DNA of 64,000 nt from an uncultured virus (IMG/VR IMGVR_UViG_3300032227_002278). Taxonomy: Duplodnaviria; Heunggongvirae; Uroviricota; Caudoviricetes. Positions within the stretch are counted from its first letter, which is position 1, and the number at the start of each line of letters is the position of its first letter. The position numbers and the translations under genes are program-made. This document shows, one piece after another, positions 1-64,000 of the stretch. The DNA lies in IMG/VR virus record IMGVR_UViG_3300032227_002278. One strand, written 5' to 3'. The notes beneath the pieces were generated by a model. The model was not told the origin of the DNA. It did no database searches and worked only from the letters and a program-made list of their open reading frames with translations.

Positions 1-882
1 GTAACAGGAGCATCTGGATTCATTGGTGGCAATCTTTGCTTTTATTTGGAAAAAAATGGACATACTGTTTATCCAATTTGCAATACTACTAATTTGGTAA
101 GCGATCATTTTAGAAAGACATGTTATTTTTCAGGAGTTTTTGGAGCAAGAGAAAAAGTCTTCTCCGAAGTCGATGGCATTATGCACATGGCTGCTAATAA
201 TGATACTCTTTCTGATCAATCTTATGAGATGATTAAAGCAAATTTAATTGAGTCCAAAAAACTATTAAAAATTTCTAAGAAATACAATCATAATTTTTTT
301 ATTTATGCTAGTTCAACGGCAGTATATGGTCAGACAGATTCAATACTTACAGAAAATATTAAAACTAATCCTGTAAATGTATATGCAAAAAGCAAACTTA
401 AATTTGACGAATACATGATTAAAACAAATCCAAATATTAAGTGGTGTGGTTTAAGATTTTGCAATGTTTATGGACCTTATGAACAAGAAAAAGGACGAAG
501 GTCAAGTTATTTGGGACAAATAATAAAAAATATGATGGATAGTAAAAAAGTTAAGTTATTTGAACATGGCGAACAAAAAAGAGATTGGGTTCATGTAGAA
601 GATATATGCCAGGCTTGTTGCAAGGCTATTTCAACAAAAGAAAATGGTATTTATAATATTGGCTCAGGTAGATCTATATCATTTAATGATTTATTTGATA
701 TTATTGCATCTAAATTAATAATATTTGATAAGCCGAAATATATTCCCAACAAGCAAAAAGAACAATATCAAAATTTTACACAAGTTGATTTTTATAAAGC
801 CTCTAAAAATTTTGGATATTTTCCTGAATATGATCTTGAAAAAGGCATTGAAGAATATATTGAATATTTTCAGTCTAATTAA
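1..882 (+). CDS. NAD-dependent epimerase/dehydratase (RfaD/HldD-like), 5'-truncated by window edge
   Basis: Frame is open from base 1 (VTGASGFIGG, GxxGxxG). Also YASSTAVYG, YAKSK (YxxxK) and RDWVHVED motifs. Confidence 0.9.
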   Translation, partial: VTGASGFIGGNLCFYLEKNGHTVYPICNTTNLVSDHFRKTCYFSGVFGAREKVFSEVDGIMHMAANNDTLSDQSYEMIKANLIESKKLLKISKKYNHNFFIYASSTAVYGQTDSILTENIKTNPVNVYAKSKLKFDEYMIKTNPNIKWCGLRFCNVYGPYEQEKGRRSSYLGQIIKNMMDSKKVKLFEHGEQKRDWVHVEDICQACCKAISTKENGIYNIGSGRSISFNDLFDIIASKLIIFDKPKYIPNKQKEQYQNFTQVDFYKASKNFGYFPEYDLEKGIEEYIEYFQSN

Positions 883-914
883 TCAATATATTAAATTTTT
901 AACTGGAGTTAATC

Positions 915-1580
915 ATGCAAAATAATTTTATTTTTAATCAAGAAATAGTAAATTTTATAGAAAATAATTTAAAATATGTTGAGGGTTGGTGTTGTTCGGA
1001 AAAAGCATACAAGCTTTATGAGATTATTGTTAATAATAATTTAAATGTTTGTTTAGAAATTGGAGTTTTTGGAGGTTCTTCATTTTTGCCACAAGCCTTG
1101 GCTATGAAGCACAAGGGTTCTGGTTTGGTTTTTGGAATAGACCCTTGGGATTCAACATGTTCTGTTGAAGATATGGAAAAAGAAGCAAATCGGGAATGGT
1201 GGAGTAAATTAAACCACAAAACTATTTACGAAGGATTTTTAAAACATTTAGAAAATTATGGAGTAAAAGAGCATTCTGTTATTTTAGTTAACAAATCCGA
1301 AGATGTAGTAGAAGAATTTGGCAATGAAACAATTGATTTGTTGCATATTGATGGCAATCATTGTGAAAGATTAGCATATCAAGATTCAATTCTTTATCTG
1401 CCAAAAGTTAAAGTTGGTGGGTTTATATTTTTTGATGATACAACATGGGTGGAATCTGGACAAACCCCATCTACAGGAAAAGGTTTGGCTCATTTATTAA
1501 AATATTGTGAACCAGAAATAACAATTGGAAAAGACTGTATGATTTTGAAAAAAGTTAAAGGTTGCAATCCCATGAATTGA
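915..1580 (+). CDS. Class I SAM methyltransferase (Methyltransf_24-like)
   Basis: LEIGVFGGSS, LLHIDGNH, GGFIFFDD motifs. Confidence 0.85.
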   Translation: MQNNFIFNQEIVNFIENNLKYVEGWCCSEKAYKLYEIIVNNNLNVCLEIGVFGGSSFLPQALAMKHKGSGLVFGIDPWDSTCSVEDMEKEANREWWSKLNHKTIYEGFLKHLENYGVKEHSVILVNKSEDVVEEFGNETIDLLHIDGNHCERLAYQDSILYLPKVKVGGFIFFDDTTWVESGQTPSTGKGLAHLLKYCEPEITIGKDCMILKKVKGCNPMN

Positions 1581-2223
1581 TATAATCAAACTGGTTTTCT
1601 ATTGTGTGGCTGTTTTTTTTGCCTTCGGCATTTAGATTCCATTTGTTTTTTGAAAATCCGCAGAAATTTAATATTTCTATTTTCGTACTTTCTAAACTTA
1701 ATTTTTCAGTTTCAATCCAAATGTTTTCATATAAATCTGATAAATATTTGCAAATATTATAATAGTGATCGTAATAGGAAGAAAACGCTACTTCTCTTGG
1801 AAATTCTTCTAAATCAGGAAATTTTGGGAACATTTTATCCCATCCGGTGCTTTCCCATATTTTTTTTGTGTTTGGGACAAAACAATTGTGGTTTAAAGCA
1901 AAAAGTGAAGATAAGCTTTTAATTGTTTTTTCTTTGTTTCTTTTTAAAATTATTAATTTGGTTTTCTTAAAAAAAGAAGATAATTTTTTAATGTGTGGCA
2001 AATTGCAAAATCCAATGTCTCCTACAAAATTAGCTTTGCTTTCAAACCATTTATTTAAGGGAACATCAGTTTTTTTTATTTCATTATCATAATACCAACC
2101 AAATTTTACAGCTTCAGATGTAACAACTCCCATTTCTTCTTGTTGCTTAAGAAAATCATGCAACCATAAAGTTCCACAACAGCCTGTTCCCAGTCCCAAT
2201 ATTAGAGTTTTTTTTTCAATCAT
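1555..2223 (-). CDS. Sulfotransferase-family protein
   Basis: N-terminal GLGTGCCGT resembles the PAPS-binding GxGRxGT loop; KLIILKRN motif. Confidence 0.55.
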   Translation of the reverse strand: MIEKKTLILGLGTGCCGTLWLHDFLKQQEEMGVVTSEAVKFGWYYDNEIKKTDVPLNKWFESKANFVGDIGFCNLPHIKKLSSFFKKTKLIILKRNKEKTIKSLSSLFALNHNCFVPNTKKIWESTGWDKMFPKFPDLEEFPREVAFSSYYDHYYNICKYLSDLYENIWIETEKLSLESTKIEILNFCGFSKNKWNLNAEGKKNSHTIENQFDYINSWDCNL

Positions 2224-2907
2224 TTATTTTTTTGGGTACATAACAACATCACAAGAACTGTGATAGGGATATTCTGCTATCATTCTTTCTCTGCTAACGG
2301 GATTTGATTGCAAATCAAATATATCATATCCAATAGCATAGAGATAGTTTATAAAATGTATTATTTCTATTTTTTCTATATCTTTTATATAAAGAGATAG
2401 TTCTAAAATGATAACTGGTTTAAACTTTTGTATTGTTTTTTCAGCACCTCTTAAAACTTTATATTCATAACCTTCTACATCGATTTTTAGTAAGTCTAGT
2501 CTAGTAAAATCTTTACAATAATCATCTAAGGCAATTAGATTTGCATCAAATGGTTCTGGCTGCAAATCCAAAGCTCCTGGGCTAACAGGATAATTATAAT
2601 GTTCTCCATCTCCGCATAAAATCCATGATTGTAAAAGCTTTATATTTCGAAGAGTTTTTGGAACATCACTCACTCCACACTGATTAAAAAAACATTTATC
2701 TTTGTATTTTTCAAGAGAAATTTTACTTGACTCTATCATTCTGGGAGATGGTTCAAATAAATGAACTTCTTTGTATCCCTTGGCACAGAAGCTACCAGCT
2801 ACTCCACCTGTGTTTGATCCTACATCAATAGCTACGCAATTTTCATCTTTTAATGCATCTTTAGAAGCTTGGTCATAAGCAGGACCGCCAATACATAATC
2901 CACACAT
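2224..2907 (-). CDS. FkbM-family methyltransferase
   Basis: IDVGSNTG, FEP, LLKIDVEGYEYKVLRGA. Confidence 0.9.
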   Translation of the reverse strand: MCGLCIGGPAYDQASKDALKDENCVAIDVGSNTGGVAGSFCAKGYKEVHLFEPSPRMIESSKISLEKYKDKCFFNQCGVSDVPKTLRNIKLLQSWILCGDGEHYNYPVSPGALDLQPEPFDANLIALDDYCKDFTRLDLLKIDVEGYEYKVLRGAEKTIQKFKPVIILELSLYIKDIEKIEIIHFINYLYAIGYDIFDLQSNPVSRERMIAEYPYHSSCDVVMYPKK

Positions 2908-2972
2908 AAAAACCCCTTTTTTATATTAATAAAGCTGAAATATATATAATATTTTTCTAAAATAATACTTTT

Positions 2973-4031
2973 TTAGTTCCATTTCCACAAATTAGAATTT
3001 CTTAATTCTATTCTTTGCGCTTCCAAATCAAAAGTTGGGACATTATTCCATATATTAGTTTTATCCATATTTTCTGGTGCCCAAGGATCGAATCCTCTAT
3101 ATTTTAAAGTTTCTCTTTGTATTATTTTAATATGACTTTCAGTAACTAAATTTTTGTTAGCAACTATTTCATTTAGTTCGACACCACACATATACATTCC
3201 ATAGTTTTCTATTGCAACAAAGCTTTCAATATGCTTTTTTTTAATTTGTGTTTTTTCAACATTATATTTTTGTCCATCAGTGCCTTTATCCCAATTTATT
3301 TGAACTTCATTGTCTGTATATGATTGGTGATCTAATATGAAAAAAATTCCATTTTTATCTAAAATAAAATTACGACCCAATAATTTTAATCTATTGCCAA
3401 AATCACAGTCTTCCAACGATTTACATCCATCCATTCTTTCATTAAATCCATTTATAGATATAGCATCTTTAATGCTAAAACTAGTACCAGCAAATGCCCA
3501 CACTCCATGTGAGTGAACCAATGTCTGATCTTTTATTTCATTTATTCTATGATCGCTAATATAAATTTCTCCACTAATTGGATAAATTAATTTGCCATTA
3601 AGTGTTTTTACTTCTTTTAATCTATTGTGAATACCAAGCATGTAAAATCCATTTAAATAATGTTTCCAATATAGTTCTAATAAATTAGAAGGGAAAAATT
3701 CTGAATCATCGAATGTAATGCAAAGTTCTCCATCAGCATATAAAATACCAGTGTTTTTAGCTGCTGAAATATAAGTGTTTCCTCTGTCAAACCAATACCT
3801 ATGTTGATGATGAACCGGAACATGTTTTACAGTAAAAGGAAATCTTTTGACAAATTCTTCAAAATGACTTTTGTTTTCTTCAAACCATGTGTCAATATAA
3901 ATAAATTCAAAATCTTTAAAGCTTTGGTTTGACAGGTTTTCTACTACATCTTCAAAGTAACTGCTTATGCCTTTATTTGATAAAAAACTATCATGCGAAG
4001 CAGTATGAATCATTACAGAGATTTTAGCCAT
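2973..4031 (-). CDS. Glycosyltransferase family 2
   Basis: KISV..., AKNTGILYADGELCITFDDS, INGFNERMDG...EDCDF. Confidence 0.85.
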   Translation of the reverse strand: MAKISVMIHTASHDSFLSNKGISSYFEDVVENLSNQSFKDFEFIYIDTWFEENKSHFEEFVKRFPFTVKHVPVHHQHRYWFDRGNTYISAAKNTGILYADGELCITFDDSEFFPSNLLELYWKHYLNGFYMLGIHNRLKEVKTLNGKLIYPISGEIYISDHRINEIKDQTLVHSHGVWAFAGTSFSIKDAISINGFNERMDGCKSLEDCDFGNRLKLLGRNFILDKNGIFFILDHQSYTDNEVQINWDKGTDGQKYNVEKTQIKKKHIESFVAIENYGMYMCGVELNEIVANKNLVTESHIKIIQRETLKYRGFDPWAPENMDKTNIWNNVPTFDLEAQRIELRNSNLWKWN

Positions 4032-4045
4032 TTAAAATCCTATAA

Positions 4046-4693
4046 TTAAGATTTTCTAGCAACAAAAGTAAGAATATCTTCTCTTCCTATTTTTATTTCA
4101 TCTGTTCTAATTTCTATAACAGTACAATCAGAGTCTTCAAGAAACTTTACAAAGCCCTCTGTTGTAAAATAGTAAAGATGCTCATTGGGTCTATAGTGCT
4201 TAGACATTTGTACTTTTTCTATTTTTTCAAATATTGGCAAGGAGAATATTAATACAGCCTGACTTGGAATAACTGAAATAATATCACTTGGGTTTTCCAT
4301 ATGTTCAATAGAATCCCAGAAAGTCCAGCCATTAATTAAACTATTATCATTCTTAAACGGATCATGATATATGCTAGCAGCCTTTAACCATTGAATTGCA
4401 TAACGATTTACATCATACCCAAATTTCTTCCTTGCAGAAACTGTTTTAATAAACAGCCCACTTCCTATTCCAACATCCATAATGTTATAGGTATATTTTT
4501 GCGCTATACTTTTGCGGAAATTATTTAAAGGTGTAGAAATTTCGTTCTTTTCATATCCAATATATTTTTCCCAATATTCCTTGCTGTATTCAAACTCTTG
4601 AGGATTATTTTGATAAGCCCATCCATATTTAAGATTGACATTTAGATCATCCATGTTTATGGATGGATATGACTTAATCTTGTTAGCTGCCAT
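4046..4693 (-). CDS. SAM-dependent methyltransferase
   Basis: DVGIGSG, GYDVN, FWDSIEHMENP. Confidence 0.8.
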   Translation of the reverse strand: MAANKIKSYPSINMDDLNVNLKYGWAYQNNPQEFEYSKEYWEKYIGYEKNEISTPLNNFRKSIAQKYTYNIMDVGIGSGLFIKTVSARKKFGYDVNRYAIQWLKAASIYHDPFKNDNSLINGWTFWDSIEHMENPSDIISVIPSQAVLIFSLPIFEKIEKVQMSKHYRPNEHLYYFTTEGFVKFLEDSDCTVIEIRTDEIKIGREDILTFVARKS

Positions 4694-4696
4694 TTG

Positions 4697-4900
4697 TTAC
4701 TTTTTCCCTTGTTCTTTTTGCCAAGTCTCGAATTCTACTGTTAGAGCAACTGCTTCATCATCAATCTTCTTGAGATTAGCTTTGCCTTCCTCGACAATTT
4801 TCTTAAGTTCTACACTTAATCTTTTCTTGTTTTCATGAAGGGCAGATATTTTTTGAGAAAATTCAACAAACTTATCTGATAAAAGTAGTTCTGGTGTCAT
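4697..4900 (-). CDS. Small coiled-coil hypothetical protein
   Basis: ORF packed in the operon, heptad-like composition. Confidence 0.6.
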   Translation of the reverse strand: MTPELLLSDKFVEFSQKISALHENKKRLSVELKKIVEEGKANLKKIDDEAVALTVEFETWQKEQGKK

Positions 4901-4935
4901 AGTAAATTTAACCTAGTATGTATCAATCAAAAATA

Positions 4936-5493
4936 TTAATCTTTTTTGGTTATTAACAAAATGTCGTTGACATCTTTTATTGTATATTCTTTTGGAACAA
5001 TAGAATGTATTTCTTCTTGTTTTGGCCATTCTTCAATTTTAAAACGGCTTGAATCAGGATTCACGAACATGTGAGAGTCATCTATTAAAATTACAATTCT
5101 TGCTTGCCATTCAAATGAAAAAATTGCCTTCAATTCCTCAATTACTGGACATTGACCATATTTTTCACAAGTCTCAAAATCTGCATTATTTTGATAGTGA
5201 GCATCTAACCAGAAAGTAGTTGATTTTTTAACATCTATTATATTTGTCAAAATATCAGGACTAGTCCCGCAATGACAATGAAGATTTTCATGATCTTTAA
5301 ATCTAAGTTTTGCGCTATCGCAATATTTTTGTACTACATCAATAGTATGAACATCTTTGAATCCAGCATTAACAGCTTGTGCAAGAGTTTCTCCTAGAAA
5401 TGTTCCTGTTTCAATGAACACATCATTCAACAAATTTACGCCATCAAAATTTGTAAAATCATATAATCTTCCCATTTTAGTCTCCCTTTTCAA
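4936..5493 (-). CDS. Methyltransferase-like protein
   Basis: FIETGTFLG, FWLDAH, ILIDD motifs. Confidence 0.75.
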   Translation of the reverse strand: MKRETKMGRLYDFTNFDGVNLLNDVFIETGTFLGETLAQAVNAGFKDVHTIDVVQKYCDSAKLRFKDHENLHCHCGTSPDILTNIIDVKKSTTFWLDAHYQNNADFETCEKYGQCPVIEELKAIFSFEWQARIVILIDDSHMFVNPDSSRFKIEEWPKQEEIHSIVPKEYTIKDVNDILLITKKD

Positions 5494-5846
5494 TCAGCAA
5501 TTGATGTTAATTTTTCTTTTGCAATAGCATCCCAATATTCTGGAATCTTGTCTTCAACTTCCAAAAAAGCAAATCTCTGACTTTCTTCGTCGGTGACTTT
5601 GTAAAGCATAATAACATTATAGTAGGTTCCATGTTTTTGTTTGATTTTCCTTAAATAAAATTCAATTCCGTTCTTTTTTCCAAAGTGTCTTTCAAGTTGT
5701 TCTTTAAAAATCTTTGCCTCAATTTTACTTTTGAACTTATATTTGGAATTATTTTTATCTGTAGGTATTTCTCTAGTTGGCACATTGCCAATTTCAAGTT
5801 CGTCCCAAATTTCGTCGTTGTTCTGGCTCATATTTCGTTGCTCCAC
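5490..5846 (-). CDS. Hypothetical protein
   Basis: ORF coupled to the downstream gene. Confidence 0.55.
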   Translation of the reverse strand: MEQRNMSQNNDEIWDELEIGNVPTREIPTDKNNSKYKFKSKIEAKIFKEQLERHFGKKNGIEFYLRKIKQKHGTYYNVIMLYKVTDEESQRFAFLEVEDKIPEYWDAIAKEKLTSIAD

Positions 5847-6061
5847 ATTGTTTTTTCCGGTGGAAAAGCAGGTTTTCCTTACACTTCATTGTAGGAACGC
5901 CCCGGCGATTAAACACCGATTGCAAAAAAAGGCAACGATTTTACCCATTTTTTCTAGCTATTTGTATCTTAAAATTCCAAATAATTTAATAAATGAAGTG
6001 CATAAATATAAATAATTAAGCCAAAAGGCTATGCATAACCTTTTTTTTATAGGAGAGAAAT

Positions 6062-6334
6062 ATGGCAACTTATCAATTAAGATTGACACCTGAGCTAAGG
6101 AGTCTTGCTGATGAAGGATCTCTTGATACCAGCGTAATGATGGTAGCAAATCCAAACACAGCCGCAGGACAGCCTGCTATGATTCCTGTTTCCGCTCAAA
6201 GAAGCGGCTACATGACAACTGCCGCCAGTGGCGTTGGTCAGGATGTCAAAGTAACAGAAATGAAGGACGGAGAGGAATTCACAGATACTCTTCAGACCAT
6301 TACCGATGTTATTGGTGTTGTAAGCAGCACTTGA
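6062..6334 (+). CDS. Hypothetical protein, possibly virion-associated
   Basis: AGGAG RBS, upstream TATAAATA-like box (~6006), downstream terminator. Confidence 0.65.
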   Translation: MATYQLRLTPELRSLADEGSLDTSVMMVANPNTAAGQPAMIPVSAQRSGYMTTAASGVGQDVKVTEMKDGEEFTDTLQTITDVIGVVSST

Positions 6335-6355
6335 TATATTTTTATATATATCGAG

Positions 6356-6396
6356 AAAGAGGGCGGAGCAGTAGTTGGCTCTGCCCTCTTTTTTTT
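6356..6396. terminator. Intrinsic terminator between convergent genes
   Basis: AAAGAGGGCGGAGC / GCTCTGCCCTCTTT inverted repeat plus T-tract. Confidence 0.8.
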
Positions 6397-6713
6397 AATA
6401 TTGAGTTAACAAAGTTTTTAAATTGTTTTTAAGATTTTTGATAAAATTATAATAATTTTTAGTATTATCCATAGATTTAACTTTTTTACATCTATCTTCA
6501 AGAGCAAATATTATTTCCTCTAATTCTTGATAATTAAAAGAAACTTGCATGTCTTTGTTCATAATAACACGCATTAATCTAAATTGATTCGATTCCAAAG
6601 TGTCCATATACAGTCTCCTTTGCTTAACCAAATATAAACAAAATTAAAATTGAAAACAAGACATTAGCCTAACAATATATTTAAAATTTTTAAAATTAAA
6701 ATATAGATAAGAT

Positions 6714-7223
6714 ATGCAAGGTTTTAAAGAATGGTTAATTCAGGAAGAATCGAGAATCATTTGTGAAACAACGGAAATGACTCCGCTTGAAAAACAACAA
6801 TATAGAGATGCTAGGGCAATTTTCCGCAAATACGTATTTGAAGTGCCAGGTTTAAGTATTGGAACTAAAAATTATATTACACACAAAGGTGGTAACTTAT
6901 TCATGGGAACACCAGATAAGTTCATAATGGATTTGGAAAATTATAAAATACCATATGAAAACTATATAACAAATCATTATAAAAATGAATATGAAAGACT
7001 AACAGCATTAAACTTATCTAAAATACCTAAAGATGAACCAAATCGCAAAGAATTAGAAGCTTATGTAAAAAAACAATCTAAAATAGCTTCTTCAAAAGCA
7101 GGTGGAAAAAAACTTAGAGAAAAATTTATAGAATTAGATAGCCTCATAAGTTATTTTAAAAGACTTAAACCAAAAGAAATAGTAAAGTTTGATTTTTCTG
7201 AGGCAACAGGATATTTCCTCTAA
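6714..7223 (+). CDS. Hypothetical protein (MQGFKEWLIQE N-terminus)
   Basis: ORF; N-terminal pattern shared with other ORFs in the window. Confidence 0.6.
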   Translation: MQGFKEWLIQEESRIICETTEMTPLEKQQYRDARAIFRKYVFEVPGLSIGTKNYITHKGGNLFMGTPDKFIMDLENYKIPYENYITNHYKNEYERLTALNLSKIPKDEPNRKELEAYVKKQSKIASSKAGGKKLREKFIELDSLISYFKRLKPKEIVKFDFSEATGYFL

Positions 7224-8362
7224 ACTTTGTTCTTCTCTCTAATCTCATGAATTCCAGAAAAGTCTTTGCCAACATTTCTAGTTAACAAATGCATCTTCCT
7301 ATCTCTATTGTAAATGTATATTTGAGGATATCCTAATTTATGGAATACTAATTGAGCATCAATATATTTGTCACTATATCTTTTTTCTGGATCTGACATG
7401 ATGTCCCTAAGTTTTTTAGTTATATCTTTTGGAATAGAATTATCTGTAATACATGAATGCTCTGGAGTTCCATCGAACCCACCTAAAAGAATTGTTTTGA
7501 CTACAAATGAATCTTCAATTCCATCATTATCAAGATCTAATGTTATCAGTGGAAATGACATCCTCTTTATGATATATGCAACTCTGTCTTCTAATTGTTT
7601 GTCATTAGAAGGAGGCAACCATTTTGGAACCTTTATTTTAGATTCTTCAATTTTTTCATGTTCATACTCTTTGGCAATATCAAAAACATCCATAAACAAA
7701 GTTTTGTTCTTTTTAGCACCAATTTTATATGGTGCAATATCACAATAAAGATAAAAATTAGAAAATACATCTGCCATGTTCATGAAACGGTCTGTTTCAG
7801 AAAGGAAAACATTACTAATGTAATTAAGCCTCTCAAGCATACGATCAAACATATGCTTTGAAAAGTATAAATTATATTCCTTGTTCAAATAAATTACTTT
7901 TTTGTCGTTGTGATACCATTCAAAACGATTGTAATTTTTTACATGAAACTTTTTGCATATAATAAAAACATTCCAATTGCAAATATAAACTCTAAAACCT
8001 TGCACAGGCATGTACTTTTTAATAACATCCATTCCGATGTTTTTGAGTATGTTTGCCTTTATGAAAAGATGCAATATTACGAATAGCAATCTGCCTTCGC
8101 CACTACTGTAATCTATATCTGTTCCAATTTTACATAAGTTTTTCATAAACTCCCTAGGATCTACACTAGGGCAGTATTCATGCATTTCAGAATAATCAAT
8201 TTTGGATACAGCTTCTTTAAGTTTTTCAAGAAACTCTGGTTCTAAAACTTCTTCGTTAATAAACGAAATTTTAGGATAGGATTTATTAATCTCTTGTCTA
8301 TGCTTGTCCTGACGAATTCTTTCTTCTCTAGCCTTCTTTTTTTGTAAATCTTTGCGTGACAT
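7220..8362 (-). CDS. Hypothetical protein
   Basis: 380-aa ORF with AGGA RBS. Confidence 0.7.
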   Translation of the reverse strand: MSRKDLQKKKAREERIRQDKHRQEINKSYPKISFINEEVLEPEFLEKLKEAVSKIDYSEMHEYCPSVDPREFMKNLCKIGTDIDYSSGEGRLLFVILHLFIKANILKNIGMDVIKKYMPVQGFRVYICNWNVFIICKKFHVKNYNRFEWYHNDKKVIYLNKEYNLYFSKHMFDRMLERLNYISNVFLSETDRFMNMADVFSNFYLYCDIAPYKIGAKKNKTLFMDVFDIAKEYEHEKIEESKIKVPKWLPPSNDKQLEDRVAYIIKRMSFPLITLDLDNDGIEDSFVVKTILLGGFDGTPEHSCITDNSIPKDITKKLRDIMSDPEKRYSDKYIDAQLVFHKLGYPQIYIYNRDRKMHLLTRNVGKDFSGIHEIREKNKV

Positions 8363-8491
8363 GGCGAAGCATCCTTTTCCTCATGCTCTCATTTTAGGCT
8401 GGCATTCGGAAAAATCGTTGCCTCATTCCAAATCGGAGAATTAATTTTTCCTATGCTAACTATAACCGTTCTAGAGTTAGTTAAATCTTTA

Positions 8492-9553
8492 TCAGATATT
8501 AACTTTTTTGTCAAGTGACTCTAGGCTACTTGTCCAATCTTGTCCTTTGCGAAGAATGTTTGTTGCGCCGACAAAGTCTGCGTCTTGCTCGTAACCACAA
8601 GTTAAGCAACAAAATTCCTCATTAACACGATTGGATGCAGCAATATATCCACAAGACGGACAACATTGAGAAGTATGACGGGGATCAACGAAGTATGAAC
8701 GAACACGGTTCTCCATACTCTTTTCTATGATCCTATCGATTACTTTCCGATATGTCCAATATTGCTGTCTATTTCTAAACTTCCTGCTTCTTTTTTTGGA
8801 TTTTCCTTTTTTCATGTTTTTTAAGTTTTCATAAAAAACAGTTCCAAAAATATTCCAAGGTAATTGATTGACACAATAATTGATATAATTATCTCGTTCA
8901 ATCAATGCTCTTTTATAACTTTTACTTCCTCTTTTTTTCCTTGTTATCTTATCAATTATATTTTTAAAATCTTCACCAATAAATTCACCATCACTAGTTG
9001 TGATAAGTTTATTCATTCCCAAATCTACTCCAACATTGCTGCCATTTTTATATGTCTTTTCAACTTCAAACCAAACTATAATCTTATCTACATGAAGCTC
9101 ACAGCCTTGTATTAGTTTTCCTTTTGCTTGCCAATAGTTGAATCTTTTGTGTTTTTTAGTTGGAATCAAAATTCTTTTGCGGTTTGCTAATGTTGATAAT
9201 TTAATCCAGAGATCAAAACTATTGTTTCCTGTTTGAATATCAACAAACTTTGCATCTAATACTGGATAGCCTTCAAATTTAAAATTTGCTATTTTGCATT
9301 CATTTTCTTCTTTATTTACAAATGATTTTTGAATTCCAATTGCTTGCTTCAAGGCGTTACTTTTATATCTTTCACTAAGGTTTGTATCTTGCAATAGTGC
9401 TAAATTGTTTTTATCTAATTTTAAATCATCGAATTTTAAGTAAAAGTTTACGGCAGAGCGATAAGCATAAATCAATGCCTCAATCTTCCTTTTCTTTTTT
9501 TCAGTACAGTAAGTTTTTAAAACTACTGCTCTTTTATAAAATTTAGATTTCAT
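8492..9553 (-). CDS. tnpB: TnpB RNA-guided nuclease (IS607)
   Basis: RuvC GVDLG, YENLK, DAD; Zn finger CPSC...CLTC. Confidence 0.9.
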   Translation of the reverse strand: MKSKFYKRAVVLKTYCTEKKKRKIEALIYAYRSAVNFYLKFDDLKLDKNNLALLQDTNLSERYKSNALKQAIGIQKSFVNKEENECKIANFKFEGYPVLDAKFVDIQTGNNSFDLWIKLSTLANRKRILIPTKKHKRFNYWQAKGKLIQGCELHVDKIIVWFEVEKTYKNGSNVGVDLGMNKLITTSDGEFIGEDFKNIIDKITRKKRGSKSYKRALIERDNYINYCVNQLPWNIFGTVFYENLKNMKKGKSKKRSRKFRNRQQYWTYRKVIDRIIEKSMENRVRSYFVDPRHTSQCCPSCGYIAASNRVNEEFCCLTCGYEQDADFVGATNILRKGQDWTSSLESLDKKVNI

Positions 9554-10112
9554 TAAGTTCTTTCTTAATTTTTTCTGCTTTTTTGGTTCCTTTTCTTAAC
9601 CCATATAATCGGCAACAAAAACTTGTAATTACGGCAATAAGATCTTTCATCAAATCATTCTCTTCTTCAGAATCTCTGTTTACAACTGTTAATTTGCACT
9701 TCATCTTTGGAAGCAATTCTTCAAAATAATTGAAACCAAATCTTGTTAGTCTATCTTTGTGTTCAACCAGAATATGTTGTGGATTCTTACTTAACATTTT
9801 GATTAGCTTTGGTCTTTTATCGTTCATACCACTAGCAATTTCTTTGATAACCTCTTTTACAACATAGCCATTTGCGACACAAAAGTCTGTGCATCTTTGC
9901 ACTTGTCTTTCAAGATCATCTTTTTTCTCATATGAACTGACTCTGCAATAAATGCTTACTTGCTCAACACCAGTCTTGGGTTGTGTTTCTTCTTGCACTA
10001 TTATGGTTCCATTAGGATACTGAATAGCATTCGGTATCTGTCCATTGTGAAACCAACGGAATGCAGTCATATAACTGATTCCTTGTTTTTTAGCCTATTG
10101 TGATAGCTTCAT
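9543..10112 (-). pseudogene. tnpA: IS607 serine transposase with nonsense codon at position 6
   Basis: ATG 10112 reads MKLSQ*AKKQGISYMTAFRW (TAG at 10095-10097 where Trp is typical), then YCRVSS, EIASG and EHKDRLTRFGF motifs. Confidence 0.85.
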
Positions 10113-10175
10113 ACCATATTATATAGTAAACAAATGAAAATGTTTGTTAAAATTTGTAAATATTTTCAAAAAAGT

Positions 10176-10406
10176 TTAATCAGACTCTAAGCATTCTTTT
10201 AACTTCTTTTCTCTAATTCTGTTAATTAAATCTTTCTTATAGTGTTTTAAAAATTTTAAAGATTCTTTAATTCCAAGGGAAGATATGGTCCCAAAGGGCT
10301 GGTAGATTTCCAGCAGCCCAAAGGCGTTTACAACAGCTTTTAACAGCTTTTTGTTGCAAGTAAGGGGATTGTCCCCCTCAACAAAGAAAGGTCGGTGTCG
10401 CAGCAT
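10176..10406 (-). CDS. Hypothetical protein
   Basis: ORF with AGGAG RBS. Confidence 0.55.
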   Translation of the reverse strand: MLRHRPFFVEGDNPLTCNKKLLKAVVNAFGLLEIYQPFGTISSLGIKESLKFLKHYKKDLINRIREKKLKECLESD

Positions 10407-10450
10407 TTTTAAGCTCTCCTAGCTTCAGTCTATGCTGCATTTTAAAAAAT

Positions 10451-11614
10451 TCAACTATCCACATGATCATCCCATACTATTTTTCTGTCAGATAAAAATG
10501 TATCAACAATTTTCCTATTATAAACTCTTATTTTTTTTATTTGATAAGAAGAATCTACCATTTGGTATATTTCTAATGTTGAAAGTTTGGTTTTTTCTTG
10601 CATGGCTTCTAAATGTACATTAACAACACTGTACATGTCTGTGAAAAAAAACTTTAATAATTTTCTTTCATTCTTTTCTATAAAAGTTAATTTTTTTTGT
10701 TTTATGCAATCTTCCTGAATTTTTGAAGGTGCAGATAAAATATGGTTCACGGATTCTTCGATTTCAAAAGCAAGACTCATATATCCAGCACTATGCAATA
10801 AACTATCAATCAAAGCATAACAAAGATGCTCTTCAACAAGATCGTTTGCCCCAAGTTTTCTTTTATAGAAATTCAACTTCTCTTTTTTTGCCAAAGAATC
10901 AATTAAACCTGATGTCTCAATATCAAATTTTTCTTCCAAATCAATAACAGAAAAAAAATTTAAAATTCCAACAAATTCATTTTTATTAACAATATTAGGA
11001 ATATATTTTGAAATTAATTTAATATATTCTAATTCCAATTCATCATTTTCATCCAAATCAATATCATATTCTTCAGAATACAACTCATGTCTTTTTGTTT
11101 TCAGTTTGCTATTTTCATCTGAAATAGAAGATAATTTATCTATTTCATTTTCAATTAATTCATATTTAAGTTCTTTCCAAAAATCTTCCCAACCTTTTGA
11201 ATTCCATTCATAATCCAAGGCTGAAGCAATATTATAAAGCGAAACAAAGAAGTCTGCCACAGCCTCAATGTATATTTTGTTTTGATCCAATTCTTCTTGT
11301 TTTATTTCTTTACGATGAATATTTTTAATGGTCAAAGCAATATCATCATTTTCGTCTGGAGAAGAAATGAAAAATGCATGAATTGGACAAACGCTATGTA
11401 TAATTTTATCCCATTGAAATTCATCAAGAGTGAGCCATGCCCATTTTAAGAATGAAAAATAAAGATCAACATAGTTCTTAGGACTAGAATAAGGTTTTAC
11501 ATCATATACATAATCATTTTTAACTTTTGCACGAAATACCTTAAACTTTTCAAAAGTCGATACTTCTGCCAGAATCTCGTTCAAAAATTGTGATTTCACG
11601 TTTCGTCTTTCCAA
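10451..11614 (-). CDS. Hypothetical protein (start uncertain)
   Basis: 387-aa ORF. Confidence 0.65.
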   Translation of the reverse strand: MERRNVKSQFLNEILAEVSTFEKFKVFRAKVKNDYVYDVKPYSSPKNYVDLYFSFLKWAWLTLDEFQWDKIIHSVCPIHAFFISSPDENDDIALTIKNIHRKEIKQEELDQNKIYIEAVADFFVSLYNIASALDYEWNSKGWEDFWKELKYELIENEIDKLSSISDENSKLKTKRHELYSEEYDIDLDENDELELEYIKLISKYIPNIVNKNEFVGILNFFSVIDLEEKFDIETSGLIDSLAKKEKLNFYKRKLGANDLVEEHLCYALIDSLLHSAGYMSLAFEIEESVNHILSAPSKIQEDCIKQKKLTFIEKNERKLLKFFFTDMYSVVNVHLEAMQEKTKLSTLEIYQMVDSSYQIKKIRVYNRKIVDTFLSDRKIVWDDHVDS

Positions 11615-11783
11615 TTTGCCAATAAGTGTCTATGAAATAGTGATTCCAACACCTAGTGGCTTGAGAATGATCAGACCAGCAAGAGGAGGCATTTTCAAAG
11701 CCCGTCCCCCAGATGCCAAGCTTCCAAAACAATATTCTATTATAGTCTTTAAATCTGAACATGGATTCCGTTCCATTAAATTT

Positions 11784-11990
11784 TTAGCCTTCAATGACTA
11801 TTTTATAACCAGATTTTTTTAAAGTTTTTAGAACTTTTTCAGGCTCTCCAGCAGCTAATAATTGCCTGCCATACTTGTCTTCATATTTTATTTTATAAAT
11901 ATCAGATTTTGGTAGCTTTATAGGCAAGCTTTGATCTTTTAAATCAAAGCCAGAATCCGATGATAATAAACTCGTTTCATAAATGTTCAT
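11784..11990 (-). CDS. Hypothetical protein
   Basis: AGGAG RBS. Confidence 0.6.
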   Translation of the reverse strand: MNIYETSLLSSDSGFDLKDQSLPIKLPKSDIYKIKYEDKYGRQLLAAGEPEKVLKTLKKSGYKIVIEG

Positions 11991-12024
11991 AATGTTCTCC
12001 TAAACACAATATAATCAGAACGAC

Positions 12025-13149
12025 TTAAGGTTTCAAGATTATTTTGACTCCGCCTACACACATTTGATTTAATAAAATAAAAAATTCTTCTGCCTTCTTT
12101 CTGGTGCTTTTTATATCCAAACAACCATGATTCTCTTTTAACAGAATTTTCAATGTCTTTATCATTGACTGAATTTGATGAATAAGTTTATCGCTAAACT
12201 TTTTTGGATTGCTTTTTATTATTAATGATAAAATTTCATTTTTAAAATCATGTTCTTCCCATAAAGAAACATCTCCTTCTGTAAGATTATGAATAGATTG
12301 AGAAAATCTTTTGTATCCTTTTTTAATCATGCAAGATATAACATCTTTGTTGTTGTGTTCAAAAGCATTGTGAAATAATTTATCCACATTATTCGTAATT
12401 ATTAATTCGTAATTTTTGTAAATAAAATCACATAACAAATCCATGTTTTTATTAAATGTTTCAAATATAGAAACATCACACAAAATGGTATGGTCTTGCA
12501 TACAGAAGTTTAAAACAGTCTTTAATTGATCTATATTAATTTGATTTGGCTTATTTGTCATTTCAAAATGCTCTTTGTATTGTTTAAATTTTGAAAAAAC
12601 AATCCACCTTAAAACTTGAGTTTTATATAAGCCATTCTTGTTTTCAAAATCTATAGCATCTCTAATAATGGATAAAAATCTTTCAAATGAAAAAATGTCT
12701 GGATGTATTTCCTGTAATCCAGTATAAAAGTATTCACTATTATCGGCAAACTTTTTTGGCAGATTATTGTATATTAAAGCAATAATAGGAGGCATTATTT
12801 TATTAATTGTAAACGCATCACCTTCTTCTAAGCAGCTAAACTTTGCAATGCTATATATTTCTTCTTCATCCATATCATTATACCTATTAATTTTGTTTGT
12901 AAAATCATAGTTTTCTTCTAAAATATTTAATATTCTTTTGCGATCTTTCTTGGAAATAACTTCGTATTCCCAATCAAATGCCATAATTTTTAAAGCTTCG
13001 TAATAATTGTTATTTTCAATAAAATTACTAAAACTGTTTATTAAATCTTTCTTGGTTGATTTAGAACTTTTAAGAATAGATCTGAAATTCAAATTCACGA
13101 CTAATCTCCGTAAAAGTACATGGAAAAAATTTATACATTCCAACCTCAA
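12025..13149 (-). CDS. Hypothetical alpha-helical protein
   Basis: 374-aa ORF. Confidence 0.65.
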   Translation of the reverse strand: MRLECINFFHVLLRRLVVNLNFRSILKSSKSTKKDLINSFSNFIENNNYYEALKIMAFDWEYEVISKKDRKRILNILEENYDFTNKINRYNDMDEEEIYSIAKFSCLEEGDAFTINKIMPPIIALIYNNLPKKFADNSEYFYTGLQEIHPDIFSFERFLSIIRDAIDFENKNGLYKTQVLRWIVFSKFKQYKEHFEMTNKPNQINIDQLKTVLNFCMQDHTILCDVSIFETFNKNMDLLCDFIYKNYELIITNNVDKLFHNAFEHNNKDVISCMIKKGYKRFSQSIHNLTEGDVSLWEEHDFKNEILSLIIKSNPKKFSDKLIHQIQSMIKTLKILLKENHGCLDIKSTRKKAEEFFILLNQMCVGGVKIILKP

Positions 13150-13208
13150 AAGGCTTTGGAATATCAGCTTTTTGTTTATCTTTTTGAGGCTTAATGGTTA
13201 TTGTTTTT

Positions 13209-13811
13209 TTAGACATTATCAACCTCTGTGGAAATCATTTCCCGCATTTTCTTCCAAAGTTCAAAAGTAAGTTTTACATCTACATGAGAGGTGTGAATGC
13301 CAGTATCGGGAATATTAAATTTTTCATATAAATTCTTAGAATTTACATATTTAATATCCTTCAATACGCCTGCATCAATAAGACAATGTGCCATAATCAT
13401 TGGATCTATAGTTTGATAAGGCAAGGCTTTGCCAAAATTAATTTTGGCATTTTTTGCTGCGTGTTTAATAAAATCCAAATCAAATTTTACATTCATGCCC
13501 ATAATGTAATTTGGTTGACTCGCAGATAACAAATAATTTGAAAAACCTTGGAGCAAATAATTTGTTGATTCAAAATACTGAATGTTAGGATTGTTGAGCG
13601 CTTTATATGATGGTTTAAAACCAAATTTAAAACCATTCACATTCAAAGCTTGTAGGTCACATTCAAAATTTTCCCAGTCTCTATTGTATCCGTCAAAAGT
13701 AGATACAACTTTGTCTTTATCATTAATAATCGCAGCACTCAATGTTATGATGCCGTTCTTTTCTGGATCAAGACCAGTAGTTTCAGTATCAATTACCAAA
13801 TACCTATTCAC
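13209..13811 (-). CDS. DEDDh 3'-5' exonuclease (DnaQ-like)
   Basis: IDTETTGLD, NVKFDLDF, HTSHVD. Confidence 0.9.
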   Translation of the reverse strand: MNRYLVIDTETTGLDPEKNGIITLSAAIINDKDKVVSTFDGYNRDWENFECDLQALNVNGFKFGFKPSYKALNNPNIQYFESTNYLLQGFSNYLLSASQPNYIMGMNVKFDLDFIKHAAKNAKINFGKALPYQTIDPMIMAHCLIDAGVLKDIKYVNSKNLYEKFNIPDTGIHTSHVDVKLTFELWKKMREMISTEVDNV

Positions 13812-13855
13812 ACTAACTCCTTTTTTAAAATTGAAAAAATCTTGATTGCCGTTAA

Positions 13856-14647
13856 TTATTCCTTAATGGAATCAATAGGCAGACGAATATTTTCCATTCT
13901 TGGAAGATTTTCCAAGTTGTCTAAAACATACTTCTTTAGCTTCTTTCTGGTAACAAAGAAAGTATATTTACTGGCAATTCCATCTTTATAAAAATTGTGA
14001 ATATGCTCTTTTTGAATAGGTGTAAGCTTTGCTTCTTCGCAAACCCTTTCAATGAATTCAGCAAATGTTGTTTCATAATCAATTGGCTTTGCCTTATCAA
14101 CAGCCAATTCTTCAAATGGACTTTCAACATCGTTGCCTTTGAAATCATCATAAAGAATATAATTTTTTCTTACCATATCCTCTGCTGCATTGATCTTCAA
14201 ATAAATTATATTCTTTTTAATGCCATTGATAGCATAGGTTGCAAACTTAATTTCTGGACGAGTATACATCCAGACACTATCTCTCAAGGAAATCATTAGC
14301 TCCGAAAAGAAATCATCATGGTAATCTTTACGGACTCCATGAGCAGTAATAACCTTGTAAATAGCTGGAATAAATTGTTTAATCAAATCGTTTTCCACAC
14401 TAAAAGCATAGAATAAAGATTTATATTCTCTTTCAAATTTTTTGCCAAGCAAAGCAACAGCTTCTTTTTTGTGCTTTTTGAAAAAACGCACAACTTTTTG
14501 AATGTTGCTTTTTGCATTCATATTGTGTGCAATTCTGAAATCTTTATTTGACTTAGCGTGTTCTCTGACTTTGTCACGCCAAAAAAGCAATTTAAGATTG
14601 GCTTTGGCTAATTTTTTATAATCGACATCAGCTACTTGAATATTCAC
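13856..14647 (-). CDS. Sigma70-family-like protein (region 2)
   Basis: DDFFSELMISLRDSVWMY...KFATYAINGIK resembles sigma region 2 (DLxQEGxIGLxxAVxxF...KFSTYA); GTG start after GGGAG. Confidence 0.6.
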   Translation of the reverse strand: MNIQVADVDYKKLAKANLKLLFWRDKVREHAKSNKDFRIAHNMNAKSNIQKVVRFFKKHKKEAVALLGKKFEREYKSLFYAFSVENDLIKQFIPAIYKVITAHGVRKDYHDDFFSELMISLRDSVWMYTRPEIKFATYAINGIKKNIIYLKINAAEDMVRKNYILYDDFKGNDVESPFEELAVDKAKPIDYETTFAEFIERVCEEAKLTPIQKEHIHNFYKDGIASKYTFFVTRKKLKKYVLDNLENLPRMENIRLPIDSIKE

Positions 14648-14648
14648 T

Positions 14649-14888
14649 TTAAATACTCCCTTCAAAACTATCGGAAAAACAACTACGACTAGTATTGTCA
14701 CATTCAAAAGACCACATCGAAGATGCATCCAGCTTTTTCCATTCGGAAAAAAGCTTTGGTGCTCTAAATGAAAAAGATTGCACTATAGTATGGTCGGAAT
14801 TCCTTAGAAGTCCTCCAAAGAAATCTTCATAAGTCTTGTCTCGAAAGTGCCAAGAACTAACGCCAGTAGAACGAATAAATCTCAACAT
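14649..14888 (-). CDS. Hypothetical protein
   Basis: AGGAGG RBS. Confidence 0.5.
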   Translation of the reverse strand: MLRFIRSTGVSSWHFRDKTYEDFFGGLLRNSDHTIVQSFSFRAPKLFSEWKKLDASSMWSFECDNTSRSCFSDSFEGSI

Positions 14889-14927
14889 GTTGTGCCCTCC
14901 TGATTACTTTATAGGATAAAGAAATTT

Positions 14928-16997
14928 TTATACACCAAAAATATTCTTCATCTGCCTTGGATATCTTGACAACATATAATAAGCAGTTAACAAAACTTCT
15001 TTGTTATCAAGACCTGCATCACAAAGATGTCTGCTTAAGTAAGCATCTGGTTTATTAAACCCTTGATTGTCTTCGTCAATTGCGCCATCACACACTTCTA
15101 ACATTTTTTTCAATCCCTGCCGAATTTGATACTCTAACTTTGTATCAATTTCTTTTGGTTCAACAAATCTACCTTTTGATTTTTCTCTTTCGTTTTCAAG
15201 AATTTTATTAACACGATTCATGGCATTTTTTTGCTTGTCCAAAGGCGACAAAGGCATTTTTGATGTTACAGCCTTGTTGTTTGCTGCCTCTTGCATTCTG
15301 GAAAGATATGCCTCTTCATTTTCTCCTTGTTCAAAATTAATAGGACTAATAGTCATACACTCATCAATTGCTTTGCTATGCAATTCAATCTTCTTGGATA
15401 ACAACTTTGATACATGCTGGTCTAGAGGATGATTACTGCTAAGCCTAATAATCTCACAAGGTCTAGTTTGACCCAAGCGACAAATTCTATCTTCCGCCTG
15501 AATGTTACTACCCGGAGTCCAATCAAGATCAAGGAAGATAGCTTTCCATGCCCTTGTCAAAGTCAATCCAGTTCCACCGGCTCCAATAGTTGCAGCTAAA
15601 CCCTTCAAATGCCCATTTTGAAAGTCTTGTACTGCTTTATCCTTTTGGATGTTACTAATATTGCCAATAATCTTGCCCCAACCTTCTCTCTTGGCTAAGA
15701 ATTCAATTGGCTCCCTGTGTACTGAAAATACAACCAAAGGAATGCCTTCTTCTTCATGAGATTCAATCATCTCAACAAGTGCAGGAACCCTGCTCAAAGC
15801 AAGCTTTCTACGAATTTCAGAGAACTCTTCAAAGTCTGGAATCTCTTCATCATCCATGAATGAAGACCAGTTTGGATAAAAAGCATTCATTTGTTTCAAC
15901 AAATCTTCTGGAATCCCATTAACAACAATATCTGTAATCGTTTTCTTGGGCAAATCAGGAAGAACCTCATCTCTTTTCCTACGCAACATTACCCTTTTTA
16001 ACATTTCTGGAACTAAATTGCTTGGAGTTCCAAATTCAAAACCACCCCAGCGATTTTTAAAAGCCCCAAACAACTTCAAGAAATTTTGCCAAGAACCAAA
16101 GACTTCCTTTTCCATATGCAAAGCAGAAAGAACACCAAACAAATCAAAAGGTTTGTTGAGCATAGGAGTACCACTCATGCCAATAATCTTGCTGGCATTA
16201 TTTGCTAAAGCTTTAACAGCTTTATGACGAAGAGTTTTATAATTCTTGGTTAGATGAACCTCATCGCAAACCAAAATATACTTTTCACCACCTACGCCAT
16301 CTTCGGGCAAAATATCATAATTAACAATAATAACTTCGCCAGCATTAGGATTGCGAAATTCATCTCTCTTAGAAACAATAATCGGCTTTAAATCATTACG
16401 CCACTTAACACACTCCCTTTGCCAGTTATACTTAAGACTTGCAGGACACACAATAATTGTGCCAGTATTGGCTGGAAGAGAACAAAGAGCCTGAACTGTC
16501 TTGCCAAGACCCATTTCATCTGCAAGAAAACACTTGTCCTTATGAGTTAAAAACGCAACACCATCAACTTGGTATGGAAACAAATCCTTTCCAAAAAGAA
16601 TAGTCTCTACCTTTTGCATGGTTTTGTTTTTAGTGGCTTCAAACAAATCAATTATAGCAGGAGCTATATTCATATTTAGCTTGCTACAAATTTCTACCAC
16701 TCTTACAATGCTGTTCTCATCTACATTTACTTTCCAGCAATTTTCTTCCTTTTGCCATTTGGCTCCAGGCATCGTTTTGACTACGGCAACAGTATTTGGG
16801 TCATATGGAAAATAAACTTTGCCTTCACCAGTAATTTCACATTTGACAGACTTTTGCTGAATAGGCACACACTTCTTGCAGTAGGTAGACCACATGCTTT
16901 CATCACAGCAAGCAAAACCTTCCCCAGCTAAAACCTTTAAGGCACAATTAGCACACTTTTTATCAAAACGATTAACAATAGTTTTCGTAATAGCCAT
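14928..16997 (-). CDS. SNF2-family helicase (HARP/SMARCAL1-like) with N-terminal Zn ribbon
   Basis: DEMGLGKT, DEVH, SGTP, QAEDRICRLGQ. Confidence 0.92.
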   Translation of the reverse strand: MAITKTIVNRFDKKCANCALKVLAGEGFACCDESMWSTYCKKCVPIQQKSVKCEITGEGKVYFPYDPNTVAVVKTMPGAKWQKEENCWKVNVDENSIVRVVEICSKLNMNIAPAIIDLFEATKNKTMQKVETILFGKDLFPYQVDGVAFLTHKDKCFLADEMGLGKTVQALCSLPANTGTIIVCPASLKYNWQRECVKWRNDLKPIIVSKRDEFRNPNAGEVIIVNYDILPEDGVGGEKYILVCDEVHLTKNYKTLRHKAVKALANNASKIIGMSGTPMLNKPFDLFGVLSALHMEKEVFGSWQNFLKLFGAFKNRWGGFEFGTPSNLVPEMLKRVMLRRKRDEVLPDLPKKTITDIVVNGIPEDLLKQMNAFYPNWSSFMDDEEIPDFEEFSEIRRKLALSRVPALVEMIESHEEEGIPLVVFSVHREPIEFLAKREGWGKIIGNISNIQKDKAVQDFQNGHLKGLAATIGAGGTGLTLTRAWKAIFLDLDWTPGSNIQAEDRICRLGQTRPCEIIRLSSNHPLDQHVSKLLSKKIELHSKAIDECMTISPINFEQGENEEAYLSRMQEAANNKAVTSKMPLSPLDKQKNAMNRVNKILENEREKSKGRFVEPKEIDTKLEYQIRQGLKKMLEVCDGAIDEDNQGFNKPDAYLSRHLCDAGLDNKEVLLTAYYMLSRYPRQMKNIFGV

Positions 16998-17016
16998 CTT
17001 TCGGTCCTCCTTGGTT

Positions 17017-17052
17017 ACACCTGAAAGCTTAGGGCTCAGAATTATCGTAATT
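17017..17052 (-). promoter_or_regulatory. Minus-strand copy of the AATTACGATAATT-N12-TTTxAGGTGT motif
   Basis: Reverse complement reads AATTACGATAATTCTGAGCCCTAAGCTTTCAGGTGT, then the RBS of the SNF2 gene. Confidence 0.75.
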
Positions 17053-17173
17053 CCCGCCTACTCATTTTAGGCGAATTTTTTAAAAATTTGTTCTCAAAAT
17101 TTTCAAAAACTATTGTAATTGGCTTGGGCAAATCGTATACTGAATACAATCATTGTTTTCCAGAGGTACAAAC

Positions 17174-18106
17174 ATGTTTGTATATCTTGCAAAATATTTT
17201 GCTATTAAAAAAACCGATGATGTTCTTTATTATAAAATAGGAAGAACAGATGATTTGTATGATAGAAATAAATCTTTAAATCCTTTGTTAGAGCCACACA
17301 GGACACAAATTATTCAAGCATGGAAAATTGGAGAAGATTCTCCTAAAGTTGAACACAACGCTAAAATACATTTTATAAATCATAGATTAAATGGAACAGA
17401 AGAATATTTTAATTTGCCTATTATATCAGAAATATATAATTATATGTCTGAATACGATGTAGTAGAAGATCTAGATGTTATTCTTAATACTGACACAAAC
17501 AATGATCTGGAATTAATTAAACTATATAATTCAATTGATGATTTTGATTCATTTATAAAATATTTAGAAAAAAAATATAACAAAGATTTGCCGTTAAAAG
17601 AAGAATCTAAAAATGTGTATTATTTGTTTTCTGGTAATAAAATTATAATAAAAAAACTTGCTGTTTTTTTTGACCCCAAATCTGGGAAATCGCCTAACAA
17701 TCAAACTCAAATAACTGATAGCAACTTACTTGGAGACATTGAGCAAATTAAAAAATATAGAAATACGGGCGATGATTCTGCAAGGATTAAAGCTATTGAA
17801 GAATTGCCAGAAGCTCTTGTCTTTGTATATAACTGTGTTGATAATAGATGGGTTGCGTTTACATCTAAAGAGCTTTTGAATCTTGTTCCATATTCTAAAT
17901 GGGACGATGAGATGTCTGGCAAAAAGAATTGTCTTAAATATACACACAAATGTCAAATAGCTATGCATCAAGACTGCATTCAACTAGGACCGATTTCTAA
18001 AATAAACAATTCTTTTAATTATAAGATTTCTTTTCCGCCTATTTTAAAAAGAGAATTTAATTTTTTAAATGAAAAAAGAATAGACTTGTCAGAACATATT
18101 ATTTAG
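17174..18106 (+). CDS. T5orf172/GIY-YIG-like domain protein
   Basis: FVYLA...YYKIGRTDDLYDR...E...H...EYF. Confidence 0.65.
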   Translation: MFVYLAKYFAIKKTDDVLYYKIGRTDDLYDRNKSLNPLLEPHRTQIIQAWKIGEDSPKVEHNAKIHFINHRLNGTEEYFNLPIISEIYNYMSEYDVVEDLDVILNTDTNNDLELIKLYNSIDDFDSFIKYLEKKYNKDLPLKEESKNVYYLFSGNKIIIKKLAVFFDPKSGKSPNNQTQITDSNLLGDIEQIKKYRNTGDDSARIKAIEELPEALVFVYNCVDNRWVAFTSKELLNLVPYSKWDDEMSGKKNCLKYTHKCQIAMHQDCIQLGPISKINNSFNYKISFPPILKREFNFLNEKRIDLSEHII

Positions 18107-18947
18107 AAAATACAGCCAGAAGCTCTTTTACCTTTTGCCTATTGCTGCCACTAGCAGCAACATACCTTCTGGCTTGTATAGAATGTATTATAGCACCTTC
18201 ATTTTTATACAAATTATCAATATATTCATTTGAATGATTGCTAATAAGAACAACAGCGCCATTTTGAACAGCTGTTTTTGCTGCTTCTATTAATCTAATA
18301 TGATCCTTTAAATCAAATTTATTAGTAGCATATTGAGTAAAGTTAGACCTTGTCTCATCAATATGATAAGGTAAATATGGAGGATCACAATAAAAGCAGT
18401 CGTTGCTTTTTGCTAGTTTTAAAATAGATTCAAAATCAGAATCATAAAATTTAAAGTTTTTAGATAGTTCCCCTACAGATTTCATTGTTTCAATCGGAGG
18501 ATTTATATTTTTATATTTACCAAATGGTACATTGAATTCTCCTTTTGAATTATACCTGCATAATCCATTGAAACAATGTCTGTTTAAATAAACAAACAAT
18601 GCACTTTTTCTCAATATATCTTGTGTTGTGTTAAACTCTTGTTTTAGTAAATTGAAAGCTGTTAAATTATTATTCGATGCTACGAAAATTTCATTAATAA
18701 TTTTTATCAAATCGGCATGTACAGTTGCATTTGACTTATATAAATTAATAAGATCTTGATTTGTGTCGTTTATAATTATTTCATCACAATTAACGTTTAA
18801 AGAAACAACCATGCTGCCAGCAAACGGTTCTATAAATCGTTTGGTGTTTTCGGGTATTTTATCAATTATAAAATCTAATAAAGAGGATTTTCCACCAGCC
18901 CATTTTAAAAAAGATTTAAATTTACATTTTTTTTGTAAGAAAGACAT
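18099..18947 (-). CDS. dam: Dam-family DNA adenine methyltransferase
   Basis: KWAGGK, EPFAGS, FNGLCRYN, DPPY. Confidence 0.92.
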   Translation of the reverse strand: MSFLQKKCKFKSFLKWAGGKSSLLDFIIDKIPENTKRFIEPFAGSMVVSLNVNCDEIIINDTNQDLINLYKSNATVHADLIKIINEIFVASNNNLTAFNLLKQEFNTTQDILRKSALFVYLNRHCFNGLCRYNSKGEFNVPFGKYKNINPPIETMKSVGELSKNFKFYDSDFESILKLAKSNDCFYCDPPYLPYHIDETRSNFTQYATNKFDLKDHIRLIEAAKTAVQNGAVVLISNHSNEYIDNLYKNEGAIIHSIQARRYVAASGSNRQKVKELLAVFSK

Positions 18948-19012
18948 TTGACACCAATGTTAGGATATTCTGTTGTATTTACAGAATATCCTAACATTTT
19001 AGTCTTTATCAA

Positions 19013-20572
19013 TCAAGCGGAATTAAATTTATTGTACATAGATTTTTTAGCAGCGAAACCCGAAGATATATCTTCCATTGCGCCAGAATGCAAAATAGCC
19101 CAAAAATGAGGCACATCATTCTCATCATAATAAACAAATTTTCTAAAATTATTTTTTTCATTCAAACCTGAAAATTGTTCCGTTTCAACTTTGGTTTTAT
19201 CCCATTTTTCAAAAGAACCTCTCCATCTATTTTTATAAACTCCATTTTCTGTTTCAAATTGTTTAGTTTTTATACCCCATTTTTTAGATACAGATAACAT
19301 AAAATGATTTTCATCTGTAAAATCAATAGCTTCATAATGAGCAGGATCTCTACTCAATACTTTATTCTTATTTTCAATACGCATAGAAAGGTTTCTTCCG
19401 CAACTGTCTTTGTACTCTTCTGAATTTATGATCTTTGCTGCAAATCTAAAAGTGTCAACACATCCATAGATTTTAATTTTGACTTCAGGATTGTTCCAAT
19501 AGCCGGGATTTGGGTCGTAATCGTAATGATTAACACGAAACATGGCTTGAGCACAAGTTGAATAAGGTGTTTGCTGACTCCTGAAATCATGCCAAAAAGA
19601 AATTAATGGATGGAACCCAACTTCTGTTGAGCGTATACATGTTTGATTGACAACAAGCAAATATCTTTTATCTCGTCTATAATGTGACCATCCTTTTGCA
19701 TTTCCTGTGTCTTTGCCCCAATAAAATTGATTGTTGCCATCAATAAAAATAGGAGTAATATCCATATTTTTAAGTTTGTCAGCAAACTCTTTGTTGTTTT
19801 TAATATATTTGTACGTAGTTCTTTTTTCGCCTTTGGAAGCAGCGAATCTAACTACTGCAAACCTTCTTTTTATAAAATGCTCAGAATCTTCATCTGATTT
19901 ATCTGCAAGCCAATAATCTAATGCTTCTTTTCCTTGAGTTGTAAAATCTTTATTGGTTTTAGACCAAAATTCATTTGCTTCTTCAACCATATTTTGAGCT
20001 AAAAACCACGGAGCATGTCTAAATCCTGTTGGCAAGTTAATTTCTAATTTCGCACATAAATCTGAAAATTCGCTGTATATAGCTTCTTCATTCGTTGCAG
20101 AATATGCCCTAATGCCTAATTTTTCCCAACCATTGTTTTCTAAATTCAACAAACCATTGAAAACCTTTGAAGCTATTTGAATATCTCCTGTTCCAAAATC
20201 ACTTTCGTCAAAATGAATAACCGGAATTTCGTTATTTACCAAAAGTTTTGCAACATGACTTGGCAAATCATATAAATCTTTTCCACAGAAAACTTTGATT
20301 CCATACTTTGCCATTTCTTCCATTTGCTCAATACAGTCTTTTCTATTAAAAGAAGTTGCAAATATATGTTGCACATTTGGACTTGCATTTCCTTTGTCAA
20401 TTGCAGCTTCACATTCGACAACAATTCTCTTGCCAGATTTAACTGGCATACTTATAATTGCTTTTTTGCAAACACTCAATTGTCCCATAACAAAATCATA
20501 TTGCTCTTTGTATTTTTTAATAAAATTGCCAACGCTATAAGGATGCTCCAAAATCAACATAAAAACCTCCAA
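19013..20572 (-). CDS. Divergent SF2 helicase/ATPase-like protein
   Basis: MPVKSGK (Walker A-like), HFDESD (motif II), YSAT (motif III). Confidence 0.55.
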   Translation of the reverse strand: MEVFMLILEHPYSVGNFIKKYKEQYDFVMGQLSVCKKAIISMPVKSGKRIVVECEAAIDKGNASPNVQHIFATSFNRKDCIEQMEEMAKYGIKVFCGKDLYDLPSHVAKLLVNNEIPVIHFDESDFGTGDIQIASKVFNGLLNLENNGWEKLGIRAYSATNEEAIYSEFSDLCAKLEINLPTGFRHAPWFLAQNMVEEANEFWSKTNKDFTTQGKEALDYWLADKSDEDSEHFIKRRFAVVRFAASKGEKRTTYKYIKNNKEFADKLKNMDITPIFIDGNNQFYWGKDTGNAKGWSHYRRDKRYLLVVNQTCIRSTEVGFHPLISFWHDFRSQQTPYSTCAQAMFRVNHYDYDPNPGYWNNPEVKIKIYGCVDTFRFAAKIINSEEYKDSCGRNLSMRIENKNKVLSRDPAHYEAIDFTDENHFMLSVSKKWGIKTKQFETENGVYKNRWRGSFEKWDKTKVETEQFSGLNEKNNFRKFVYYDENDVPHFWAILHSGAMEDISSGFAAKKSMYNKFNSA

Positions 20573-20583
20573 GTTAAAAAGGG

Positions 20584-21423
20584 TTACCTAGAAAAAACAG
20601 CCAAAACTTCCGAAACTTTCTTCCTTGTGGAAGACTTACAAGAGACATTCCTCTTGACTTCTAATAACTTTATATTAGCTCCATAAGATCTATAGAGTCT
20701 ATTAATAAAGAATGTATTGTGGTTGCTAATAACAACAACAGCTCCTTTTTGAGCGGCAAAATATGCAAGCTCTGCTAATTTTATTTGTTCTTTTATATCA
20801 AAACCTTTTGGAATATAATTTGAGAAATTTTTATTGCCATTAAGATTTTGAAAAGTATCATAAGGAGGGTCACAATAAATAAGATCCCCCTCTCTTGCCG
20901 TAGACATTATTTTTTCAAAAGTTTTATTACATATTTGAAAATTCTTTGATTTCATAATATAACTAGCATGTAATATCGTGTCTATCGGAGGATTTACAGT
21001 TTTGCTTCCACCAAAAGAAACATTGAATTCGCCTTTTGTGTTATAACGACAAAGACCATTGAATCCATGCCTGTTTAAATAAATAAACAAAGCAGCCTTG
21101 CGTATATTTTGTTCTTTAATATTATTAAATTCAATTCTAAAATCTCTATAAGATTCTATATTGTTGGTTTCTTTTTTAAATAGTGTGTTTACTTCTTTGA
21201 TCAATTTAACATGACTGTTTTTAACACATTTATAGAGATTGACTAAGTCTTTGTTCAAATCATTTACTACAACATTATCCATTTCACAGTTAAGTGAAAT
21301 AACCATGCTGCCAGCAAATGGTTCTAAAAACCTTTTATAATTTGCTTTTGGGCAAACTGAAAAAATATTATGGGCAAGCTCGGATTTGCCTCCTAACCAT
21401 TTTATAAAACTTTTTGTAATCAT
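20584..21423 (-). CDS. dam: Dam-family DNA adenine methyltransferase (paralog)
   Basis: KWLGGK, EPFAGS, FNGLCRYN, DPPY. Confidence 0.92.
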   Translation of the reverse strand: MITKSFIKWLGGKSELAHNIFSVCPKANYKRFLEPFAGSMVISLNCEMDNVVVNDLNKDLVNLYKCVKNSHVKLIKEVNTLFKKETNNIESYRDFRIEFNNIKEQNIRKAALFIYLNRHGFNGLCRYNTKGEFNVSFGGSKTVNPPIDTILHASYIMKSKNFQICNKTFEKIMSTAREGDLIYCDPPYDTFQNLNGNKNFSNYIPKGFDIKEQIKLAELAYFAAQKGAVVVISNHNTFFINRLYRSYGANIKLLEVKRNVSCKSSTRKKVSEVLAVFSR

Positions 21424-21524
21424 TTCTAGCTCCTTCTACTTTTCTTTATAGGACAGCATTTAAAAAAACAACAACGCTTAAAAGAAAAATCATCAGAATT
21501 ATCGTAATTCCCGCCGAACCAAAA

Positions 21525-21659
21525 TTAAGGCAAAATCGGACCCAAAATCCAAAAACAAAACCTAGCCGTCATTGACCACACAACTGCTGCCAAAGGAACC
21601 CATAAAATCAAAAATAATCCTAATTGCTCAACCCAAGTCGTATCTTTGTCATAACTCAT
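21525..21659 (-). CDS. Small membrane protein (44 aa, below ORF-track cutoff)
   Basis: AGGAG RBS; MSYDKDTTWVEQLGLFLILWVPLAAVVWSMTARFCFWILGPILP. Confidence 0.55.
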   Translation of the reverse strand: MSYDKDTTWVEQLGLFLILWVPLAAVVWSMTARFCFWILGPILP

Positions 21660-21730
21660 AATTATTCTCCTACTTAAAATTTTTAAAAACAAACATAAAT
21701 AATTATAGTTTAAAACAATTGGAGTTTTTC

Positions 21731-22153
21731 ATGAACATTAAAGAAACAAAAGATTATATGTTATATTTGGCTGGTATAATAAACGAAAGCCAAATAACAA
21801 ATAAGTTATTAATGGAATGTTCATGTGGTTGCGGTGGTATGGGCGGTTGCGCTGACATGGATGCCCTTGCAGACGAAGCAGACGAAATGGCTGTCCTTGT
21901 TAAGAATCAAGAAGAAGAACCAGAACATGAAGATTCTGAAGATATGACACCACAAGATGATGGTGTTCAACACTATATGTTCTTTAATAATCTAAAAACA
22001 ATTAAAGATCGTGTAGACCATATGTTATCAATGTGCCCCCATAAAGTAGATGCAATGCTAAAAAATGGTCACGATTGGGCTAATGATCATATCGCTACTT
22101 CTAAAGATGATGTAGAAGAAGTTTTTAATTGGCTAACCGCAGAAATGCGCTAG
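21731..22153 (+). CDS. Hypothetical phage protein
   Basis: GGAG RBS, ATAAATA box upstream; CSCGCG and HDWANDHI segments. Confidence 0.7.
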   Translation: MNIKETKDYMLYLAGIINESQITNKLLMECSCGCGGMGGCADMDALADEADEMAVLVKNQEEEPEHEDSEDMTPQDDGVQHYMFFNNLKTIKDRVDHMLSMCPHKVDAMLKNGHDWANDHIATSKDDVEEVFNWLTAEMR

Positions 22154-22174
22154 TGCTTCTATTCCTAAACAACA

Positions 22175-22642
22175 TCACTTTTTGTTGGGCTTTTTCTTTG
22201 TTGTTGATTTGATCTTTCTGAAATCCCACGGAGGTGTTGCAGAAAGATCTGACCACAATCCCAACTTATTTCTCCTAGCATATATTTCAGCTTGTCCAAA
22301 TTCATAATCTTTTGAATATTCCCTATACCACCAAGCATAACCATCTTTAACCATCTCAAGATTTATATTATTGTTGCCAACCTTAATAGTTCCAATATAA
22401 CGACCATACCTGTCTTTGTTTGTCACATAAACATCTACTGTCTTTCCAAAAACCTTTTCGCTTAACATTATTTTTGACCTTGAACCAAAAGCTTGATTCT
22501 TTTCTGGAGCATCTATATCAGCTAATCGCACTTTCTTTTCTACATTGTCATGTAGAATACCCAAAGTATCTCCATCTGTTACAGATACAACTCTTCCAGA
22601 AAAACTTTGATTGAATAATAGAACAATTAACAAAAATTGCAT
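22175..22642 (-). CDS. Thermonuclease (SNase) family, signal peptide
   Basis: DGDT, VRLADIDAPE, DRYGR, GLW. Confidence 0.92.
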   Translation of the reverse strand: MQFLLIVLLFNQSFSGRVVSVTDGDTLGILHDNVEKKVRLADIDAPEKNQAFGSRSKIMLSEKVFGKTVDVYVTNKDRYGRYIGTIKVGNNNINLEMVKDGYAWWYREYSKDYEFGQAEIYARRNKLGLWSDLSATPPWDFRKIKSTTKKKPNKK

Positions 22643-22650
22643 AAAAACTC

Positions 22651-23211
22651 CTAAAGTTTGTTCTTGGCATCTTTCAAAACAACATTTGCTTTCTTAAAAG
22701 CATTTCCAAATTCAATATCATTTGCTTTTGTTGTTTCAGGCAATAAATTGATGCAATCATTAATTGCATTCTCAAGTTCTTTTATTTTCTTGGGAGCCAC
22801 CGAATACAACAAGTCAACTTTAACATAATCAATATGCAGGTTCTTAACAAACGCAGTTATATACTTCTCAACTTCTCCCGTCTTGTTCTTCAAATCTTGT
22901 AACATCCTGTCTCTATATTCTTTATTCCTCTTCTCTGTCTGTAAAGCTAAATCCAAAGCTTGTTCGGCTTTTAACTTATAAGCTTGAGCTTCAATTAAAT
23001 TAGCAGAAGCCATCTCATATAAAGAATCAGATGATTTCTGTTTTTTTAATTGCTCATACTCCAAATACAAATCTTTTTTTTCTTTAGATAAAGAAGAATA
23101 ATTCTCATTAAGTCTCTTAAAGTCTTTTTGAGAATATAAAACAAATAGCAAAGAAGGAAACAAAGTAATGAAAATGATTAACTTTGACTTAATGCTAATC
23201 ATTTGCTGCAT
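22651..23211 (-). CDS. Membrane-anchored coiled-coil protein
   Basis: N-terminal hydrophobic helix plus coiled coil. Confidence 0.6.
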   Translation of the reverse strand: MQQMISIKSKLIIFITLFPSLLFVLYSQKDFKRLNENYSSLSKEKKDLYLEYEQLKKQKSSDSLYEMASANLIEAQAYKLKAEQALDLALQTEKRNKEYRDRMLQDLKNKTGEVEKYITAFVKNLHIDYVKVDLLYSVAPKKIKELENAINDCINLLPETTKANDIEFGNAFKKANVVLKDAKNKL

Positions 23212-23675
23212 TCCTTAATTACTTTTTCTTGAATTATATTACTTTTCAATAAGTCTTCTTCAAACTCTCCCCATAAGCCTTCAGTAACTATAAGATTATT
23301 CATCTTGTAGCCTTTTGAAATAGCCCATACTTCAAAAGCTCCCAAGGTATGACCAAGAGATTCTGTGGTAATACCTTCAGGAAGACCTTGTTTAATATGT
23401 GTGGTTACAAAAAGTTCTGATGTAAACCCAGATTCCATAATCTTTTTACAAAAACTAACAGCTTCTGGAATAAGCCAAATAGGTCTTGGATCTTTATCAA
23501 ATCCATAAATTGCACAAACAGCAGGTTCGTTTTTGTTTTCAGGCTTTTTGATTCTATCTTTATATGCCGTAACAGCAGCAAGCTTGATGTCATCTTCAGA
23601 CATAGATGAATCAAAGTTGTAAACTCTCAAGACCATACTCTTTTTCTCAGCACTCATTGCAATTCTCCCTTTCAA
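23199..23675 (-). CDS. Hypothetical protein
   Basis: Translationally coupled ORF. Confidence 0.6.
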   Translation of the reverse strand: MKGRIAMSAEKKSMVLRVYNFDSSMSEDDIKLAAVTAYKDRIKKPENKNEPAVCAIYGFDKDPRPIWLIPEAVSFCKKIMESGFTSELFVTTHIKQGLPEGITTESLGHTLGAFEVWAISKGYKMNNLIVTEGLWGEFEEDLLKSNIIQEKVIKECSK

Positions 23676-24454
23676 TTAGAATCAACCACATTCAGACTAA
23701 TACGCTTGGGACTAAAATCAGGCCAGCTCAAATATGTCTTACCCTTAAATTCAGCTTTGTTAGTGCCATTCCTACCCGAAGTCTGCTTAAAGAAGAAAGT
23801 AGTATTGTAAGCCTTGCATTGCTCCATAATCTCTTCAACCCACTCATCTTGCATAACAATAAAGTTATTGCCAGTAGAACTTTCTCCACCAACAATAGCC
23901 CACTCAATATTAGAAAGATTGACCTTTCCAACAGAACCAACCAAAGGCTCCATAGAAGTCCATCTCAAACCGCCCCATTCAGGAACAGATCTCAAATCAT
24001 CAAGCCTGTATACATTATCAGAATTTTCTACAGATACTCCCAAATGAATATGACTGTATTTCCCACTAAAGAAATCACTTGGCAACATCGATTGAATAAG
24101 ACTACTTCTCTTAGTCAAAATAAGCCAATTCAAATTCACACATTCCCTAATAATATTCCACCAATATTTCCTCACATCAACCAAAGCCTCATGATCTTCA
24201 AAGAAATCACCAAGACTCAAACAGAAAGCAGTTCTCTTAACCCCATCTGCCTTGGCTTGCCTATCGAAAGCTCTTGCACTATCTTCAGCCCCAATAGCAA
24301 TATCCCTTCTTTTACCTACGCCCCAAACACCCCTCTTGAATCTTATTGATTGTCCTTCCGCATAGCACTTGGCACAACCCTTAGAAACCTTAGCACAACC
24401 CATCCAAGGGTTGATCGTATGATCAGTCCACGCAATACCAGTAGTTTTACCCAT
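23672..24454 (-). CDS. DUF5131 (phage Gp37/Gp68) radical-SAM-like protein
   Basis: IAWTDHTINPWMGCAKVSKGCAKCYA, LTKR, SMEPL, IVGGES, FFFKQ. Confidence 0.9.
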   Translation of the reverse strand: MGKTTGIAWTDHTINPWMGCAKVSKGCAKCYAEGQSIRFKRGVWGVGKRRDIAIGAEDSARAFDRQAKADGVKRTAFCLSLGDFFEDHEALVDVRKYWWNIIRECVNLNWLILTKRSSLIQSMLPSDFFSGKYSHIHLGVSVENSDNVYRLDDLRSVPEWGGLRWTSMEPLVGSVGKVNLSNIEWAIVGGESSTGNNFIVMQDEWVEEIMEQCKAYNTTFFFKQTSGRNGTNKAEFKGKTYLSWPDFSPKRISLNVVDSN

Positions 24455-24545
24455 TTCAAAACTCCCTTATTAAAATTTAAAAACAACCCCCACACCTACA
24501 CTTTAGGACGGCAAAAATAACAAACCACAAATGTTATTATAATTT

Positions 24546-25421
24546 TTAAAAATTTTTGGAAGCTAGGAAAACCCTAAAAGAATAATTCTCAGATGTTGCT
24601 CTCCATTTAGGAAGAAGCCTCCAATCCCCTTCTCCTCTACTAACTCCTTGAGGATAAGGTTCCATTTTAACCTTCTTGCCCAAACAATTATTTGGCACAT
24701 AACCTTCTAATTCAGGATATGCCTTTATATCTATAGAACATAAAACTTCATCAACAACACCCGAACCAAAAAGATGAACTTTAGATCTTCTTTTTTCTAG
24801 TTCGCTTAATTTATATTGCAGACCCTTTATAATATAAATTTTATCTTTTTTATCTTTTTCTACAACATCTGGTTCTTCATTGTTTTTAATTTTCTTTATT
24901 GTTGGAGTCAAAGAATATAATACTGTTTTAACTGGATAGTATCTGTAGTCTTGTTTGCCTCTCAATAATAGATTTTTGTCAAAAGTTGATGTTGGAATAT
25001 GAACAAGCGCTTTTGTTATTTTGGTCCCATAATTCTCTAAAGCGCTTTCTGGAATTCTACCGTAAATTTTTCCCAAAAATTCCTTCATGGTAGAATCTTT
25101 TAAAATGTCTAATCTCCAAGGTTGCCAAATAGAAACTTCCATATAGTCTTTTCCAAAAACTGGAGAAACTCTTGCTAAATAAACATCACCATATTGCTGA
25201 TAATCCCATCTGGATGGAATTATTATTAGGTCTTCTTCTGGGTTTTCTTCTTTGTATCTTTTCAATATTTGTTTTTTATTGTCATATCCTAAATTGCGAA
25301 GCATATCAGAATGAACTTTGTTTCCTGATATTTCAAAATATCCATTACTTGGAATAAAAAGTATCGTAAATGAGTGTTTTAAATTCATTCCATCAGGACT
25401 CTTGTCTGGCAAAGTGCTCAT
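24546..25421 (-). CDS. Hypothetical protein
   Basis: 291-aa ORF with ATAAATAAAT upstream. Confidence 0.65.
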   Translation of the reverse strand: MSTLPDKSPDGMNLKHSFTILFIPSNGYFEISGNKVHSDMLRNLGYDNKKQILKRYKEENPEEDLIIIPSRWDYQQYGDVYLARVSPVFGKDYMEVSIWQPWRLDILKDSTMKEFLGKIYGRIPESALENYGTKITKALVHIPTSTFDKNLLLRGKQDYRYYPVKTVLYSLTPTIKKIKNNEEPDVVEKDKKDKIYIIKGLQYKLSELEKRRSKVHLFGSGVVDEVLCSIDIKAYPELEGYVPNNCLGKKVKMEPYPQGVSRGEGDWRLLPKWRATSENYSFRVFLASKNF

Positions 25422-25465
25422 AATTTATTTATGATTCTATACATATTATTACAGGGGGAAATATT

Positions 25466-28093
25466 ATGCAATTTAGATTTAAATTACCGACACTACCACC
25501 TTATTTACAAATGGACCCAGTCAGACTTGATGGCAAGTCTGTACAAATTGATGGATATATCGAAACTGTAGATAACTTTGGATACAGAAAGATATCAACT
25601 CCTTCTGACGGAATTGTATTTTCTGATAAGCCCCAAACCTTGGCGGATGTACTTGGCTCTTCATTGCAACAAACCTCAACTTATAAACTATATGAAAATG
25701 GTATTAATGTATATACAGATGATCATGTTCAATATGCTGTAACAAACTCTGCTTCTGACAATCTTTCTATAGATTATTCCATAGAAGGCGATTTTAAAAT
25801 AATAACAATAACATTGCCAACTTCTATTATTTTAAATAACTTTGCTGAAAAAGTTAGATCTGCACCCAATCCAGCATTAGTTAATATGTACCAAGATTTA
25901 GCAACTACTGGATATAAACTAAGATATGCAACACCAGATTTTGCATCTATGGGTTCTCCTTCTGAATTAATATGCGAATTCATGTCTTTTAAAGTGTTTA
26001 GCTACAATAGAAATGAAATTATTGAAGCTTATATTTGTACTAAACAATATGCTCCAACATGGGTTTATCCAGGTCCCGACCCATCAAATCCAACTAAATT
26101 CTTAGATTTATTAGGAGCTGTTACACTTGATTTTACTTCTACCACTACCACCACAACTACTACTACTTCTACCACAACTACTACTACCACCACAACAACA
26201 ACATCTACAACCACCACTACACCTATTCCTACAACTACAACAACTACTTCTAGACCAACAACAACCTCAACTACAACGACAGCGGCTCCGGGTGCTGGTG
26301 GTAGATTGCCACAACCATCACAATCACTTTCTTACAATGGAATTACTTTGACTGGCAGTGGTTCAGGTAGTAATTATGCCTCACCATTTACCTATTGTTC
26401 AGTATCCATGCCTGCTAATTCTATGATTCTTGGAAATGCTGGAAGTGGTACTTATACGCTTACATTCTCTTTGCCTGTAAACAATATTCAAATTTTAGGA
26501 TCAGGTCAAAATTTTGGAGAAACCTTTACATTTTCAGTCAATAATGGCACATTGACTACAAGTCTAATCCCCGGAATTGGTTGCAATGCCACTTTAACTG
26601 GAAATACTGTAGGTAATTCCAGCGTTGGTTCTTTTGGAGCAACGCTAGCATCAACATCAGATTACACATCTTTGTCTATAACATTCCCCGGCGGTGGCGG
26701 CGGCACATTGTTCTCAGTTATAGAAAGCTCTGTTGTTTCTGGAGCAACCACTACTACACCTGTTCCAACAACCACTACAACCACACCTGCTCCAACAACA
26801 ACTACTACTACAACTACAACAACAACAACAACTACTACAACAACAACTACTACACCTGCTCCAACGACCACAACAAGCACAACTACTACAACTACAACCA
26901 CAACAACCACCACAACTACAACCTCAACAACTACAACCTCAACAACTACAACCTCAACAACTACAACCTCAACAACTACAACCTCAACAACGCCCGCACC
27001 AGACCAAGCATATTCATTGTTTGGATGGGGAGAAGGTAACCTAGGAAATAATCGTTCTGCTGGAGCCCAATCGCCAACTCAAACAGTTTCTGGCGGAACA
27101 AATTGGGGAACACCTCCAAAATGCTCTTATGCACAACACTATGCCATATTGAAGAAGGATGCAACACTCTGGGCATGGGGCACTAATAGTGCAGGAGAAA
27201 TTGGTAATAACACAACAACAAATAGAAGTTCTCCTATTCAAATTGCTGCCCCCGCAGGAGTTACATGGAATGCTGTAAATATGGGATATCAAACCACATT
27301 TGTTATAGACACAACCGGCGCATTGTGGGGATGGGGCAAAAACAACTTTGGTCAGTTGGGCATTAGCACTACAATAAATGTAAGCTCTCCTGTTCAGATC
27401 AGCGCCGATACAACATGGAGTTCTATTGTAGCAGGCAATTTTGCTACTTATGCAATTAAGAAAAATGGAACTTTATGGGCATTTGGATACAATGTACAAG
27501 GACAAATCGGAGATGGAACAATAGTAAACAAAAGCAGCCCAGTTCAAATTGGCTCTGACACCACATGGTCACAAATAACTGCTGGTCAAGGACACGCATT
27601 ATCAATTAAATCAGATGGAACTTTGTGGGCATGGGGAGCAGGGTCTAACGGTTCCCTTGGAAATGGTACAATAACACATAGAAGTAGCCCCATTCAAATA
27701 GGAACTGATAATACATGGTCTTTAATACAATCAACTGGATTTGGCGGAGCAGCTTTGAAAACAGATGGAAGCCTATGGTGCTGGGGCGGAAATACAAATG
27801 GCTCTCTAGGAGATGGAACAACAGTTCACAGAAGTAGCCCAATTCAAATAGGATCTGATACAAATTGGACAGATATCGCTGGAGGACAGTACTCTGTAGT
27901 TGCACTAAAATCAGATAAATCATTATGGCATTGGGGTTACGGCGGTTCAATGGGCATAGGTGTAAACTCTGCCAGAAGCTCTCCAGTTCAAACACTCAAA
28001 GCAGATACTTTATGGATTTCAATAGGCAGCAGCTTAAGAAACTTCTTCTGCATTAGAGGTGTTACAACTACCACTACACCTGCTCCAGGTTGA
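25466..28093 (+). CDS. Thr-rich, RCC1-repeat protein (putative fibre/adhesin)
   Basis: Poly-Thr linkers; about 6-7 repeats of LWxWGxNxxGxLG...SSPxQI. Confidence 0.85.
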   Translation: MQFRFKLPTLPPYLQMDPVRLDGKSVQIDGYIETVDNFGYRKISTPSDGIVFSDKPQTLADVLGSSLQQTSTYKLYENGINVYTDDHVQYAVTNSASDNLSIDYSIEGDFKIITITLPTSIILNNFAEKVRSAPNPALVNMYQDLATTGYKLRYATPDFASMGSPSELICEFMSFKVFSYNRNEIIEAYICTKQYAPTWVYPGPDPSNPTKFLDLLGAVTLDFTSTTTTTTTTTSTTTTTTTTTTTSTTTTTPIPTTTTTTSRPTTTSTTTTAAPGAGGRLPQPSQSLSYNGITLTGSGSGSNYASPFTYCSVSMPANSMILGNAGSGTYTLTFSLPVNNIQILGSGQNFGETFTFSVNNGTLTTSLIPGIGCNATLTGNTVGNSSVGSFGATLASTSDYTSLSITFPGGGGGTLFSVIESSVVSGATTTTPVPTTTTTTPAPTTTTTTTTTTTTTTTTTTTTPAPTTTTSTTTTTTTTTTTTTTTSTTTTSTTTTSTTTTSTTTTSTTPAPDQAYSLFGWGEGNLGNNRSAGAQSPTQTVSGGTNWGTPPKCSYAQHYAILKKDATLWAWGTNSAGEIGNNTTTNRSSPIQIAAPAGVTWNAVNMGYQTTFVIDTTGALWGWGKNNFGQLGISTTINVSSPVQISADTTWSSIVAGNFATYAIKKNGTLWAFGYNVQGQIGDGTIVNKSSPVQIGSDTTWSQITAGQGHALSIKSDGTLWAWGAGSNGSLGNGTITHRSSPIQIGTDNTWSLIQSTGFGGAALKTDGSLWCWGGNTNGSLGDGTTVHRSSPIQIGSDTNWTDIAGGQYSVVALKSDKSLWHWGYGGSMGIGVNSARSSPVQTLKADTLWISIGSSLRNFFCIRGVTTTTTPAPG
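26921..26990 (+). repeat. 15-bp tandem repeat ACCTCAACAACTACA within the Thr linker
   Basis: Four full copies plus a partial copy. Confidence 0.8.
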
Positions 28094-28142
28094 TATTTCA
28101 GCAACCGCTGCTGGATTCCACACCACAAAAGCTTAATTAAAC

Positions 28143-28179
28143 AAAAAGCCTCTGCTAGTTTTCTAGCAGAGGCTTTTTT
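28143..28179. terminator. Bidirectional intrinsic terminator
   Basis: AAAAAGCCTCTGCTAG-TTTT-CTAGCAGAGGCTTTTTT. Confidence 0.85.
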
Positions 28180-28198
28180 CTCTCTCAAAAAACTTCTC

Positions 28199-29134
28199 CT
28201 AATCGTCTTTTATTACCTTTCCAACACACTTATCTAACATTCGAACACATTCAGATTTTATAATATTCGAAATTTTATCAAAATCACCCTGAACCATAGG
28301 TTTTAACATCTTACTCTCATCATAAAACTTATTAGGTGCTACTTTAACACGACCATTCTGCGCTATCAATCCTATCAAATCACGACAAAATTCATCGTCA
28401 CCCCTATATCCACCCAAATGATTCATAGGATCTGCACTAACTAAAGCAGGCTTAGTATGGAAAATAGTATACTTGTTCCCAGTCTTACCAAAATAAGAAC
28501 CCAAATCCCTCATTAACTTATATTGAAATTCACTAAAAGCATTGTCGTTAAAATCCATACTACTAACCGCATGCCCCAAAGTATGAAAAATCATATACCT
28601 AGTCAAAATGTCCTGCCCAGCATTCCCAATCTTTACATATGTTATAACTTCAGGAGTAGGCTCAATACTTTCCCAATCCTTCTCACCAAATATAAACTTT
28701 ATTTTATAATCTAACGGATTCCTATTCAAAACATCTTCTACTTGCTTCCTCAAATTAGAACTATTCAAAGCATTAAAATCATACTTGCTCAAAGGTAAAT
28801 CATAACCAGAATACATCATATCCGGAGAAACTACCGCAGCATATATGCTCTTTTCCAACTTGCCAATGTCTATACCAAGCTGCTCTCCATGATACTTTAG
28901 TCGCTCAATATAATCTTCAGACCTGCGAAATTGACTCATCGCATCCGATGGAGATGTAGCCATTATATAAGCCTTAACATCACTAGGCGTTATATTGTAA
29001 TCAACATTCTTCTTCTTCTTGTCGTCGGTTAATACCCGATGCAATGGCGTATAAAAACTATATGGTCTCTTATCTGTTACATTAAAACCAGCTAATGATG
29101 CCATCTCTTTTAAATATGAATAAAAATCAATCAT
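28199..29134 (-). CDS. Hypothetical protein with HExxH-like segment (HTLGH)
   Basis: 311-aa ORF, MIDFYSYLKE N-terminus. Confidence 0.6.
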   Translation of the reverse strand: MIDFYSYLKEMASLAGFNVTDKRPYSFYTPLHRVLTDDKKKKNVDYNITPSDVKAYIMATSPSDAMSQFRRSEDYIERLKYHGEQLGIDIGKLEKSIYAAVVSPDMMYSGYDLPLSKYDFNALNSSNLRKQVEDVLNRNPLDYKIKFIFGEKDWESIEPTPEVITYVKIGNAGQDILTRYMIFHTLGHAVSSMDFNDNAFSEFQYKLMRDLGSYFGKTGNKYTIFHTKPALVSADPMNHLGGYRGDDEFCRDLIGLIAQNGRVKVAPNKFYDESKMLKPMVQGDFDKISNIIKSECVRMLDKCVGKVIKDD

Positions 29135-29144
29135 ATTGTATCTA

Positions 29145-29501
29145 TTAGCGAGAAACTAAAATAGATGACCTAAGACTCCACTCCTTCGTATTACCACCCT
29201 TTAACTTCCTAGCCCAAAAATTACTAGCAGTATTCCTTCCCCTAGTTATAAACCTGCGACTATTATCATTAATAACACCATGCCTAATATACTCGTCTAC
29301 AAAAAAATCTCTCCCATTATGCATACAACCCACTAACAAATAACAAAACTCCCCACCCACAAATTCCAACTTAACAGCCCTCTCCAATCGCTTACAACGC
29401 ACCAAAATACTAGCCAAAGGATACTCTTCCAAAATTTGATTAATTTTTAAAACTACGCCTTCCATGAAAAATTCCTCCTGCCAACAATATAAATAATACA
29501 A
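29145..29501 (-). CDS. Hypothetical protein
   Basis: ORF; probable start at MEGVV after AGGAGG. Confidence 0.55.
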   Translation of the reverse strand: MYYLYCWQEEFFMEGVVLKINQILEEYPLASILVRCKRLERAVKLEFVGGEFCYLLVGCMHNGRDFFVDEYIRHGVINDNSRRFITRGRNTASNFWARKLKGGNTKEWSLRSSILVSR

Positions 29502-29550
29502 AAATCAGATCAATAGAAAAGTTGATCCATCCGTTAAAATGATCGAAACC

Positions 29551-30396
29551 TTATTTTCTAGTTATTACTAATTCATTTTTAGTATACGCAGTTCTTCCAG
29601 ATATATTACTTTTCATTTGCAGCCTGTTATCATTTGTTATTACATCTATCTCCGCCCAATCATATAAATTTCTTATAAAATCACAATCATCATATGATAA
29701 TACAAATTTTTTATCACTATTTTTCAAACAATTCGCTAAATCAATATGTTTCTGATCGTCAAAATAATAATAATATAAAGATTTACCCTTCTCATAATAA
29801 GGAGGATCTAAATATAATAACACATTATCAAAATTGCAATTACTAATAACATCTCTAAAATCCCAATCAGTACAACCCACATTTAAAAAACTTTTACCAT
29901 TAAACAAATTTATAAAATTTCTAACCTTTTTTTCTTGATAATTAAGGTTCCAATTTGTATCTATCTTATCCTTCTTATCTTGATTGTTGCCGCCTTGAAC
30001 GCCTCCCCTTAAACCCAATCCACTATAACTACATTGATGTAACATAAGCTTCTTTATACCAATGTCAACTATATCCCAAGAATTTGTAGGCATAAATTTT
30101 AAATTTGATAATTCATCTTTAAATTTAAAAAACAATTCAACAGTAGGTTTGTAAAAACTTAGCCTTCTTATAAATTCATCAGGATATCTTATATATGATG
30201 TCCAAATACATGCTATCCCTGGATCTTTATCATTTATCCAATAATTATTAACAATACTATATTGCATACAAAATTTAACCGTCATAGTTAAACCACCAGA
30301 AAATACATCTACAAAAATAGTTTCACCTGTAACAAAATTACCCAAAATATCAAATATTTTATTAGCTATATACGATTTGCCACCAGGATAACGCAT
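29551..30396 (-). CDS. D12-class DNA adenine methyltransferase
   Basis: RYPGGKS, DVFSGG, YLDPPY, LSYDD. Confidence 0.9.
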   Translation of the reverse strand: MRYPGGKSYIANKIFDILGNFVTGETIFVDVFSGGLTMTVKFCMQYSIVNNYWINDKDPGIACIWTSYIRYPDEFIRRLSFYKPTVELFFKFKDELSNLKFMPTNSWDIVDIGIKKLMLHQCSYSGLGLRGGVQGGNNQDKKDKIDTNWNLNYQEKKVRNFINLFNGKSFLNVGCTDWDFRDVISNCNFDNVLLYLDPPYYEKGKSLYYYYFDDQKHIDLANCLKNSDKKFVLSYDDCDFIRNLYDWAEIDVITNDNRLQMKSNISGRTAYTKNELVITRK

Positions 30397-30457
30397 CTAA
30401 ATACCTCCACTCAAATAATTGAGTAGAAATATAATTTTTCGAAACTACATTAAAAAC

Positions 30458-31000
30458 ATGAGACTCACAGAACTTCACAAAGATCTACAAATCACACACC
30501 CAAAATCAACATATGTCACAGATATATACCAACCAATACTCACACCACTACTAGATAAAGATATCACAATATTACAAATAGGACTCACCGCAAGTAACCC
30601 AAACCTACTCTGGCACTCCTTCCTACCAAATGCCAAAATACACGGCATAGATGATAACCTCGAATTCCTACAACCTATCAACTCCTCACTAAATAGATTC
30701 ACCCTATTCCCAATTAACCCAGCCTCAGACGAAATACTAATTAACCTAAAACCAAATTCATATGAACTAATATTCGAAAATTATTCCAGCAAACCAGAAC
30801 ACCAAGGACTAATCATAGTCAATTACCACAAATACCTAAAAAATAACGGCATACTAATCATAGAAAATATACAAAAAATTGAACTGGCTATCTCACTAAT
30901 CACCATCGCACATACCACAAAATACTCAAAAATAGAACTAAGAGACTTCAGAAATATCTCCAACTCTAAAGATAATATCGCACTCGTTCTACACAAGTAA
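30458..31000 (+). CDS. Degenerate methyltransferase-fold protein
   Basis: ILQIG, IHGIDD, LKNNGILIIE. Confidence 0.55.
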   Translation: MRLTELHKDLQITHPKSTYVTDIYQPILTPLLDKDITILQIGLTASNPNLLWHSFLPNAKIHGIDDNLEFLQPINSSLNRFTLFPINPASDEILINLKPNSYELIFENYSSKPEHQGLIIVNYHKYLKNNGILIIENIQKIELAISLITIAHTTKYSKIELRDFRNISNSKDNIALVLHK

Positions 31001-31075
31001 TAATATGGATATACTATTTTTCCTCTGACTCCAAGAACAAAAAAATAAAAATAATAATTTATAAATATATAAATT

Positions 31076-31426
31076 ATGCAAACTTTCAACCAATTCCTAC
31101 AAAAAAAAATAACAAACGAAGGTATAAAATCCTTAATAGGAAATACACTACAAAAAGTCGGATCTTATATTTCAGGTACTAATAATCAAAATATAGAACA
31201 AAAATTAATACAATATCAAAACGCACTAAAAAAAACAGCAGAATCTTTCAAAGACCCATATCTTAATACACTCATCAACTTAAGACTAAAATCATTTAAC
31301 AAAGATTATGCCGCTGTTATGCAACAACAACAAAAACAAAAACAAAATCCCAAACAACAACCTCAACAAAACCAAAACCAAAATCCTAATACCATTAATA
31401 TAAACAAAATATTAGGAAGATCCTAA
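31076..31426 (+). CDS. Hypothetical protein, Gln-rich tail
   Basis: MQTFNQFL N-terminus; TATAAATA box upstream. Confidence 0.6.
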   Translation: MQTFNQFLQKKITNEGIKSLIGNTLQKVGSYISGTNNQNIEQKLIQYQNALKKTAESFKDPYLNTLINLRLKSFNKDYAAVMQQQQKQKQNPKQQPQQNQNQNPNTININKILGRS

Positions 31427-32016
31427 AATAACTTCCTAACCTTACGAAAAAACGCTATACCATTGTCCTCCATACACAACCTATCAACCTGCCACTTATT
31501 CTTGTTTATACTCTCTACTAATCCAACCGGTCCAGGATGATTCGTCGTGTCATGAAAACCTACCACACCACCCTCATTCAAATAATTAACATAACGCCAA
31601 TCATCATACACCTGATTCACACTGTGCCAACCATCTATAAATATAAAATCAAAACCCACCACTCCCAATCCCCTACACATTAACATCACTTCCTTTAAAT
31701 AACTACTGTTACTCCTCAATGTATAAATGTTCTTACTACTACTATCCAAAAAACTCTTGTCCTCCAAATCAACTCCTATATAAATCGCACTATCTAACTT
31801 CTCATCCAATAATACCCATGTACTCGACTCCCTACCATTCCTGTGAACACCTACCTCCAATATCGCTCCTCCCCTGTCCCTAACCTCCCTATAAGCACTC
31901 CTCAATCCCGCCTTGTTACACTCACTCATCTCCACAGACGCTACACGATTGTTAAACGGATAATCCCTGTCATCCCGCTCATCTCCAAAATGAAAATCAC
32001 GAATAAAATCACTCAT
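31423..32016 (-). CDS. Class I SAM methyltransferase (Methyltransf_24-like)
   Basis: ILEVGV, FIFIDGWHS, GGVVGFHD. Confidence 0.8.
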   Translation of the reverse strand: MSDFIRDFHFGDERDDRDYPFNNRVASVEMSECNKAGLRSAYREVRDRGGAILEVGVHRNGRESSTWVLLDEKLDSAIYIGVDLEDKSFLDSSSKNIYTLRSNSSYLKEVMLMCRGLGVVGFDFIFIDGWHSVNQVYDDWRYVNYLNEGGVVGFHDTTNHPGPVGLVESINKNKWQVDRLCMEDNGIAFFRKVRKLF

Positions 32017-32176
32017 AATTAATAACCCCCCTCGCTTAATTGACCCAGAAATGCCCCAAATTTAATCCACAAGACACTTTAACACTATCTACCAGACCTA
32101 CTTGCCATTTTCCTTATATCCTCCATTAAACTCAAATTCTCCTCATTCAATAACCTAATCTCCTCTTTCAAATCAC

Positions 32177-33433
32177 GATCTTCGAGCCAAGGAAGCTCCC
32201 GGCTTCAGCCGGGGGAGGAATTGGCTCATAATAAAATTTTAGTCAAGTGATTTTTTTTTTCAATGGCAAGTGTATATAATTATACCATGAAGGCTACGCT
32301 CAAAATTAAATTGCTGACCAACCCAGAAGAATCCAAGAAACTCTTGGACACAATGGAAGTGTTTAATACAGCTTGCCAAGAAATAGCCGAAGTTTGCTAC
32401 AAAAATCAATCAGCAAACAAAGTGACAATTCAAAAAGAAGTTTATTACAATATCAAAGCAAAATACAATCTGTCTGCACAATTGGTAATTCGTTGTATTG
32501 CAAAAGCATGTGAATCATATGCCAAAAACAAAAAGATTTGTCCCAAAATTAAAAAGCACGGCTCAGTAACATATGACCAAAGAATACTAGCGTTCAAAGG
32601 ATTGGACAAAGTTAGCATTACAACAGTCTATGGAAGATTAAAAATTCCTGTTTTGATTAGAGATTATTTTAGAGGTCATGCAAGTAGAATGAAAGGTCAA
32701 TGTGACCTTCTCTATATCAATAGAGAATTCTATTTGTATGCTACTTGCGATTTACCAGAAGATAAAACTGTTGATATTAAAAATGTTATTGGTGTTGATT
32801 TGGGTGTAACCAATATTGCTGTAACATCCGAAAAAGAATTTTTTTCAAATGAAAAAGTTGAAAACAAAAGAACCAAATATGCAAAGCTAAGAAAGCATTT
32901 GCAAAAGAAACAAACCAAATCAGCCAAAAGAAAGCTGAAAAAGATTAGCGGCAAAGAGTCAAGATTCAGAAAGGATGTTAATCATCAGATAAGTAAAAAG
33001 ATCGTTTCCAAGGCAAAAAGCACAAACTCTGCAATAGCACTTGAAGAACTCAAAGGTATTAAAGAGCGGACAATTGTTAAAAAATGCCGTAAGAAACAAA
33101 GAGATAAAAGGAACGCTTGGAGTTTCCATCAGTTGAAGTTGTTTATTAGCTATAAAGCTCAACTGGCTGGCGTTCCTGTTGTCATAGTGAATCCTGCTTA
33201 TACATCGCAAATGTGCCCTAAATGCACAGCAATTGATGCTGATAACAGGAAAACCCAAAGTGAATTTTGTTGCACAGGTTGCAACTACACCGAACATGCT
33301 GATGTTGTTGGGGCAACCAATATAGCATCAGCAGGGGCTGCATCAATCAGCCTATTGTCGTCCGCTAACCAGTTGCAAAAAGCTAGTTAGAATTGGAATG
33401 ACAAGCTCCCGGCTTCAGCCGGGGGTAGTTGAC
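32177..33433 (+). mobile_element. tnpB-only IS200/IS605 (IS1341-like) element inserted 3' of TCAC
   Basis: Subterminal hairpins CCCGGCTTCAGCCGGG at both ends; right end ...GGTAGTTGAC; boundaries fixed by comparison with the 47330-47556 copy. Confidence 0.9.
32287..33390 (+). CDS. tnpB: TnpB RNA-guided nuclease, catalytic triad intact
   Basis: GVDLG, ALEEL, HADVVGA; CPKC...CTGC. Confidence 0.92.
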   Translation: MKATLKIKLLTNPEESKKLLDTMEVFNTACQEIAEVCYKNQSANKVTIQKEVYYNIKAKYNLSAQLVIRCIAKACESYAKNKKICPKIKKHGSVTYDQRILAFKGLDKVSITTVYGRLKIPVLIRDYFRGHASRMKGQCDLLYINREFYLYATCDLPEDKTVDIKNVIGVDLGVTNIAVTSEKEFFSNEKVENKRTKYAKLRKHLQKKQTKSAKRKLKKISGKESRFRKDVNHQISKKIVSKAKSTNSAIALEELKGIKERTIVKKCRKKQRDKRNAWSFHQLKLFISYKAQLAGVPVVIVNPAYTSQMCPKCTAIDADNRKTQSEFCCTGCNYTEHADVVGATNIASAGAASISLLSSANQLQKAS

Positions 33434-33450
33434 CAGAAGACTGGAAAGGA
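33333..33450 (+). ncRNA. Putative omegaRNA (reRNA) scaffold plus guide CAGAAGACTGGAAAGG
   Basis: Overlaps the tnpB 3' end through the right end; GGGCTGCATCAATCAGCC is also conserved in the orphan copy. Confidence 0.65.
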
Positions 33451-33516
33451 ATACCCATAAATAGATTAACATCAGAAAATCTAAGCTTCAAAAATTATGT
33501 TAATAAAAGAGATAAT

Positions 33517-33752
33517 AACTAATTATAATTTATAACAATCCCAATTCCATACCAGTAAAATTTGTTATAATTTATAACAATGCATTTTCCATACCAGTAA
33601 AATTTGTTATAATTTATAACAATCCCATTTACTACACATTATAACTAATTATAATTTATAACAATGCATTTTCCATACCAGTAAAATTTGTTATAATTTA
33701 TAACAATCCCATTTACTACACATTATAACTAATTATAATTTATAACAATGCA
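33517..33752. repeat. Iteron-like array: six TTATAATTTATAACAAT cores at an exact 42-bp period
   Basis: Cores start at 33523, 33565, 33607, 33649, 33691, 33733. Confidence 0.9.
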
Positions 33753-33779
33753 TTTGGATTAACTGGGCGAAGCCTTTAA

Positions 33780-33975
33780 TGAAATTGCATATAGTTAAGT
33801 CCTATATCAATGAATTGCATATCATTGCCGTCTATGTCAAAGGTTTCCATATAGACAAAATGCATATCGGCAAGTTACATATCAATAAAACACATATCAA
33901 TAAAACACATATCGGCAAGTTACATATCGGCAAGTTACATATCAACAAAACACATATCAACACTGCATATCAACA
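33780..33975 (+). repeat. 15-bp-period CATATC repeat array
   Basis: CAAGTTACATATCGG / TAAAACACATATCAA units. Confidence 0.8.
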
Positions 33976-34243
33976 CGGTAGTTTGCTTAATATTTAGCAA
34001 GGTATGATATCACTTTGGTATCAAAGTGATAGTATTTGGATATAAATTTGGTATCTTTGTAGAATCTTTTAAAAACTATTATCAATTATAGGAATAAGTT
34101 ATAGTATTTTCTTAAAAATGAGAACGGGGCAGAACAAGTTTTAAGTATAACACTTCTGACCCGTTCTTCATTAAATGTCTTCAAACTGGAAACTCCCTTT
34201 GGGAACTTTATGCAATTTAAAGGGATTTTATACCATTTTTATC

Positions 34244-34702
34244 CTATTTTATTGTCAAAAGGACTTTTTCTTTAGGTTTTTCTGGTTCTATTTCCCAAGT
34301 GATTGCAAGGATTCCATCCTTTAGAGACAGGCTAGGTGGTTTGTTTACACCAGATTCTGGACCTGGGCAGGCGATATTTCTGCTGAAGGAGGATGTTCTT
34401 AATTCTCTTAGATAGAATTTGCTAGTTTCAGGAGCGGAATATTCTTTAGACATTTTTCCTCTTATGGTGAGAGTGAAGTCTTCGTGCCATTCTACTTCGA
34501 GATTTTCTTTTGTTACGCCTGGGACGGCGATGTGCATGGATATTGTTTTACCATCTGAGTAGTAATTAAGTTTGGGATAATTAGTATTTGCTTTAGTGGA
34601 ATTAAGAAGAGAATTTTTGTTTGAGAAGAAGTCATCAAAGAATTTATTGAAAGTAACTTCGATTGGAAAGAAATAATCATCCCTATTGGGTAGTGACTGC
34701 AT
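34244..34702 (-). CDS. Small heat-shock protein (Hsp20)
   Basis: YPKLN, AVPGVTKENLEV, LKDGILAI. Confidence 0.9.
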   Translation of the reverse strand: MQSLPNRDDYFFPIEVTFNKFFDDFFSNKNSLLNSTKANTNYPKLNYYSDGKTISMHIAVPGVTKENLEVEWHEDFTLTIRGKMSKEYSAPETSKFYLRELRTSSFSRNIACPGPESGVNKPPSLSLKDGILAITWEIEPEKPKEKVLLTIK

Positions 34703-35225
34703 AAAACACCTCGTTTAAAAGTTTTAGGACCACTATGGTTCCAAGGGGGTTCTACTTGTGAACACCCATATTAATATACTGTTTTGAGATTAAAAAAGTT
34801 TGATTTTCTTTGGATGAACAGAAAAGTAGGAATACTGAAGAATTCGGTAGAGCCCCCTAGGTTCATTCCAGAAAAAGTAGAACCCCTTAAGTAAAAACTA
34901 TAAAAAGCTATCGAAATTTTCCTTGGGGGTTGTACTTAGGTTAATATAGGGGGCTGGATCTTTGGGGGTTGTACATTTTTTGTTGGAAATCTTTGGGGGT
35001 TCTGGCGTTTTGTTTAAATTTAATAAAACCGGGTAATTTAGACAATTGTCAGGGTGGTAGGGTGTTTGAAGTGGTTGTATTTTGATTGGGGGTCGTACAT
35101 TTTTGGTATTTTGATTGGGGGTTGTACATTTTGTTGTTGGCGGTGGTTGCGTCCCTTATATAATGGTGCGATTTTATTACGATAATTCTGAAGGGTATTC
35201 TTTTGGTTGTCGTGGAGGACTTGAG

Positions 35226-35396
35226 ATGACAGACGAGGCGATGAAAGCTATACGGGAACTTCGGGATCTAGGGTATGCGGTGTGCATATTTACTCCAGAG
35301 GAGTTGAATGGAGCAAAGCCCCATAAGGTAGAGGATGAGCTTGTTTCTGCTGGCTGGGACATTATTGATAATTTGGCTACAGAGGAGGATGTATGA
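35226..35396 (+). CDS. Hypothetical protein
   Basis: Motif, GGAGG RBS, ATG. Confidence 0.6.
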   Translation: MTDEAMKAIRELRDLGYAVCIFTPEELNGAKPHKVEDELVSAGWDIIDNLATEEDV

Positions 35397-35605
35397 TAGA
35401 ACCTATTGTTGTTAAGTTGGATATAGACTGGGCTTCTTTGAGGGAACAAAAGGCTGAGTTAATTAAGTATGCTTGGAAAGATACTGATAGCAATAAGTTG
35501 CTTGAAGGGATTATCAGCATTATAGATGCTATTCAGGATCAAGCTGTGGATGAAAATGGTTTGAGTGAGATGTTGGTATTTGGGGAGAATTTTGGGAAGT
35601 CTTGA
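35393..35605 (+). CDS. Hypothetical protein
   Basis: ATGA-coupled ORF. Confidence 0.6.
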   Translation: MIEPIVVKLDIDWASLREQKAELIKYAWKDTDSNKLLEGIISIIDAIQDQAVDENGLSEMLVFGENFGKS

Positions 35606-35653
35606 AAATTACAATAATTTTGTGGCGTATGACCACTTAAGGAGGAATTGAAA

Positions 35654-35869
35654 ATGATGAGAAAGATGCAGATTAAAGAAATCCTATTAAATACTTACGC
35701 TCCAGAGAGTGTAGGTATTGGTCGTTACAAAAGCAATTTGGCTTACAAATTATGTAACCATGATGTTGGAGTAGATGATCTAGCTAATTATGATGCTGTG
35801 GTTGTGGAAGCATTTAAGGAAGCAGAATTGTTGAAGATGGAGTGGAAAGATTTTCCAGAACTTTCTTAA
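35654..35869 (+). CDS. Hypothetical protein
   Basis: AAGGAGG RBS. Confidence 0.6.
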   Translation: MMRKMQIKEILLNTYAPESVGIGRYKSNLAYKLCNHDVGVDDLANYDAVVVEAFKEAELLKMEWKDFPELS

Positions 35870-35876
35870 TTTTATA

Positions 35877-35932
35877 CTCCCGGTGTGGGGCTGTATAATA
35901 CCTAGGTCACACCACCTAGGTTTTTTAAGGAG
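35877..35932 (+). ncRNA. Kissing-loop leader/attenuator RNA, copy 1
   Basis: CTCCCGGTGTGGGG...CCTAGGTCACACCACCTAGGTTTTTTAAGGAG. Confidence 0.6.
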
Positions 35933-35938
35933 TTGAAA

Positions 35939-36499
35939 ATGGCTACTAGAGGTACTTATCAGTTTATTGATGATTCTACTAAGACTACCATTTATGTTCA
36001 TTGGGACAATTATTTGGATGGTGCAGCAAAGTATTTTTATAATATGCTGACTAATCCCAGTAAAGGCAATTTGGCGACTCAGTTCATTAGAGCAGTTGAT
36101 AGTGCTGAAATAACAAAGTCTCATGCTCGTCATGGAGATACTGAATTTCAGTATAATATAAAAGGTTCTGATGGTGGTGCAGAACTTGTGGTCAATAGTC
36201 CATGCACTAATACAGTTGTGTATAGTGGCACAATTGTTGACTTTATTGAAAAGAATAATAATTTAATTGAAGGTTACAAGCCTATCAGGAAGTATGTCAA
36301 TGAGTGGGGTATTAGTAATTATATAAATGCTGATATGGCTAGAAAGATTATTGAAGACAAATTGAATACTATGGAAGTGTGGAAAGACAAAGATTCTTCT
36401 AACTGGAAGAGTTATGCAGAACATATTAAAACTATAGTAGAGTGTTTCCCAGAGTTGAAAGAGTATAAAGGAGTTATCAATGAACAAGCACACAAGTGA
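35939..36499 (+). CDS. Hypothetical phage protein (MATRG...YVHWDNY family)
   Basis: RBS; motif common in phage ORFs. Confidence 0.65.
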   Translation: MATRGTYQFIDDSTKTTIYVHWDNYLDGAAKYFYNMLTNPSKGNLATQFIRAVDSAEITKSHARHGDTEFQYNIKGSDGGAELVVNSPCTNTVVYSGTIVDFIEKNNNLIEGYKPIRKYVNEWGISNYINADMARKIIEDKLNTMEVWKDKDSSNWKSYAEHIKTIVECFPELKEYKGVINEQAHK

Positions 36500-37253
36500 A
36501 GTTATTTCTGCCAGTATTCAAGGGTTTGTGCCCATGCTCGGCGGCTTGCTGGTTGTAATTCTGCCCTTGATGGTATATTTTTCTGAAACAGGCTGGTACA
36601 GGGCAAACAAAGAAGCTTTGAATGAAAAAAAAACATACGAAGCCTTAATAGTTGAAACTAATGCCAAACAAGTTAAACTAGATCAAAGCATGAAAGCATT
36701 TAGTGATAACAATGAAAAGGCTATCATGGCCAAGACGGAATTTGATTTAAAACAAAAACAGTTAGTTGCGGACATTCGTGCTGAAAAATTAGATTTGCAG
36801 CGAGAACATGCAGATAAGTTAAATGCTTTGCAAGCAAAAATGGACGCTAAAGAAGCCGACTTAGAGAAAGCTAAAAAGAAAACTGATAAACTTTTGGCTG
36901 ATGCTCAAAAATTTATGGATACAGCAAAAACCTTGGAAGAAGAAGCAGACAAACAATTTTTGAAAAACAATGGAGATGGCGAAGCTATTGCCAATATGAT
37001 TACAGTATTAAAAGAAAATGCAGAAGCTTTAAGTAAACATTGCGACAATTATGACAAGACGGACGATCCGTTCTTCATAGATGTTATTGAAAAAAGAATT
37101 TTTCAAAGTTACAAAGTCATAGCAAATTCAACAAAAATTGCCAAAGAACTGAATTTAAAGTTCAACAATAAAAACCTTAACAATAGCTTAAACTTGGCAG
37201 ATGCTCAAATGGTTCGTGCTGCTAAAAAGCTTAGAGGTAATGTGCCTAAATAG
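36480..37253 (+). CDS. Membrane-anchored coiled-coil protein
   Basis: TM helix then long coiled coil. Confidence 0.65.
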   Translation: MNKHTSEVISASIQGFVPMLGGLLVVILPLMVYFSETGWYRANKEALNEKKTYEALIVETNAKQVKLDQSMKAFSDNNEKAIMAKTEFDLKQKQLVADIRAEKLDLQREHADKLNALQAKMDAKEADLEKAKKKTDKLLADAQKFMDTAKTLEEEADKQFLKNNGDGEAIANMITVLKENAEALSKHCDNYDKTDDPFFIDVIEKRIFQSYKVIANSTKIAKELNLKFNNKNLNNSLNLADAQMVRAAKKLRGNVPK

Positions 37254-37330
37254 CCGTGATAACACAATAATTTCAATAAGTTTGCATATCCACTTGTCCG
37301 TAAGGTTCACCAATATTAGGAGTTTAAGCT

Positions 37331-37582
37331 ATGTCTGAGAAGTTTGTAGTTAGAGTTGTTGTGGGTGGAGTGGGGTATGAAGGACCAGATATGTGGTTCG
37401 TTAAGGTTATTTGCAATCAAGAGCAGCTTGATGAAGGTCTGCACTATGAGGCAGCAAAGAATTGGGTTGGTGAGAACATACTGAATGCAGATGATATCAA
37501 TTGGGCTTGTGATGACAAAGACCCAGCTAAAGCTATCTTAGATTGTTTTAATTGGGATACTGCAAGGATCGTGAAGATTTGA
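37331..37582 (+). CDS. Hypothetical protein
   Basis: AGGAG RBS. Confidence 0.6.
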   Translation: MSEKFVVRVVVGGVGYEGPDMWFVKVICNQEQLDEGLHYEAAKNWVGENILNADDINWACDDKDPAKAILDCFNWDTARIVKI

Positions 37583-37633
37583 GAATTACGATAATTTTAA
37601 AGGATGTTGTTTTAGGTGTCGTGGAGGACAATT

Positions 37634-37930
37634 ATGAAAGACAGCGAGGTTGAGGTTGGATTTAGTGTCACTGGTTCCTTTTGGGTAGATCCAGAAAGGT
37701 TCACGGTTGAGAAGGATGCTGATGGGAATGTTGTGGCGTTGGTTCCAAAGTTGTATGGTGGGATGACTGCTAAATATCGTCTGACATTGGCGATTGAGAT
37801 TGAGGACAATCCTGAGCGGTTCCGAGTAATTTATAGTGAAAAGACTATGGCTGAAGAGTGTGGTCTTCAAGCCCTTAATTATGACTCGCTGGACTTCCAA
37901 ACCGGCGGTCAGTTGGATGAGGCTGTTTAG
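37634..37930 (+). CDS. Hypothetical protein
   Basis: Motif, GGAGG RBS, ATG. Confidence 0.6.
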   Translation: MKDSEVEVGFSVTGSFWVDPERFTVEKDADGNVVALVPKLYGGMTAKYRLTLAIEIEDNPERFRVIYSEKTMAEECGLQALNYDSLDFQTGGQLDEAV

Positions 37931-37961
37931 TATGTTTTTAACCAAATATAAGGAGCAAGCT

Positions 37962-38144
37962 ATGAGAGACAAGATTATTCAATTTGCAGTTAATTTCCTA
38001 AAGAGCAATATTGAAGATTCACAAGTAGAAGCAGCTCTTGCAGTCAACCTTGGATTGGCAGAGAATGAAGAGGACTATGATGGCGAGAGCTATGACAAGA
38101 TCGTAAAACTTCTTGAAGAAGCTACACAAACGACTGGCGGCTGA
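37962..38144 (+). CDS. Hypothetical protein
   Basis: AAGGAG RBS. Confidence 0.55.
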   Translation: MRDKIIQFAVNFLKSNIEDSQVEAALAVNLGLAENEEDYDGESYDKIVKLLEEATQTTGG

Positions 38145-38221
38145 TTCCTTCCCGGTGTTTTAAAAATTACGATAATTTTAAAGGATGTTGTTTTAGGTGT
38201 AGGATAAATGGAGGATTTGAT

Positions 38222-38470
38222 ATGTCTGAGATTAAGCTAAAAGATGGTGATTATTATTTACAGGATGGGGCTGCATGGTTGCGTATTAACAATGTTAGCA
38301 TTCGCATATATGCAACTACCAGTTCTGTTTCAGTAAAGTTATTGCCATTTAAGTTTGAGAATGAAGGCTCGCCTTTAGATGAGTGTAGCATTAGTTGGGA
38401 AGAAGTAGATGGTTATATTGAAGAAATTAATATAGAGAAGAAAATACAAGAAGAAGAAGATAGTAAATAA
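38222..38470 (+). CDS. Hypothetical protein
   Basis: Motif, GGAGG RBS. Confidence 0.6.
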   Translation: MSEIKLKDGDYYLQDGAAWLRINNVSIRIYATTSSVSVKLLPFKFENEGSPLDECSISWEEVDGYIEEINIEKKIQEEEDSK

Positions 38471-38520
38471 AGTTATTGATATGTTGTTTTTGCATATCAA
38501 CATTTAGAAAGGATGAAAAT

Positions 38521-38829
38521 ATGTTTAAAAATTTTTTATGTAAAGACAGCAGAATGTTTAACGATATTAAAGCAAGTGAAGTATTTCTTGTTAGTGATGA
38601 TGACAGTTATCAGTCTGGTATAAGGTATAAGTTTGGATTGAGTTATTTAAATCCATTTTCAAATATGTGGTCAGGTAGAGTTCATCCGAATATGTCACAT
38701 AATGTTTGGTTTAACAATTATTTTGAATCTTCTAAAGTTTTTGCATATAGTAGTGAAAATTGGGAATGGGTTTTGGAAAGTATATTGATTGGTCCTAATT
38801 GGAATAAGGACAGAGAGCAGTATACATGA
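38521..38829 (+). CDS. Hypothetical protein
   Basis: AAGGA RBS. Confidence 0.5.
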   Translation: MFKNFLCKDSRMFNDIKASEVFLVSDDDSYQSGIRYKFGLSYLNPFSNMWSGRVHPNMSHNVWFNNYFESSKVFAYSSENWEWVLESILIGPNWNKDREQYT

Positions 38830-38966
38830 ACCAGTTTGTTAGATGGTGTTTGGATGGATTACGATAATTTTTTGGGATGTTGTTTTAGTTGAAAAGGATT
38901 AATTTGAAGGTCTGATGGTGGATTTTTTCGAGTGTATCCTTTAATGGAATTTAAGGGGGAATAATT

Positions 38967-39575
38967 ATGCAGAAGAATGATGGGTTTGCGAAGTGGAAGT
39001 CTCGTTTAGATTTTTTCAAGACAGACATGGGTTTTGGACCTTTGAAACAATATCGAAATGAGGATGGGAATCTGCATCGGGATAATGGACCGGCGTGGAT
39101 ATCACCAACTAGGACTATTTGGTATCAGAATGGCAGGAAGCATGGTCCTGATGCTGACATTCATGGTAGTATTCATTATTACTATGAGAACATCAGAATT
39201 CCTCCTCATTACTATACCAAGCCAGAGTCTCTTACATTAGAAGAAGTATTGGGTCATACCAATGCAGAGTGCCGATATGTAGGTATGAAGGCATTAGGTA
39301 TGGAAAAGGTAATGAATCACAAGAAGGCTAAGATCATTCATAAGGATGATAGCAAAGGTCAGATTCTGTTTACTGTATCTGGCATATTTGATGAGCCCGT
39401 ATCTTTTGTAAAGGTAGTTAATAGTACTCAAGAGCCAGACGGATCATTCAAGGATTACTTTTTGTGTGTCCCACCTCCATCAGAAGGAATTACTGACTGT
39501 CAAAAAGCTGTCGCATGGACTTTCGGCTTCAGCCCAGACAAAGCTAAGGATTACCAACCAGAACAGGAGACTTAG
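38967..39575 (+). CDS. DUF6745-like protein with LHRxxGPA repeat
   Basis: LHRDNGPA; VNSTQEPDGSFKDYFLCVPP...AVAWTFG...Y.P..ET. Confidence 0.75.
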   Translation: MQKNDGFAKWKSRLDFFKTDMGFGPLKQYRNEDGNLHRDNGPAWISPTRTIWYQNGRKHGPDADIHGSIHYYYENIRIPPHYYTKPESLTLEEVLGHTNAECRYVGMKALGMEKVMNHKKAKIIHKDDSKGQILFTVSGIFDEPVSFVKVVNSTQEPDGSFKDYFLCVPPPSEGITDCQKAVAWTFGFSPDKAKDYQPEQET

Positions 39576-39584
39576 AAATATTTC

Positions 39585-40463
39585 ATGGGTGGAAAAAGAA
39601 AATTTACTATAGAAGAGGTTGTCCAAGTGTTCGCATCGAATGGTTGTGAATACTTGGATAACTTTTATGTTAGGGATTCTTATAAACATACTTACAGGTG
39701 TGTTTGTGGCAGAGTAGATACAATTCAATTTAAACACTTCAAAAGAGGTGTCAGGTGTGGTTGGTGTTCAAAAAATAAAAAATTAAACATTGATGTAATA
39801 AAAGAAAGATATAAAAGTTTTGGCTTCGTATTACTAGACATGGTTTATATAAATGCTAATCATGCATACAAAATTAGATGCAAATGTGGGCAAGATAGAA
39901 ATTGTAGTTTAGATAAGTTGCAAAAAGGTTCTTCTTTAGTTTGCAACAATTGTCTCAAAAAAACTAATTGGGACATTGACATAGTCAAAAATTATTTTGA
40001 GGCTAACAATTGTGTGTTTATTGACAATGTGTGGATTGGCGCTAATCATCCGCACAGATATCAATGTTCTTGTGGAAATGTTGGCACAATTAGAATGAGT
40101 CATTTTAAAAGAGGACATAGGTGTTCTTCTTGTGCAAAAAATGGGTTCAAGAAAGATAAGCCAGCTTACTTATACTTGATTGCCAGACCTAATCAATTTA
40201 AAATTGGAATATACAATATTGAATCTAAAAGAATAACGGAGCATAAAAGAAACGGATGGGATTTGATGGAGCAGAGATATTATGAAATTGGTGAAGAAGC
40301 TTATGATGAAGAACAACGAATTTTAGATATGATGGAAAATCAAAATATACCTTTGGGTGATGCAGCCTTTAGGGAACCATTTGATGGATATACAGAGGCA
40401 TGGAACAGTGTTGATTTAGAGGTGTGTTCATTTATAGAGTTATATGCAAAGCTTTCCATATGA
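39585..40463 (+). CDS. Zn-ribbon-repeat putative homing endonuclease (GIY-YIG-like C-terminus)
   Basis: Three CxCG...RCxxC repeats; PAYLYLI...KIGI...GYTEAW. Confidence 0.65.
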   Translation: MGGKRKFTIEEVVQVFASNGCEYLDNFYVRDSYKHTYRCVCGRVDTIQFKHFKRGVRCGWCSKNKKLNIDVIKERYKSFGFVLLDMVYINANHAYKIRCKCGQDRNCSLDKLQKGSSLVCNNCLKKTNWDIDIVKNYFEANNCVFIDNVWIGANHPHRYQCSCGNVGTIRMSHFKRGHRCSSCAKNGFKKDKPAYLYLIARPNQFKIGIYNIESKRITEHKRNGWDLMEQRYYEIGEEAYDEEQRILDMMENQNIPLGDAAFREPFDGYTEAWNSVDLEVCSFIELYAKLSI

Positions 40464-40532
40464 TAGGTTTGCATATCAGCAAGGAATTACGATAATTTTA
40501 AAGGGTATTGTTTTAGGTAGGAGGGCAAGCCG

Positions 40533-40973
40533 ATGTATGAAGACGAGCAGGAAGAAGAAGCTGTTGTGAAGACTCCTATGGAGTCTGTGGTGGAATTTTT
40601 ACAGCAGGATGATTTTGAGCAAGCGTTGAGAATGGTATGCCAGAAACCTGATAGTTTTAATCATGAAGAGAGAAAGAAGGTAGCTACTTATTGTTTAAGC
40701 AGTATGCCAGAGTTAGCAGAAGAAGTATTTACTATCAGCAAGGTTAAGAACGATGTTGATATGATGAAGTATGCATATCATCATGTCAATTTAACCACTA
40801 ATAACAAGTTAGTATATGCGATTGAATTGGGATTGGATGCTGTAGCAGAGAAGCTAGCTCTTATTGCTACTAATCTTGACTTTGCCATCTATAAGTGTAT
40901 GTTATTGCAGAATGGCGAATTAGGTCAAAAGATAGTGAGGATTAAAGAGCAGAAACAAGAACAAACTACTTAA
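40533..40973 (+). CDS. Hypothetical protein
   Basis: Motif, AGGAGG RBS. Confidence 0.65.
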   Translation: MYEDEQEEEAVVKTPMESVVEFLQQDDFEQALRMVCQKPDSFNHEERKKVATYCLSSMPELAEEVFTISKVKNDVDMMKYAYHHVNLTTNNKLVYAIELGLDAVAEKLALIATNLDFAIYKCMLLQNGELGQKIVRIKEQKQEQTT

Positions 40974-40982
40974 GGAATTATC

Positions 40983-41801
40983 ATGTCTGTCTATAACTTT
41001 AATTATAGTACATGGACAGAGGGTGCTAACTTATTCTCTACCTTGTGCCAAGAAGATAGGTATGATGACGCTGCCTATCTTATGTTAACCGATATTTCTT
41101 ATGAGGATTTTGACTGTGAAGATAGATTGAGATTTCATGGAATGTACGAAAGCAAAATTATATCGCCTTGTAATCCATATCTGTTTAGCATATTAAAGAT
41201 GTCAGCAGAGCCGGATTATAAAGATAACATTGCAGAGTATTTATCCAAAGTTGGAAATTTTTTAAAACCTTATAACAATTTTGACATAGCAATGTATTGT
41301 TGTACTGATTTTGAAAATGATATGTTATCTGTTATTATCGATAATTTTGACAAGACTTCTAATAAGATTCCACATAGGATTTGTTTTAGATGTTTAGATA
41401 GGTTTTTAAATGAAGATAAAACTGATTGCGATAAGAGATGGATTAGGCAGAGTTTGTCTAAATTGATTAGCAAGGCTATGAAGTTGCATATAAAGATAGA
41501 AGATTATGCAGATGAATATGTAAACAAGATATATTCTATCTTGTCACCATATTCAATTGATGTATATTTTATGATGGTTGCAGTATTTGGAGAGAAGAAG
41601 TTATTAGGTGTAGCTGAGAAAATGGCTAATCATTTTATTGAGATTGATGATTTGGAGAGTGGTAGGAAGTTTATTGAGTTATGTGAAGGAGTATTTAATT
41701 GTCAGAATACTTCGAATGTTATTAAGCCTATTATTAATATTCACAAAAAGAAGAATATTTCTCGGGTTTGGCGGTCAGATCGGAATTACGATAATTCTTA
41801 G
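40983..41801 (+). CDS. Hypothetical protein
   Basis: 272-aa ORF. Confidence 0.65.
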   Translation: MSVYNFNYSTWTEGANLFSTLCQEDRYDDAAYLMLTDISYEDFDCEDRLRFHGMYESKIISPCNPYLFSILKMSAEPDYKDNIAEYLSKVGNFLKPYNNFDIAMYCCTDFENDMLSVIIDNFDKTSNKIPHRICFRCLDRFLNEDKTDCDKRWIRQSLSKLISKAMKLHIKIEDYADEYVNKIYSILSPYSIDVYFMMVAVFGEKKLLGVAEKMANHFIEIDDLESGRKFIELCEGVFNCQNTSNVIKPIINIHKKKNISRVWRSDRNYDNS

Positions 41802-41968
41802 GGCTGTTCTTTTATGTGTCGGGTGTTGACGAGTTTTGGTTCTTTAAAGAATGGCAAGTCGGAATTACGATAATTCTGAAGGCTGTTCTTTTATGTGTCG
41901 GGTTTGGTGGTGTTGACGAGTAGTCAATGCTGCTTGTTGTTTGTTTATTTACTTTAGGAGGATATTTA

Positions 41969-43072
41969 ATGTCAAGGTCTAAGAGTTCGTCTACTGTTTT
42001 CATCGAAAAAGTTTTGATTGACAATCCCAACATTCGATACAATGATGTTGTGGCTATGGAAGAGTATAACAAAGGTGGTCATTCTTTTGACAATGCGTAT
42101 TTCAATGCTATCAAGTGTCGAATTAAGAAAGTGCAGTCTTATGTATCTACTGGTTCTGTGTCTGCTCCGTCTCATGTGATTAGTTCTGCTCCTGTAGATG
42201 GTAATGATAGTGAGTACAAGTATGATTCTGATACACAGGATTTGATTCCTGCTGTTGACCCTCACTATGTGATTAACGAGGATGCCGCAACATTCTTTGA
42301 GTTAGTCAAGAATATGTCTAACAACAAGAATGTTAATGTGCGTCTTGTTGGTCCGGCTGGTTGTGGTAAGACCAGTTTGGCTATGCAATATGCTGCTAGG
42401 CATAACTTGCCATGTTTTGTTCAGAACTGTGCGAATGTTCGTGAACCAAGAGATTGGTTTGGATATCGCAAGCTGGATGAGAATAAGAATCTGGCTTGGC
42501 ATGAGAGTTTGTTTGTCAAGATGATTGAGACTCCTAATGCTGTGATTGTGTTGGACGAAACTAATCGTTGTCCTATGCACACACTTAACACTCTATATCC
42601 TTTGCTTGACCATCGTAGGAATACATGGCTTGAAGAGGCTGGTAGAACGCTTCAGGTAGCAGAAGGTGTTACTTTCTGGGCTGCAATGAACGAGGGTAAT
42701 CAGTTTACTGGTACTACTCAACTTGATGAAGCATTCTCTGACCGAACTGGTCTGGTGATGGAATGTAAGTTCTTGTCATCAGATGATGAAGCAAAGGTCT
42801 TGCACAATCGAACTGGATTGACAAAGGACAGTTCTTTGCGTCTGGTAGAGATTGCAGAACAAGTGCGTAAGAAAGCGCAGCTTGATACTGGTGACTCTTT
42901 CAGTAAGGTGATATCTACTCGTATGCTGGAAGAAGCTGCTTCAGCTTTCGTAGTAGGTGGTCCTAAGACTATGCACTACACTCTGTTGAATCACTTCTCT
43001 GCTGCTGGTGGAGCAAGCTCTGAGAGGCAGAATCTACTCAAACTGCTCGTTGGTAAGTTTGGGACTCTGTAA
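41969..43072 (+). CDS. MoxR/CbbQ-type AAA+ ATPase
   Basis: GPAGCGKT, IVLDETNR, AAMN...Y/F.GT..LDEAFSDR, ISTRML. Confidence 0.9.
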   Translation: MSRSKSSSTVFIEKVLIDNPNIRYNDVVAMEEYNKGGHSFDNAYFNAIKCRIKKVQSYVSTGSVSAPSHVISSAPVDGNDSEYKYDSDTQDLIPAVDPHYVINEDAATFFELVKNMSNNKNVNVRLVGPAGCGKTSLAMQYAARHNLPCFVQNCANVREPRDWFGYRKLDENKNLAWHESLFVKMIETPNAVIVLDETNRCPMHTLNTLYPLLDHRRNTWLEEAGRTLQVAEGVTFWAAMNEGNQFTGTTQLDEAFSDRTGLVMECKFLSSDDEAKVLHNRTGLTKDSSLRLVEIAEQVRKKAQLDTGDSFSKVISTRMLEEAASAFVVGGPKTMHYTLLNHFSAAGGASSERQNLLKLLVGKFGTL

Positions 43073-43092
43073 TCTCTAGACTTGGATATATG

Positions 43093-43125
43093 CCCCTTGC
43101 TGGCTATAAACCAGCAAGGGGTTTT
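43093..43125 (+). terminator. Intrinsic terminator
   Basis: CCCCTTGCTGG-loop-CCAGCAAGGGG TTTT. Confidence 0.75.
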
Positions 43126-43293
43126 CTTATAAATATATATTTTGAAAAAATGTTTAGAATAAATTATGTTTTTTGAATCTTGTCCTATAATGGTAGTAGG
43201 AAGGAATAAGTTATTCCTTGGAATTACGATAATTCCGAAGCGTATTCTTTTATTTGTCAGGCGGGTTACTTAAAACTTAGAAGGAGGAATGTT

Positions 43294-45486
43294 ATGGTTA
43301 ATCAAGGTGATTTGTTTGGTGATGAGAATAATGAAGAGTTGGAGCGTCTTGCTGACGAGTTTGACAAGAATGATGATTATCTTCTAGAGAAGGAACTAGA
43401 AGAACAAGGTGGCAAGTCTTTCAATCCTGGTACTCATGGTATTCAAGAAAACCATCCTCTTCTGGATGGCTTCAACAAAGATACTGGACGATACGATACA
43501 ACTAACTATTGGGAAGGTGCTTACGGCAGCCGTCGTAAATATACCGACTCTTTACATACTGATAGCTGGAAAGTTACTCCTGTTAAGTCTACCAGCGAAT
43601 ACCTTCGTAACTCCTATTGGGGCAACAGCTGGTACTATGACAGCTATAGCAAGAAGGCTGACCAGAAAGCTCAAGTCCATGAAACTCTACATGAAGTTCT
43701 CAAGGAATTGAACAAGACCATTAACCTTACTTCAAACTCTAAAGACTCTGTTGAGTCTGTTATGAATGTGAAGTATTCTAATGGTGCTGTTATCAATGAC
43801 TTCGAGAGTAACACTCTTTACATATCGCCTAATGTGATGTTGAAAGATGATGATGAAGTTAGGTCTGGTGCAGACTATTATGAGTCTCTTGATGGTTTGA
43901 ATGGTCAAGCTATGTTGTGTTCCTTTATGAAGAAAGGAATTCATGCTGATGCTAATGCAGACTACAAGGAAGCTAAGGAATGGGCAGCAAGAAACATCTT
44001 CATGTGTGATATTCAAGCTAGTGCTGCTGCTGAGATTTTCAGTAAGTGGCCGGGCTTTATGAGTTATATCACAAGTCAGATGCAAGTATTTGGAGTTCAG
44101 AAGGATTATCTTCTGAAGAAGTTTAACCAATCTGTTATCTTGTTGGATGACTTGATTGAGACTTTGTGTTACAATCGTCTTGCTTCTGAAAAGGTTGATT
44201 ACACAATCTTCCATCCTGATATCGTGAAGAAGATGTTGTTGGCAGATAGGGACTTCAATCAGATGATTGATACTCCTTGCAAGTCAGAAGATAGGTTCAA
44301 GAAAGCTCAGCGTATCTACGAATCTATCAGGGATACGCTGAATCTTGAGAAAGCAGAACTTGAGGTTAAATGGAGTCAATCTGGATTATCACTTCCTGGT
44401 AAGTCTAGTGAAGGTGTATCTGGCGAAGGTACTCCTGTATCTGGTGATGATAATGAAGAGGTTGGTAATCCACAAGCTACCAATCAGATTGACAATAGTC
44501 CATCTGATGAGCAGCGTAGGTTTACTGGAGACAACTCCTATAACAACAAGATGGAAGTGGATGGGGATGTTGTATTCAATATCCTTGACCATAACAAGAA
44601 GTTGCGTGAAAGACTCAAGGAACTAGGAGATAAGCTGGCTTCTCCAGCTATATCTTCTGATGAGATTATCAACAAAGAAAAAGTAGTTTACAAGCTCTTG
44701 GTTCCACCTGTCAATGTGGAGACAATCAAGGCTTATGACGAATATGTCAAAATGAACAAAAAGAATATCAATGCAATTAAAGATGCAATGATGTTTCACA
44801 ACAACTATCCTTGGATTCCAAGCTATGGCTTGACTGATGGGGATATCGATGAACACGCTCTCTATAAGATGCACTTTGGAGAGTATGAGCGTTTGTTTGA
44901 AAGAAGGGACCAAGTTACTGAGAAAAGATATCATATCACTCTGGTAATTGACCAGTCTGGTTCAATGTCTGGTGACAAACTGGAACAAGCTAACAAGCTA
45001 TGTATCCTGTTCGCAGAAGCTCTCAAGTTCCTGCGTAATACAGAATACAGTATCTATGGCTTTGAAACCAGAGATATCAATACTTGGGTCTATAAGGATA
45101 AGCTCTACGATAAGCAGAAAGCTCTGATTGAGCCTACTGCTAATGGTGGAACTGCAATGGGGTATCATCTTGCTTCTATTGGAGACAAGGTGATTAACCA
45201 GTATAGTGACTTTGACAACAAGTTCATGTTTGTTATATGTGATGGTTCGCCAACTCATGGAGTAGACAATATGAATAGTTGTCAGTTTACTAATCACTCA
45301 ATCAAACTTTTGAGGAGGCAAGGTATTCAAGTTTATGGAATTGGTATCTTGAATGCTTTCCAAGAAAGGACTGGTAACGAGATCTTTGGTGAAGGCAACT
45401 TTACTGTGATTGATGATATCAAGGGTAGTTTGTCTATCCTGACTAACAGACTGAGGAAGTATCTGCAAAAGTCTTCTAAGGTCTGA
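43294..45486 (+). CDS. VWA-domain protein (CobT-like partner of the AAA ATPase)
   Basis: MIDAS LVIDQSGSM, GGT, ICDGSP, VYGIGI. Confidence 0.88.
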   Translation: MVNQGDLFGDENNEELERLADEFDKNDDYLLEKELEEQGGKSFNPGTHGIQENHPLLDGFNKDTGRYDTTNYWEGAYGSRRKYTDSLHTDSWKVTPVKSTSEYLRNSYWGNSWYYDSYSKKADQKAQVHETLHEVLKELNKTINLTSNSKDSVESVMNVKYSNGAVINDFESNTLYISPNVMLKDDDEVRSGADYYESLDGLNGQAMLCSFMKKGIHADANADYKEAKEWAARNIFMCDIQASAAAEIFSKWPGFMSYITSQMQVFGVQKDYLLKKFNQSVILLDDLIETLCYNRLASEKVDYTIFHPDIVKKMLLADRDFNQMIDTPCKSEDRFKKAQRIYESIRDTLNLEKAELEVKWSQSGLSLPGKSSEGVSGEGTPVSGDDNEEVGNPQATNQIDNSPSDEQRRFTGDNSYNNKMEVDGDVVFNILDHNKKLRERLKELGDKLASPAISSDEIINKEKVVYKLLVPPVNVETIKAYDEYVKMNKKNINAIKDAMMFHNNYPWIPSYGLTDGDIDEHALYKMHFGEYERLFERRDQVTEKRYHITLVIDQSGSMSGDKLEQANKLCILFAEALKFLRNTEYSIYGFETRDINTWVYKDKLYDKQKALIEPTANGGTAMGYHLASIGDKVINQYSDFDNKFMFVICDGSPTHGVDNMNSCQFTNHSIKLLRRQGIQVYGIGILNAFQERTGNEIFGEGNFTVIDDIKGSLSILTNRLRKYLQKSSKV

Positions 45487-45586
45487 TATCAAGATGGTGG
45501 GGGAAGATAGTTTCCCCCACCTCTTTTGAATTACGATAATTCCGAACTCTATTCTTTTAGGTGTAAGGAACAACACAAAGGAGTAT

Positions 45587-46024
45587 ATGATGTTGACTAA
45601 GAAGTTTATGCTTGCTGGTAAGGCTATCTGGACTTTGGGCGTTCCCGAAACCTTTCAGAAGGAAAAGGATTGCAAAAGCCACTATACTTTCAAGATTGCT
45701 AAAAAGAAAGATGCTGATATCTGGTTTGTTAATCTACTGACCGGACCAGACAACATGTCTAATTATACCTACATAGGTATGGTAAATTCTGCCACCGGCG
45801 AAGTTAATCTTACCCGCAATAGCAAGATGACTAAAGATAGCATTTGCTATAGGTTATTGAACAGAGTGATGTCTAGGGTATGGGCTGAGGAAGTGGAGAA
45901 GATTGTGGAGGCTGGGTTTACTCTTCAACATGAGGGTAAGTGTGGTCGTTGTGGTCGTAGGTTGACTACTCCAGAGTCTATTGCGTCTGGATTTGGACCG
46001 GAGTGTATTCAACTAATCGGTTAA
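45587..46024 (+). CDS. DUF6011-like Zn-finger protein
   Basis: HEGKCGRCGRRLTTPESIASGFGPEC. Confidence 0.8.
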   Translation: MMLTKKFMLAGKAIWTLGVPETFQKEKDCKSHYTFKIAKKKDADIWFVNLLTGPDNMSNYTYIGMVNSATGEVNLTRNSKMTKDSICYRLLNRVMSRVWAEEVEKIVEAGFTLQHEGKCGRCGRRLTTPESIASGFGPECIQLIG

Positions 46025-46087
46025 TTACGATAATTCTGAAGTCTGTTCTTTTAGGTGTAGGATAGTTTTAACAACAGGAGATGTAAA

Positions 46088-47251
46088 ATGTTTTTCAACA
46101 AGTCTTATCGTTACAATCAGTTAAGTAAGCTCATGGAGAAGGAGCTATATGCTCCTGCTTGCTCTCTAATGCTCATGGACAGCAAGAAGTCTGTATTCGA
46201 TAACAAGGTTCGCAAGAGAGTTTATGACTTTGTTAAGTCAAATTTTTCTGACAAGATAGATTCTTCTATTCTTAATGCCTTGCAAGCTAGTATTAGAGAC
46301 ACTGTATCTGTTACCGACTTACAATTTCTTCTTAAAGGAAATGATATAGTTTATAATAATGTTATTGCGGCTTATCAAATTGATAATGTCAGCATTGAAG
46401 CTTTATCTAATCTATGGAATAATTTGAGAAAAACTAGTAATAACTTATTTTATGAAGAAGATGTATATCGCATAGCTAAGAGATTTTATGATTATGCACA
46501 TACGAGAGCATATGATACCATAGTGTATATGCATAACAGTTTTAATCCTTCTATGGAGATTAATTTTGATATGTCTTCTTTCCCAGAGCAACAACTAATT
46601 ATTGCTAGATTGATTGCTTTGTATGAAATAAACAAAAGTCAAATTAGATTTAGTCGTTATGGAGTACAACAGCAGGAAGTTAATAAAGAACCATTGCAAT
46701 GGAATTTGGAGAAATGTTCTTCTGCTATTTTTGATAACAATCCATTGAATCGTTATAGTTTTCAATATATACGAATCATTGGCGAAGAAAAGATGATGCC
46801 TGCTGTTATCGATTATCTTGATAAGATGCAGACTAATCCATTGTTTGCTGAAAAGCATTATAATGAAATTGTATTATCTTGTTTGCAACATGGATTAAAC
46901 AGGATTGCATCTTATATCATGAAGAGGCGTGATATTAAGGCTATTACAAAGTTGTGCAAGGATTTGATTATCAGTTGGAATCCTCAATATACATTGAAAG
47001 AACCTCAATCTGTTCTTTTTGCTGTTGCTGCAAAAGATTTAACTACTGCTGCAAGAGAGTCTCTCTTTGAGGCTATGCAGAATATGTCTAGAGAGATTGA
47101 TAACATGACTGAGTGGCTTAACAATCCAAACTTCAATGTAATCTTGCACAAGATTCATTGGATTGAAACTATCAATAAGATGCTAGATGAGAAACGACCT
47201 GAGAAAATCAAGATCGCTAAACCTAGAACATCTAAGAAGAAGCTTGCTTGA
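46088..47251 (+). CDS. Hypothetical protein
   Basis: 387-aa ORF with motif and RBS. Confidence 0.7.
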   Translation: MFFNKSYRYNQLSKLMEKELYAPACSLMLMDSKKSVFDNKVRKRVYDFVKSNFSDKIDSSILNALQASIRDTVSVTDLQFLLKGNDIVYNNVIAAYQIDNVSIEALSNLWNNLRKTSNNLFYEEDVYRIAKRFYDYAHTRAYDTIVYMHNSFNPSMEINFDMSSFPEQQLIIARLIALYEINKSQIRFSRYGVQQQEVNKEPLQWNLEKCSSAIFDNNPLNRYSFQYIRIIGEEKMMPAVIDYLDKMQTNPLFAEKHYNEIVLSCLQHGLNRIASYIMKRRDIKAITKLCKDLIISWNPQYTLKEPQSVLFAVAAKDLTTAARESLFEAMQNMSREIDNMTEWLNNPNFNVILHKIHWIETINKMLDEKRPEKIKIAKPRTSKKKLA

Positions 47252-47257
47252 TATACC

Positions 47258-47296
47258 AAAGCCTAGCACCATCTATCTTGATGGTGCTAGGCTTTT
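47258..47296. terminator. Bidirectional intrinsic terminator
   Basis: AAAGCCTAGCACCATC / GATGGTGCTAGGCTTTT. Confidence 0.8.
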
Positions 47297-47321
47297 ATTC
47301 AGGGGTTGTACTATTTTAAAG

Positions 47322-47620
47322 AGCCACCCGTCAACTACCCCCAGCTAAAGCAGGGAGCTTGTCATTCCAAGTTTCGTGCTGACTTTTAGTCCAGTTCCGG
47401 CTTTCAGCCGGAACACACGGAATCTGAAATCAGATTCAACGGACGACATTAGGCTGATTGATGCAGCCCTATGTTTAATTATAGTGTTGTTTTGTTTAAG
47501 TTCAAGAGCCAATTCCTCCCCCGGCTAAAGCCGGGAGCTTCCTTGGCTCGGAGATCGTGAGTACTGCCCTCACCTTGTCCAATTTACGAAATTGGTGCAT
47601 TTCTTCTCTGCCAGAGTGGC
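47322..47620 (-). tRNA. trnT: tRNA-Thr(CGU) interrupted by a mini-IS between the T-arm and the acceptor 3' strand
   Basis: GCCACTC..CCAAT-TTCGTAA-ATTGG..GTGAG-GGCAGTA-CTCAC (47620-47557) joins GGGTGGC-T (47329-47322); TATAAT upstream. Confidence 0.75.
47330..47556 (-). mobile_element. 227-bp ORF-less IS200/IS605 derivative carrying an omegaRNA
   Basis: Ends near-identical to the 32177-33433 element; same TCAC flank. Confidence 0.9.
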
Positions 47621-47714
47621 GTGATAGTTAATTATAGTTTCACTTTTAACTCACACCAAAAAATAATTACGATAATTTTTAAGTCTAATCTTTTAGGTGC
47701 GGAGGAGTGGTTAA

Positions 47715-48143
47715 ATGGAAGAGATGGAACTCATCGAGTTTGAGTTTGAATATGATAATTATACTTTCTTGTATATTCAGAAGACCTTTTTAAAGAAATG
47801 GCTGGTCGAATCCGAAGTCGATGCCATAAGTGAAGATGCACAAGAACTGTTAAAAGACAATTACTTTAACTATGATTGTTTCCAATATGGAAGGTCTTTG
47901 TTTTTAGATACAAGGAATAATCCAGTTATGGTCCCTAATGATGTTACAGATATAAATGAAGGTGACATTGTACTGTTTCAACAGTATGAATGTATTGTTT
48001 TAAAGAAGATGTTTTTTGGTAGTAAGCATCCTTATTATTTGTTAGGTGGTAAGAGCGAGTATTCTGATAGTGTAAGGGCGAAGATCGGAAAGAATCCTGT
48101 GAGCTATACGCTTCTGAGGAAAGTTTTTTCCTCGGAAAACTAA
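47715..48143 (+). CDS. Hypothetical protein
   Basis: Motif, GGAGGAG RBS. Confidence 0.65.
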   Translation: MEEMELIEFEFEYDNYTFLYIQKTFLKKWLVESEVDAISEDAQELLKDNYFNYDCFQYGRSLFLDTRNNPVMVPNDVTDINEGDIVLFQQYECIVLKKMFFGSKHPYYLLGGKSEYSDSVRAKIGKNPVSYTLLRKVFSSEN

Positions 48144-48186
48144 AAAAAATCTCCCTGTCCTATAATGAAGGCATGGGGGATTTGCA

Positions 48187-48822
48187 ATGGTTCGTGTTTT
48201 TAGTGCGTTAATTTTGCTTCTGGCGGGTTTTCTTCCAAAGTGTGAAGCTGGTTGAGGCAAGCCAGCTTTGCCCCAGTCTGGGGCGTATTACAAGCCTGTA
48301 ATCATCACACAATCGCAGCTTGAGATTCTGGACATTGATATTAAAGCCAGAAGGATAGCTGTAACAATGGAAACGGAAAAGAATGAAGAGCAGGTGGAGC
48401 TAGCTGTAAAGAGCGGCGATAGGATTCATAGGATTGCTGCTGCTTTTTATTATCAGAACAAGAGAGAACCTAGTGCTTGTTTAATGAATTTGCTTGCTGA
48501 CCAAGATCCATTGGTGGTAGAAGCTGCTAGATTAGCATTGGTGATAATTGCCAATGACAAGAGATACAGGAGACCTGGTGCATATCATCAAATGCATATC
48601 ATCGATTTTGGTCCTTGGATTTTTAGTCCTGGGAAAGAGAAAAGTGGTGGACAGGATGATATGAACGGGTTAACTGTTAGAAGGGAAGCGATTGACTTGT
48701 GGCAGTCGCATTTTGATAAGGTAGAGGCTAACAACCGTAAAGTTGAAGCTGAACAAAAGGCTAAGATGGAACGGGAGAAAGCTAAGGAGAATGACCCTAG
48801 AAAGGTATTAGGTGTGCAATGA
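48187..48822 (+). CDS. Secreted HEAT-like protein with in-frame UGA at codon 23 (candidate selenoprotein)
   Basis: Promoter TGTCCTATAAT, GGGGGA RBS, signal peptide MVRVFSALILLLAGFLPKCEAG, TGA 48253-48255, hairpin 48270-48284, frame continues into the 48268 ORF. Confidence 0.65.
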
Positions 48823-49331
48823 CTACTGATAATATTATTCCAGTAAGAGACAATCCTCAGTTTAATGTGGGCTTGATTGCAAGACATGTATGCGTAGCTT
48901 GTAATAAGAGACTAATTACGGAGGTTAGAGATGCATTAAGTTCTATAAATGATTTTGCTAAGGATTTTGAGGATTTTATTGACCATATTAACTTGTCATT
49001 TGCAGATGATTCTAGTTGTTTCACATCGGAAGACTATCAGATTTCTCATTATGATGGGATTTTCAACCTGTCGATGAAGCAGGACTTTGCGAAGGATGTT
49101 TCTTATTGTTTAATTGGAGCCCTTAGAAACATAGACAAGCAGCATCAATTTGCGAATGCTTTAATTGCTTTTGCGAAGAAGTTGGACATTGCTGCCGAAG
49201 GTGACTTTTCTCGTCTGCAATCTACTCCCAAGATGCAACAGGCTCCTTACCAGTTCATGATGGTTCCCACTCCGAATGGTAGAAAATTTAACAACAATTC
49301 ATCTATCACTTGGAGGAAATATGGGAAATAA
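48819..49331 (+). CDS. Hypothetical protein
   Basis: ATGA-coupled ORF. Confidence 0.65.
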   Translation: MTTDNIIPVRDNPQFNVGLIARHVCVACNKRLITEVRDALSSINDFAKDFEDFIDHINLSFADDSSCFTSEDYQISHYDGIFNLSMKQDFAKDVSYCLIGALRNIDKQHQFANALIAFAKKLDIAAEGDFSRLQSTPKMQQAPYQFMMVPTPNGRKFNNNSSITWRKYGK

Positions 49332-49563
49332 TACACTTAAGAAAGTGCATAAGTTGATCTTCCGAAAACAACTGGAAGTATCAAACGGCATGGATAACAT
49401 TTTGGTTCCTCTTGACTATGTGGTTCAAGCCAAGACATTATGTTATCAGAAACATGGCAAAGAGATGATTGACATGGTTGTTCTTGAAGATGGCAAACTC
49501 TTCAAGGAAGAAGCTATGTTTAATCAAGTTCTTTGTGATAATGTTAGATATTACGAAGAATAA
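49321..49563 (+). CDS. Hypothetical protein
   Basis: GGAGG RBS. Confidence 0.55.
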   Translation: MGNNTLKKVHKLIFRKQLEVSNGMDNILVPLDYVVQAKTLCYQKHGKEMIDMVVLEDGKLFKEEAMFNQVLCDNVRYYEE

Positions 49564-50035
49564 AAATTTAAGATATATAGAGCAACCCCCGAATGTCCTA
49601 GTGGCATTCGGGGGTTGTACCATTTTATGGTTGGATTTGGATTGCGATAATTCTGAACTGTATTCTTTTAGGTGTCGAGGTTGGCGGTTGTTTGCTGTTC
49701 AACCTTGGACGACCTAAAGAATTACGATAATTCTGAAAGGTAATCTTTAAGGTGTTGGGATGACCTGATGCGAGTTGGAAAAAACTCAATTCAGAAAAAT
49801 CTTGAAAAATTAGCTGTAGACCTGTTGTGTTTTATAAATACTGGTCTATAGTGAAGGCAGAGAGGCACTTCTCAAGTGTCTCAACGCCGAAAACAATCAG
49901 CAAAAATAATTACGATATTTATTTGCTGTGTTGTTTTAGTTGTCGAACCGGGTGGTCCGGGGATACAATTGTGTGCGATTCCTCATAGTGAGGCGGTTGG
50001 TTGCCGATATAAACCCTCTTAAAGGAGTGATTTTA

Positions 50036-50614
50036 ATGTCGAATGTTCCTGCTTCCCAAGTTCCTGCTTCCACCACCACCAAGGCTGCTCGGACGATTGT
50101 TCCGTTCAAGTATCTGGTGACTCATGACGAGAACCTCAAGAAGCAATTCCTTGAGTTTTGTGCTTGTCATGGTGTTGATGAGACTGCTGAGAAGTTCTCA
50201 ATCAGCCCCGCTACTGTGTATTCGGTGCTTCGTGCCCTGAATGCTTATGTTTCCACAGTTCGCCCAGTGTATGACACTAGCCCTGAGAAGTTGGCTAAGG
50301 CTGCTGAATTGCTTAGGGCTGGTCGCCGTGCGACTTCTGTTGCTAAGGAGTTAAACCTTTCCACAAATACTGTGTATAAGGTTGCTTCTGATAACAACAT
50401 CACTCTCCAAAAGGGTATTGAGGCTGCTCCTATCAGCCAAGAAACTCTGAACAAGGTTCTTGCTGACTTGCGTGGTGGTAAGTCTGCTAAGGCTGTCAGT
50501 CGTGATAGCGGCATCGCCTATGTAAAGGTGCTGGCGATGGCTGAAGCTAACAACATTACTCTCGACCGCAAGGCAAAGGGTATCCGTGGTATGATCCTCC
50601 CACCACAATCGTAA
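50036..50614 (+). CDS. Multi-HTH DNA-binding protein
   Basis: Three HTH-like repeats (TAEKFSISPATVY, VAKELNLSTNTVY, VSRDSGIAYVKV). Confidence 0.75.
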   Translation: MSNVPASQVPASTTTKAARTIVPFKYLVTHDENLKKQFLEFCACHGVDETAEKFSISPATVYSVLRALNAYVSTVRPVYDTSPEKLAKAAELLRAGRRATSVAKELNLSTNTVYKVASDNNITLQKGIEAAPISQETLNKVLADLRGGKSAKAVSRDSGIAYVKVLAMAEANNITLDRKAKGIRGMILPPQS

Positions 50615-50699
50615 CATGACCCTGGGGGGAGCTATACTCCCCCCTTCTCCTCATATCCCCCCTATATTCTTAGGGGGGTCTTTTATATCAAGAGGAATC

Positions 50700-51359
50700 A
50701 TGTTAAGTAAAGAAGATTTTGAACTAAAACTGTTCGCTAAAAAATGTGCATTCATTATGTACAAATCTGGCGAATTTCTACCAGATGAAATCAAGGAGGA
50801 ATTTGTATCTTTTGAAAGTATGGATTTCTTCCACGATTTTAGCTTTAATTGCACTAGAGTCTTAATAGCTGAATATTTAAGACTACTGATGCAAGAATAT
50901 AAAATAAAGTTTGTTAAGTGTGAACTTATTGATAGCAGTAAGATTGTTAGAAATTCAAACACCTATCAATACACTTATGAACTTCCCGACAATGAGTTTC
51001 TTATTATAGCATCTATGTCAGGTAAAAATGTGAGTGCTACAGGTAGCATGTATGCTATTGCAGACTCAGTATATTCATACTACATCCAATCTGGATGTGT
51101 GAATTGTAAGTATAGTGAAGAAGGATGTGATTGCTGTGGTATGAATCGTGCCAGAAAAGCAATACATAATTCTGATATCCTAACATTCAAAAAGACTTGT
51201 GAACCATTCTTAAAACTGATTGGTAACAAGTTGGAACCTCTAGAAGAATTTATCAAATGGTCTATCCAGTATGAAAAAGATTCTGAGGAAAATAGGGATG
51301 AATTAGGATATTTCACTCTAGATGATGATGATGAAGATTCTGAACCAGATTCAGAATAA
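50700..51359 (+). CDS. Hypothetical protein
   Basis: GAGGA RBS; Cys cluster, acidic tail. Confidence 0.6.
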   Translation: MLSKEDFELKLFAKKCAFIMYKSGEFLPDEIKEEFVSFESMDFFHDFSFNCTRVLIAEYLRLLMQEYKIKFVKCELIDSSKIVRNSNTYQYTYELPDNEFLIIASMSGKNVSATGSMYAIADSVYSYYIQSGCVNCKYSEEGCDCCGMNRARKAIHNSDILTFKKTCEPFLKLIGNKLEPLEEFIKWSIQYEKDSEENRDELGYFTLDDDDEDSEPDSE

Positions 51360-51415
51360 TTTTGTGGTGTTCTTTGGTTCGCTGTCCTATAATGAAAGTG
51401 AAAGAGAGGTTCAAG

Positions 51416-51745
51416 ATGAAGAATTTTCAAGCCAGACAAGGTGATATCTTTTTTAAGGTAGTATCTAAACTTCCTGAGAAAGCTAATCTCAATAAGAAGA
51501 CAGATGCTATCTTAGCATATGGTGAAGTCACTGGACACTCTCATCAAATTACTACTCCTATCTCTGATTGTGAGAGTTATGTTGATGAGAATGGTGATAT
51601 CTACATTCGTTCCGATAAGGAGATGAATGTAGGTCACGATGAACACAATACTATCATTCTACCTGCTAATGAGTGGATTTGTGTCACTCGTCAGAGGGAA
51701 TATTCACCTTTAGAAGCGGAAAGAGAGCGAAAGGTTAGAGATTAA
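51416..51745 (+). CDS. Conserved His-rich phage protein (RQGD...GEVTGHSH...HDEH...RQREY)
   Basis: Recognisable motif family, often found with DUF6745. Confidence 0.75.
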   Translation: MKNFQARQGDIFFKVVSKLPEKANLNKKTDAILAYGEVTGHSHQITTPISDCESYVDENGDIYIRSDKEMNVGHDEHNTIILPANEWICVTRQREYSPLEAERERKVRD

Positions 51746-51909
51746 CATTTGATATCAACTTATAAAAAACCCCTAGAGCTAATAACTCTAGGGGTTTTTT
51801 ATTACGATAATTCTGAAGGCTGTTCTTTTGGTTGTCGGGTTTGGCTCTAATGTTACAACGGAAAGTTGGAGCTGAGTTTGTTGTGTCGGGTTTAACTAAG
51901 GAGGTTTGT

Positions 51910-52233
51910 ATGGCTCGTAGTAAGAAAGTTGACCGTGTTGATTTGAGTGGTATTTCTGGCGAGAAGGTTCCTTCTCGTCAGCAGGTTCTCCAGCAGTATC
52001 TGGGGCAACCATTGGCAGTACTTTGTGCCCGGTTTGCATATCGTGGCATTCTGTCTGCCGTAGGTGATGATTATCTGATTTTGGCTCAACCAAGGGCTGT
52101 TGAAAGCTCTGGTGCTTCCAGCTCAGAGCGTCCAAACTCAGAAGACCCTATTGGGTCATCTATTATGGTATCTCTTGATAGTTTGGAATTGGTATACCAA
52201 CCCAACTGGTGCTTTGCTAGCCTGGATGACTAA
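51910..52233 (+). CDS. Putative Sm/LSm-fold protein
   Basis: YLGQPLAVLCARFAYRGILSAVGDDYLIL resembles Sm1; IMVSLDSLELV resembles Sm2. Confidence 0.5.
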   Translation: MARSKKVDRVDLSGISGEKVPSRQQVLQQYLGQPLAVLCARFAYRGILSAVGDDYLILAQPRAVESSGASSSERPNSEDPIGSSIMVSLDSLELVYQPNWCFASLDD

Positions 52234-52237
52234 TAAA

Positions 52238-52298
52238 CTTCCCGGTGTGGGGAATAAGTTATACCCTAGGGCACACCACCTAGGTTTTTTTAAGGAGG
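52238..52298 (+). ncRNA. Kissing-loop leader/attenuator RNA, copy 2
   Basis: TTCCCGGTGTGGGGAA...CCTAGGGCACACCACCTAGGTTTTTTTAAGGAGG. Confidence 0.6.
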
Positions 52299-52306
52299 AT
52301 TTTGTT

Positions 52307-52846
52307 ATGAGTAATCTTGTGAGTAATTTCAAATTATCTATCTCTTCTAACAATAGTGGTACTTTGGATGTTGAACTTTTTATAGAAATTAATGGATGGG
52401 ATACCATCCTTATATATTGGCTGGAAAATTGCACTGACTACGAATCAAAATATGGAATTGGTATTCCGCTTGACATTGTTTGTGGTGAAGATTGGCCAAA
52501 CTACCCATTAGTTGGATTTAAAGATAAAGATGATAAGAAAGCCTTTCCTAAAAAAGGAAAGACTATAAGGGCTAGGGAATTAGATTCAAATGATAAAAAT
52601 ATTTCTCACAAATATATGTTATGTATTGATGAAGAGGCAGTAGATGAGATGACAGCGGAATGTTTGTCACATCTATTACAATTGCCTACAACTGATTGCA
52701 TTGATAACATCGATACTCTGACCGGACTATACATGGGACAAGATGTCACTTTGAGTTTGAATGATATTTCTCACGAAAATCTTTGTGGTATTTTGGATAT
52801 TCTACGAAAGGCTTGTTCTGACGACGAGGTTCCTGCAAGTTATTAA
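52307..52846 (+). CDS. Hypothetical protein
   Basis: AAGGAGG RBS. Confidence 0.6.
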   Translation: MSNLVSNFKLSISSNNSGTLDVELFIEINGWDTILIYWLENCTDYESKYGIGIPLDIVCGEDWPNYPLVGFKDKDDKKAFPKKGKTIRARELDSNDKNISHKYMLCIDEEAVDEMTAECLSHLLQLPTTDCIDNIDTLTGLYMGQDVTLSLNDISHENLCGILDILRKACSDDEVPASY

Positions 52847-52852
52847 TTAATA

Positions 52853-52911
52853 CTCCCGGTGTGGGGATATAACTTAACCTAGGGCACACCACCTAGGTTT
52901 TTTTTAAGGAG
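52853..52911 (+). ncRNA. Kissing-loop leader/attenuator RNA, copy 3
   Basis: CTCCCGGTGTGGGGA...CCTAGGGCACACCACCTAGGTTTTTTTTAAGGAG. Confidence 0.6.
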
Positions 52912-52920
52912 ATGTAATCC

Positions 52921-53544
52921 ATGCGAGAAAGAACAATAACTATGAAAGTTAATTTAGAGTCTCTTGAAAACAGAATCACTCCAGCTTCTATCGAAATTGG
53001 AGGATCTTCTAATTCAGTATTGATTATTAGAGATAGTGCTATTTTGAATGTAAATTCTGTAAACCAAAATCTAATTACTATCAATGGAAATAATTATAAT
53101 GTTCCAAGTAGTATTAGAAATATAAATGTTTATGGAAGCAATTATAATGATTCGATTAATCTAAAGAATTCTAATAAGGTTTGTTTTGTTGATGGTGGCA
53201 ATGGTAATGATGTTATAATTGGCTCAAATAACAATGATTTGTTATGGGGCGGTATAGGAAACGATACCATTAGCGGAGAAGGTGGAAACGATCAGGTTGC
53301 CGGTGGTTCTGGCAATGATAAGTTATTCGGAAATGATGGTAATGATAATATTGACGGGGGAAGTGGCAACGACCTTATCGTAGGTGGCAAAGGTGTTGAC
53401 AAATTAATAGCCTATGATTGCTCCGCACTATATTGCATTGATGAAGTATGGACCGATGATATCGGTGTCATAACTTCAGTATTTGCAGACTTGGTTTATT
53501 TTAATAGAAGTTTAGATTGGATCAATGGTTATAAAAGGAGTTGA
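52921..53544 (+). CDS. RTX (hemolysin-type Ca-binding) repeat protein with planctomycete LExLExR N-terminal motif
   Basis: LESLENRITPA; GGxGND repeats. Confidence 0.85.
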   Translation: MRERTITMKVNLESLENRITPASIEIGGSSNSVLIIRDSAILNVNSVNQNLITINGNNYNVPSSIRNINVYGSNYNDSINLKNSNKVCFVDGGNGNDVIIGSNNNDLLWGGIGNDTISGEGGNDQVAGGSGNDKLFGNDGNDNIDGGSGNDLIVGGKGVDKLIAYDCSALYCIDEVWTDDIGVITSVFADLVYFNRSLDWINGYKRS

Positions 53545-53618
53545 ATCAAAGGCAATCCAGAATAGGTTACAACATAAAGTTGGAGCTGAGTTTGTTGTGT
53601 CAACCAAGGAGGCTAGTG

Positions 53619-54086
53619 ATGCATAAGTCAAGAGTCATTGATGAAATATTGGATGTTTTTTCCCGTCACAATGAACTTTGTGACCAAGATTTAGCTGATT
53701 TTACCAAAGGAAACATTAATCCTAACTCCGTACGCTCCTCTAGAATTAAACTAGAAGAAAAAGGATTTATCACCAAAACCGAAAAGCGGCTAAATACTAA
53801 CGCAACTAGAGAATGTATGCATTACAAAATTACTAAGAAAGGTCTTTCTAAAAACAAACCAATCAAAAAGATTGGTAGACCTAGCAAATGTAATCCCCAA
53901 GATGTAATCGCTGCCTATAACAAAGTCGGTAGAGTTAAAGGCTGGGGAAATATTATATCCAAAATGTTCGATGTCTCAGCAGCATCTATCTACGCTTGCG
54001 TAGCTAAATACGGCAAAGATATTCCAAAACAAAAGATTAATAAGAAACATCTGTGCTTCCAAGTGTTTGCAAGAATGGAATATTAA
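53619..54086 (+). CDS. Winged-helix-like DNA-binding protein
   Basis: NSVRSSRIKLEEKGFI; C-terminal HTH-like segment. Confidence 0.5.
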   Translation: MHKSRVIDEILDVFSRHNELCDQDLADFTKGNINPNSVRSSRIKLEEKGFITKTEKRLNTNATRECMHYKITKKGLSKNKPIKKIGRPSKCNPQDVIAAYNKVGRVKGWGNIISKMFDVSAASIYACVAKYGKDIPKQKINKKHLCFQVFARMEY

Positions 54087-54249
54087 TATGAAACCCTCTC
54101 TGAAGGATATTATTAATCTTCCACAAGATCACCCATTGTATATTCAATTTATGAAAGATGCAGAAGAACAATCTAATGTTCCTGCTCTGGAAATTGGAGA
54201 TGAAGAAAGTATTTCTTATTTCAACAAGTATATCACAGGAGATAGGTAA

Positions 54250-54717
54250 ATGGATATTAGTTTCTCTCAGTTGGTTTCTACTGTCATTCGTAAACATGGC
54301 ATTAAATCCATAGAAATTGAATTTGCTGGAAGTGGAGATGAAGGTTACCTAGAAGAACCAGAAGTTTCATATGAAACTGATATTGATGAAAGCTCTAAAA
54401 TAACTTATAGCGAAAAAATCAATACAGATATATCAAAGATTGTTAACTCTGCAAGTGAAGAATGCGGATTACTAGATAATCTAAATGAATTTTTAGATAC
54501 TGAATATATTAAAGGTGAATTTGTTTATAACTATAAAGAACATATTTTTCGCTTATTAAAAGAATGGGTTTTGTGGTATCTGGATAATGAATATACAGGC
54601 TGGCAGGATAATGATGGTATACATGGCAAATTTGTTTGGAGTGCAGATAAAGATACCTGTCAGTTTATTCGCAATATACCAATAACAACATTCGAAGAAT
54701 ACGAAGAACAGATTTAG
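54250..54717 (+). CDS. DUF6878-like protein
   Basis: IEFAGSGDEG...GWQDNDGIHGKF. Confidence 0.65.
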   Translation: MDISFSQLVSTVIRKHGIKSIEIEFAGSGDEGYLEEPEVSYETDIDESSKITYSEKINTDISKIVNSASEECGLLDNLNEFLDTEYIKGEFVYNYKEHIFRLLKEWVLWYLDNEYTGWQDNDGIHGKFVWSADKDTCQFIRNIPITTFEEYEEQI

Positions 54718-54771
54718 AATTACGATAATTCAAAAGACTGTTCTTTTAGGTGTAACACAAAGGAGTAAGTT

Positions 54772-55230
54772 ATGCAAATTACACTCATGCGTGGTCTTCC
54801 TGGTTCTGGCAAGTCTTTTATAGCCAATAACATGGAAGGAACAGTACTATCCACCGATGACTTCTTCACCACAGAAGGTGGATACGATTTCGAGCCTACC
54901 CAAATCGGTCAAGCTCACGCTTGGAACCAACAAAGGACAGAAACTGCCATGATGAAGGGAGATTCCCATATCATCGTGGATAATACCAATATCATGTTCT
55001 GGGAAATGAAACCCTATATCCTCCTCGCTGAAAAATATGGATATGAAATCGAATGGGTAGAAGCCCAATCCGAATGGGCTTGGAATCCAGAAGAATGCCA
55101 TAAAAGAAATAAACATGGCGTTCCCCTAGAAGTTATACAGACAATGTTGAATAAGTACCAGAAATTGCCCAAACAAGGGGCTAAGGAAGCTATACTCACC
55201 GCTAAGGCTCCTTGGGAGGGGCAGGTATGA
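54772..55230 (+). CDS. P-loop kinase (AAA_33/N4BP2-like)
   Basis: MRGLPGSGKS, STDDFF, IIVDNTN, RNKHGVP. Confidence 0.88.
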   Translation: MQITLMRGLPGSGKSFIANNMEGTVLSTDDFFTTEGGYDFEPTQIGQAHAWNQQRTETAMMKGDSHIIVDNTNIMFWEMKPYILLAEKYGYEIEWVEAQSEWAWNPEECHKRNKHGVPLEVIQTMLNKYQKLPKQGAKEAILTAKAPWEGQV

Positions 55231-55506
55231 AAATAGGTATTAAATGTCATGGAAACTCTTGGTATTCATGGCAGACTAATTCATTTGGTGACCTAAGCTG
55301 TTTTCATTGGCAGTATACTACTGATTATGCACCTTATAATAAGTGTTTCCGTATGAATGCTGGCAAAGGGCATCCTATATTAGAGGTTTCGGTATCATCC
55401 ATGTTCTCGAGAGATACATTAGGGATTAATTTGAAAACCTACAAAAGTAGAAGGTAAGATTTTGGGGTTGACTGTGGTTGGTTTAGTGATATAATGATTT
55501 TCTGTA

Positions 55507-56053
55507 GGGCTCTTAGCTCAATTGGTTAGAGCAAACCGCTTAAAAGGAGGAACCCTAAACAACAAATGTCGGATTGTGTACTTCGGCATGGCAATTCATA
55601 CAGAGAAGTTGACATTTTTCAGCTTCATCTACAAGTTTTTGCCATTTTCTGTTGGAACACGAACGAATGTCAAGATTAAAGCTTTTTACTGATGGATCGA
55701 GATGATGGAATGAAAGAGCTGCATAGTTCTTTTTATATCCACAAATTTCACATGATCCACCTTTGTTTTTAGCTAATTCGATTTTTCGTAAGTGCCCACG
55801 GTTTTGCTGGCATACATAAGTTTGATATTTGCGGTTTGTATGATGATTTTTACAGTATTCAGAGCACCATTTGCGCTGGTTTCCTGTTAAATCTTTATTA
55901 CAAGTTCCGCATGTTGCATGGGTTTCTTTTGAAGGGCTACTATTTGTTTCCATATGATTATGTAGTTATTCATAATCATTTTTTGGAGACTTTTAGTAAA
56001 ATCTGTCAAAGTCGGTGAACCCTGTAAAATGGGAATACCGAGCCAAGAGCCCA
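55507..56053 (+). pseudogene. Broken tRNA gene with truncated group I intron (anticodon unreadable)
   Basis: 5' half GGGCTCT..GAGC-A-AACCG-CT(T) at 55507-55541; intron P3-P6 at 56005-56047; acceptor 3' strand AGAGCCC-A at 56046-56053; TTGACT-N16-TATAAT upstream. Confidence 0.7.
55555..55953 (-). CDS. HNH endonuclease, antisense inside the intron
   Basis: CEICGY...FHHLDP...KCQLLCMNCHAEVH. Confidence 0.85.
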   Translation of the reverse strand: METNSSPSKETHATCGTCNKDLTGNQRKWCSEYCKNHHTNRKYQTYVCQQNRGHLRKIELAKNKGGSCEICGYKKNYAALSFHHLDPSVKSFNLDIRSCSNRKWQKLVDEAEKCQLLCMNCHAEVHNPTFVV

Positions 56054-56099
56054 AATAGATAGTTGAATTGACTTAACTTTGTGGTTATTATTATATCAT

Positions 56100-56172
56100 G
56101 CAGAGTGTGCTCGACGGTATTGAGCAGCATCCTTATAAGGTGCCACAAATGGTCCGACTCCATTACTCTGCA
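56100..56172 (+). tRNA. trnI: tRNA-Ile(UAU)
   Basis: GCAGAGT/ACTCTGC acceptor; GCATC-CTTATAA-GGTGC; AATGG-TCCGACT-CCATT. Confidence 0.8.
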
Positions 56173-56180
56173 ATGTTATA

Positions 56181-56265
56181 GCTATCGTGGCGGAACAGGC
56201 AGACGCAACAGACTTAAAATCTGTCGGGATTATATCCCGTACCAGTTCGATTCTGGTCGATAGCA
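56181..56265 (+). tRNA. trnL: tRNA-Leu(UAA)
   Basis: ACAGA-CTTAAAA-TCTGT; long variable arm; TTCGA T-loop. Confidence 0.93.
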
Positions 56266-56278
56266 TTATAATCCTTCC

Positions 56279-56460
56279 AGAATAAGTTATTTTCTGCCCA
56301 AGCAAGGGCATCCTACACCTACACCTACACCTACACTAAATCAGCCAATAAAAAAAATCCGAAACTTTTAAAGGACAAGCAGAATAAGTTATTTTCTGTC
56401 CTAGTAAGGGCATCCTAACTTCGCCGTTAAAATCTGTGCAAGAATAAGTTATTCTTGGGG
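56279..56460 (+). repeat. Direct repeats AGAATAAGTTATT...AAGGGCATCCTA and (CCTACA)4
   Basis: Copies near 56279, 56381, 56441; hexamer run 56311-56335. Confidence 0.75.
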
Positions 56461-56592
56461 TTGAGTGGGGGAATGGAAGAAGGCTCCGGCTCGCAACCGG
56501 AACTTTTTTAACTGATTTTGAATATTTGATCCGATAATGGAATTACGATAATTCTGAAGCGTATTCTTTTTGGTGTAAGGCGAGGAGGAAAA

Positions 56593-57030
56593 ATGCCAAT
56601 AATCGAAGGTGTGATTAGATATTACGAAGAAGATGAGTTTGTTGATAAGGTAGAGTGGCTATATCAACAAAAGCATATCAACAAGGATGGTTTCTTCATT
56701 GATAAGGATGGTAATTGCATATCAACAGATGTAGATTCAAATGTTGATAGAGATACACTTTGCATATCAATACCATATGGAGAATACCAGAATCTTTCAA
56801 TCAAGGATTTGGTTGTTCCTCGTTATGGCGGGGTAATAACAGAGATTGATAATATGAATGCCAAGGTTTCATATGATGGCAATGAAGATGAGTATAACTT
56901 GATTGATTGGGCGAAGGAACATTTGGTTATTGAAGATGACCATCCTAATTTCAACGAGATTGTTATAGATATTTTTCTTGATGACCACAGGGAATGCGAT
57001 AAACCAACAAAGGAGTTTAACAATGGATAA
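56593..57030 (+). CDS. Hypothetical acidic protein
   Basis: Motif, GAGGAGG RBS. Confidence 0.6.
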   Translation: MPIIEGVIRYYEEDEFVDKVEWLYQQKHINKDGFFIDKDGNCISTDVDSNVDRDTLCISIPYGEYQNLSIKDLVVPRYGGVITEIDNMNAKVSYDGNEDEYNLIDWAKEHLVIEDDHPNFNEIVIDIFLDDHRECDKPTKEFNNG

Positions 57031-57394
57031 AGATGTATTGCATTTTAAGAGTTTGAATAAACTGGCATCAAAGTTAATGATTACAGTTGCAAATATTATG
57101 TTGGAACCATCGGGGGAAACAAATACCCGTGTTTCTGTAGCTAACCTTTGCCAACAGCTATCTGAGAAAGAAATGTATTTTGAAAGAATCAAGAAGATTA
57201 TTCTTGATTTTTTCAATAAAGAGCATGATGATAAAGACTATAATCTTGATGAAGAAAAAATTGACAATCTTATCAAAAAGTTGATTAAAGAAATCAATAC
57301 AGTTACTCAAATCTCTTTAGCAGCTCATGATAAGCTTGATATGTATTGGGATGATGAGACACAAGACTTTGTTTTCAAAAGTAAAGGAGAATAA
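57023..57394 (+). CDS. Hypothetical protein
   Basis: AAGGAG RBS. Confidence 0.6.
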   Translation: MDKDVLHFKSLNKLASKLMITVANIMLEPSGETNTRVSVANLCQQLSEKEMYFERIKKIILDFFNKEHDDKDYNLDEEKIDNLIKKLIKEINTVTQISLAAHDKLDMYWDDETQDFVFKSKGE

Positions 57395-57399
57395 CAAAG

Positions 57400-57699
57400 A
57401 TGTCCGCAGCAATGATGAATGAAGAAGTTGAAGGTAAAAAAGAAAATAGGAAGCGTCTAATCAAGGAAACTGAAGTAGCAGATGCTCTTATGGCTATAGT
57501 TGGAAATCCAGAAAGATTCGTAAGTTGCAAGGCTCATCATATTAATGAGTCTTGGTATCGTGTTAATGTAAGAAGTTTTAAAGATGAAATTTCCGGTCTT
57601 ATTAAACTAACCACAGTATGTAATTCTTACTTTGTATCATTTAGAGATGGTAAGTTTATAGAAGGAGATGAAGTAATTAATCTATATCCTATTAAGTAA
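57400..57699 (+). CDS. Hypothetical protein
   Basis: AAGGAG RBS. Confidence 0.6.
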   Translation: MSAAMMNEEVEGKKENRKRLIKETEVADALMAIVGNPERFVSCKAHHINESWYRVNVRSFKDEISGLIKLTTVCNSYFVSFRDGKFIEGDEVINLYPIK

Positions 57700-57835
57700 T
57701 AGACTTATTAGGGTGTTGTACCTAAGCTTGTCCTATCCTTATTATGTGGTAGGGCAAGCTTTTTGAATTACGATAATTCTGAAGGCTGTTCTTTTAGTTG
57801 TCGCCGTGGTGGTGACAAACGGAGGATTTAAGAAT

Positions 57836-59263
57836 ATGCGTTATCTAATGATTGAGAATCCTGGTGTTGCTCCTGTTGAAGGCTATACTTTGTTTGGTGG
57901 AACTACTAAGCGGGAAGCTACTGATAAGCGTATTATTGGAACATTTGGTTCTGGTAACAAGCATGGTATTGCTGTTGCTTTACGCCAGAATGTTCCACCT
58001 GTTGTCTTCTGTGGTACTCAGAAGATGTCTTTCTTCACTCAACCTAAGACCATTAAAGGTGTAGGTAGCAGTGTAGAAGTTCAACAGATTTGTGTAAAAT
58101 ATGGTGGCAAGTGCAATATTACTGGTAAGACTACTACCAGCGAGAAAGAGCTTGACCAAGCTCTGGAATATGGTGCTAAGGATTGGCAAGAATTGTCTCT
58201 TGCTTTGAGAGAGTTTGTATCTAATGCTATCGACGCTTGTTATGAGCAAGATTTGTCTCATAGCGATGTTGTTGTAGAGATTGTTGACGAGAATCAAGTA
58301 AGAGCTAAGAGTGGTCATACTCGGGTATTCATCCCTGCCACAATGGAAGTGCAGGAGTTTAAGAAAGATTTAGGAAAGTGGTTTCTTCACTTTTCTGAAC
58401 CGGAAATGCTTACTCAGTCTGTCTTTCTTAAGAAAGATCGCAATCGTAAAGAATCTCGTAATGCGGTGATATATCGCCGTGGGGTTTTGATTCGTGAGTT
58501 TGGGAATGAAGAGCATAGCAGTCTCTTCGATTACAATATCGAAGATTTGCAATTGAATGAAAGCCGTCAATCATCTGATTGGGATTGTCGCTATCATGCG
58601 TCAAAGGCTCTTATCAACGCTAATCGTGAAATTGCTACTGTATTCCTCAAATCTCTTATTGATAGGAGTGAGAAATGGGAATCTAGCTTCGATGGCAGCT
58701 ACTTAGTTTGCTCTTGGGAAAATAAGGAAGTTATAGAGAAGCGTAGCAAAATTTGGCAAGATGCTATCGAAAGCCTGCTTGGCGATAAAGGATGCTTTAC
58801 TAGCACTACATTGATGCAGACTGTATCTGGTAAAGGATATATTCCTGTTATCGTCAATGAAGGTTATCATAAGTTTTTCAATACTTTGAAATTGAATACA
58901 GATAGTAAGATACTGAGTGAGCATGATTTAAATCAAAGAGACATACTTCCAGCTACTAAAGCTGTAGTGTATTGTCTTGATGATATCTGGAGTAAAATTG
59001 ACTTGGTTAATCTTACTCATGGTGAGAAGAAGCCTAGTGTTTATTGCTTCCGTCAACAGACGCAAGCTGCTGCAACAACACTTGGTTTTTGGAAAGGCGA
59101 TGATATCTTCATCAATGTTGATATTGCTGAAGCTATTACCGACCAGCTCCGTGATACAATTGTTGAAGAACTTTGTCATCACATCACTAAAGCTACCGAT
59201 GGTAGTCGTGACTTTGCCAATTGGCTAATTCGCTTTGCTGTTGAGATGAGCAAAGCTATCTAA
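57836..59263 (+). CDS. GHKL-type ATPase (permuted motif order) with C-terminal metallopeptidase-like segment
   Basis: IENPG, IGTFGSGNK, REFVSNAIDA; TIVEELCHH. Confidence 0.65.
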   Translation: MRYLMIENPGVAPVEGYTLFGGTTKREATDKRIIGTFGSGNKHGIAVALRQNVPPVVFCGTQKMSFFTQPKTIKGVGSSVEVQQICVKYGGKCNITGKTTTSEKELDQALEYGAKDWQELSLALREFVSNAIDACYEQDLSHSDVVVEIVDENQVRAKSGHTRVFIPATMEVQEFKKDLGKWFLHFSEPEMLTQSVFLKKDRNRKESRNAVIYRRGVLIREFGNEEHSSLFDYNIEDLQLNESRQSSDWDCRYHASKALINANREIATVFLKSLIDRSEKWESSFDGSYLVCSWENKEVIEKRSKIWQDAIESLLGDKGCFTSTTLMQTVSGKGYIPVIVNEGYHKFFNTLKLNTDSKILSEHDLNQRDILPATKAVVYCLDDIWSKIDLVNLTHGEKKPSVYCFRQQTQAAATTLGFWKGDDIFINVDIAEAITDQLRDTIVEELCHHITKATDGSRDFANWLIRFAVEMSKAI

Positions 59264-59323
59264 TGCTAGAGGGGGATATATTCCCCCTTTAGTTTTTTTG
59301 TTTTATTCCTTGGGGGTTGTACA

Positions 59324-59599
59324 ATGGTTGATGGAGACGGGATTTTTACCAAGTTGAGAGTGAAGGACAAGACAGGTGCTTTTATCTCCAAGGAAGAATT
59401 GGAAATTGAAGTTGAAGCAAGGATGAATGAAAGCGATAAAGACCCTGCGTGGGTATGTAAGATTCGTTTTGCTGAGGATGGGATTCATCATGAGATATAT
59501 TGGGATGGTAAGTTTGCTGGAAGAAAGATTCAATCATATTCGACTTTTGAAGGGGTTTTAGACTCTAACTTTTGCACAATTGCTGGTGATTTTATTTAA
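59324..59599 (+). CDS. Hypothetical protein
   Basis: ORF with GGGGG RBS-like site. Confidence 0.55.
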   Translation: MVDGDGIFTKLRVKDKTGAFISKEELEIEVEARMNESDKDPAWVCKIRFAEDGIHHEIYWDGKFAGRKIQSYSTFEGVLDSNFCTIAGDFI

Positions 59600-59611
59600 A
59601 GGAGAACAACT

Positions 59612-59818
59612 ATGAAATCGGTTATTCATCTTCGGAAGTGGATTGCAGAACAATTGAAACAAGTTGATGGTAATGATGATGTAAATCATGTTCTTAGATA
59701 TATTCGTAGAAAAACAGATCATCCATGTTATACGGAAGATGAAGTTATTTTAGAACAATGGAGATCTTTTTTGTCTGAGATTGATTGTTATGAAATTTTG
59801 AGAACTGAATTACGATAA
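59612..59818 (+). CDS. Hypothetical protein
   Basis: AAGGAG RBS; stop codon lies inside the motif. Confidence 0.6.
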   Translation: MKSVIHLRKWIAEQLKQVDGNDDVNHVLRYIRRKTDHPCYTEDEVILEQWRSFLSEIDCYEILRTELR

Positions 59819-59875
59819 TTCCTTGTCTCTTTCTTTTAGTTGTCGCCGTGGTGGCAACTAATTATAGGAGTATTT

Positions 59876-60250
59876 ATGGCTCATCCTTATCATCATTCAT
59901 TAAGTTCTGTTAAGAAGTTTGGCGGAGTTCCCCAAGACTACGAAAAAATTCATTCTTGGTTTGATGAAACCAAGTCGCATTTTGCCGATTTTAGGCATCG
60001 TGCATTGCGTCATCATTCATTGGGCATATTTTGGTGTGAAGAGAAGTTTGGTATTACTATAACCAATTCTGACGGCAAGGAAGTTCCTGTTCGTTTAATT
60101 GGCGAACAGCACGTCCGTGAGGATTGTGGTAAGATTCCCAGTATTCAAGACTGGTTTTCACAGATTAAGCCAGCTCGTTGGATGGGAGAACCGCCTGTCA
60201 AACTGGAAAGGGTTTTGGAAGAATCTTCCGAAGTTGTGGAATTACGATAA
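59876..60250 (+). CDS. DUF6915-like protein
   Basis: MAHPYHHSLSSVKKFGG...RHRALRHH...VRLIGEQHVREDCG. Confidence 0.75.
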   Translation: MAHPYHHSLSSVKKFGGVPQDYEKIHSWFDETKSHFADFRHRALRHHSLGIFWCEEKFGITITNSDGKEVPVRLIGEQHVREDCGKIPSIQDWFSQIKPARWMGEPPVKLERVLEESSEVVELR

Positions 60251-60304
60251 TTCCAGACCTCATTCTTTTAGGTGTCACCGGGGTGGTGACAAGGAGGAAC
60301 TAAA

Positions 60305-60619
60305 ATGTTTGGCGAACCTATCTTTTCTTATACCGCTCAAGATGCTTTAGATGATGGGGTGTTTCAGCAACCTTTCCCCAAGGAATATCCTGGTGTACTG
60401 CTTACAGAGGCTGTAAGCACGGCTTGCTTAACTAAAAATGATGGAAGGACATTTAACCAATGCGCCTTTCCTCTGGTTATGGACGCTGTAATGGCTGTTC
60501 AAGCCAAAAAGAATCCCAAAGATGGTTTCTGGAAGCTGGAAGAAACTGTCGCTGGAACTGTTTGGATTTTTCCAAATGAGTTTGGTTCTATCACAATTAT
60601 GAAACCAGAGGAATATTGA
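60305..60619 (+). CDS. Hypothetical protein (YTxxxAxxDG...TIMxPEEY, DUF6573-like)
   Basis: Motif, RBS, recognisable termini. Confidence 0.6.
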   Translation: MFGEPIFSYTAQDALDDGVFQQPFPKEYPGVLLTEAVSTACLTKNDGRTFNQCAFPLVMDAVMAVQAKKNPKDGFWKLEETVAGTVWIFPNEFGSITIMKPEEY

Positions 60620-60795
60620 TGGATATTGTATATGTTGAATATGCTCCCCTTAAAGAGTATGAGGTGACTTATACTCTCAAGGGGAAGAAGTATCAAGATG
60701 TTGTCCGAGCAAACTCTAGCACAGATGCTAGAGAACTTGTTAAGACAAGATATAAAGATGCTCGTATTATTTCAGTTAGGGAAACAAAGAAATAG
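60619..60795 (+). CDS. Small hypothetical protein (58 aa, below cutoff)
   Basis: MDIVYVEYAPLKEYEVTY...VRETKK, TGATG-coupled. Confidence 0.55.
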   Translation: MDIVYVEYAPLKEYEVTYTLKGKKYQDVVRANSSTDARELVKTRYKDARIISVRETKK

Positions 60796-60934
60796 GAGGA
60801 TATATGGGGTTTGCAATTGGTGTTGTAGCTGGTCTTGTTTTTATTGCAGCATTAGGAAATATAAAAGTTGAGGAAAGGAATTAGATTACGATAATTCTGT
60901 AGTATAGTCTTTCAAGTGTTAAAAGGAGGAAAAA

Positions 60935-61486
60935 ATGAACAGGAAGATGGTAGACGACAAGTATTTCAACAAATTTATATACGATAGACTTCAGAAGATA
61001 ACTGATGCCATCGTTGTTTGCAAAACACTTGCTGTCAAGTATCCAGAGGTTCCACTTGGTTCATTTGATTTAGAATATATATTCAGAATTAGAAGTATGA
61101 TTCCTTCAGGTGTATTTCCTGCAGCAGTGATTTACGCTGTTGGGAAGAATCCTCTTGCTCCTGTTGAAGATATATTTGATATTTTCATTGATTATATATT
61201 TGAATTTCGTGCTCATATGGCTGGCTGTTGCTATGATTGTTGGGAAAATGTTTATGATATTGATGAATATTCCTTTGTTCTTCATAAGAAGATATGGAAT
61301 AAAGCTGCCAAAAAGCAGAAAGAGCATTTTCTTTGCATCGAATGTATAGAAGACAGGCTCAAAAGGGAGTTGGAACCAGAGGATTTTAATTGGGAAGTTC
61401 CACTAAATGGTCCCGATGAAATTCGTAGCAAAAGGCTTGAATCAAGAATGTATGGCGAAGATTACGATGAATGTTGGTACTGTTAG
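60935..61486 (+). CDS. Hypothetical protein with C-terminal Zn-binding domain
   Basis: CYDC...LCIECIEDRLKREL.PEDF. Confidence 0.65.
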   Translation: MNRKMVDDKYFNKFIYDRLQKITDAIVVCKTLAVKYPEVPLGSFDLEYIFRIRSMIPSGVFPAAVIYAVGKNPLAPVEDIFDIFIDYIFEFRAHMAGCCYDCWENVYDIDEYSFVLHKKIWNKAAKKQKEHFLCIECIEDRLKRELEPEDFNWEVPLNGPDEIRSKRLESRMYGEDYDECWYC

Positions 61487-61497
61487 GTGTGACAATT

Positions 61498-61956
61498 ATG
61501 AATATATTCGCTCTTTCAAAAGACCATTTAGAATGTGCTATGTGGCACAATAATAAACATTGTTCTAAAATGATTTTAGAACACACTCAAATGTTATGCA
61601 CGACACTTAATTTTTTAGGTGTAGACTCACCATATCGTTCTGTTCATAAAAATCATCCATGTAGAATATGGACAGGAACTAATAGAGCTAATTTTGTTTG
61701 GCTTTGTGAACTTACATTTTATTTGGGGGAGGAATTTACATTTCGATATGGCAAGAAACATAAAAGTGTAGAGGTTGCAAATTTCTGCTTTAAACATAAA
61801 GATGTTTTGCCAGAGGGGGAATTAACAAAGTTTGCTTTGGCTATGCCAGATGAGTATAAAGTTTCATGTTCTATTGAATCTTATAGAAATTATTATAAAG
61901 GTGCCAAAAAACATTTGGCAAATTGGGGTCCAAGAGAAAAACCATACTGGTATTAA
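61498..61956 (+). CDS. Pyrimidine dimer DNA glycosylase/DenV-like protein
   Basis: MNIFAL...KHCSKMILEHTQML...HKNHPC.IW...AMPDEYK...SYRNYY. Confidence 0.8.
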   Translation: MNIFALSKDHLECAMWHNNKHCSKMILEHTQMLCTTLNFLGVDSPYRSVHKNHPCRIWTGTNRANFVWLCELTFYLGEEFTFRYGKKHKSVEVANFCFKHKDVLPEGELTKFALAMPDEYKVSCSIESYRNYYKGAKKHLANWGPREKPYWY

Positions 61957-62017
61957 GTTTTTTTTCTTGGAAGAAACGACTTGTTCCAGACTTTGTCCTA
62001 TGATATAAGTGTGAGCT

Positions 62018-62066
62018 ACCTGGTGCGAGGTTGTGTTTAGTAATCGGACGCACCTTATCCGATTGC
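62018..62066 (+). ncRNA. Covariant kissing-loop RNA, copy 4
   Basis: ACCT-GGTGCG-AGGT and GTAATCGGA-CGCACCTTA-TCCGATTGC. Confidence 0.5.
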
Positions 62067-62088
62067 AATACAAGGAAGTGAGAAGACG

Positions 62089-62463
62089 ATGATGAATAAG
62101 TTTGTTGCAGTTGTAGCTCTGGTTCTTTTGGCTAGTAGTTCTTTTGCTGGTCCTTTTGGACTGGTTGGACGCAAAGGCTATTCCAATAACAATAACAATA
62201 CCAATACCACTACAAATAGTGGCGGACAGGTTGTGTATAACAATCGTCCTTTTCTGGGAACCGCTCAAGCTGCTGCCAATTATTTAGCTTCAATCTGCCG
62301 CTTGGGGCACTTTGGTGGCAACTCAGGATATGAAGGAGTAGGCATGGGCAGCACTCCCTATCAAGCAGAAATGAACTGCTGCTATCGCAACAAATGGAAT
62401 CCTAGAGAAGTAGGTATCGCCCAAGGCTCAAATGGCATGTGGTATGCCTGCTGCCGTTACTAA
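62089..62463 (+). CDS. Secreted Cys-rich protein of a family I associate with planctomycetes
   Basis: Signal peptide; GHFGG...YEGVG...NCCY...G.WYAC. Confidence 0.7.
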   Translation: MMNKFVAVVALVLLASSSFAGPFGLVGRKGYSNNNNNTNTTTNSGGQVVYNNRPFLGTAQAAANYLASICRLGHFGGNSGYEGVGMGSTPYQAEMNCCYRNKWNPREVGIAQGSNGMWYACCRY

Positions 62464-62562
62464 GGTTTGATATAAGTTGACAAAGAAAGAGGCGGGGAAA
62501 CCCGCCTCTTTTTTATTACGATAATTCTGAAGCCTATTCTTTTCGGTGGAAGGAGTAAACCG

Positions 62563-62757
62563 ATGAAAAGAGGATTAGTTTTAATTTTACTTTTAACGGG
62601 CTGTAGGCACTATACAAACCATGCCAATCGCCCTGTTCCCAAATGGTGCGCTGAAAGTGGAGTGGCTACCAGCTACTTTCCAAATGCCCCATGCAAAAAA
62701 TATGAATTTGAAATTGAGAAAGTGGATCTTTCTTTCAAACTAAGGAGAGAATGGTAA
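62563..62757 (+). CDS. Putative lipoprotein
   Basis: LLTGC lipobox. Confidence 0.6.
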   Translation: MKRGLVLILLLTGCRHYTNHANRPVPKWCAESGVATSYFPNAPCKKYEFEIEKVDLSFKLRREW

Positions 62758-63356
62758 TGGTTAAAGTGGTTAGCATTGACGAAGTTGTTGAAATTTTAAA
62801 GAATATCAATAAAGATATTCTTTTCACTATTAGACTTGCTACTGATGCCGATCTTCTAAAGAAAGGCAATCCTTATAACAGGGTTATTAAGGTTCAAGAC
62901 CTTCAATGTTATATTGGTAGCAAAATGTATGAAGAGCAAGTGAATGACAAGCTGCAATCCAAATGGAAGCAGGAAAAGATGGTGGACCCTAATGCACCGG
63001 AACCACAAAAGTTTGTTGCTATGGAAAGACCTTTTGGTACGCATGTAGAGGGGACACCGCTGATTAAACATGAAAAGAATGTTGGCAGTCCCTATTATTG
63101 TCAGATTTCTTGCGTGAAATCGGTTTCTGTTGGGTATTTTGATGAAAAATTAAATAAAATTTCAACAGATGCCGTAAGACCTTTCTTTAAGAATAAAAAG
63201 GAAGGTTCAAGACAGATTGAGGCTGGACTTGACACTTGTGAAGTGATAGTATATAGAACACCTTGGGTTGGGAGTTTTGTTTCTATGCAACAGCATAACA
63301 GCAAGAACCTGATTCAAGTTGATAATATGTTAACATATCAGTGCTTAACACTCTGA
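62751..63356 (+). CDS. Hypothetical protein
   Basis: AAGGAG RBS, 201 aa. Confidence 0.65.
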   Translation: MVMVKVVSIDEVVEILKNINKDILFTIRLATDADLLKKGNPYNRVIKVQDLQCYIGSKMYEEQVNDKLQSKWKQEKMVDPNAPEPQKFVAMERPFGTHVEGTPLIKHEKNVGSPYYCQISCVKSVSVGYFDEKLNKISTDAVRPFFKNKKEGSRQIEAGLDTCEVIVYRTPWVGSFVSMQQHNSKNLIQVDNMLTYQCLTL

Positions 63357-63365
63357 TATAAACAT

Positions 63366-63634
63366 GCGCCCTTAGCTTAATGGATAAAGCCACGGTCTTC
63401 GATATAGGAGCATTGTAAGAGAAATCTTATAATGAATTGCGTCAAAGTCGGTGAACCCTTAGCTGGGAATACCGAGCCAAGCCTGGAAACAGGAAGGTGT
63501 AGAGAGTAGACGACGCAGGTCTTAACAGGTAATGCTGAAGACCAAGGTGTACTCCAGACCACAAACCGAAAGGGTAGCGAAAGCTATAGTGGTAAGCTAA
63601 ACCGTAGATAGAGGTTCGATTCCTCTAGGGCGTA
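63366..63634 (+). tRNA. trnR: tRNA-Arg(UCU) with group I intron; exons 63366-63399 and 63597-63634
   Basis: Spliced: GCGCCCT..ACGGT-CTT|CTAA-ACCGT..AGAGG-TTCGATT-CCTCT-AGGGCGT-A. Confidence 0.9.
63400..63596 (+). ncRNA. Group I intron (IC3-like), 197 nt
   Basis: AAAGTCGGTGAACC..GGGAATACCGAGCCAAG..GAAGGTGTAGAGAGTAGACG..TACTCC..GTAGCGAAAGCTAT..terminal G; resembles bacterial tRNA introns. Confidence 0.9.
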
Positions 63635-63640
63635 TTAAGA

Positions 63641-63669
63641 GAGAGACTAAGTAGTCTCTCTTTTTTTTT
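63641..63669 (+). terminator. Intrinsic terminator after the tRNA
   Basis: GAGAGACTA-AG-TAGTCTCTC plus T9. Confidence 0.8.
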
Positions 63670-63698
63670 GTGTGTTGGTAACAAACAAGGAGGTTGTT

Positions 63699-63947
63699 AT
63701 GTTTGTGATTCGTGTGTCTAGGGGATCTTTAAACTATGTAGCTGGTTTTTCGGAGAATCATCAAGTGGTGGTTTTCTGCGAAGAATTGGAAGAAGCTAAA
63801 GTTTTCAATACTTATCAACAAGCATTAGGATGGGTATCTGATTATACAGATGTTGGTTATGGATTTGAATTGAAAGATGTTAATTGTATTGTGAATATGA
63901 ATGAGAATACTTCTGAAAAGTATCTGAATACGATTCTTCAATTGTAA
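63699..63947 (+). CDS. Hypothetical protein
   Basis: AAGGAGG RBS. Confidence 0.6.
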   Translation: MFVIRVSRGSLNYVAGFSENHQVVVFCEELEEAKVFNTYQQALGWVSDYTDVGYGFELKDVNCIVNMNENTSEKYLNTILQL

Positions 63948-64000
63948 TTACGATAATTGCAAAAGTCTTTGTTTTAGGTGTCGAAAAGGTTTCTACTAAA

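Follow-up and report, generated by a model that had tools for sequence, protein, structure and literature searches.

What is the short repeat that recurs between genes of this 64,000-nt sequence (the window, meaning the whole stretch analyzed), and what might it do there? Four copies are present, all on the + (gene) strand and each just 5' of a Shine-Dalgarno (SD) site, and the element spans the spacer from the stop codon of one gene to the SD site of the next. Three copies are near-identical (35878, 52240, and 52854) and one is divergent (62019). Matches to TCCCGGTGTGGGG with at most 2 mismatches fall at the three former positions on the + strand (n = 3), at least three matches being reached in 0 of 100 shuffles, and matches to CCTAGGNCACACCACCTAGG with at most 3 mismatches fall at 35901, 52265, and 52878 (n = 3), with 0 in 100 shuffles.

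Each copy consists of two hairpins, H1 and H2, joined by a linker. In copy 1 (35879..35920, +; 54.5 bits with CM R1), H1 pairs CCC at 35879-81 with GGG at 35888-90 around the loop GGTGTG (35882-87), the linker occupies 35891-35900, and H2 pairs CCTAGG at 35901-06 with CCTAGG at 35915-20 around the loop TCACACCA (35907-14). Copy 2 (52241..52284, +; 61.2 bits) has H1 at 52241-52252 (loop 52244-49), its linker at 52253-64, and H2 at 52265-52284 with CACACC at 52272-77; copy 3 (52855..52897, +; 64.3 bits) has H1 at 52855-52866 (loop 52858-63), its linker at 52867-77, and H2 at 52878-52897 with CACACC at 52885-90. In the three copies, H2 is followed by T6 (35921-26), T7 (52285-91), or T8 (52898-52905), then by the SD site AAGGAG(G) (35927-32, 52292-98, and 52906-11), and then by an ATG (35939, 52304, and 52921, respectively). 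The linkers, of 10, 12, and 11 nt, are unlike in sequence. The original prediction had described three intergenic copies with this two-hairpin layout, a varying linker, and T6 to T8 before the SD site, all of which sequence reading and pattern searches bear out.

It had also pointed to a fourth element with different stems, a GGTGCG/CGCACC loop pair, and no U tract, and sequence reading finds it as described. Copy 4 (62019..62063, +) scores 34.1 bits with CM R1, but is itself in the training set. Its H1 pairs CCT (62019-21) with AGG (62028-30) around the loop GGTGCG (62022-27), the linker lies at 62031-42, and H2 pairs ATCGGA (62043-48) with TCCGAT (62058-63) around the loop CGCACCTTA (62049-57); the U tract is absent, and an SD-like AAGGAAG (62072-78) and an ATG (62089) lie downstream. 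The same loop pair recurs with other stems at L146:4704-4749. A scan by geometry only specified an H1 of 3 bp with a 5- to 7-nt loop, a linker of 6 to 20 nt, an H2 of at least 5 bp with a 7- to 10-nt loop, and loops matching over 6 nt by Watson-Crick pairing, no fewer than four of these being G/C. On the + strand of the window it returned four sites, exactly copies 1 to 4, against a mean of 0.05 sites (maximum, 1) in 60 dinucleotide shuffles scanned on both strands, and a loop within one base of GGTGTG arose in 0/60 shuffles, so copy 4 is no chance look-alike.

Related freshwater phage contigs supply about 50 more copies. Family-wide, H1 has a 3- to 5-bp stem and a 6-nt loop, and H2 a 5- to 8-bp stem and a 7- to 8-nt loop (9 nt in copy 4), while the linker measures 10 to 13 nt in the common type and 8 to 16 nt in variants and is mostly A-rich, with frequent AATAA. 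A conserved flank, TAATTTnnTAC, precedes the element on its 5' side. Loop 1 pairs along its whole length of six bases with a six-base stretch of loop 2, giving an intramolecular kissing complex, and a 3' A beside the pairing bases is kept in every variant. Folded by itself, the common element has H1 plus H2 as its minimum-free-energy structure, and the loop duplexes are worth a computed -5.6 to -9.3 kcal/mol; nested-fold Z-scores of whole leaders are weak (-0.2 to -3.1).

Seven loop-loop pairings occur (GGUGUG/CACACC, GGUGCG/CGCACC, GGUGCG/CGCACU, GGUACG/CGUACU, GCCGUG/CACGGC, GCCAUG/CAUGGC, and AGCGCA/UGCGCU), and the stems also vary among homologues. In 533,920 nt made up of the window and related loci, a strict descriptor finds 48 sense-strand instances from 69 raw matches, whereas 20 dinucleotide shuffles averaged 0.9 matches and never exceeded 4. 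An unbiased test, for which two-hairpin candidates were picked regardless of loop complementarity and the common type was left out, gave 6/6 complementary loops in 12 of 376 configurations (7 distinct elements), versus 0/376 with loop 1 shuffled. Across 53 sequences, both-side changes are seen in 6/6 pairs of the kissing helix, 3/3 of H1, and 4/6 of H2, and the observed covariation score was reached by 0 of 500 shuffles; 99.4% of kissing-helix cells are paired, a percentage partly built in, as the instance sets were chosen by descriptors that demand pairing. Because G.U occurs at the first kissing pair in four sequences (one being a misaligned copy 4 row) and U.G occurs in H1 in five, only the gene strand fits. 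As the loop pairs covary on both sides, some through G.U, a structured, sense-strand kissing-hairpin RNA is well supported, and the loop-loop pairing proposed from the window now has seven variants behind it. The pattern places the element among intramolecular kissing-loop RNAs, with complementarity maintained by compensatory change. Such a tertiary contact, a six-pair intramolecular loop-loop helix that can be read directly from sequence variation, gives pseudoknot-aware structure prediction a clean example to be tested on.

The view that this is not a known family likewise survives comparison with Rfam. At the gathering threshold, Rfam 15 reports only a tRNA (56181-56265) in the whole window, and in E-value mode there is no credible match over the element in window positions 52200-52940 and L002, the best overlap being antisense, at 15.1 bits versus a 45-bit threshold (E, 3.3). 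What emerges is a compact RNA motif, supported by covariation and absent from Rfam. The guanidine-II riboswitch (mini-ykkC) is also built of two tandem loop-kissing hairpins just 5' of an SD site, and, like the element, joins two small hairpins by a short linker, brings their loops into contact, and stands directly before the ribosome-binding site. Both of its loops are an invariant, ligand-binding ACGR tetraloop, whereas the element has loops of 6 and 7 to 8 nt (9 in copy 4) that form six Watson-Crick pairs and change freely in sequence while complementarity stays. As a candidate it was rejected: the loops found are GGTGTG, NCACACCA, and covarying variants, and Rfam gives no match. The kissing complexes of HIV-1 DIS, TAR-TAR*, and ColE1 RNA I/RNA II have a similar six-bp loop-loop helix, with one loop fully paired and flanking unpaired purines in the other, but form between two molecules, unlike the kiss here, which lies within one molecule in a phage mRNA leader.

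Between copies 2 and 3 lies a variable gene cassette of 180 aa (52304..52846, +) that is missing in relatives; searches of this gene against Pfam and PHROG gave no match, and a search for its relatives in IMG/VR found none. In three DNA runs of related strains, 52349-52836 is uncovered and both flanks are covered, and contigs of these runs track the window to 52302, just past copy 2, continue into other sequence, and rejoin at copy 3. Two related contigs (G003:C35 and G004:C1) retain the gene upstream of copy 2 and differ in downstream content. Among the flank clusters, five upstream ones connect to two or more downstream clusters (six in one case), and four downstream ones connect to two or more upstream clusters. 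One gene can follow different element types among related loci, and window copy 1 and L116 are identical loci apart from an exchanged linker. When the window is compared with G001 by blastn, the element makes up six of the eight matches and is almost the sole nucleotide-level similarity. These sequence comparisons show the element to be a breakpoint where related phages carry different neighboring genes, and the apparent crossovers lie both inside it and to its left and right, the pattern expected of homologous exchange. In giant phages whose freshwater hosts are uncultivated, standardized leader modules appear to serve for plugging single genes into operons. By the same comparisons the element is dispensable, since orthologous sites in G001, G002, and G004:C1 lack it: the region upstream of the orthologues of gene 35939-36499 in G002 (83% amino acid identity) and G001 has no element, the whole 155-kb sequence of G002 has none, and neither does the G004:C1 site orthologous to copy 4. 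The original prediction had not foreseen a role at cassette-exchange junctions.

Conserved structure with variable sequence, single small genes between copies, and strain-dependent cassette content would also suit a single-stranded DNA recombination site, at which a recombinase recognizes the folded strand and the RNA has no role. An integron attC site forms one long, imperfect hairpin that has extrahelical bases and lies near a tyrosine integrase, and REP elements are chromosomal host repeats in bacteria that are linked to mRNA 3'-end protection; both resemble the element in being repeated structured intergenic elements whose structure is better kept than their sequence, and attC also in cassette exchange. 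We consider an attC-like site extremely unlikely here, however, as the element is tied to an SD site and the gene strand, the apparent crossovers lie beside or within it, and element types and linkers are exchanged. No integrase domain, of the integron type or other, was found when the 83 window ORFs were compared with Pfam; the sole recombinase domain is that of a serine resolvase beside a TnpB gene (8492-10070). Integron attC itself was rejected on this result and on the two-short-hairpin architecture.

A closer parallel in genomic behavior comes from the PeSL (promoter-early stem-loop) cassettes of T4-type phages, repeated intergenic elements whose defining features are a strong sigma-70-like promoter (-35 N17 -10) and a single stem-loop (PMC2839356, PMC4122927). 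Like the element, they are short repeated cassettes with a stem-loop inside and span the interval between the stop codon of one gene and the SD and start codon of the next; they border small genes whose function is unknown and lie at insertion, deletion, or replacement boundaries of related phages, where they provide homology for modular shuffling (PMC2839356, PMC4122927). The element has this positional feature (stop to SD/start, at indel/replacement boundaries) and mostly lacks the promoter feature. Under a test demanding at least 9/12 matches, A2 and T6 of the -10 box, and a -10 in the linker, a sigma-70-type promoter is found in just 5/48 copies (1.4% of 960 control positions). Also unlike PeSLs, the element has two hairpins with covarying complementary loops, and the junctions that hold its window copies are free of a promoter-like motif that the phage repeats. 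Against an expected 2.05, this motif, ATTACGATAAT, has 27 window matches at up to one mismatch (24 on the + strand), and a search of the window found none in the four element-carrying spacers, so the four copies probably lie within operons; their location in such junctions is an addition to the original prediction. It is very unlikely that transcripts start inside H2 from a PeSL-type composite of promoter and stem-loop, even though copy 1 carries TTTATA-17-TATAAT, linkers are A/T-rich, and the G002 junction orthologous to copy 1 has promoter-like ATTACGATAAT in place of the element. Linker length ranges from 10 to 13 nt, some variants have G/C-rich linkers (such as GTTCCACC and AGGCATC), the phage's own promoter-like motif is a different sequence, and the loop-loop covariation is left unexplained by any promoter. 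The standardized leader modules would extend the idea of a mobile regulatory cassette beyond the sigma-70 promoter-based PeSLs of T4-type phages.

We favor a cis-acting structured mRNA module of an uncultivated freshwater jumbo (myovirus-like) phage lineage, and give roughly even chances to its being a portable intercistronic leader that combines leaky terminator or RNA-end cap, insulated ribosome-binding site, and recombination handle, much as a PeSL does. The original prediction had offered termination, RNA stability, and translation as what loop-loop pairing could tune. The kiss would lock the weak, large-looped H2 into a compact closed domain, which, where a U tract is present, could work as a leaky intrinsic terminator or attenuator while capping the 3' end of the upstream message. 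In all copies the leader would be kept from pairing with foreign flanking sequence, and the U/A-rich SD region just 3' would stay open, so that the next gene may be translated independently of context. Because the module, of about 45 nt, is near-identical in many places and genomes, it would supply the homology through which recombination inserts, deletes, or swaps small genes one by one. If it does insulate translation or tune read-through, it would be a natural portable intercistronic part in several orthogonal versions.

The position of the element raises a further prospect. In 38 of the 45 copies where the distance could be measured, the upstream stop codon lies 3 to 12 nt before H1, and the start codon lies 12 to 25 nt after H2 in 41 of 46. 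A ribosome terminating at the upstream stop could unwind H1, which is short and easily melted, and break the kiss, the state of which would set termination at H2 or access to the next SD site, making the downstream cassette depend on upstream translation; the location in junctions without the promoter-like motif would fit as well. The ribosome footprint extends beyond the A site, and in repZ/repA of IncI-alpha and IncB plasmids a pseudoknot-dependent translational coupling operates at a single dedicated regulatory site. There too the pairing partner of a hairpin loop is a distant sequence close to a ribosome-binding site, and translation termination of a nearby upstream frame controls the fold, but the element is a repeated mobile module and an inhibitory SD-sequestering helix is not seen, folds of whole leaders having revealed no conserved SD-hiding alternative pairing. 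Moreover, the stop codon is 24 to 40 nt away in 7/45 copies, about 60 nt separate copy 4 from the gene annotated upstream, and the tight spacing may only mirror compact phage genomes or a cassette-borne TAATTTnnTAC flank. We regard such a switch as unlikely, and as equally improbable its boldest form, in which every cassette junction is a previously undescribed translation-sensing attenuator and the module a universal plug for foreign genes in operons. Were that true, the ribosome would free the kiss that locks large-looped H2, an inserted gene would be transcribed and translated in proportion to its upstream neighbor's translation, and at least seven interchangeable loop "codes" would form an RNA-level counterpart of integron attC sites.

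Lying between cistrons, with a single-stranded A-rich linker separating its two helices and a pseudo-continuous helix that is compact, the element would also suit cutting by a host or phage ribonuclease, either in the coaxial stack of H1, kissing helix, and H2 (15 to 18 bp) or in the exposed A/U-rich linker, which would separate cistrons and leave hairpin-protected ends. There is precedent in the RNase III sites of T7 and in the preferences of RNase E. This is distinctly unlikely, as some variants have G/C-rich linkers and a typical RNase III substrate is longer than the stack. The single RNA run (n = 1) gave a 224-nt contig within the upstream gene, though contigs cannot show RNA ends.

Could H2 and its U tract do the work as a plain intrinsic terminator, with H1 and the loop complementarity incidental? 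A G/C-rich hairpin directly before a U tract, the layout of intrinsic terminators (tandem-hairpin forms included), fits copies 1 to 3, which a terminator scan of the window lists, and not copy 4. The U tract, which the original prediction included in the motif, holds for copies 1 to 3 but is not constant: H2 is present in all copies, yet a T run of at least 5 follows it in 23/48, about half, and one of at most 3 in 18/48, so the function shared by all copies cannot be termination. If T7 and T8 terminated transcription strongly, the genes behind them would be silenced, as the window junctions lack the promoter-like motif. The phage's canonical terminators differ in having longer G/C-rich stems and small loops, several directly before a promoter-like motif, whereas the H2 loop is unusually large and is paired by the upstream hairpin. 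The loops, moreover, covary, and H1 and loop 1 are retained though unselected, which together make the plain terminator seem very improbable indeed. In a metagenome search whose pattern did not include H1, 36 of 40 family contexts have H1 exactly and 4 in altered form, GGTGTG is kept in 40/40 (one with an extra T), and the 36 contexts with exact H1 hold 29 distinct linker sequences. Recent spread, rather than function, could explain why the common type is near-identical in diverged phages.

Searched as patterns, the two hairpins (TCCCGGTGTGGGG and CCTAGGNCACACCACCTAGG) occur on the plus strand of the window at 35878, 52240, and 52854 and at 35901, 52265, and 52878, respectively, counts matched in none of 100 shuffles, so the three near-identical copies of the original prediction are present. 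Each of these copies (1 to 3) continues on its 3' side into a run of six to eight T, AAGGAG(G), and an ATG (35939, 52304, and 52921), and their linkers of 10, 12, and 11 nt are dissimilar in sequence. A fourth element, foreseen with other stems, the same geometry, and no U tract, was recovered by a geometry-only scan, which returned exactly copies 1 to 4 as G/C-rich plus-strand sites, versus a mean of 0.05 sites over sixty window shuffles. Copy 4 (62019, plus strand) has stems CCT/AGG and ATCGGA/TCCGAT with loops GGTGCG and CGCACCTTA, giving the loop pair GGTGCG/CGCACC, lacks a U tract, and precedes an ATG at 62089. The proposed covariance model (R1) was built and run on related phages as well as the window, where it found nothing past the four copies (next best E value, 0.95, antisense); it detected no element anywhere in the related genome G002.

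On the sense strand, the element folds into two hairpins plus a six-pair loop-loop helix. Taken alone, the element has a nested minimum-energy fold consisting of hairpins 1 and 2, and nearest-neighbor energies of the loop duplexes range from -5.6 to -9.3 kcal/mol. The finding is real, and its original structural interpretation is right.

Within IMG/VR, the element is present on a single contig, G001 (181 kb), in two copies 414 nt apart with one small gene between them. As six of the eight blastn matches between the window and G001 are the element (79 to 89% identity over 55 to 74 nt), it is better kept than the genes. An IMG/VR scan for the hairpin CCTAGG-N8-CCTAGG-YTTT gave 84 loci, with the motif in G001 alone; the others were rejected as copies, being unrelated terminators. 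A repeated terminator-like hairpin unrelated to the element, CCTAGG-TTTAATTA-CCTAGG plus a T tract, was noted in IMG/VR loci L017, L025, L033, L065, L067, L071, and L081; it has a conserved TAATTAAA upstream and recurs in several small viral contigs.

A single pattern scan of metagenome contigs, with hairpin 2 and loop 2 fixed and hairpin 1 free, returned 57 stretches representing 45 distinct contexts. Although outside the search pattern, the exact CCCGGTGTGGGG lies upstream in 36 of the 45; four have an altered hairpin-1 stem with an intact GGTGTG (one with an extra T), and five lack hairpin 1 and look unrelated. Linkers are 10 to 13 nt long, and the 29 distinct sequences among the 36 contexts with exact CCCGGTGTGGGG confirm that the linker varies while the loops stay constant. 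Two genome bins, G003 and G004, carry the pattern on one phage-like contig each, and R1 returned only these pattern-found copies (150 of ~1,100 first-look candidates scored per bin).

The flanks of the metagenome loci contain further elements of the same architecture and other sequence. Hairpin 1 CCC-GCCGTG-GGG is joined to hairpin 2 CCCTAGT-CACGGCA-ACTAGGG in L106 and L124 (twice), CCT-GCCATG-AGG to CCCCAGA-CATGGCA-TCTGGGG in L112, ACCCA-AGCGCA-TGGGT to CCAAG-GTGCGCTA-CTTGG in L101, L118, and L152, and CCAC-GGTGCG-GTGG to CCCAAGA-CGCACCA-TCTTGGG in L146, the last with the loop pair of window copy 4. TCC-GGTACG-GGA accompanies CCCAAGG-CGTACTA-CCTTGGG in L104, and loop 1 GGTGCG accompanies loop 2 CGCACTA in L120 (twice), the first kissing pair being G.U in both; L114 has the common loops with a hairpin-2 stem CCAAGG/CCTTGG. 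All variants keep an unpaired A in loop 2, 3' of the kissing bases. G.U and U.G pairs are compatible with the gene strand only. Among the rival readings is a recombination site acting as single-stranded DNA.

With a strict descriptor, 533,920 nt yielded 69 raw hits, whereas 20 shuffles averaged 0.9. In a complementarity-blind test covering all two-hairpin candidates, with the common type left out and loop 1 shuffled as the control, full complementarity of the six loop bases was found in 12 of 376 configurations (7 distinct elements) versus 0 of 376 shuffled, and five of six in 14 versus 6, three of these five-of-six elements being family members with a G.U pair. Pairs changed on both sides in a 53-sequence alignment comprise six of six kissing, three of three hairpin-1, and four of six hairpin-2 pairs, counted in instance sets picked by descriptors that demand pairing; in the MAFFT alignments, the hairpin-2 pairs of 7-nt-loop variants fall one column off register and are scored as unpaired. 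The hairpin-1 stem is weakened in four common-type copies, and copy 4 is misaligned in alignment A4. The covariation score was reached by 0 of 500 shuffles, with slid controls far lower (53 sequences; a 46-sequence version was also run). The both-side changes in every kissing pair and the 12-versus-0 outcome of the blind test bear out the expected loop-loop covariation in homologues. Orthogonal loop codes in neighboring copies were considered and rejected, as neighbors are of the same type in the window, G001, G003, L100, L107, L117, and L151.

Rfam at gathering thresholds returned only tRNA from the window, and its permissive mode gave nothing credible over the element, which agrees with its not having been recognized as a known family. 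A search of open-access full text for motif strings and for descriptions of kissing loops or jumbo-phage repeats turned up no published account. As an RNA family, the motif is new; as a genomic device, the element represents a novel variant of the mobile regulatory cassettes known in T4-type phages, with a predicted biochemical role.

The element sits between a stop codon and a Shine-Dalgarno (SD) sequence, in junctions without the promoter-like ATTACGATAAT. Of 45 measurable copies, 38 have the upstream stop codon 3 to 12 nt 5' of hairpin 1 and 7 have it 24 to 40 nt away; the tight spacing suggests the main rival, a switch coupled to translation. Across eight leaders examined as nested folds, there is no conserved anti-SD or SD-sequestering fold, and long-range pairings differ by copy. 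Under a simple rule, 41 of 46 copies have an SD and start codon 12 to 25 nt past hairpin 2; in 2 of 48, the rule detected none. The predicted U6-U8 tract after hairpin 2 holds for copies 1 to 3 but not across the family: the T run is at least five in just 23 of 48 copies, four in 7, and three or fewer in 18, which makes the U tract optional rather than defining. A plain terminator is a further rival.

Much commoner than the element is ATTACGATAAT, with 27 window matches at one mismatch or fewer versus 2.05 expected; 24 are on the plus strand between 35176 and 63947 (e.g., 51801-51811), and 3 are on the minus strand (2083, 17041, and 21498). Plus-strand copies extend into a conserved TCTGAAG..TTCTTTTAGGTGT, followed by an SD and start codon, and several sit directly 3' of long G/C-rich terminators. 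In G001 and the related contigs G003:C35 and G004:C1, ATTACGATAAT is near-absent (0 to 1 copies each). Together with what follows it, ATTACGATAAT probably forms the phage's own promoter and leader. None occurs in the spacers of kissing-element copies 1 to 4, the nearest ATTACGATAAT matches being at 35608/37585, 51801/54719, and 60885/62515, so the element probably lies inside operons and is transcribed by read-through. Another rival is a promoter of the type found in promoter-early stem-loop (PeSL) cassettes; only 5 of 48 copies, copy 1 included (TTTATA-17-TATAAT), have a sigma-70-like promoter whose -10 box falls in the linker. One metatranscriptome run, with 8% of sampled words, yielded a 224-nt contig in the upstream gene and a 35-nt piece (53566-53600), both uninformative on RNA ends, and uncovered parts do not count as evidence.

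A second repeated leader element, TTACAAC..AAAGTTGGAGCTGAGTTTGTTGTGTC, lies at 51852-51890 and 53566-53601, just 5' of an SD and start codon, and the true starts behind it are likely 51911 and 53620. Its summed contig depth reaches ~350 versus ~12 around it, and a joint between its copies (51887>53566) appears in two runs; it may be a recombination-prone repeat or an assembly collapse.

The kissing element coincides with breakpoints of gene exchange. Contigs of related strains from three DNA runs match the window across the upstream gene and copy 2, as far as 52302, and then carry a different gene; they give no cover at 52349-52836, and the match restarts at copy 3. One contig has an additional segment between two copy-2-like elements. 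IMG/VR searches found no relatives of the cassette gene itself (52304-52846). In G003:C35, the gene upstream of copy 2 is retained, with three elements and intervening other genes after it and, further on, homologues of the window's 54.8-59.7 kb genes; G004:C1 likewise retains that upstream gene, with one element. When flanks were clustered (49 instances with usable flanks), five upstream clusters had more than one downstream cluster and four downstream clusters more than one upstream cluster. For the window gene ending at 52233, the cluster has six downstream partners, once via the GCCATG variant. The element ahead of one and the same gene is of the common type in L146 and the GCCGTG variant in L124. 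L116 and window copy 1 share flanks and differ in linker. The element is missing at orthologous junctions in G002, G001, and G004:C1, and from the whole of G002.

We propose that the kiss would stabilize the weak, large-looped hairpin 2, creating a closed domain. Together with a U tract, this domain could attenuate transcription and cap the upstream message; an RNase site is a further rival. In all copies, it would keep a standard leader from mispairing with any upstream gene and the SD region open. Repeated identity might also make the element a handle for homologous recombination, a likeness to the PeSL cassettes of T4-type phages as presented in passages of PMC4122927 and PMC2839356.

The window resembles a portion of a large phage genome. 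No close relatives among GenBank phages came up in megablast of window 35000-54000. G004:C1, a 271-kb contig in a metagenome-assembled genome, is syntenic with the window and encodes a tail sheath, T4-type baseplate protein, DNA polymerase III alpha, RecA, DnaB, ribonucleotide reductase, and PhoH, which marks the lineage as jumbo and myovirus-like. Sequencing runs containing parts of the window are labeled freshwater or lake metagenomes. The bins are labeled Phycisphaerales (G003) and Acidimicrobiaceae (G004); these labels are not a reliable guide to the host, and the element is on a single phage-like contig in each. Another G004:C1 product is a DUF1559 protein bearing a prepilin-type N-terminal methylation motif (L163:7500-8573). 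The DUF1559 family is typical of Planctomycetota, and this gene, with the related contig binned with a Phycisphaerales genome, gives a weak host hint.

Bases 1-32 kb (~31% G+C) hold mainly minus-strand genes, including methyltransferases, three Dam-type methylases, an SNF2 helicase, an RCC1-repeat protein, and a TnpB gene accompanied by a serine resolvase. The other half, 32-64 kb (~37% G+C), carries plus-strand genes, among them a second TnpB, Hsp20, a CobS-like AAA ATPase, a VWA protein, and numerous small genes that fall in no family. Both TnpB-like genes have a Cas12f1-like TNB domain: the first (8492-10070, minus strand) lies behind a serine-resolvase-type gene, as in IS607-like elements, and the second (32263-33390, plus strand) has an OrfB_IS605 domain. 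Three D12-class N6-adenine DNA methyltransferase genes within 12 kb, all on the minus strand (18099-18947, 20584-21423, and 29551-30396), adjoin the SNF2 helicase, a staphylococcal-nuclease homologue, and a DUF5131 gene. The single tRNA gene (56181-56265, plus strand; Rfam, 55.7 bits) lies amid the plus-strand gene array, and the gene after copy 3 (52921-53544, plus strand) encodes 207 aa with RTX calcium-binding nonapeptide repeats (HemolysinCabind; E value, 1.2e-17).

What the first reader, a model, noticed from the sequence alone, without database searches (positions are those of the whole stretch)
47322..47640. ORF-less mini-IS in tRNA-Thr that looks like a stand-alone TnpB guide-RNA gene targeting the intact tRNA
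Seen: on the minus strand, 47330-47556 has the same left end (GATCTCCGAGCCAAGGAAGCTCCCGGC..) and right end (..GGGTAGTTGAC) as the tnpB element at 32177-33433, and both follow TCAC. No tnpB ORF is present. Instead a TTGAAC-N16-TATAAT promoter sits just before the omegaRNA scaffold start (GGGCTGCATCAATCAGCC). Removing the 227 bp exactly rebuilds a tRNA-Thr(CGU) cloverleaf (CTCAC|GGGTGGC-T). Established: TnpB uses the right-end RNA plus the flank as guide, and the target motif as TAM. Inference: TAM = TCAC and guide = GGGTGGCTCTTTAAAA, so TnpB supplied in trans would cut intact tRNA-Thr alleles (excised copies or co-infecting phages). This would be a two-guide, one-nuclease homing or competition system. 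The orphan scaffold also has extra hairpins compared with the full copy.
Basis: partly seen in the sequence, partly recalled or inferred. Interest (0 to 1): 0.85.

Follow-up and report, generated by a model that had tools for sequence, protein, structure and literature searches.

The report
Gene-less mini-transposon carrying a TnpB guide RNA
A 227-base gene-less offshoot of a TnpB transposon sits inside a tRNA-like gene of a lake phage and still carries the guide-RNA part, so a TnpB made elsewhere in the phage could cut copies of the gene that lack the insert; such elements have already been described in bacteria.

Summary
Window 47330-47556 (minus strand) is a 227-bp ORF-less derivative of the IS200/IS605-type tnpB element at 32177-33433. 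It shares the left end (49/51), the start of the omegaRNA scaffold (29/30) and the right end (38/41). Both elements follow TCAC.

It carries a TTGAAC-N16-TATAAT match directly before the scaffold, and a 69-nt three-hairpin block where the full copy has 28 nt.

A contig from another study lacks exactly these 227 bp, so the insertion is precise and polymorphic. A distant relative phage (G001) has an ordinary tRNA-Thr(UGU) at the same position. It also has a second copy of the mini-element at a different site, identical from behind the left-end hairpin to the right end.

The rebuilt target folds as a cloverleaf with anticodon CGT. ARAGORN and the Rfam scans of the interrupted window do not call it a tRNA, and its D and T loops are non-canonical.

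The proposed mechanism is the published TnpB homing model applied to a PATE. Meers et al. (2023) already state that PATEs often encode omegaRNAs used in trans. Transcription, TnpB loading and cleavage remain untested, and no Y1 TnpA was found. Verdict: a new member of a known kind, moderately interesting.

The parts
47330..47556 (-). Whole 227-bp ORF-less mini-element (PATE-like derivative of the IS200/IS605-type tnpB element)
   Evidence: Homology to the full element at both ends and at the scaffold start. Homology to the second copy in G001 stops exactly at these two boundaries. A run X5 contig skips exactly 227 nt here.
47557..47560 (-). TCAC next to the left end: insertion target site and predicted TAM
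   Evidence: Sequence. TCAC at 5 of 7 readable insertion sites of the family, TCAA and TTAC at the other two.
47506..47556 (-). Left end with subterminal hairpin (mini positions 1-51)
   Evidence: 49/51 identical to the full element's left end. The G001 copy differs here, including a paired change in the hairpin stem.
47478..47505 (-). Sigma-70-like promoter match TTGAAC-16-TATAAT directed towards the scaffold
   Evidence: Consensus scan, 10 of 12. Identical in the G001 copy. Absent from the full element at this position. Function not shown.
47330..47469 (-). Predicted omegaRNA scaffold (mini positions 88-227): hairpin 1, closing stem, 69-nt expansion, right-end hairpin
   Evidence: Homology to full 1159-1188 and 1217-1257. 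Fold z-score -4.3. Compensatory changes in 3 of 6 pairs of hairpin 1 across the family.
47371..47439 (-). 69-nt three-hairpin expansion that replaces a 28-nt hairpin of the full copy
   Evidence: An X2 contig carries the 28-nt form between the same flanks.
47314..47329 (-). Predicted 16-nt guide: flank of the right end, made of the 3' acceptor strand, discriminator and trailer of the cloverleaf gene
   Evidence: Position only, by the TnpB model. Unique in the window at up to 3 mismatches.
47557..47620 (-). 5' 64 nt of the interrupted cloverleaf (tRNA-Thr(CGU)-like) gene. The 3' 8 nt lie at 47322-47329.
   Evidence: MFE cloverleaf after in-silico deletion. Syntenic tRNA-Thr(TGT) in G001 with the same upstream and downstream flanks. 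Not called by ARAGORN or Rfam.
47631..47636 (-). TATAAT 10 nt upstream of the cloverleaf gene's first base, conserved in G001; probable -10 of that gene's own promoter
   Evidence: By eye. Not reported by the consensus scan, whose -35 rule is not met.
47261..47292 (.). 13-bp hairpin between the convergent ORF 46088-47251 and the cloverleaf gene; probable two-way terminator
   Evidence: By eye. Not reported by the scan.
32177..33433 (+). Full-length tnpB element (left end, tnpB 32263-33390, right end), preceded by TCAC at 32173-32176
   Evidence: Pfam OrfB_IS605 (1e-12) and Cas12f1-like_TNB (8.3e-21). PHROG transposase. Relatives at 78-94% nucleotide identity elsewhere.

Best explanation
This is a palindrome-associated transposable element (PATE): a 227-bp non-autonomous, gene-less derivative of the IS200/IS605-type, TnpB-only element family. 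One full copy of that family lies at 32177-33433.

It inserted precisely, without a target duplication, 3' of TCAC. The site is the junction between the T stem and the 3' acceptor strand of a non-canonical tRNA-Thr(CGU)-like gene in a large freshwater phage.

Besides the two ends needed for transposition, it keeps the whole conserved core of the TnpB omegaRNA scaffold. A promoter-like site is placed so that transcription would start at the first scaffold hairpin.

Proposed mechanism (inferred):
1. The element is transcribed from its own promoter, or from the cloverleaf gene's promoter, through the right end into the flank.
2. This gives an omegaRNA whose 16-nt guide is the 3' acceptor strand plus trailer.
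3. TnpB from the full copy binds it in trans.
4. The complex cuts TCAC-flanked empty alleles, whether excised copies or co-infecting phages that lack the insert.
5. Repair from an occupied genome restores or spreads the element.

Shown: the anatomy, the precise and polymorphic insertion, mobility to a second site, and conservation of the scaffold modules. Inferred: transcription, TnpB loading, cleavage and homing.
For: Identity
- Ends and scaffold start are shared with the full copy.
- The end-hairpin motif occurs 4 times in the window against 0 expected.
- TnpB domains are present in the full copy.
- Its alignment to solved Cas12f/TnpB chains covers GVDLG, ALEEL, HADVV and two CxxC motifs. 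That these are the RuvC and zinc-finger positions is recalled.

Precise, polymorphic insertion
- An X5 contig (383 nt, 3 mismatches) joins 47328 to 47556, skipping 227 nt.
- An X2 contig reads from the T stem straight into the acceptor strand in a more divergent relative.

Mobility
- G001 holds a second copy in an unrelated intergenic site.
- It is identical from behind the left-end hairpin to the right end, and homology stops exactly at both ends.
- The two phages share only 69-88% nucleotide identity in the stretches that align.

Target motif
- TCAC at 5 of 7 readable sites, TCAA and TTAC at the other two.
- AmaTnpB has an experimentally determined TCAC TAM (PMC10278001 passages).

Scaffold
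- Hairpin 1 has compensatory changes at 3 of 6 pairs. Its loop is invariant and complementary to the right-end terminus. 96.9% of cells are paired, against 20-50% when partners are slid.
- The mini's expansion sits at the tip of the conserved closing stem.
- In ISDra2 a 116-nt scaffold suffices and the apical stem 3b is dispensable (PMC10097598 passages).
- A second, independent mini derivative (L019) also keeps the region from just before hairpin 1 to the right end.

Concept
- Meers et al. write that PATEs often encode omegaRNAs that would need TnpB in trans (PMC10055086 passage).
Against: - No evidence of transcription. The promoter match is consensus only, in AT-rich DNA where such matches are common (3 found against 1.1 +/- 1.1 expected).
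- No Y1 TnpA among the 80 window ORFs of 95 aa or more that were scanned out of 94 listed (the other 14 lie mostly within or antisense to longer ORFs), nor in the 155-kb G001 record. Excision in this phage is therefore unproven. Both records are fragments.
- The mini's right-end hairpin has a T-T mismatch where the full copy has G-C.
- The part of its scaffold just before the right end resembles a distant high-GC element (L028) more than the window's full copy. The 32263 TnpB may not be its cognate partner.
- The predicted MFE of the mini RNA pairs the first guide bases with the scaffold. This could block the guide.
- Only two insertion sites of this mini lineage are known, and the second follows TCAA, not TCAC.
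- The covariation rests on 10 distinct, related sequences.
Confidence: 0.6

Rival explanations
1. Inert relic. The mini is a deletion derivative that keeps the scaffold only because the deletion happened to end there. It makes no functional RNA and simply disrupts a dispensable tRNA-like gene. The promoter match is chance or a leftover of the parent's tnpB promoter.
For: - Promoter-like matches are frequent in this AT-rich region.
- No RNA holder was available to test expression.
- T-T mismatch in the right-end hairpin.
- Only two insertion sites known.
- Empty alleles persist in nature, so there is no sign of fixation.
Against: - Transposition needs only the two end hairpins. Yet both independent mini lineages that are close enough to the full copy to compare (window/G001 type and L019) keep the roughly 100-nt scaffold core from hairpin 1 onwards.
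- The 188 nt behind the left-end hairpin are identical between two phages that are only 69-88% alike where they align.
- Every conserved scaffold module is intact in the mini.
Confidence: 0.3
2. Domesticated guide. The RNA directs TnpB (or the IS607-type TnpB at 8492-9553) to bind or cut something other than the empty site. Examples would be a host tRNA gene, or a regulatory role like the nuclease-dead TldR proteins.
For: The guide begins with a tRNA acceptor strand, which could match other tRNA genes. TnpB relatives have been turned into RNA-guided repressors (preprint 10.1101/2023.11.30.569447, passages).
Against: - The guide is simply the flank of a mobile element, and it differs at the second insertion site. 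This is as expected for a transposon and not for a fixed regulator.
- The partner TnpB keeps the nuclease motifs.
- There is no other match to the guide in the window at up to 3 mismatches.
- The host genome is unknown.
Confidence: 0.05
3. The functional RNA is on the other strand: an IscB-type (HEARO) omegaRNA that starts at the right end and reads into the element, with the guide taken from the plus-strand flank.
For: Weak antisense hits to Rfam HEARO (RF02033) on both right ends: 26.4 bits, E 0.0016 at 47330-47458 (+), and 23.6 bits, E 0.019 at 33278-33433 (-).
Against: - Both scores lie far below the family's gathering score of 83.
- No IscB or HNH protein among the 80 ORFs scanned.
- In the full copy this end lies 3' of tnpB on the tnpB strand, the TnpB arrangement.
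- The internal promoter points the other way.
Confidence: 0.02

Closest known systems
PATEs (palindrome-associated transposable elements) of IS200/IS605, as described for Geobacillus stearothermophilus by Meers et al. 2023 (PMC10055086)
   Same: - Gene-less.
- Keeps the left and right ends of a tnpB element family.
- Carries the omegaRNA region.
- Would depend on TnpA and TnpB supplied in trans.
   Different: - Sits in a phage rather than a bacterial chromosome.
- Has a good two-hexamer promoter match placed at the scaffold start.
- Has a 69-nt expansion of the scaffold.
- Interrupts a tRNA-like gene.
- Occupied and empty alleles are both seen in natural samples.

I did not see that paper's Extended Data or supplements, which may show similar features.
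TnpB omegaRNA (right-end RNA) of ISDra2 and AmaTnpB
   Same: - The scaffold ends at the transposon right end on the tnpB strand.
- The guide is the flank.
- The TAM is the insertion target; TCAC is the shown TAM of AmaTnpB.
- A possible pseudoknot links the 3' terminus to an upstream loop, as in ISDra2.
   Different: - It is not cut out of a tnpB mRNA, because there is no ORF. It would need its own promoter or read-through.
- Binding and cleavage are untested.
- No sense-strand Rfam match.
Homing endonucleases of phages that act on tRNA regions or on competitors (T4 SegB; the PhiPA3 intron endonuclease), as cited in PMC13565253 and seen in the listing of PMC11620839
   Same: The proposed outcome is the same: a nuclease from the occupied genome cuts the unoccupied allele of a co-infecting relative, which gives preferred inheritance or exclusion.
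   Different: Recognition here would be RNA-guided and set by the insertion site. The nuclease gene and the guide lie 14 kb apart. None of this has been shown.
IStrons (group I intron fused to an IS605 or IS607 tnpB element)
   Same: A TnpB-family element inserted in a gene in the sense orientation, where restoring the gene product would matter.
   Different: No group I intron: no intron family is matched on the mini, and only one sub-threshold chance-level intron match lies on the full copy's left end (18.8 bits against a gathering score of 43, E 2.7). The left end is only 51 nt. RNA-level repair of the cloverleaf RNA is therefore not expected.

Membership tests
IS200/IS605-family non-autonomous element (PATE) | Subterminal imperfect hairpins at both ends, on the same strand, and no terminal inverted repeats | tested here: met
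   Left-end and right-end hairpins share a 23-nt motif in direct orientation. The right-end hairpin of the mini has one T-T mismatch.
IS200/IS605-family non-autonomous element (PATE) | Precise insertion without target-site duplication, 3' of a short conserved motif next to the left end | tested here: met
   The empty allele differs by exactly 227 nt. TCAC at 5 of 7 sites, TCAA and TTAC at the other two.
IS200/IS605-family non-autonomous element (PATE) | No protein-coding gene between the ends | tested here: met
   227 nt. Only 50-55-aa chance ORFs. No similarity to tnpB coding sequence beyond the 30-nt scaffold start.
IS200/IS605-family non-autonomous element (PATE) | More than one copy at unrelated sites (mobility) | tested here: met
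   Second copy in G001 with unrelated flanks. L033 is the same site in another record.
IS200/IS605-family non-autonomous element (PATE) | A cognate Y1 (HUH) TnpA available in trans | tested here: inconclusive
   No PF01797 match among the 80 window ORFs scanned or in G001. The one match in bin G002 is not next to this family's hairpins. The window and G001 are fragments and the host is unknown.
TnpB omegaRNA | Scaffold directly upstream of, and including, the right end on the tnpB strand, with conserved structure | tested here: met
   Homology to the full copy. 96.9% of cells paired, and 3 pairs with compensatory change in hairpin 1. The small, related sample limits the weight of this.
TnpB omegaRNA | Pseudoknot between the 3' end of the scaffold and an upstream segment | tested here: inconclusive
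   The loop of hairpin 1 is complementary to the last bases of the right end over 5 pairs, but all 5 pairs never vary. There is no evidence either way.
TnpB omegaRNA | Transcribed, bound by TnpB, and guides cleavage next to the TAM | not testable with these tools
   No RNA run was listed. Biochemistry is needed.
tRNA (the interrupted gene) | Cloverleaf with a 7-nt anticodon loop | tested here: met
   MFE structure of the rebuilt 73 nt has four arms; loop TTCGTAA.
tRNA (the interrupted gene) | Recognised by tRNA models; conserved D-loop GG and T-loop TTC | tested here: not met
   ARAGORN reports 0 genes at default, in 45 shifted controls and at thresholds down to 70%. No Rfam tRNA match on the interrupted locus or on the 5' 64 nt. 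T loop GGCAGTA; no GG in the D loop. The empty allele carries the same T arm, so this is the native form.
tRNA (the interrupted gene) | Orthology to a bona fide tRNA | tested here: met
   G001 has an ARAGORN-called tRNA-Thr(TGT) between the same neighbouring genes, with near-identical upstream TATAAT-to-acceptor and downstream flanks.
HEARO / IscB omegaRNA (RF02033) | Score at or above the Rfam gathering score, and an adjacent iscB | tested here: not met
   26.4 and 23.6 bits against 83, antisense. No IscB found.

The most novel reading that the evidence does not exclude
The mini-element is a self-promoted, free-standing guide-RNA gene that re-aims the phage's TnpB at a second locus. Phage genomes carrying it cut, and convert or exclude, co-infecting relatives that carry the intact tRNA-like allele. 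This would be RNA-guided homing or marker exclusion between viruses that needs no transposase. With one nuclease and several dispersed guides, it would also be a natural intermediate between a transposon omegaRNA and a CRISPR-like arrangement.
Probability: 0.25. Interest if true: 0.75.

Novelty: new member of a known kind. Interest (0 to 1): 0.5.

Why it matters
TnpB homing has been shown in engineered bacterial systems. Whether it works in trans from gene-less elements, and whether it operates between phage genomes, has been proposed but not shown.

This locus offers a compact natural test case with every component in hand:
- a nuclease gene;
- two different guide-bearing elements in one phage;
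- a defined TCAC-flanked target;
- natural occupied and empty alleles.

It also marks where the functional omegaRNA probably begins in this family: at hairpin 1, the point to which two independent mini derivatives were trimmed. And it shows that the apical stem tolerates a 69-nt expansion.

If the RNA is not made or not used, the locus is just one more PATE insertion.

Tried and rejected
- No whole genome is held for the window.
- The 3-kb region has no match in GenBank phages.
- The neighbouring 387-aa protein has no relative in IMG/VR by the pattern search.
- The anticodon-arm pattern and the empty-junction pattern have no exact match in IMG/VR.
- Two mini-specific patterns find only the G001 record in IMG/VR. 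No full-length parent with the 69-nt expansion was found.
- The 18-mer scan of metagenome and genome contigs returned 18 loci. Eight of them (L020, L023, L025, L029, L030, L032, L034, L035) are chance matches in unrelated sequence and were dropped.
- Sliding-window conservation along tnpB did not mark a 5' edge of the omegaRNA.
- No RNA holder was listed among the sequencing runs, so expression could not be addressed.
- No sense-strand Rfam family matches the scaffold, and no intron family matches the mini.
- The earlier-findings index had nothing for this genome.
- MAFFT misaligned the mini's interior against the full element, so BLAST was used instead.
- The consensus scan reported neither the cloverleaf gene's own promoter nor the 47261-47292 hairpin. 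Both are by-eye readings.
- Literature searches for TnpB with PATEs, phage or tRNA found only the Meers preprint as directly relevant. I found no paper in that library describing a phage-borne PATE with an omegaRNA. Subscription journals and supplements were not seen.

Full report
WHAT IS THERE

Read on the minus strand, window 47620-47322 holds a short gene-like unit split by 227 bp. The 227 bp (47556 down to 47330) were compared by BLAST with the tnpB element at 32177-33433 (plus strand). The matches are:
- the first 51 nt (49/51);
- a 30-nt block, mini 88-117 = full 1159-1188 (29/30);
- the last 41 nt (38/41).

MAFFT alone misplaced the interior. The 23-nt hairpin motif common to both ends occurs four times in the window, twice per element, against none in 100 shuffles. 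Both elements are preceded by TCAC.

The ORF 32263-33390 is a TnpB:
- Pfam OrfB_IS605 at 1e-12 and Cas12f1-like_TNB at 8.3e-21;
- PHROG transposase at 2.6e-48;
- best solved relatives are Cas12f/TnpB chains. The alignment covers GVDLG, ALEEL, HADVV and two CxxC motifs. That these are the RuvC and zinc-finger positions is recalled, not tested.

The mini has no such ORF.

Between the left end and the 30-nt block, the mini has 36 nt that are absent from the full copy. They contain TTGAAC-16-TATAAT (10 of 12). The -10 ends 8 nt before the block. The full copy has no two-hexamer match on its sense strand upstream of tnpB.

Between the block and the right end, the mini has 69 nt (three predicted hairpins) where the full copy has 28 nt (one hairpin).

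IS IT A REAL, PRECISE INSERTION?

Yes. Contigs of four public runs were laid on 46700-48200.

- Run X5, from a different study than the probable source run, has a 383-nt contig lying on 46996-47328 (3 other letters) and 47556-47605 (none). It skips exactly 227 nt, with 3 letters of positional ambiguity.
- A run X2 contig lies on 47556-47620 (5 other letters). Its loose end continues directly with the 3' acceptor strand, followed by a different trailer. This is an empty site in a more divergent relative.
- Other X2 and X3 contigs replace 47321-47658 or 47321-47624 with 280 or 182 other letters. This intergenic cassette therefore varies among strains.

A SECOND COPY, AND THE SYNTENIC GENE

The end-hairpin motif found 11 loci in IMG/VR. 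One of them (L004, in the 154,941-nt record G001) carries the mini at 97% identity.

Aligned with flanks, the two copies are identical from behind the left-end hairpin to the last base of the right end. Similarity stops exactly at TCA(C/A)| on one side and at the right-end terminus on the other. The differences all lie in the left end and include a paired change in the hairpin stem.

In G001 the copy lies between ORFs, and its flanks have no counterpart in the window.

G001 is a distant relative of the window's phage: 69-88% nucleotide identity in the stretches that align. It also has a full tnpB element, cut by the contig start (L010; 77% amino-acid identity).

ARAGORN calls an 83-nt tRNA-Thr(TGT) on the minus strand of G001. 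It lies between the homologues of window ORFs 45587-46024 and 47715-48143. Its upstream TATAAT-to-acceptor region and its downstream flank are nearly identical to the window's. The window's split unit is therefore the positional counterpart of a real tRNA gene.

IS THE TARGET A tRNA?

Only in shape.

- After in-silico deletion, the 73 nt fold by MFE into a four-arm cloverleaf (-24.5 kcal/mol) with anticodon CGT.
- ARAGORN reports nothing at default settings, in 45 shifted-deletion controls, or at thresholds down to 70%.
- Rfam E-value scans find no tRNA match on the interrupted locus or on its 5' 64 nt scanned alone. The rebuilt sequence itself could not be given to Rfam.
- The T loop is GGCAGTA and the D loop lacks GG.
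- The X5 empty allele carries the same arms without a mismatch. The oddity is therefore native, not decay after insertion.
- The non-canonical T stem is what supplies the TCAC. G001's canonical T arm has none at that place.

THE FAMILY AND ITS TARGET MOTIF

An 18-mer of the scaffold found 14 metagenome loci and 4 genome loci. They break down as follows:
- 6 are full or partial tnpB elements at 78-93% nucleotide identity: L021, L024, L026, L027, L031, L036.
- 1 is the G001-type mini in another record: L033.
- 3 are other ORF-less elements: L019, L022, L028.
- 8 are chance matches in unrelated sequence and were dropped.

Two further ORF-less elements of about 330 nt lie in viral contigs (L007, L009).

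I could read the left-end junction at 7 sites:
- TCAC at 5: window full, window mini, L024, L031, L028.
- TCAA at 1: the G001 mini.
- TTAC at 1: L019.

All right-end flanks differ, as expected if the flank is the guide. TCAC is the experimentally determined TAM of AmaTnpB (PMC10278001, passages).

THE SCAFFOLD

I aligned 11 right-end regions, 10 of them distinct, and counted a hand-set structure on them.

- 96.9% of cells pair, against 20-50% when partners are slid.
- Hairpin 1 has compensatory changes at 3 of 6 pairs.
- Its 7-nt loop never varies, and it is complementary over 5 pairs to the last bases of the right end. This could be a pseudoknot like that of ISDra2 (PMC10097598, passages). 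Because these pairs never vary, the count neither supports nor opposes it.
- The mini keeps hairpin 1, the closing stem and the right-end hairpin. The right-end hairpin has one T-T mismatch.
- Its 69-nt expansion sits at the tip of the closing stem. In ISDra2 the corresponding apical stem 3b is disordered and dispensable, and a 116-nt scaffold suffices.
- L019, an independent derivative of about 160 nt without the promoter, also keeps everything from about 20 nt before hairpin 1.

Transposition should need only the end hairpins. The repeated retention of the scaffold core therefore argues that it is useful to the element. The sample is small and its members are related, so this is suggestive rather than proof.

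MECHANISM

After excision, TAM plus right-end flank form the donor joint that TnpB-omegaRNA cuts. In the occupied allele the element separates TAM from target, so the occupied allele is spared.

Meers et al. state that PATEs 'often encode' omegaRNAs that would need TnpB in trans. [quoted passage not shown]

The second statement explains a side observation. Both right ends give weak antisense hits to Rfam HEARO: 26.4 and 23.6 bits against a gathering score of 83. I read these as a shared right-end hairpin, not as an IscB guide.

TnpB normally cuts its omegaRNA out of its own mRNA at the 5' side (PMC10278001, abstract and passages). A gene-less element therefore needs a promoter of its own or read-through. 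Here both are available:
- the internal match;
- the cloverleaf gene's own TATAAT, in the same orientation (by eye).

An inference: read-through transcripts would contain the 5' acceptor strand, which can pair with the first 7 guide bases. A transcript from the internal promoter would not.

WHAT IS MISSING

- No RNA data.
- No Y1 TnpA among the 80 window ORFs of 95 aa or more that were scanned, out of 94 listed. The other 14 lie mostly within or antisense to longer ORFs.
- No Y1 TnpA in G001 either. The one match in bin G002 is unrelated to these hairpins.
- No full-length parent with the 69-nt expansion.
- The part of the mini's scaffold just before the right end resembles a distant high-GC ORF-less element (L028) more than the window's full copy.
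- The MFE of the mini RNA pairs guide bases with the scaffold.

VERDICT

The points specific to this locus are:
- the phage setting;
- the promoter placed at the scaffold start;
- the expanded scaffold;
- the tRNA-like target;
- the natural polymorphism.

Novelty: new member of a known kind. Interest: 0.5.

Noticed in passing
window 8492-10070 (-): A second, unrelated TnpB gene (353 aa, Cas12f1-like_TNB 1.6e-14) overlaps the end of a serine-resolvase gene (9543-10070, Resolvase N-terminal domain 4.2e-17). This is an IS607-type element in the same phage. It does not carry the end hairpin of the family studied here.
   Followed up: partly
window 47330-47458 (+) and 33278-33433 (-): The antisense strand of both right ends gives weak, sub-threshold hits to Rfam HEARO, the IscB omegaRNA (26.4 and 23.6 bits; gathering score 83). 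The first ~33 nt match the consensus closely. This suggests that TnpB-type and IscB-type elements share a right-end hairpin.
   Followed up: partly
L019 137-297 (-): An independent mini derivative of about 160 nt from the same family, after TTAC. It has a left-end hairpin followed by a right-end-like terminus, then the last ~20 nt of tnpB, the scaffold and the right end. It has no promoter match.
   Followed up: partly
L007, L009, L022, L028: ORF-less elements of about 330 nt with the same right-end hairpin, a left-end-like hairpin about 300 nt upstream and no TnpB similarity. Two are in viral contigs. L028 follows TCAC. Gene-less relatives with long scaffold-like interiors appear to be common.
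   Followed up: partly
L016 579-661 (-) in G001: The syntenic tRNA-Thr(TGT) is 83 nt long with a variable arm of about 14 nt. That is unusual for a threonine tRNA.
   Followed up: no
window 47321-47658: In runs X2 and X3 (same study as the probable source), other strains replace this intergenic stretch with 280 or 182 different letters. One X2 contig shows the 3' end of another tRNA directly upstream of the cloverleaf gene. The tRNA cassette varies among strains.
   Followed up: no
L001, L010, L011, L026, L027, L036: Six contigs begin inside the tnpB element, as expected if it is multi-copy and breaks assemblies.
   Followed up: no
window 32255-32265: In the full copy a TATAAT ends 6 nt before the tnpB ATG, leaving no room for a ribosome-binding site. 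The tnpB mRNA may therefore be leaderless (by eye). The consensus scan found no -35.
   Followed up: no
window 18099-18947, 20584-21423, 29551-30396 (-); 25466-28093 (+); 41927-45486 (+): Three D12-class adenine methyltransferase genes, an 875-aa RCC1-repeat protein, and a CobS-like AAA ATPase next to a CobT-like VWA protein. This gene content is typical of large aquatic phages.
   Followed up: no

Follow-up and report, generated by a model that had tools for sequence, protein, structure and literature searches.

A candidate selenoprotein gene of an exported HEAT-like family in an AT-rich, phage-like mobile genome

Gene layout and reading frame

The window, meaning the whole stretch of DNA analysed here (64 kb; GC content, 34.7%), carries on its plus strand a gene that is annotated from a TTG but can be read in frame from an ATG 81 nt upstream, across a single TGA. 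Direct reading of the sequence located the ribosome-binding site GGGGGA, the ATG (48187), the in-frame TGA (48253), the peptide GKPALPQSG right after it, and the hairpin at 48270-48284, all where the original prediction had placed them. The features of the locus are as follows.

47665..47678, plus strand: one copy of a 14-mer that resembles a promoter and recurs in the window, lying 5' of the gene before this one (47715-48143)
48175..48180, plus strand: Shine-Dalgarno-like GGGGGA, 6 nt 5' of ATG 48187 (read directly)
48187..48822, plus strand: complete coding sequence of 211 codons, one of them UGA (predicted Sec), followed by the terminal TGA; the alignment of homologues extends to either side of the UGA
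48187..48249, plus strand: predicted signal peptide, residues 1-21 (MVRVFSALILLLAGFLPKCEA), with a hydrophobic core and C-E-A before G-U-G
48244..48269, plus strand: lower 10-bp hairpin enclosing the UGA (GAAGCUGGUU/AGCCAGCUUU), predicted with RNAfold
48253..48255, plus strand: in-frame UGA, residue 23, read as putative selenocysteine from its conservation in homologues and strains
48268..48270, plus strand: TTG, the annotated start, better read as internal Leu28, since the codon varies in relatives and strains
48270..48284, plus strand: SECIS-like apical hairpin GCCCCA-GUC-UGGGGC, with a perfect stem and the loop G 20 nt after the UGA
48310..48807, plus strand: predicted helical HEAT-like repeat domain, residues 42-207 (AlphaFold2 helices at 42-207)
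48820..48822, plus strand: terminal TGA, which serves as the real stop and overlaps the start codon (ATG, 48819) of the gene that follows

A hydrophobic N-terminus of 22 codons (MVRVFSALILLLAGFLPKCEAG) lies between ATG 48187 and TGA 48253, and apart from that TGA the frame is open from the ATG as far as 48820-48822. A purine-rich stretch precedes the upstream ATG in each homologue as well. Two details of the original prediction were not borne out: the promoter proposed upstream of ATG 48187 comes down to a TATAAT hexamer (48161-48166), for which a sigma-70 scan made no call, and the TTG, described as having no ribosome-binding site, is preceded by GAGG (48254-48257). The promoter-like 14-mer is matched 27 times in the window, where 1.3 matches would be expected, and its copy at 47665..47678 may drive a transcript spanning two genes.

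The window uses TGA as an ordinary stop, at the end of 24 of 86 open reading frames, including the 48187-48822 gene itself. Seventeen of the 19 strain variants in this frame were synonymous; these include changes 5' of the TGA, at codons 12 and 21, and 3' of it, at codons 25, 28, 33, and 43. Over the 15 codons flanking the TGA, pS was 0.39 to 0.79 versus a pN of 0.09 to 0.22 in 9/10 pairs; for the near-identical pair L005/L007, the codons flanking the TGA gave a pS of 0.08 versus a pN of 0.06. Judged from these sequence comparisons, the frame is translated and under purifying selection on both sides of the UGA.

Conservation of the UGA and of the hairpin

Metagenome relatives were found with a family alignment seeded by a query carrying one extra C-terminal residue. 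TGA stands at the homologous codon in 4/4 distinct relatives, and the window shares with L001, L002 to L004 (mutually identical), L005, L007, and L006 the pattern ...A-G-[TGA]-G/C-K/N-P-x-L-P-R/Q-S-G. Independent contigs of four runs from four studies retain TGA 48253 unchanged, which answers the original prediction's concern about a sequencing error. Contigs of 36 to 90 kb are present in the sequencing runs.

A pattern scan of genome contigs with the first alignment (query with the extra C-terminal residue) gave no match, and the bacterial homologues came from a separate genome search. There, a family profile run on 201 genomes of one Planctomycete family matched 108 of them at E ≤ 1e-6, and the 12 matches at E ≤ 1e-37 were taken as members. 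TGA occupies the equivalent codon in 11 of these 12 strong chromosomal homologues, each time preceded by a signal peptide and then [A/G]-[G/D]. Eight loci of the weaker tier (E worse than 1e-37) were inspected; TGA is likewise present in three more distant relatives (L110, L112, and L114), and a Cys lies right after the signal peptide in L108, L109, L111, and L113 (A-x-A-Q-C) and in L107 (V-S-A-C), a match by position only, as the linker is poorly alignable. An even sample across the phylum yielded matches in 2/301 genomes, namely the seed genome and one weak HEAT-type match. Homologues down to about 25 to 30% identity keep the TGA, and not a codon for Trp, Arg, or Gly, the three residues by which the original prediction would have recognised a simple nonsense mutation.

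In bacteria, the SECIS consensus (as used by bSECISearch) is a stem-loop 3' of the UGA with G or GU at the 5' end of its apical loop, about 16 to 37 nt away. The original prediction of a GC-rich hairpin with a G-initial loop 20 nt after the UGA was confirmed at that exact position. The window holds eight distinct GC-rich perfect hairpins (10 script hits, with two pairs overlapping), counting the one at 48270-48284; the other seven read as intergenic or at gene ends. The codons that spell the hairpin are rare in the window (CCC, 10% of Pro; GGG, 7.1% of Gly; GCG, 6.2% of Ala; CAG, 26% of Gln). A comparable GUC-loop hairpin follows 15/2457 TGA triplets in the window, and the same criterion applied to Planctomycete DNA was satisfied at 207/33,825 TGAs (a background of 0.6%). 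Within the family, a G(G)UC-loop hairpin lies 19 to 31 nt past the UGA in 13/19 cases by strict script, with L002 as a 14th by eye, so that the hairpin conservation for which the original prediction had called is seen at the RNA level.

The family hairpins differ in detail. The window loop can be read as A-GUC-U or as GUC with a closing A-U pair, whereas relatives have GGUC; the stem of L006 carries a compensatory A-U to G-C change, and in L005 and L007 the stem register is shifted. The loop falls in differing codon phases and in different peptides (LPRSG, AAAGLPP, PLGQG, and LGRV). Hairpins of the subfamily of T-R-G-G-U type (five loci) and of L112 are without the GUC loop. The same loop type follows an in-frame TGA in selD, a Sec gene, of genome G001. 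Because the codons are rare, the frequency is far above the TGA background, codon phase and peptide vary, and the loop resembles that of selD, the comparison indicates that the hairpin is selected as RNA and not as peptide. The lower hairpin is partly conserved, the alignment fold predicting five pairs, three of them invariant. A search of Rfam with 48100-48400 (E up to 10) gave no match, and a scan of the window turned up no further pair of open reading frames linked through a TGA that has a structure of this kind.

Sec machinery was surveyed in the bacterial carriers. Both G001 and G002 have selA, selB, selD, and tRNA-SeC(tca). selA is found in 10/12 carrier genomes, and the remaining two have selD with an in-frame TGA; this co-occurrence is non-discriminating for selA, because 183/201 genomes of that Planctomycete family have the gene regardless. 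No Sec machinery gene, tRNA-Sec included, is encoded in the 64-kb window. The gene family appears, from its distribution, to be common to freshwater Planctomycetes with full Sec machinery and to an AT-rich phage-like mobile genome.

Predicted protein and genomic setting

The core of the predicted signal peptide peaks at 3.08 on the Kyte-Doolittle scale over 9 residues, and positions -3 and -1 of the predicted cleavage site are occupied by small residues. This layout, on which the original prediction of G-U-G at the mature N-terminus depends, recurs family-wide: small residues at -3/-1, with the predicted site one residue ahead of the UGA, are found in 19/19 members, and a hydrophobic leader starting at an ATG is found in 18/19. 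If the signal peptide is removed after C-E-A, the mature protein would begin with G-U-G.

The AlphaFold2 model (mean pLDDT, 86.9) has a low-confidence N-terminal stretch of 40 residues, which includes U23; Cys98 is invariant within the subfamily. Pfam gave no match at cut-off, HEAT_2 (PF13646) scoring 15.1 to 18.1 bits against a cut-off of 27.7 and HEAT (PF02985) 11 to 15.9 against 23.5, and no NCBIfam family matched. Foldseek against the PDB returned no match at E ≤ 0.001, with weak alphaRep (HEAT-like) matches at E ≥ 0.5. Because the Pfam scores lie below cut-off and the likeness is one of helical-repeat fold, the modelled domain is called HEAT-like and is not a filed HEAT member.

A PHROGs scan of 70 open reading frames in the window identified methyltransferases, a helicase, nucleases, TnpB-like transposases, and CobS/CobT-like ATPase and VWA proteins; among the same 70, with 64 kb in view, there were no virion or packaging hallmarks (capsid, portal, terminase, or tail). 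The locus had no match among 50,697 phage records by blastn or tblastn (the latter with a query carrying one extra C-terminal residue), nor did IMG/VR scans with the family alignment (seed with the same extra residue) and the window helicase give a match. Accordingly, neither the selenoprotein gene nor the helicase has a close relative in INPHARED or IMG/VR, and phage relatives of the helicase are just 27 to 34% identical. We therefore describe the window as an AT-rich phage-like mobile genome, the furthest label supported by the 64 kb in view.

Proposed decoding of the UGA and comparison with known systems

The gene at 48187-48822 very probably encodes one 211-residue protein in which UGA 48253 is decoded as selenocysteine. 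The original prediction to this effect is supported by the conserved TGA, the hairpin, and the frame, while the insertion itself is something we infer. On this reading the locus would be a true selenoprotein gene that host SelB decodes, from a so far uncatalogued family of exported, HEAT-like proteins.

The UGA could instead be read through without Sec, a near-cognate tRNA inserting Trp, Cys, or Arg and the hairpin merely stimulating the event, so that the exported fusion would be selenium-free. A conserved frame with a downstream hairpin fits stimulated read-through too, and the inserted residue is not decidable from sequence alone. Yet the hairpin is of the type found in selD, a genuine Sec gene of the same bacterial family, Sec-decoding genes are present in 12/12 carrier genomes, and relatives have Cys, the usual counterpart of Sec, at the equivalent spot (a positional match only). 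Moreover, the entire conserved domain lies past the UGA and depends on its being passed, and an efficient, dedicated mechanism is therefore favoured; we regard selenium-free read-through as improbable. Still less credit goes to a nonsense-mutated pseudogene, a sequencing error, or a genome-wide recoding of TGA as sense. A lone in-frame TGA in one sequence would permit any of these, but this one is identical in the independent contigs and in the distant homologues described above, which argues against a pseudogene or an error; the purifying selection on the frame also argues against a pseudogene, and recoding is at odds with the use of TGA as a stop, this gene's own included, no other open reading frame requiring TGA read-through. 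We consider this group of explanations scarcely plausible.

Two separate genes are a further alternative, in which a 22-residue leader peptide ends at a real UGA, the HEAT-like protein starts at TTG 48268 by way of the GAGG in TGAGG, and the hairpin has a regulatory or coupling role. Gene callers split every homologue in this manner, 15/15 database proteins of the family beginning past the TGA (search query with one extra C-terminal residue), and GAGG before the TTG is kept in 4/5 aligned sequences. Against it, L006 has CTG in place of the TTG, contigs of runs X5 and X8 have TTA there, L007 reads GATG for GAGG, and no canonical start occurs in L006 until 25 codons past the TGA, by which point LPRSG and EIL, both conserved, have been passed. 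The codons from TGA to TTG vary chiefly at third positions. Bacterial subfamilies differ after the UGA, yet in 18/19 members a signal peptide with its cleavage site is followed by a single residue and then the UGA, and a leader stopping exactly one residue past a cleavage site would be senseless as a separate product. We hold the two-gene arrangement, whose products would be a peptide of 22 residues and a cytoplasmic protein of 184 residues begun at the TTG, to be very unlikely. Some internal initiation at TTG 48268 may nevertheless occur, because GAGG lies 10 nt 5' of it.

Under Sec decoding, following the established bacterial pathway, host SelB with GTP and Sec-tRNA(Sec) would bind the hairpin at 48270-48284 on the translating mRNA and, from the G-U-C loop about 20 nt 3' of the UGA, hand Sec to the ribosome, and translation would proceed past the UGA to the real stop at 48820. 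The N-terminal 21 residues would serve as a Sec-pathway signal peptide, and cleavage after C-E-A would give the mature N-terminus G-U-G-K-P, with the selenol at residue 2 carried on a flexible tether of about 18 residues joined to the HEAT-like helical domain. The window copy would rely on SelA, SelB, SelC, SelD, and the selenium supply of its host.

Bacterial genes with an in-frame SECIS element read by SelB have E. coli fdhF as their prototype. The family described here resembles them in its in-frame UGA, its stem-loop within about 20 to 30 nt, its loop starting with G or GU, its presumed dependence on selA, selB, selC, and selD, and its Cys-containing relatives (here by position). The GGUC loop of most members is that of the fdhF element. 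Unlike those genes, the family is no catalogued oxidoreductase, its Sec is at predicted mature residue 2 of an exported protein and not in an enzyme active site, and the window copy lies on an AT-rich mobile, phage-like genome with a loop that lacks the first G. SelD of the same Planctomycete family, itself with Sec (G001 contig C366, with further cases in G447 and G456), similarly has an in-frame TGA followed by a hairpin, UCGCA-GGUC(U)-UGCGA, and therefore provides a positive control for what the SelB of this lineage reads; it differs in being a cytoplasmic enzyme with Sec in a known active-site loop and in a hairpin loop about 33 nt past the UGA, versus 19 to 31 nt here. With HEAT-repeat and alphaRep proteins (PF13646 and PF02985; PDB 3ltj and related), the product shares a helical repeat architecture and weak sequence and fold matches, but its best Pfam scores are 15 to 18 bits versus 27.7 and its Foldseek E values at least 0.5. 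We know of no HEAT protein with Sec or with such an N-terminal module.

Among viruses, the glutathione peroxidases of the poxviruses molluscum contagiosum and fowlpox virus are given as the only known virus-encoded selenoproteins (PMC8310308). There, a virus-borne gene has a UGA that needs host Sec decoding, as the gene here would, and the fowlpox SECIS is in the coding region (PMC8310308); those viruses, however, are eukaryotic, with a eukaryotic SECIS/SBP2 system, and their gene is a captured well-known enzyme, whereas the present case is bacterial, of an undescribed family, and on an element that is phage-like only. Huge phages carry tRNA-Sec genes, which likewise suggest phage participation in Sec decoding; in the relevant part of that report, tRNA genes alone are reported, selenoproteins are a matter of speculation, and no phage selenoprotein gene is described (PMC10747093). 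Our window is without tRNA-Sec. No account of a bacteriophage selenoprotein came up when the literature was searched in full text for 'phage selenoprotein' and wordings like it.

It is possible, but we advance it tentatively, that the window belongs to a Planctomycete virus with a gene expressible only through the host Sec machinery, which would make this the first bacteriophage selenoprotein and a new functional class, in which the residue-2 selenol would be a flexibly tethered N-terminal 'hook' for redox chemistry or metal binding, presented in the cell envelope by a scaffold of HEAT-like type. Should the window be phage, it would represent a bacterial virus whose gene expression depends on the host Sec pathway, and, if so, phage fitness would be coupled to selenium availability. 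The gene would also offer a handle for host prediction, since the host of the window should be a Sec-decoding Planctomycete. Because gene callers split each member at the UGA, this exported family is mis-annotated in Planctomycete genomes and freshwater metagenomes. It would be a selenoprotein family without an oxidoreductase fold, in which Sec adjoins the predicted cleavage site, an arrangement we have not found described, and it would let the function of an N-terminal selenol in the envelope be addressed directly.

Such a selenol may act in redox chemistry or bind metal. Some subfamilies have a nearby Cys after the Sec position (U-C, U-x-x-C, or U-x4-C). A lipobox, with Sec as the lipid-modified residue, was considered and set aside, since most members have a charged residue (K, E, or R) at -3. 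The sole lipobox-like member is L107, a Cys form (V-S-A-C).

The in-frame UGA and its reading frame

Here, we report a gene whose in-frame UGA very probably encodes selenocysteine (Sec, U) under the direction of a bacterial-type SECIS. The predicted product (211 residues) is HEAT-like and probably exported, and its family, so far uncatalogued, also occurs in Planctomycetes that decode Sec. The elements named in the original prediction (ATG, RBS-like GGGGGA, TGA, TTG, and hairpin) were all found in place by reading the sequence:

48175-48180, + strand: GGGGGA, RBS-like, read directly in the sequence
48187, + strand: ATG, upstream start, read directly in the sequence
from 48187, + strand: 22 codons encoding MVRVFSALILLLAGFLPKCEAG, read directly in the sequence
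48253-48255, + strand: in-frame TGA, followed by the peptide GKPALPQSG
48268, + strand: TTG, the start called by the ORF finder
48270-48284, + strand: perfect inverted repeat GCCCCA-GTC-TGGGGC
48820-48822, + strand: terminal TGA, overlapping the ATG of the next gene; the frame is open until there

Two details needed correction. The TTG, described as having no RBS, has a partial ribosome-binding site (GAGG, 10 nt upstream), and the proposed promoter is just a TATAAT hexamer, uncalled by a sigma-70 scan.

The window has a GC content of 34.7% and 86 ORFs (table 11; 87% of its length); TGA is an ordinary stop in this genome, since it ends 24 of them. Scanning the window for further ORF pairs joined by one TGA yielded nothing comparable. 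The window has 8 distinct perfect hairpins rich in GC (10 script rows, of which two pairs overlap). The one at 48270-48284 is spelled in codons seldom used in this genome, namely, CCC (10% of Pro codons), GGG (7.1% of Gly), GCG (6.2% of Ala), and CAG (26% of Gln).

A protein search returned 15 homologues (148 to 184 residues), every one with its start called 3′ of the TGA. Their DNA was taken from seven metagenome loci (L001 to L007; GC content, 39% to 69%). L001 was 99% identical to the window, L002, L003, and L004 were identical to each other, and L005 and L007 were mutually close, giving four distinct relatives beyond L001 (L002 to L004 as one, L005, L006, and L007). In all of them, an upstream ATG (with a purine-rich stretch) opens a hydrophobic leader, and ...AKAKAG then runs into the TGA, which is followed directly by G/C-K/N-P-x-L-P-R/Q-S-G; conservation of the TGA at codon 48253, proposed as a check on the Sec assignment, was therefore borne out in all metagenome relatives. 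Over the 15 codons flanking the TGA, pS was 0.39 to 0.79 and pN 0.09 to 0.22 in 9 of 10 pairs (0.08 versus 0.06 in the near-identical L005/L007 pair).

We give scarcely any weight to an artefact, a pseudogene, or an alternative genetic code: 48253-48255 was unchanged in contigs of four runs from four different studies, and 17 of 19 strain differences within 48187-48819 were synonymous in the gene's frame, including codons 12 and 21 (5′ of the TGA) and 25, 28, 33, and 43 (3′). Sequencing error and recent nonsense mutation are excluded by the conserved TGA and frame in relatives and runs. A leader peptide followed by a separately initiated protein, the arrangement implied by the called TTG, is quite improbable; TTG 48268 is excluded as an obligatory start, because it is CTG in L006 and TTA in two of the four runs (Leu retained, start codon lost), and the first canonical start in L006 lies 25 codons past the TGA, downstream of the conserved LPRSG and EIL residues. 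Translation of this frame both before and after the TGA is shown by the pS/pN values, the L006 starts, the cross-study contigs, the synonymous variants, and the TTG-to-TTA change.

A conserved hairpin 3′ of the UGA

Within the window's subfamily, the closing A-U pair of the window's hairpin is G-C in L006, and a C-G pair is U-G in L002. CCA replaces GCG as the next codon in L005 and L007, where the third base of the Ser codon is G; these changes give back a 5-bp stem whose loop is GGUC. The predicted stem survives sequence change in this subfamily. Other subfamilies repeat the combination of a GC-rich stem and a GGUC loop, although there the encoded peptides are unrelated and the codon phase differs (GGCGGCA-GGUC-UGCCGCC, encoding AAAGLPP; CCCUU-GGUC-AAGGG, encoding PLGQG; CCCCC-GGUC-GGGGG; GGACUC-GGUC-GAGUUC; and GAACUC-GGUC-GGGUUC). 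On this evidence, the hairpin behaves like an RNA-level signal. The Escherichia coli fdhF SECIS likewise has GGUC as its apical loop, and in the published consensus for bacterial SECIS elements the loop G may lie 16 to 37 nt from the UGA.

A strict script (at least 5 consecutive pairs, loop of 3 to 5 nt, GUC at loop position 1 or 2, loop G 16 to 40 nt past the UGA) passed 13 of 19 family UGAs. A 14th hairpin, in L002, qualified by eye, having failed solely because its extended stem gained a second G-U pair. Applied to all TGAs as background, the same script passed 15 of 2457 in the window and 207 of 33,825 across 1.16 Mb of Planctomycete DNA. As a positive control, the Sec codon of selD in Planctomycete genome G001 was followed by UCGCA-GGUC(U)-UGCGA. 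The five loci of the T-R-G-G-U subfamily were exceptions, their hairpins lying about as far from the UGA but carrying UUGG, UGGG, or AGUU loops; L112, a distant bacterial homologue, had no such hairpin 3′ of its UGA, and no Rfam model matched the hairpin region. A UGA read through into the same frame without Sec is unlikely, and we prefer a Sec codon with a bacterial-type SECIS.

The protein and its Planctomycete homologues

The von Heijne -3,-1 rule for signal-peptide cleavage predicts a mature protein beginning X-U: in all 19 tabulated members, a candidate cleavage site (slash) separated from the UGA by one residue has small residues at -3 and -1 (AKA/G-U, AEA/G-U, CEA/G-U, TRG/G-U, TKA/D-U, SRA/Y-U, and others), with an ATG-started hydrophobic leader 5′ of it in 18. 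An AlphaFold2 model (mean pLDDT, 86.9) comprised a helical repeat domain (residues 42 to 207) and 40 low-confidence N-terminal residues. Foldseek's hits, all weak, were designed repeat proteins of HEAT-like type, Pfam HEAT models scored under cut-off, and neither NCBIfam nor PHROGs held a family for the protein. Cysteines near Sec (U-C in L007, U-x-x-C in L112, U-x4-C in L110 and L114) hint at a possible selenylsulfide redox pair; Cys98, in the domain, is invariant within the window's subfamily and not conserved family-wide. Our working guess is an N-terminal selenol, redox or metal active, displayed on a binding scaffold within the cell envelope. Many members share a C-terminal tail (...DPRKVLGVQ, ...DVYDILGLDRKKD, or ...EILGI/V), seen at 48790-48819, in L095, L097, L100, L103, and L104, and in database proteins P0025, P0027, P0031, P0033, P0041, and P0049. 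We take it to resemble the start of a J-domain, the remainder of which is absent.

In L002 to L004, the gene lies within a low-GC stretch (37 to 45%) adjoining bacterial genes of 65 to 70% GC (E1 dehydrogenase, short-chain dehydrogenase, and MFS transporter). The E1 dehydrogenase shared 93% identity with its counterpart in G001, a freshwater Planctomycetaceae MAG, and Pirellulales and other Planctomycetota gave the next best matches. A sharp GC drop (65 to 70% to 37 to 45%) beside Planctomycete core genes at L003 5000-7015 recurs in L002 and L004; because the junction is identical in three assemblies, it suggests an integrated low-GC island bearing the selenoprotein gene.

Searched with the family profile, five such Planctomycete genomes yielded homologues in G001 and G002 only, the same two with selB above cut-off, selA adjacent to selB, selD (with an in-frame TGA in G001), and a 69-bit tRNA-Sec (ARAGORN, tRNA-SeC(tca)). 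Strong homologues (E of 1e-37 or better) occurred in 12 of 201 sampled genomes of the G001 family. Eleven had a predicted signal peptide, A/G-G/D, TGA, and then linker and domain; the twelfth (L107) had V-S-A-C-F without a stop. Ten of the 12 carriers had selA, and the other two, small MAGs, had selD with an in-frame TGA and therefore decode Sec, which establishes the carrier genomes as Sec decoders. Since selA is present in 183 of the 201 genomes anyway, its co-occurrence does not discriminate. All distant matches had Sec or Cys immediately past the predicted signal peptide, either Sec forms (G-U-G-P-R-G-C in L110 and L114; Y-U-M-S-C in L112) or Cys forms (A-x-A-Q-C-x-H-G-G-G in L108, L109, L111, and L113). 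selD with an in-frame TGA was located at G001:C366:7710-8642, G447:C61:44228-45160, and G456:C93:6046-6972; in G001 the context is ...SCAG-U-AGK, with the GGUC-loop hairpin ~33 nt downstream.

Sec machinery and selenoproteins are documented in Planctomycetes (PMC4807772), and Table S9 of that source has no HEAT-like family and one "hypothetical" entry given without sequence, hence not comparable. The full text searched, from openly available papers, made no mention of a phage-encoded selenoprotein, and none of the titles listed for selenoproteins or selenocysteine in phages or prophages named one. In the portions seen, a recoding review names poxvirus glutathione peroxidases as the sole viral selenoproteins (PMC8310308), and a report on huge phages describes tRNA-Sec genes and speculates on selenoproteins (PMC10747093).

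The carrier element

The original prediction named the gene a candidate phage-encoded selenoprotein; a phage is a plausible carrier and somewhat favored, a candidate by its tRNAs and a repeated 14-mer. PHROGs and Pfam detected no capsid, portal, terminase, or tail genes in the window. The following were found:

PHROGs/Pfam genes: DNA methyltransferases, SNF2 helicase, nucleases, HNH endonucleases, two TnpB-like transposases, DUF5131 protein, Hsp20, CobS-like ATPase with VWA protein
56099-56265: tRNA-Ile(UAU) and tRNA-Leu(UAA), side by side, decoding AT-rich codons
41863, 43222, 45529, 46023, 47665, 49720, 54718, 56541, 57766, 59808, + strand: 14-mer examples
17039, 21496, - strand: 14-mer examples

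The 14-mer AATTACGATAATTC (at most 2 mismatches) occurs in 27 copies versus 1.3 expected, all oriented as the following gene and, where checked, a short distance 5′ of a start; it resembles a promoter motif specific to the element. The two tRNAs fit an AT-rich element in a GC-richer host and, with the 14-mer, are consistent with a large AT-rich phage of such a host. tRNA-UAU has been linked to recently acquired genes in Planctomycete genomes (PMC4807772).

INPHARED and IMG/VR held no close relative of the gene or of the window's helicase. Other window genes recur in the metagenome loci: ORFs 22175, 51362, and 51832 have homologues in L006, ORF 51832 also has one in L007, and ORF 38967 is matched weakly and in part by L005 (47 residues at 40% identity). 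None of these ORFs has a counterpart in the chromosomal bacterial loci, so that the window's subfamily moves within a set of related mobile genes. At L005 2892-5842, directly upstream of that locus's homologue, a tubulin-like (PF13809) gene is found together with a VWA_2 gene. At 41927-45486, 2.7 to 6 kb upstream of the gene, the window also encodes an AAA_5 ATPase and a VWA protein.

Identical GC-rich hairpins (CCCGGCTTCAGCCGGG; 32198-32213 and 33408-33423) flank a TnpB-like ORF (32263-33390) and may be IS200/IS605-type ends. Similar hairpins (47396-47412 and 47520-47535) lie in an ORF-free gap (47252-47714) just upstream of the gene's operon. Another GC-rich hairpin, GGGGAGCTATACTCCCC (50626-50642), lies within ORF 50616-51359 close to its start; it could terminate the HTH gene that precedes this ORF and stops at 50614.
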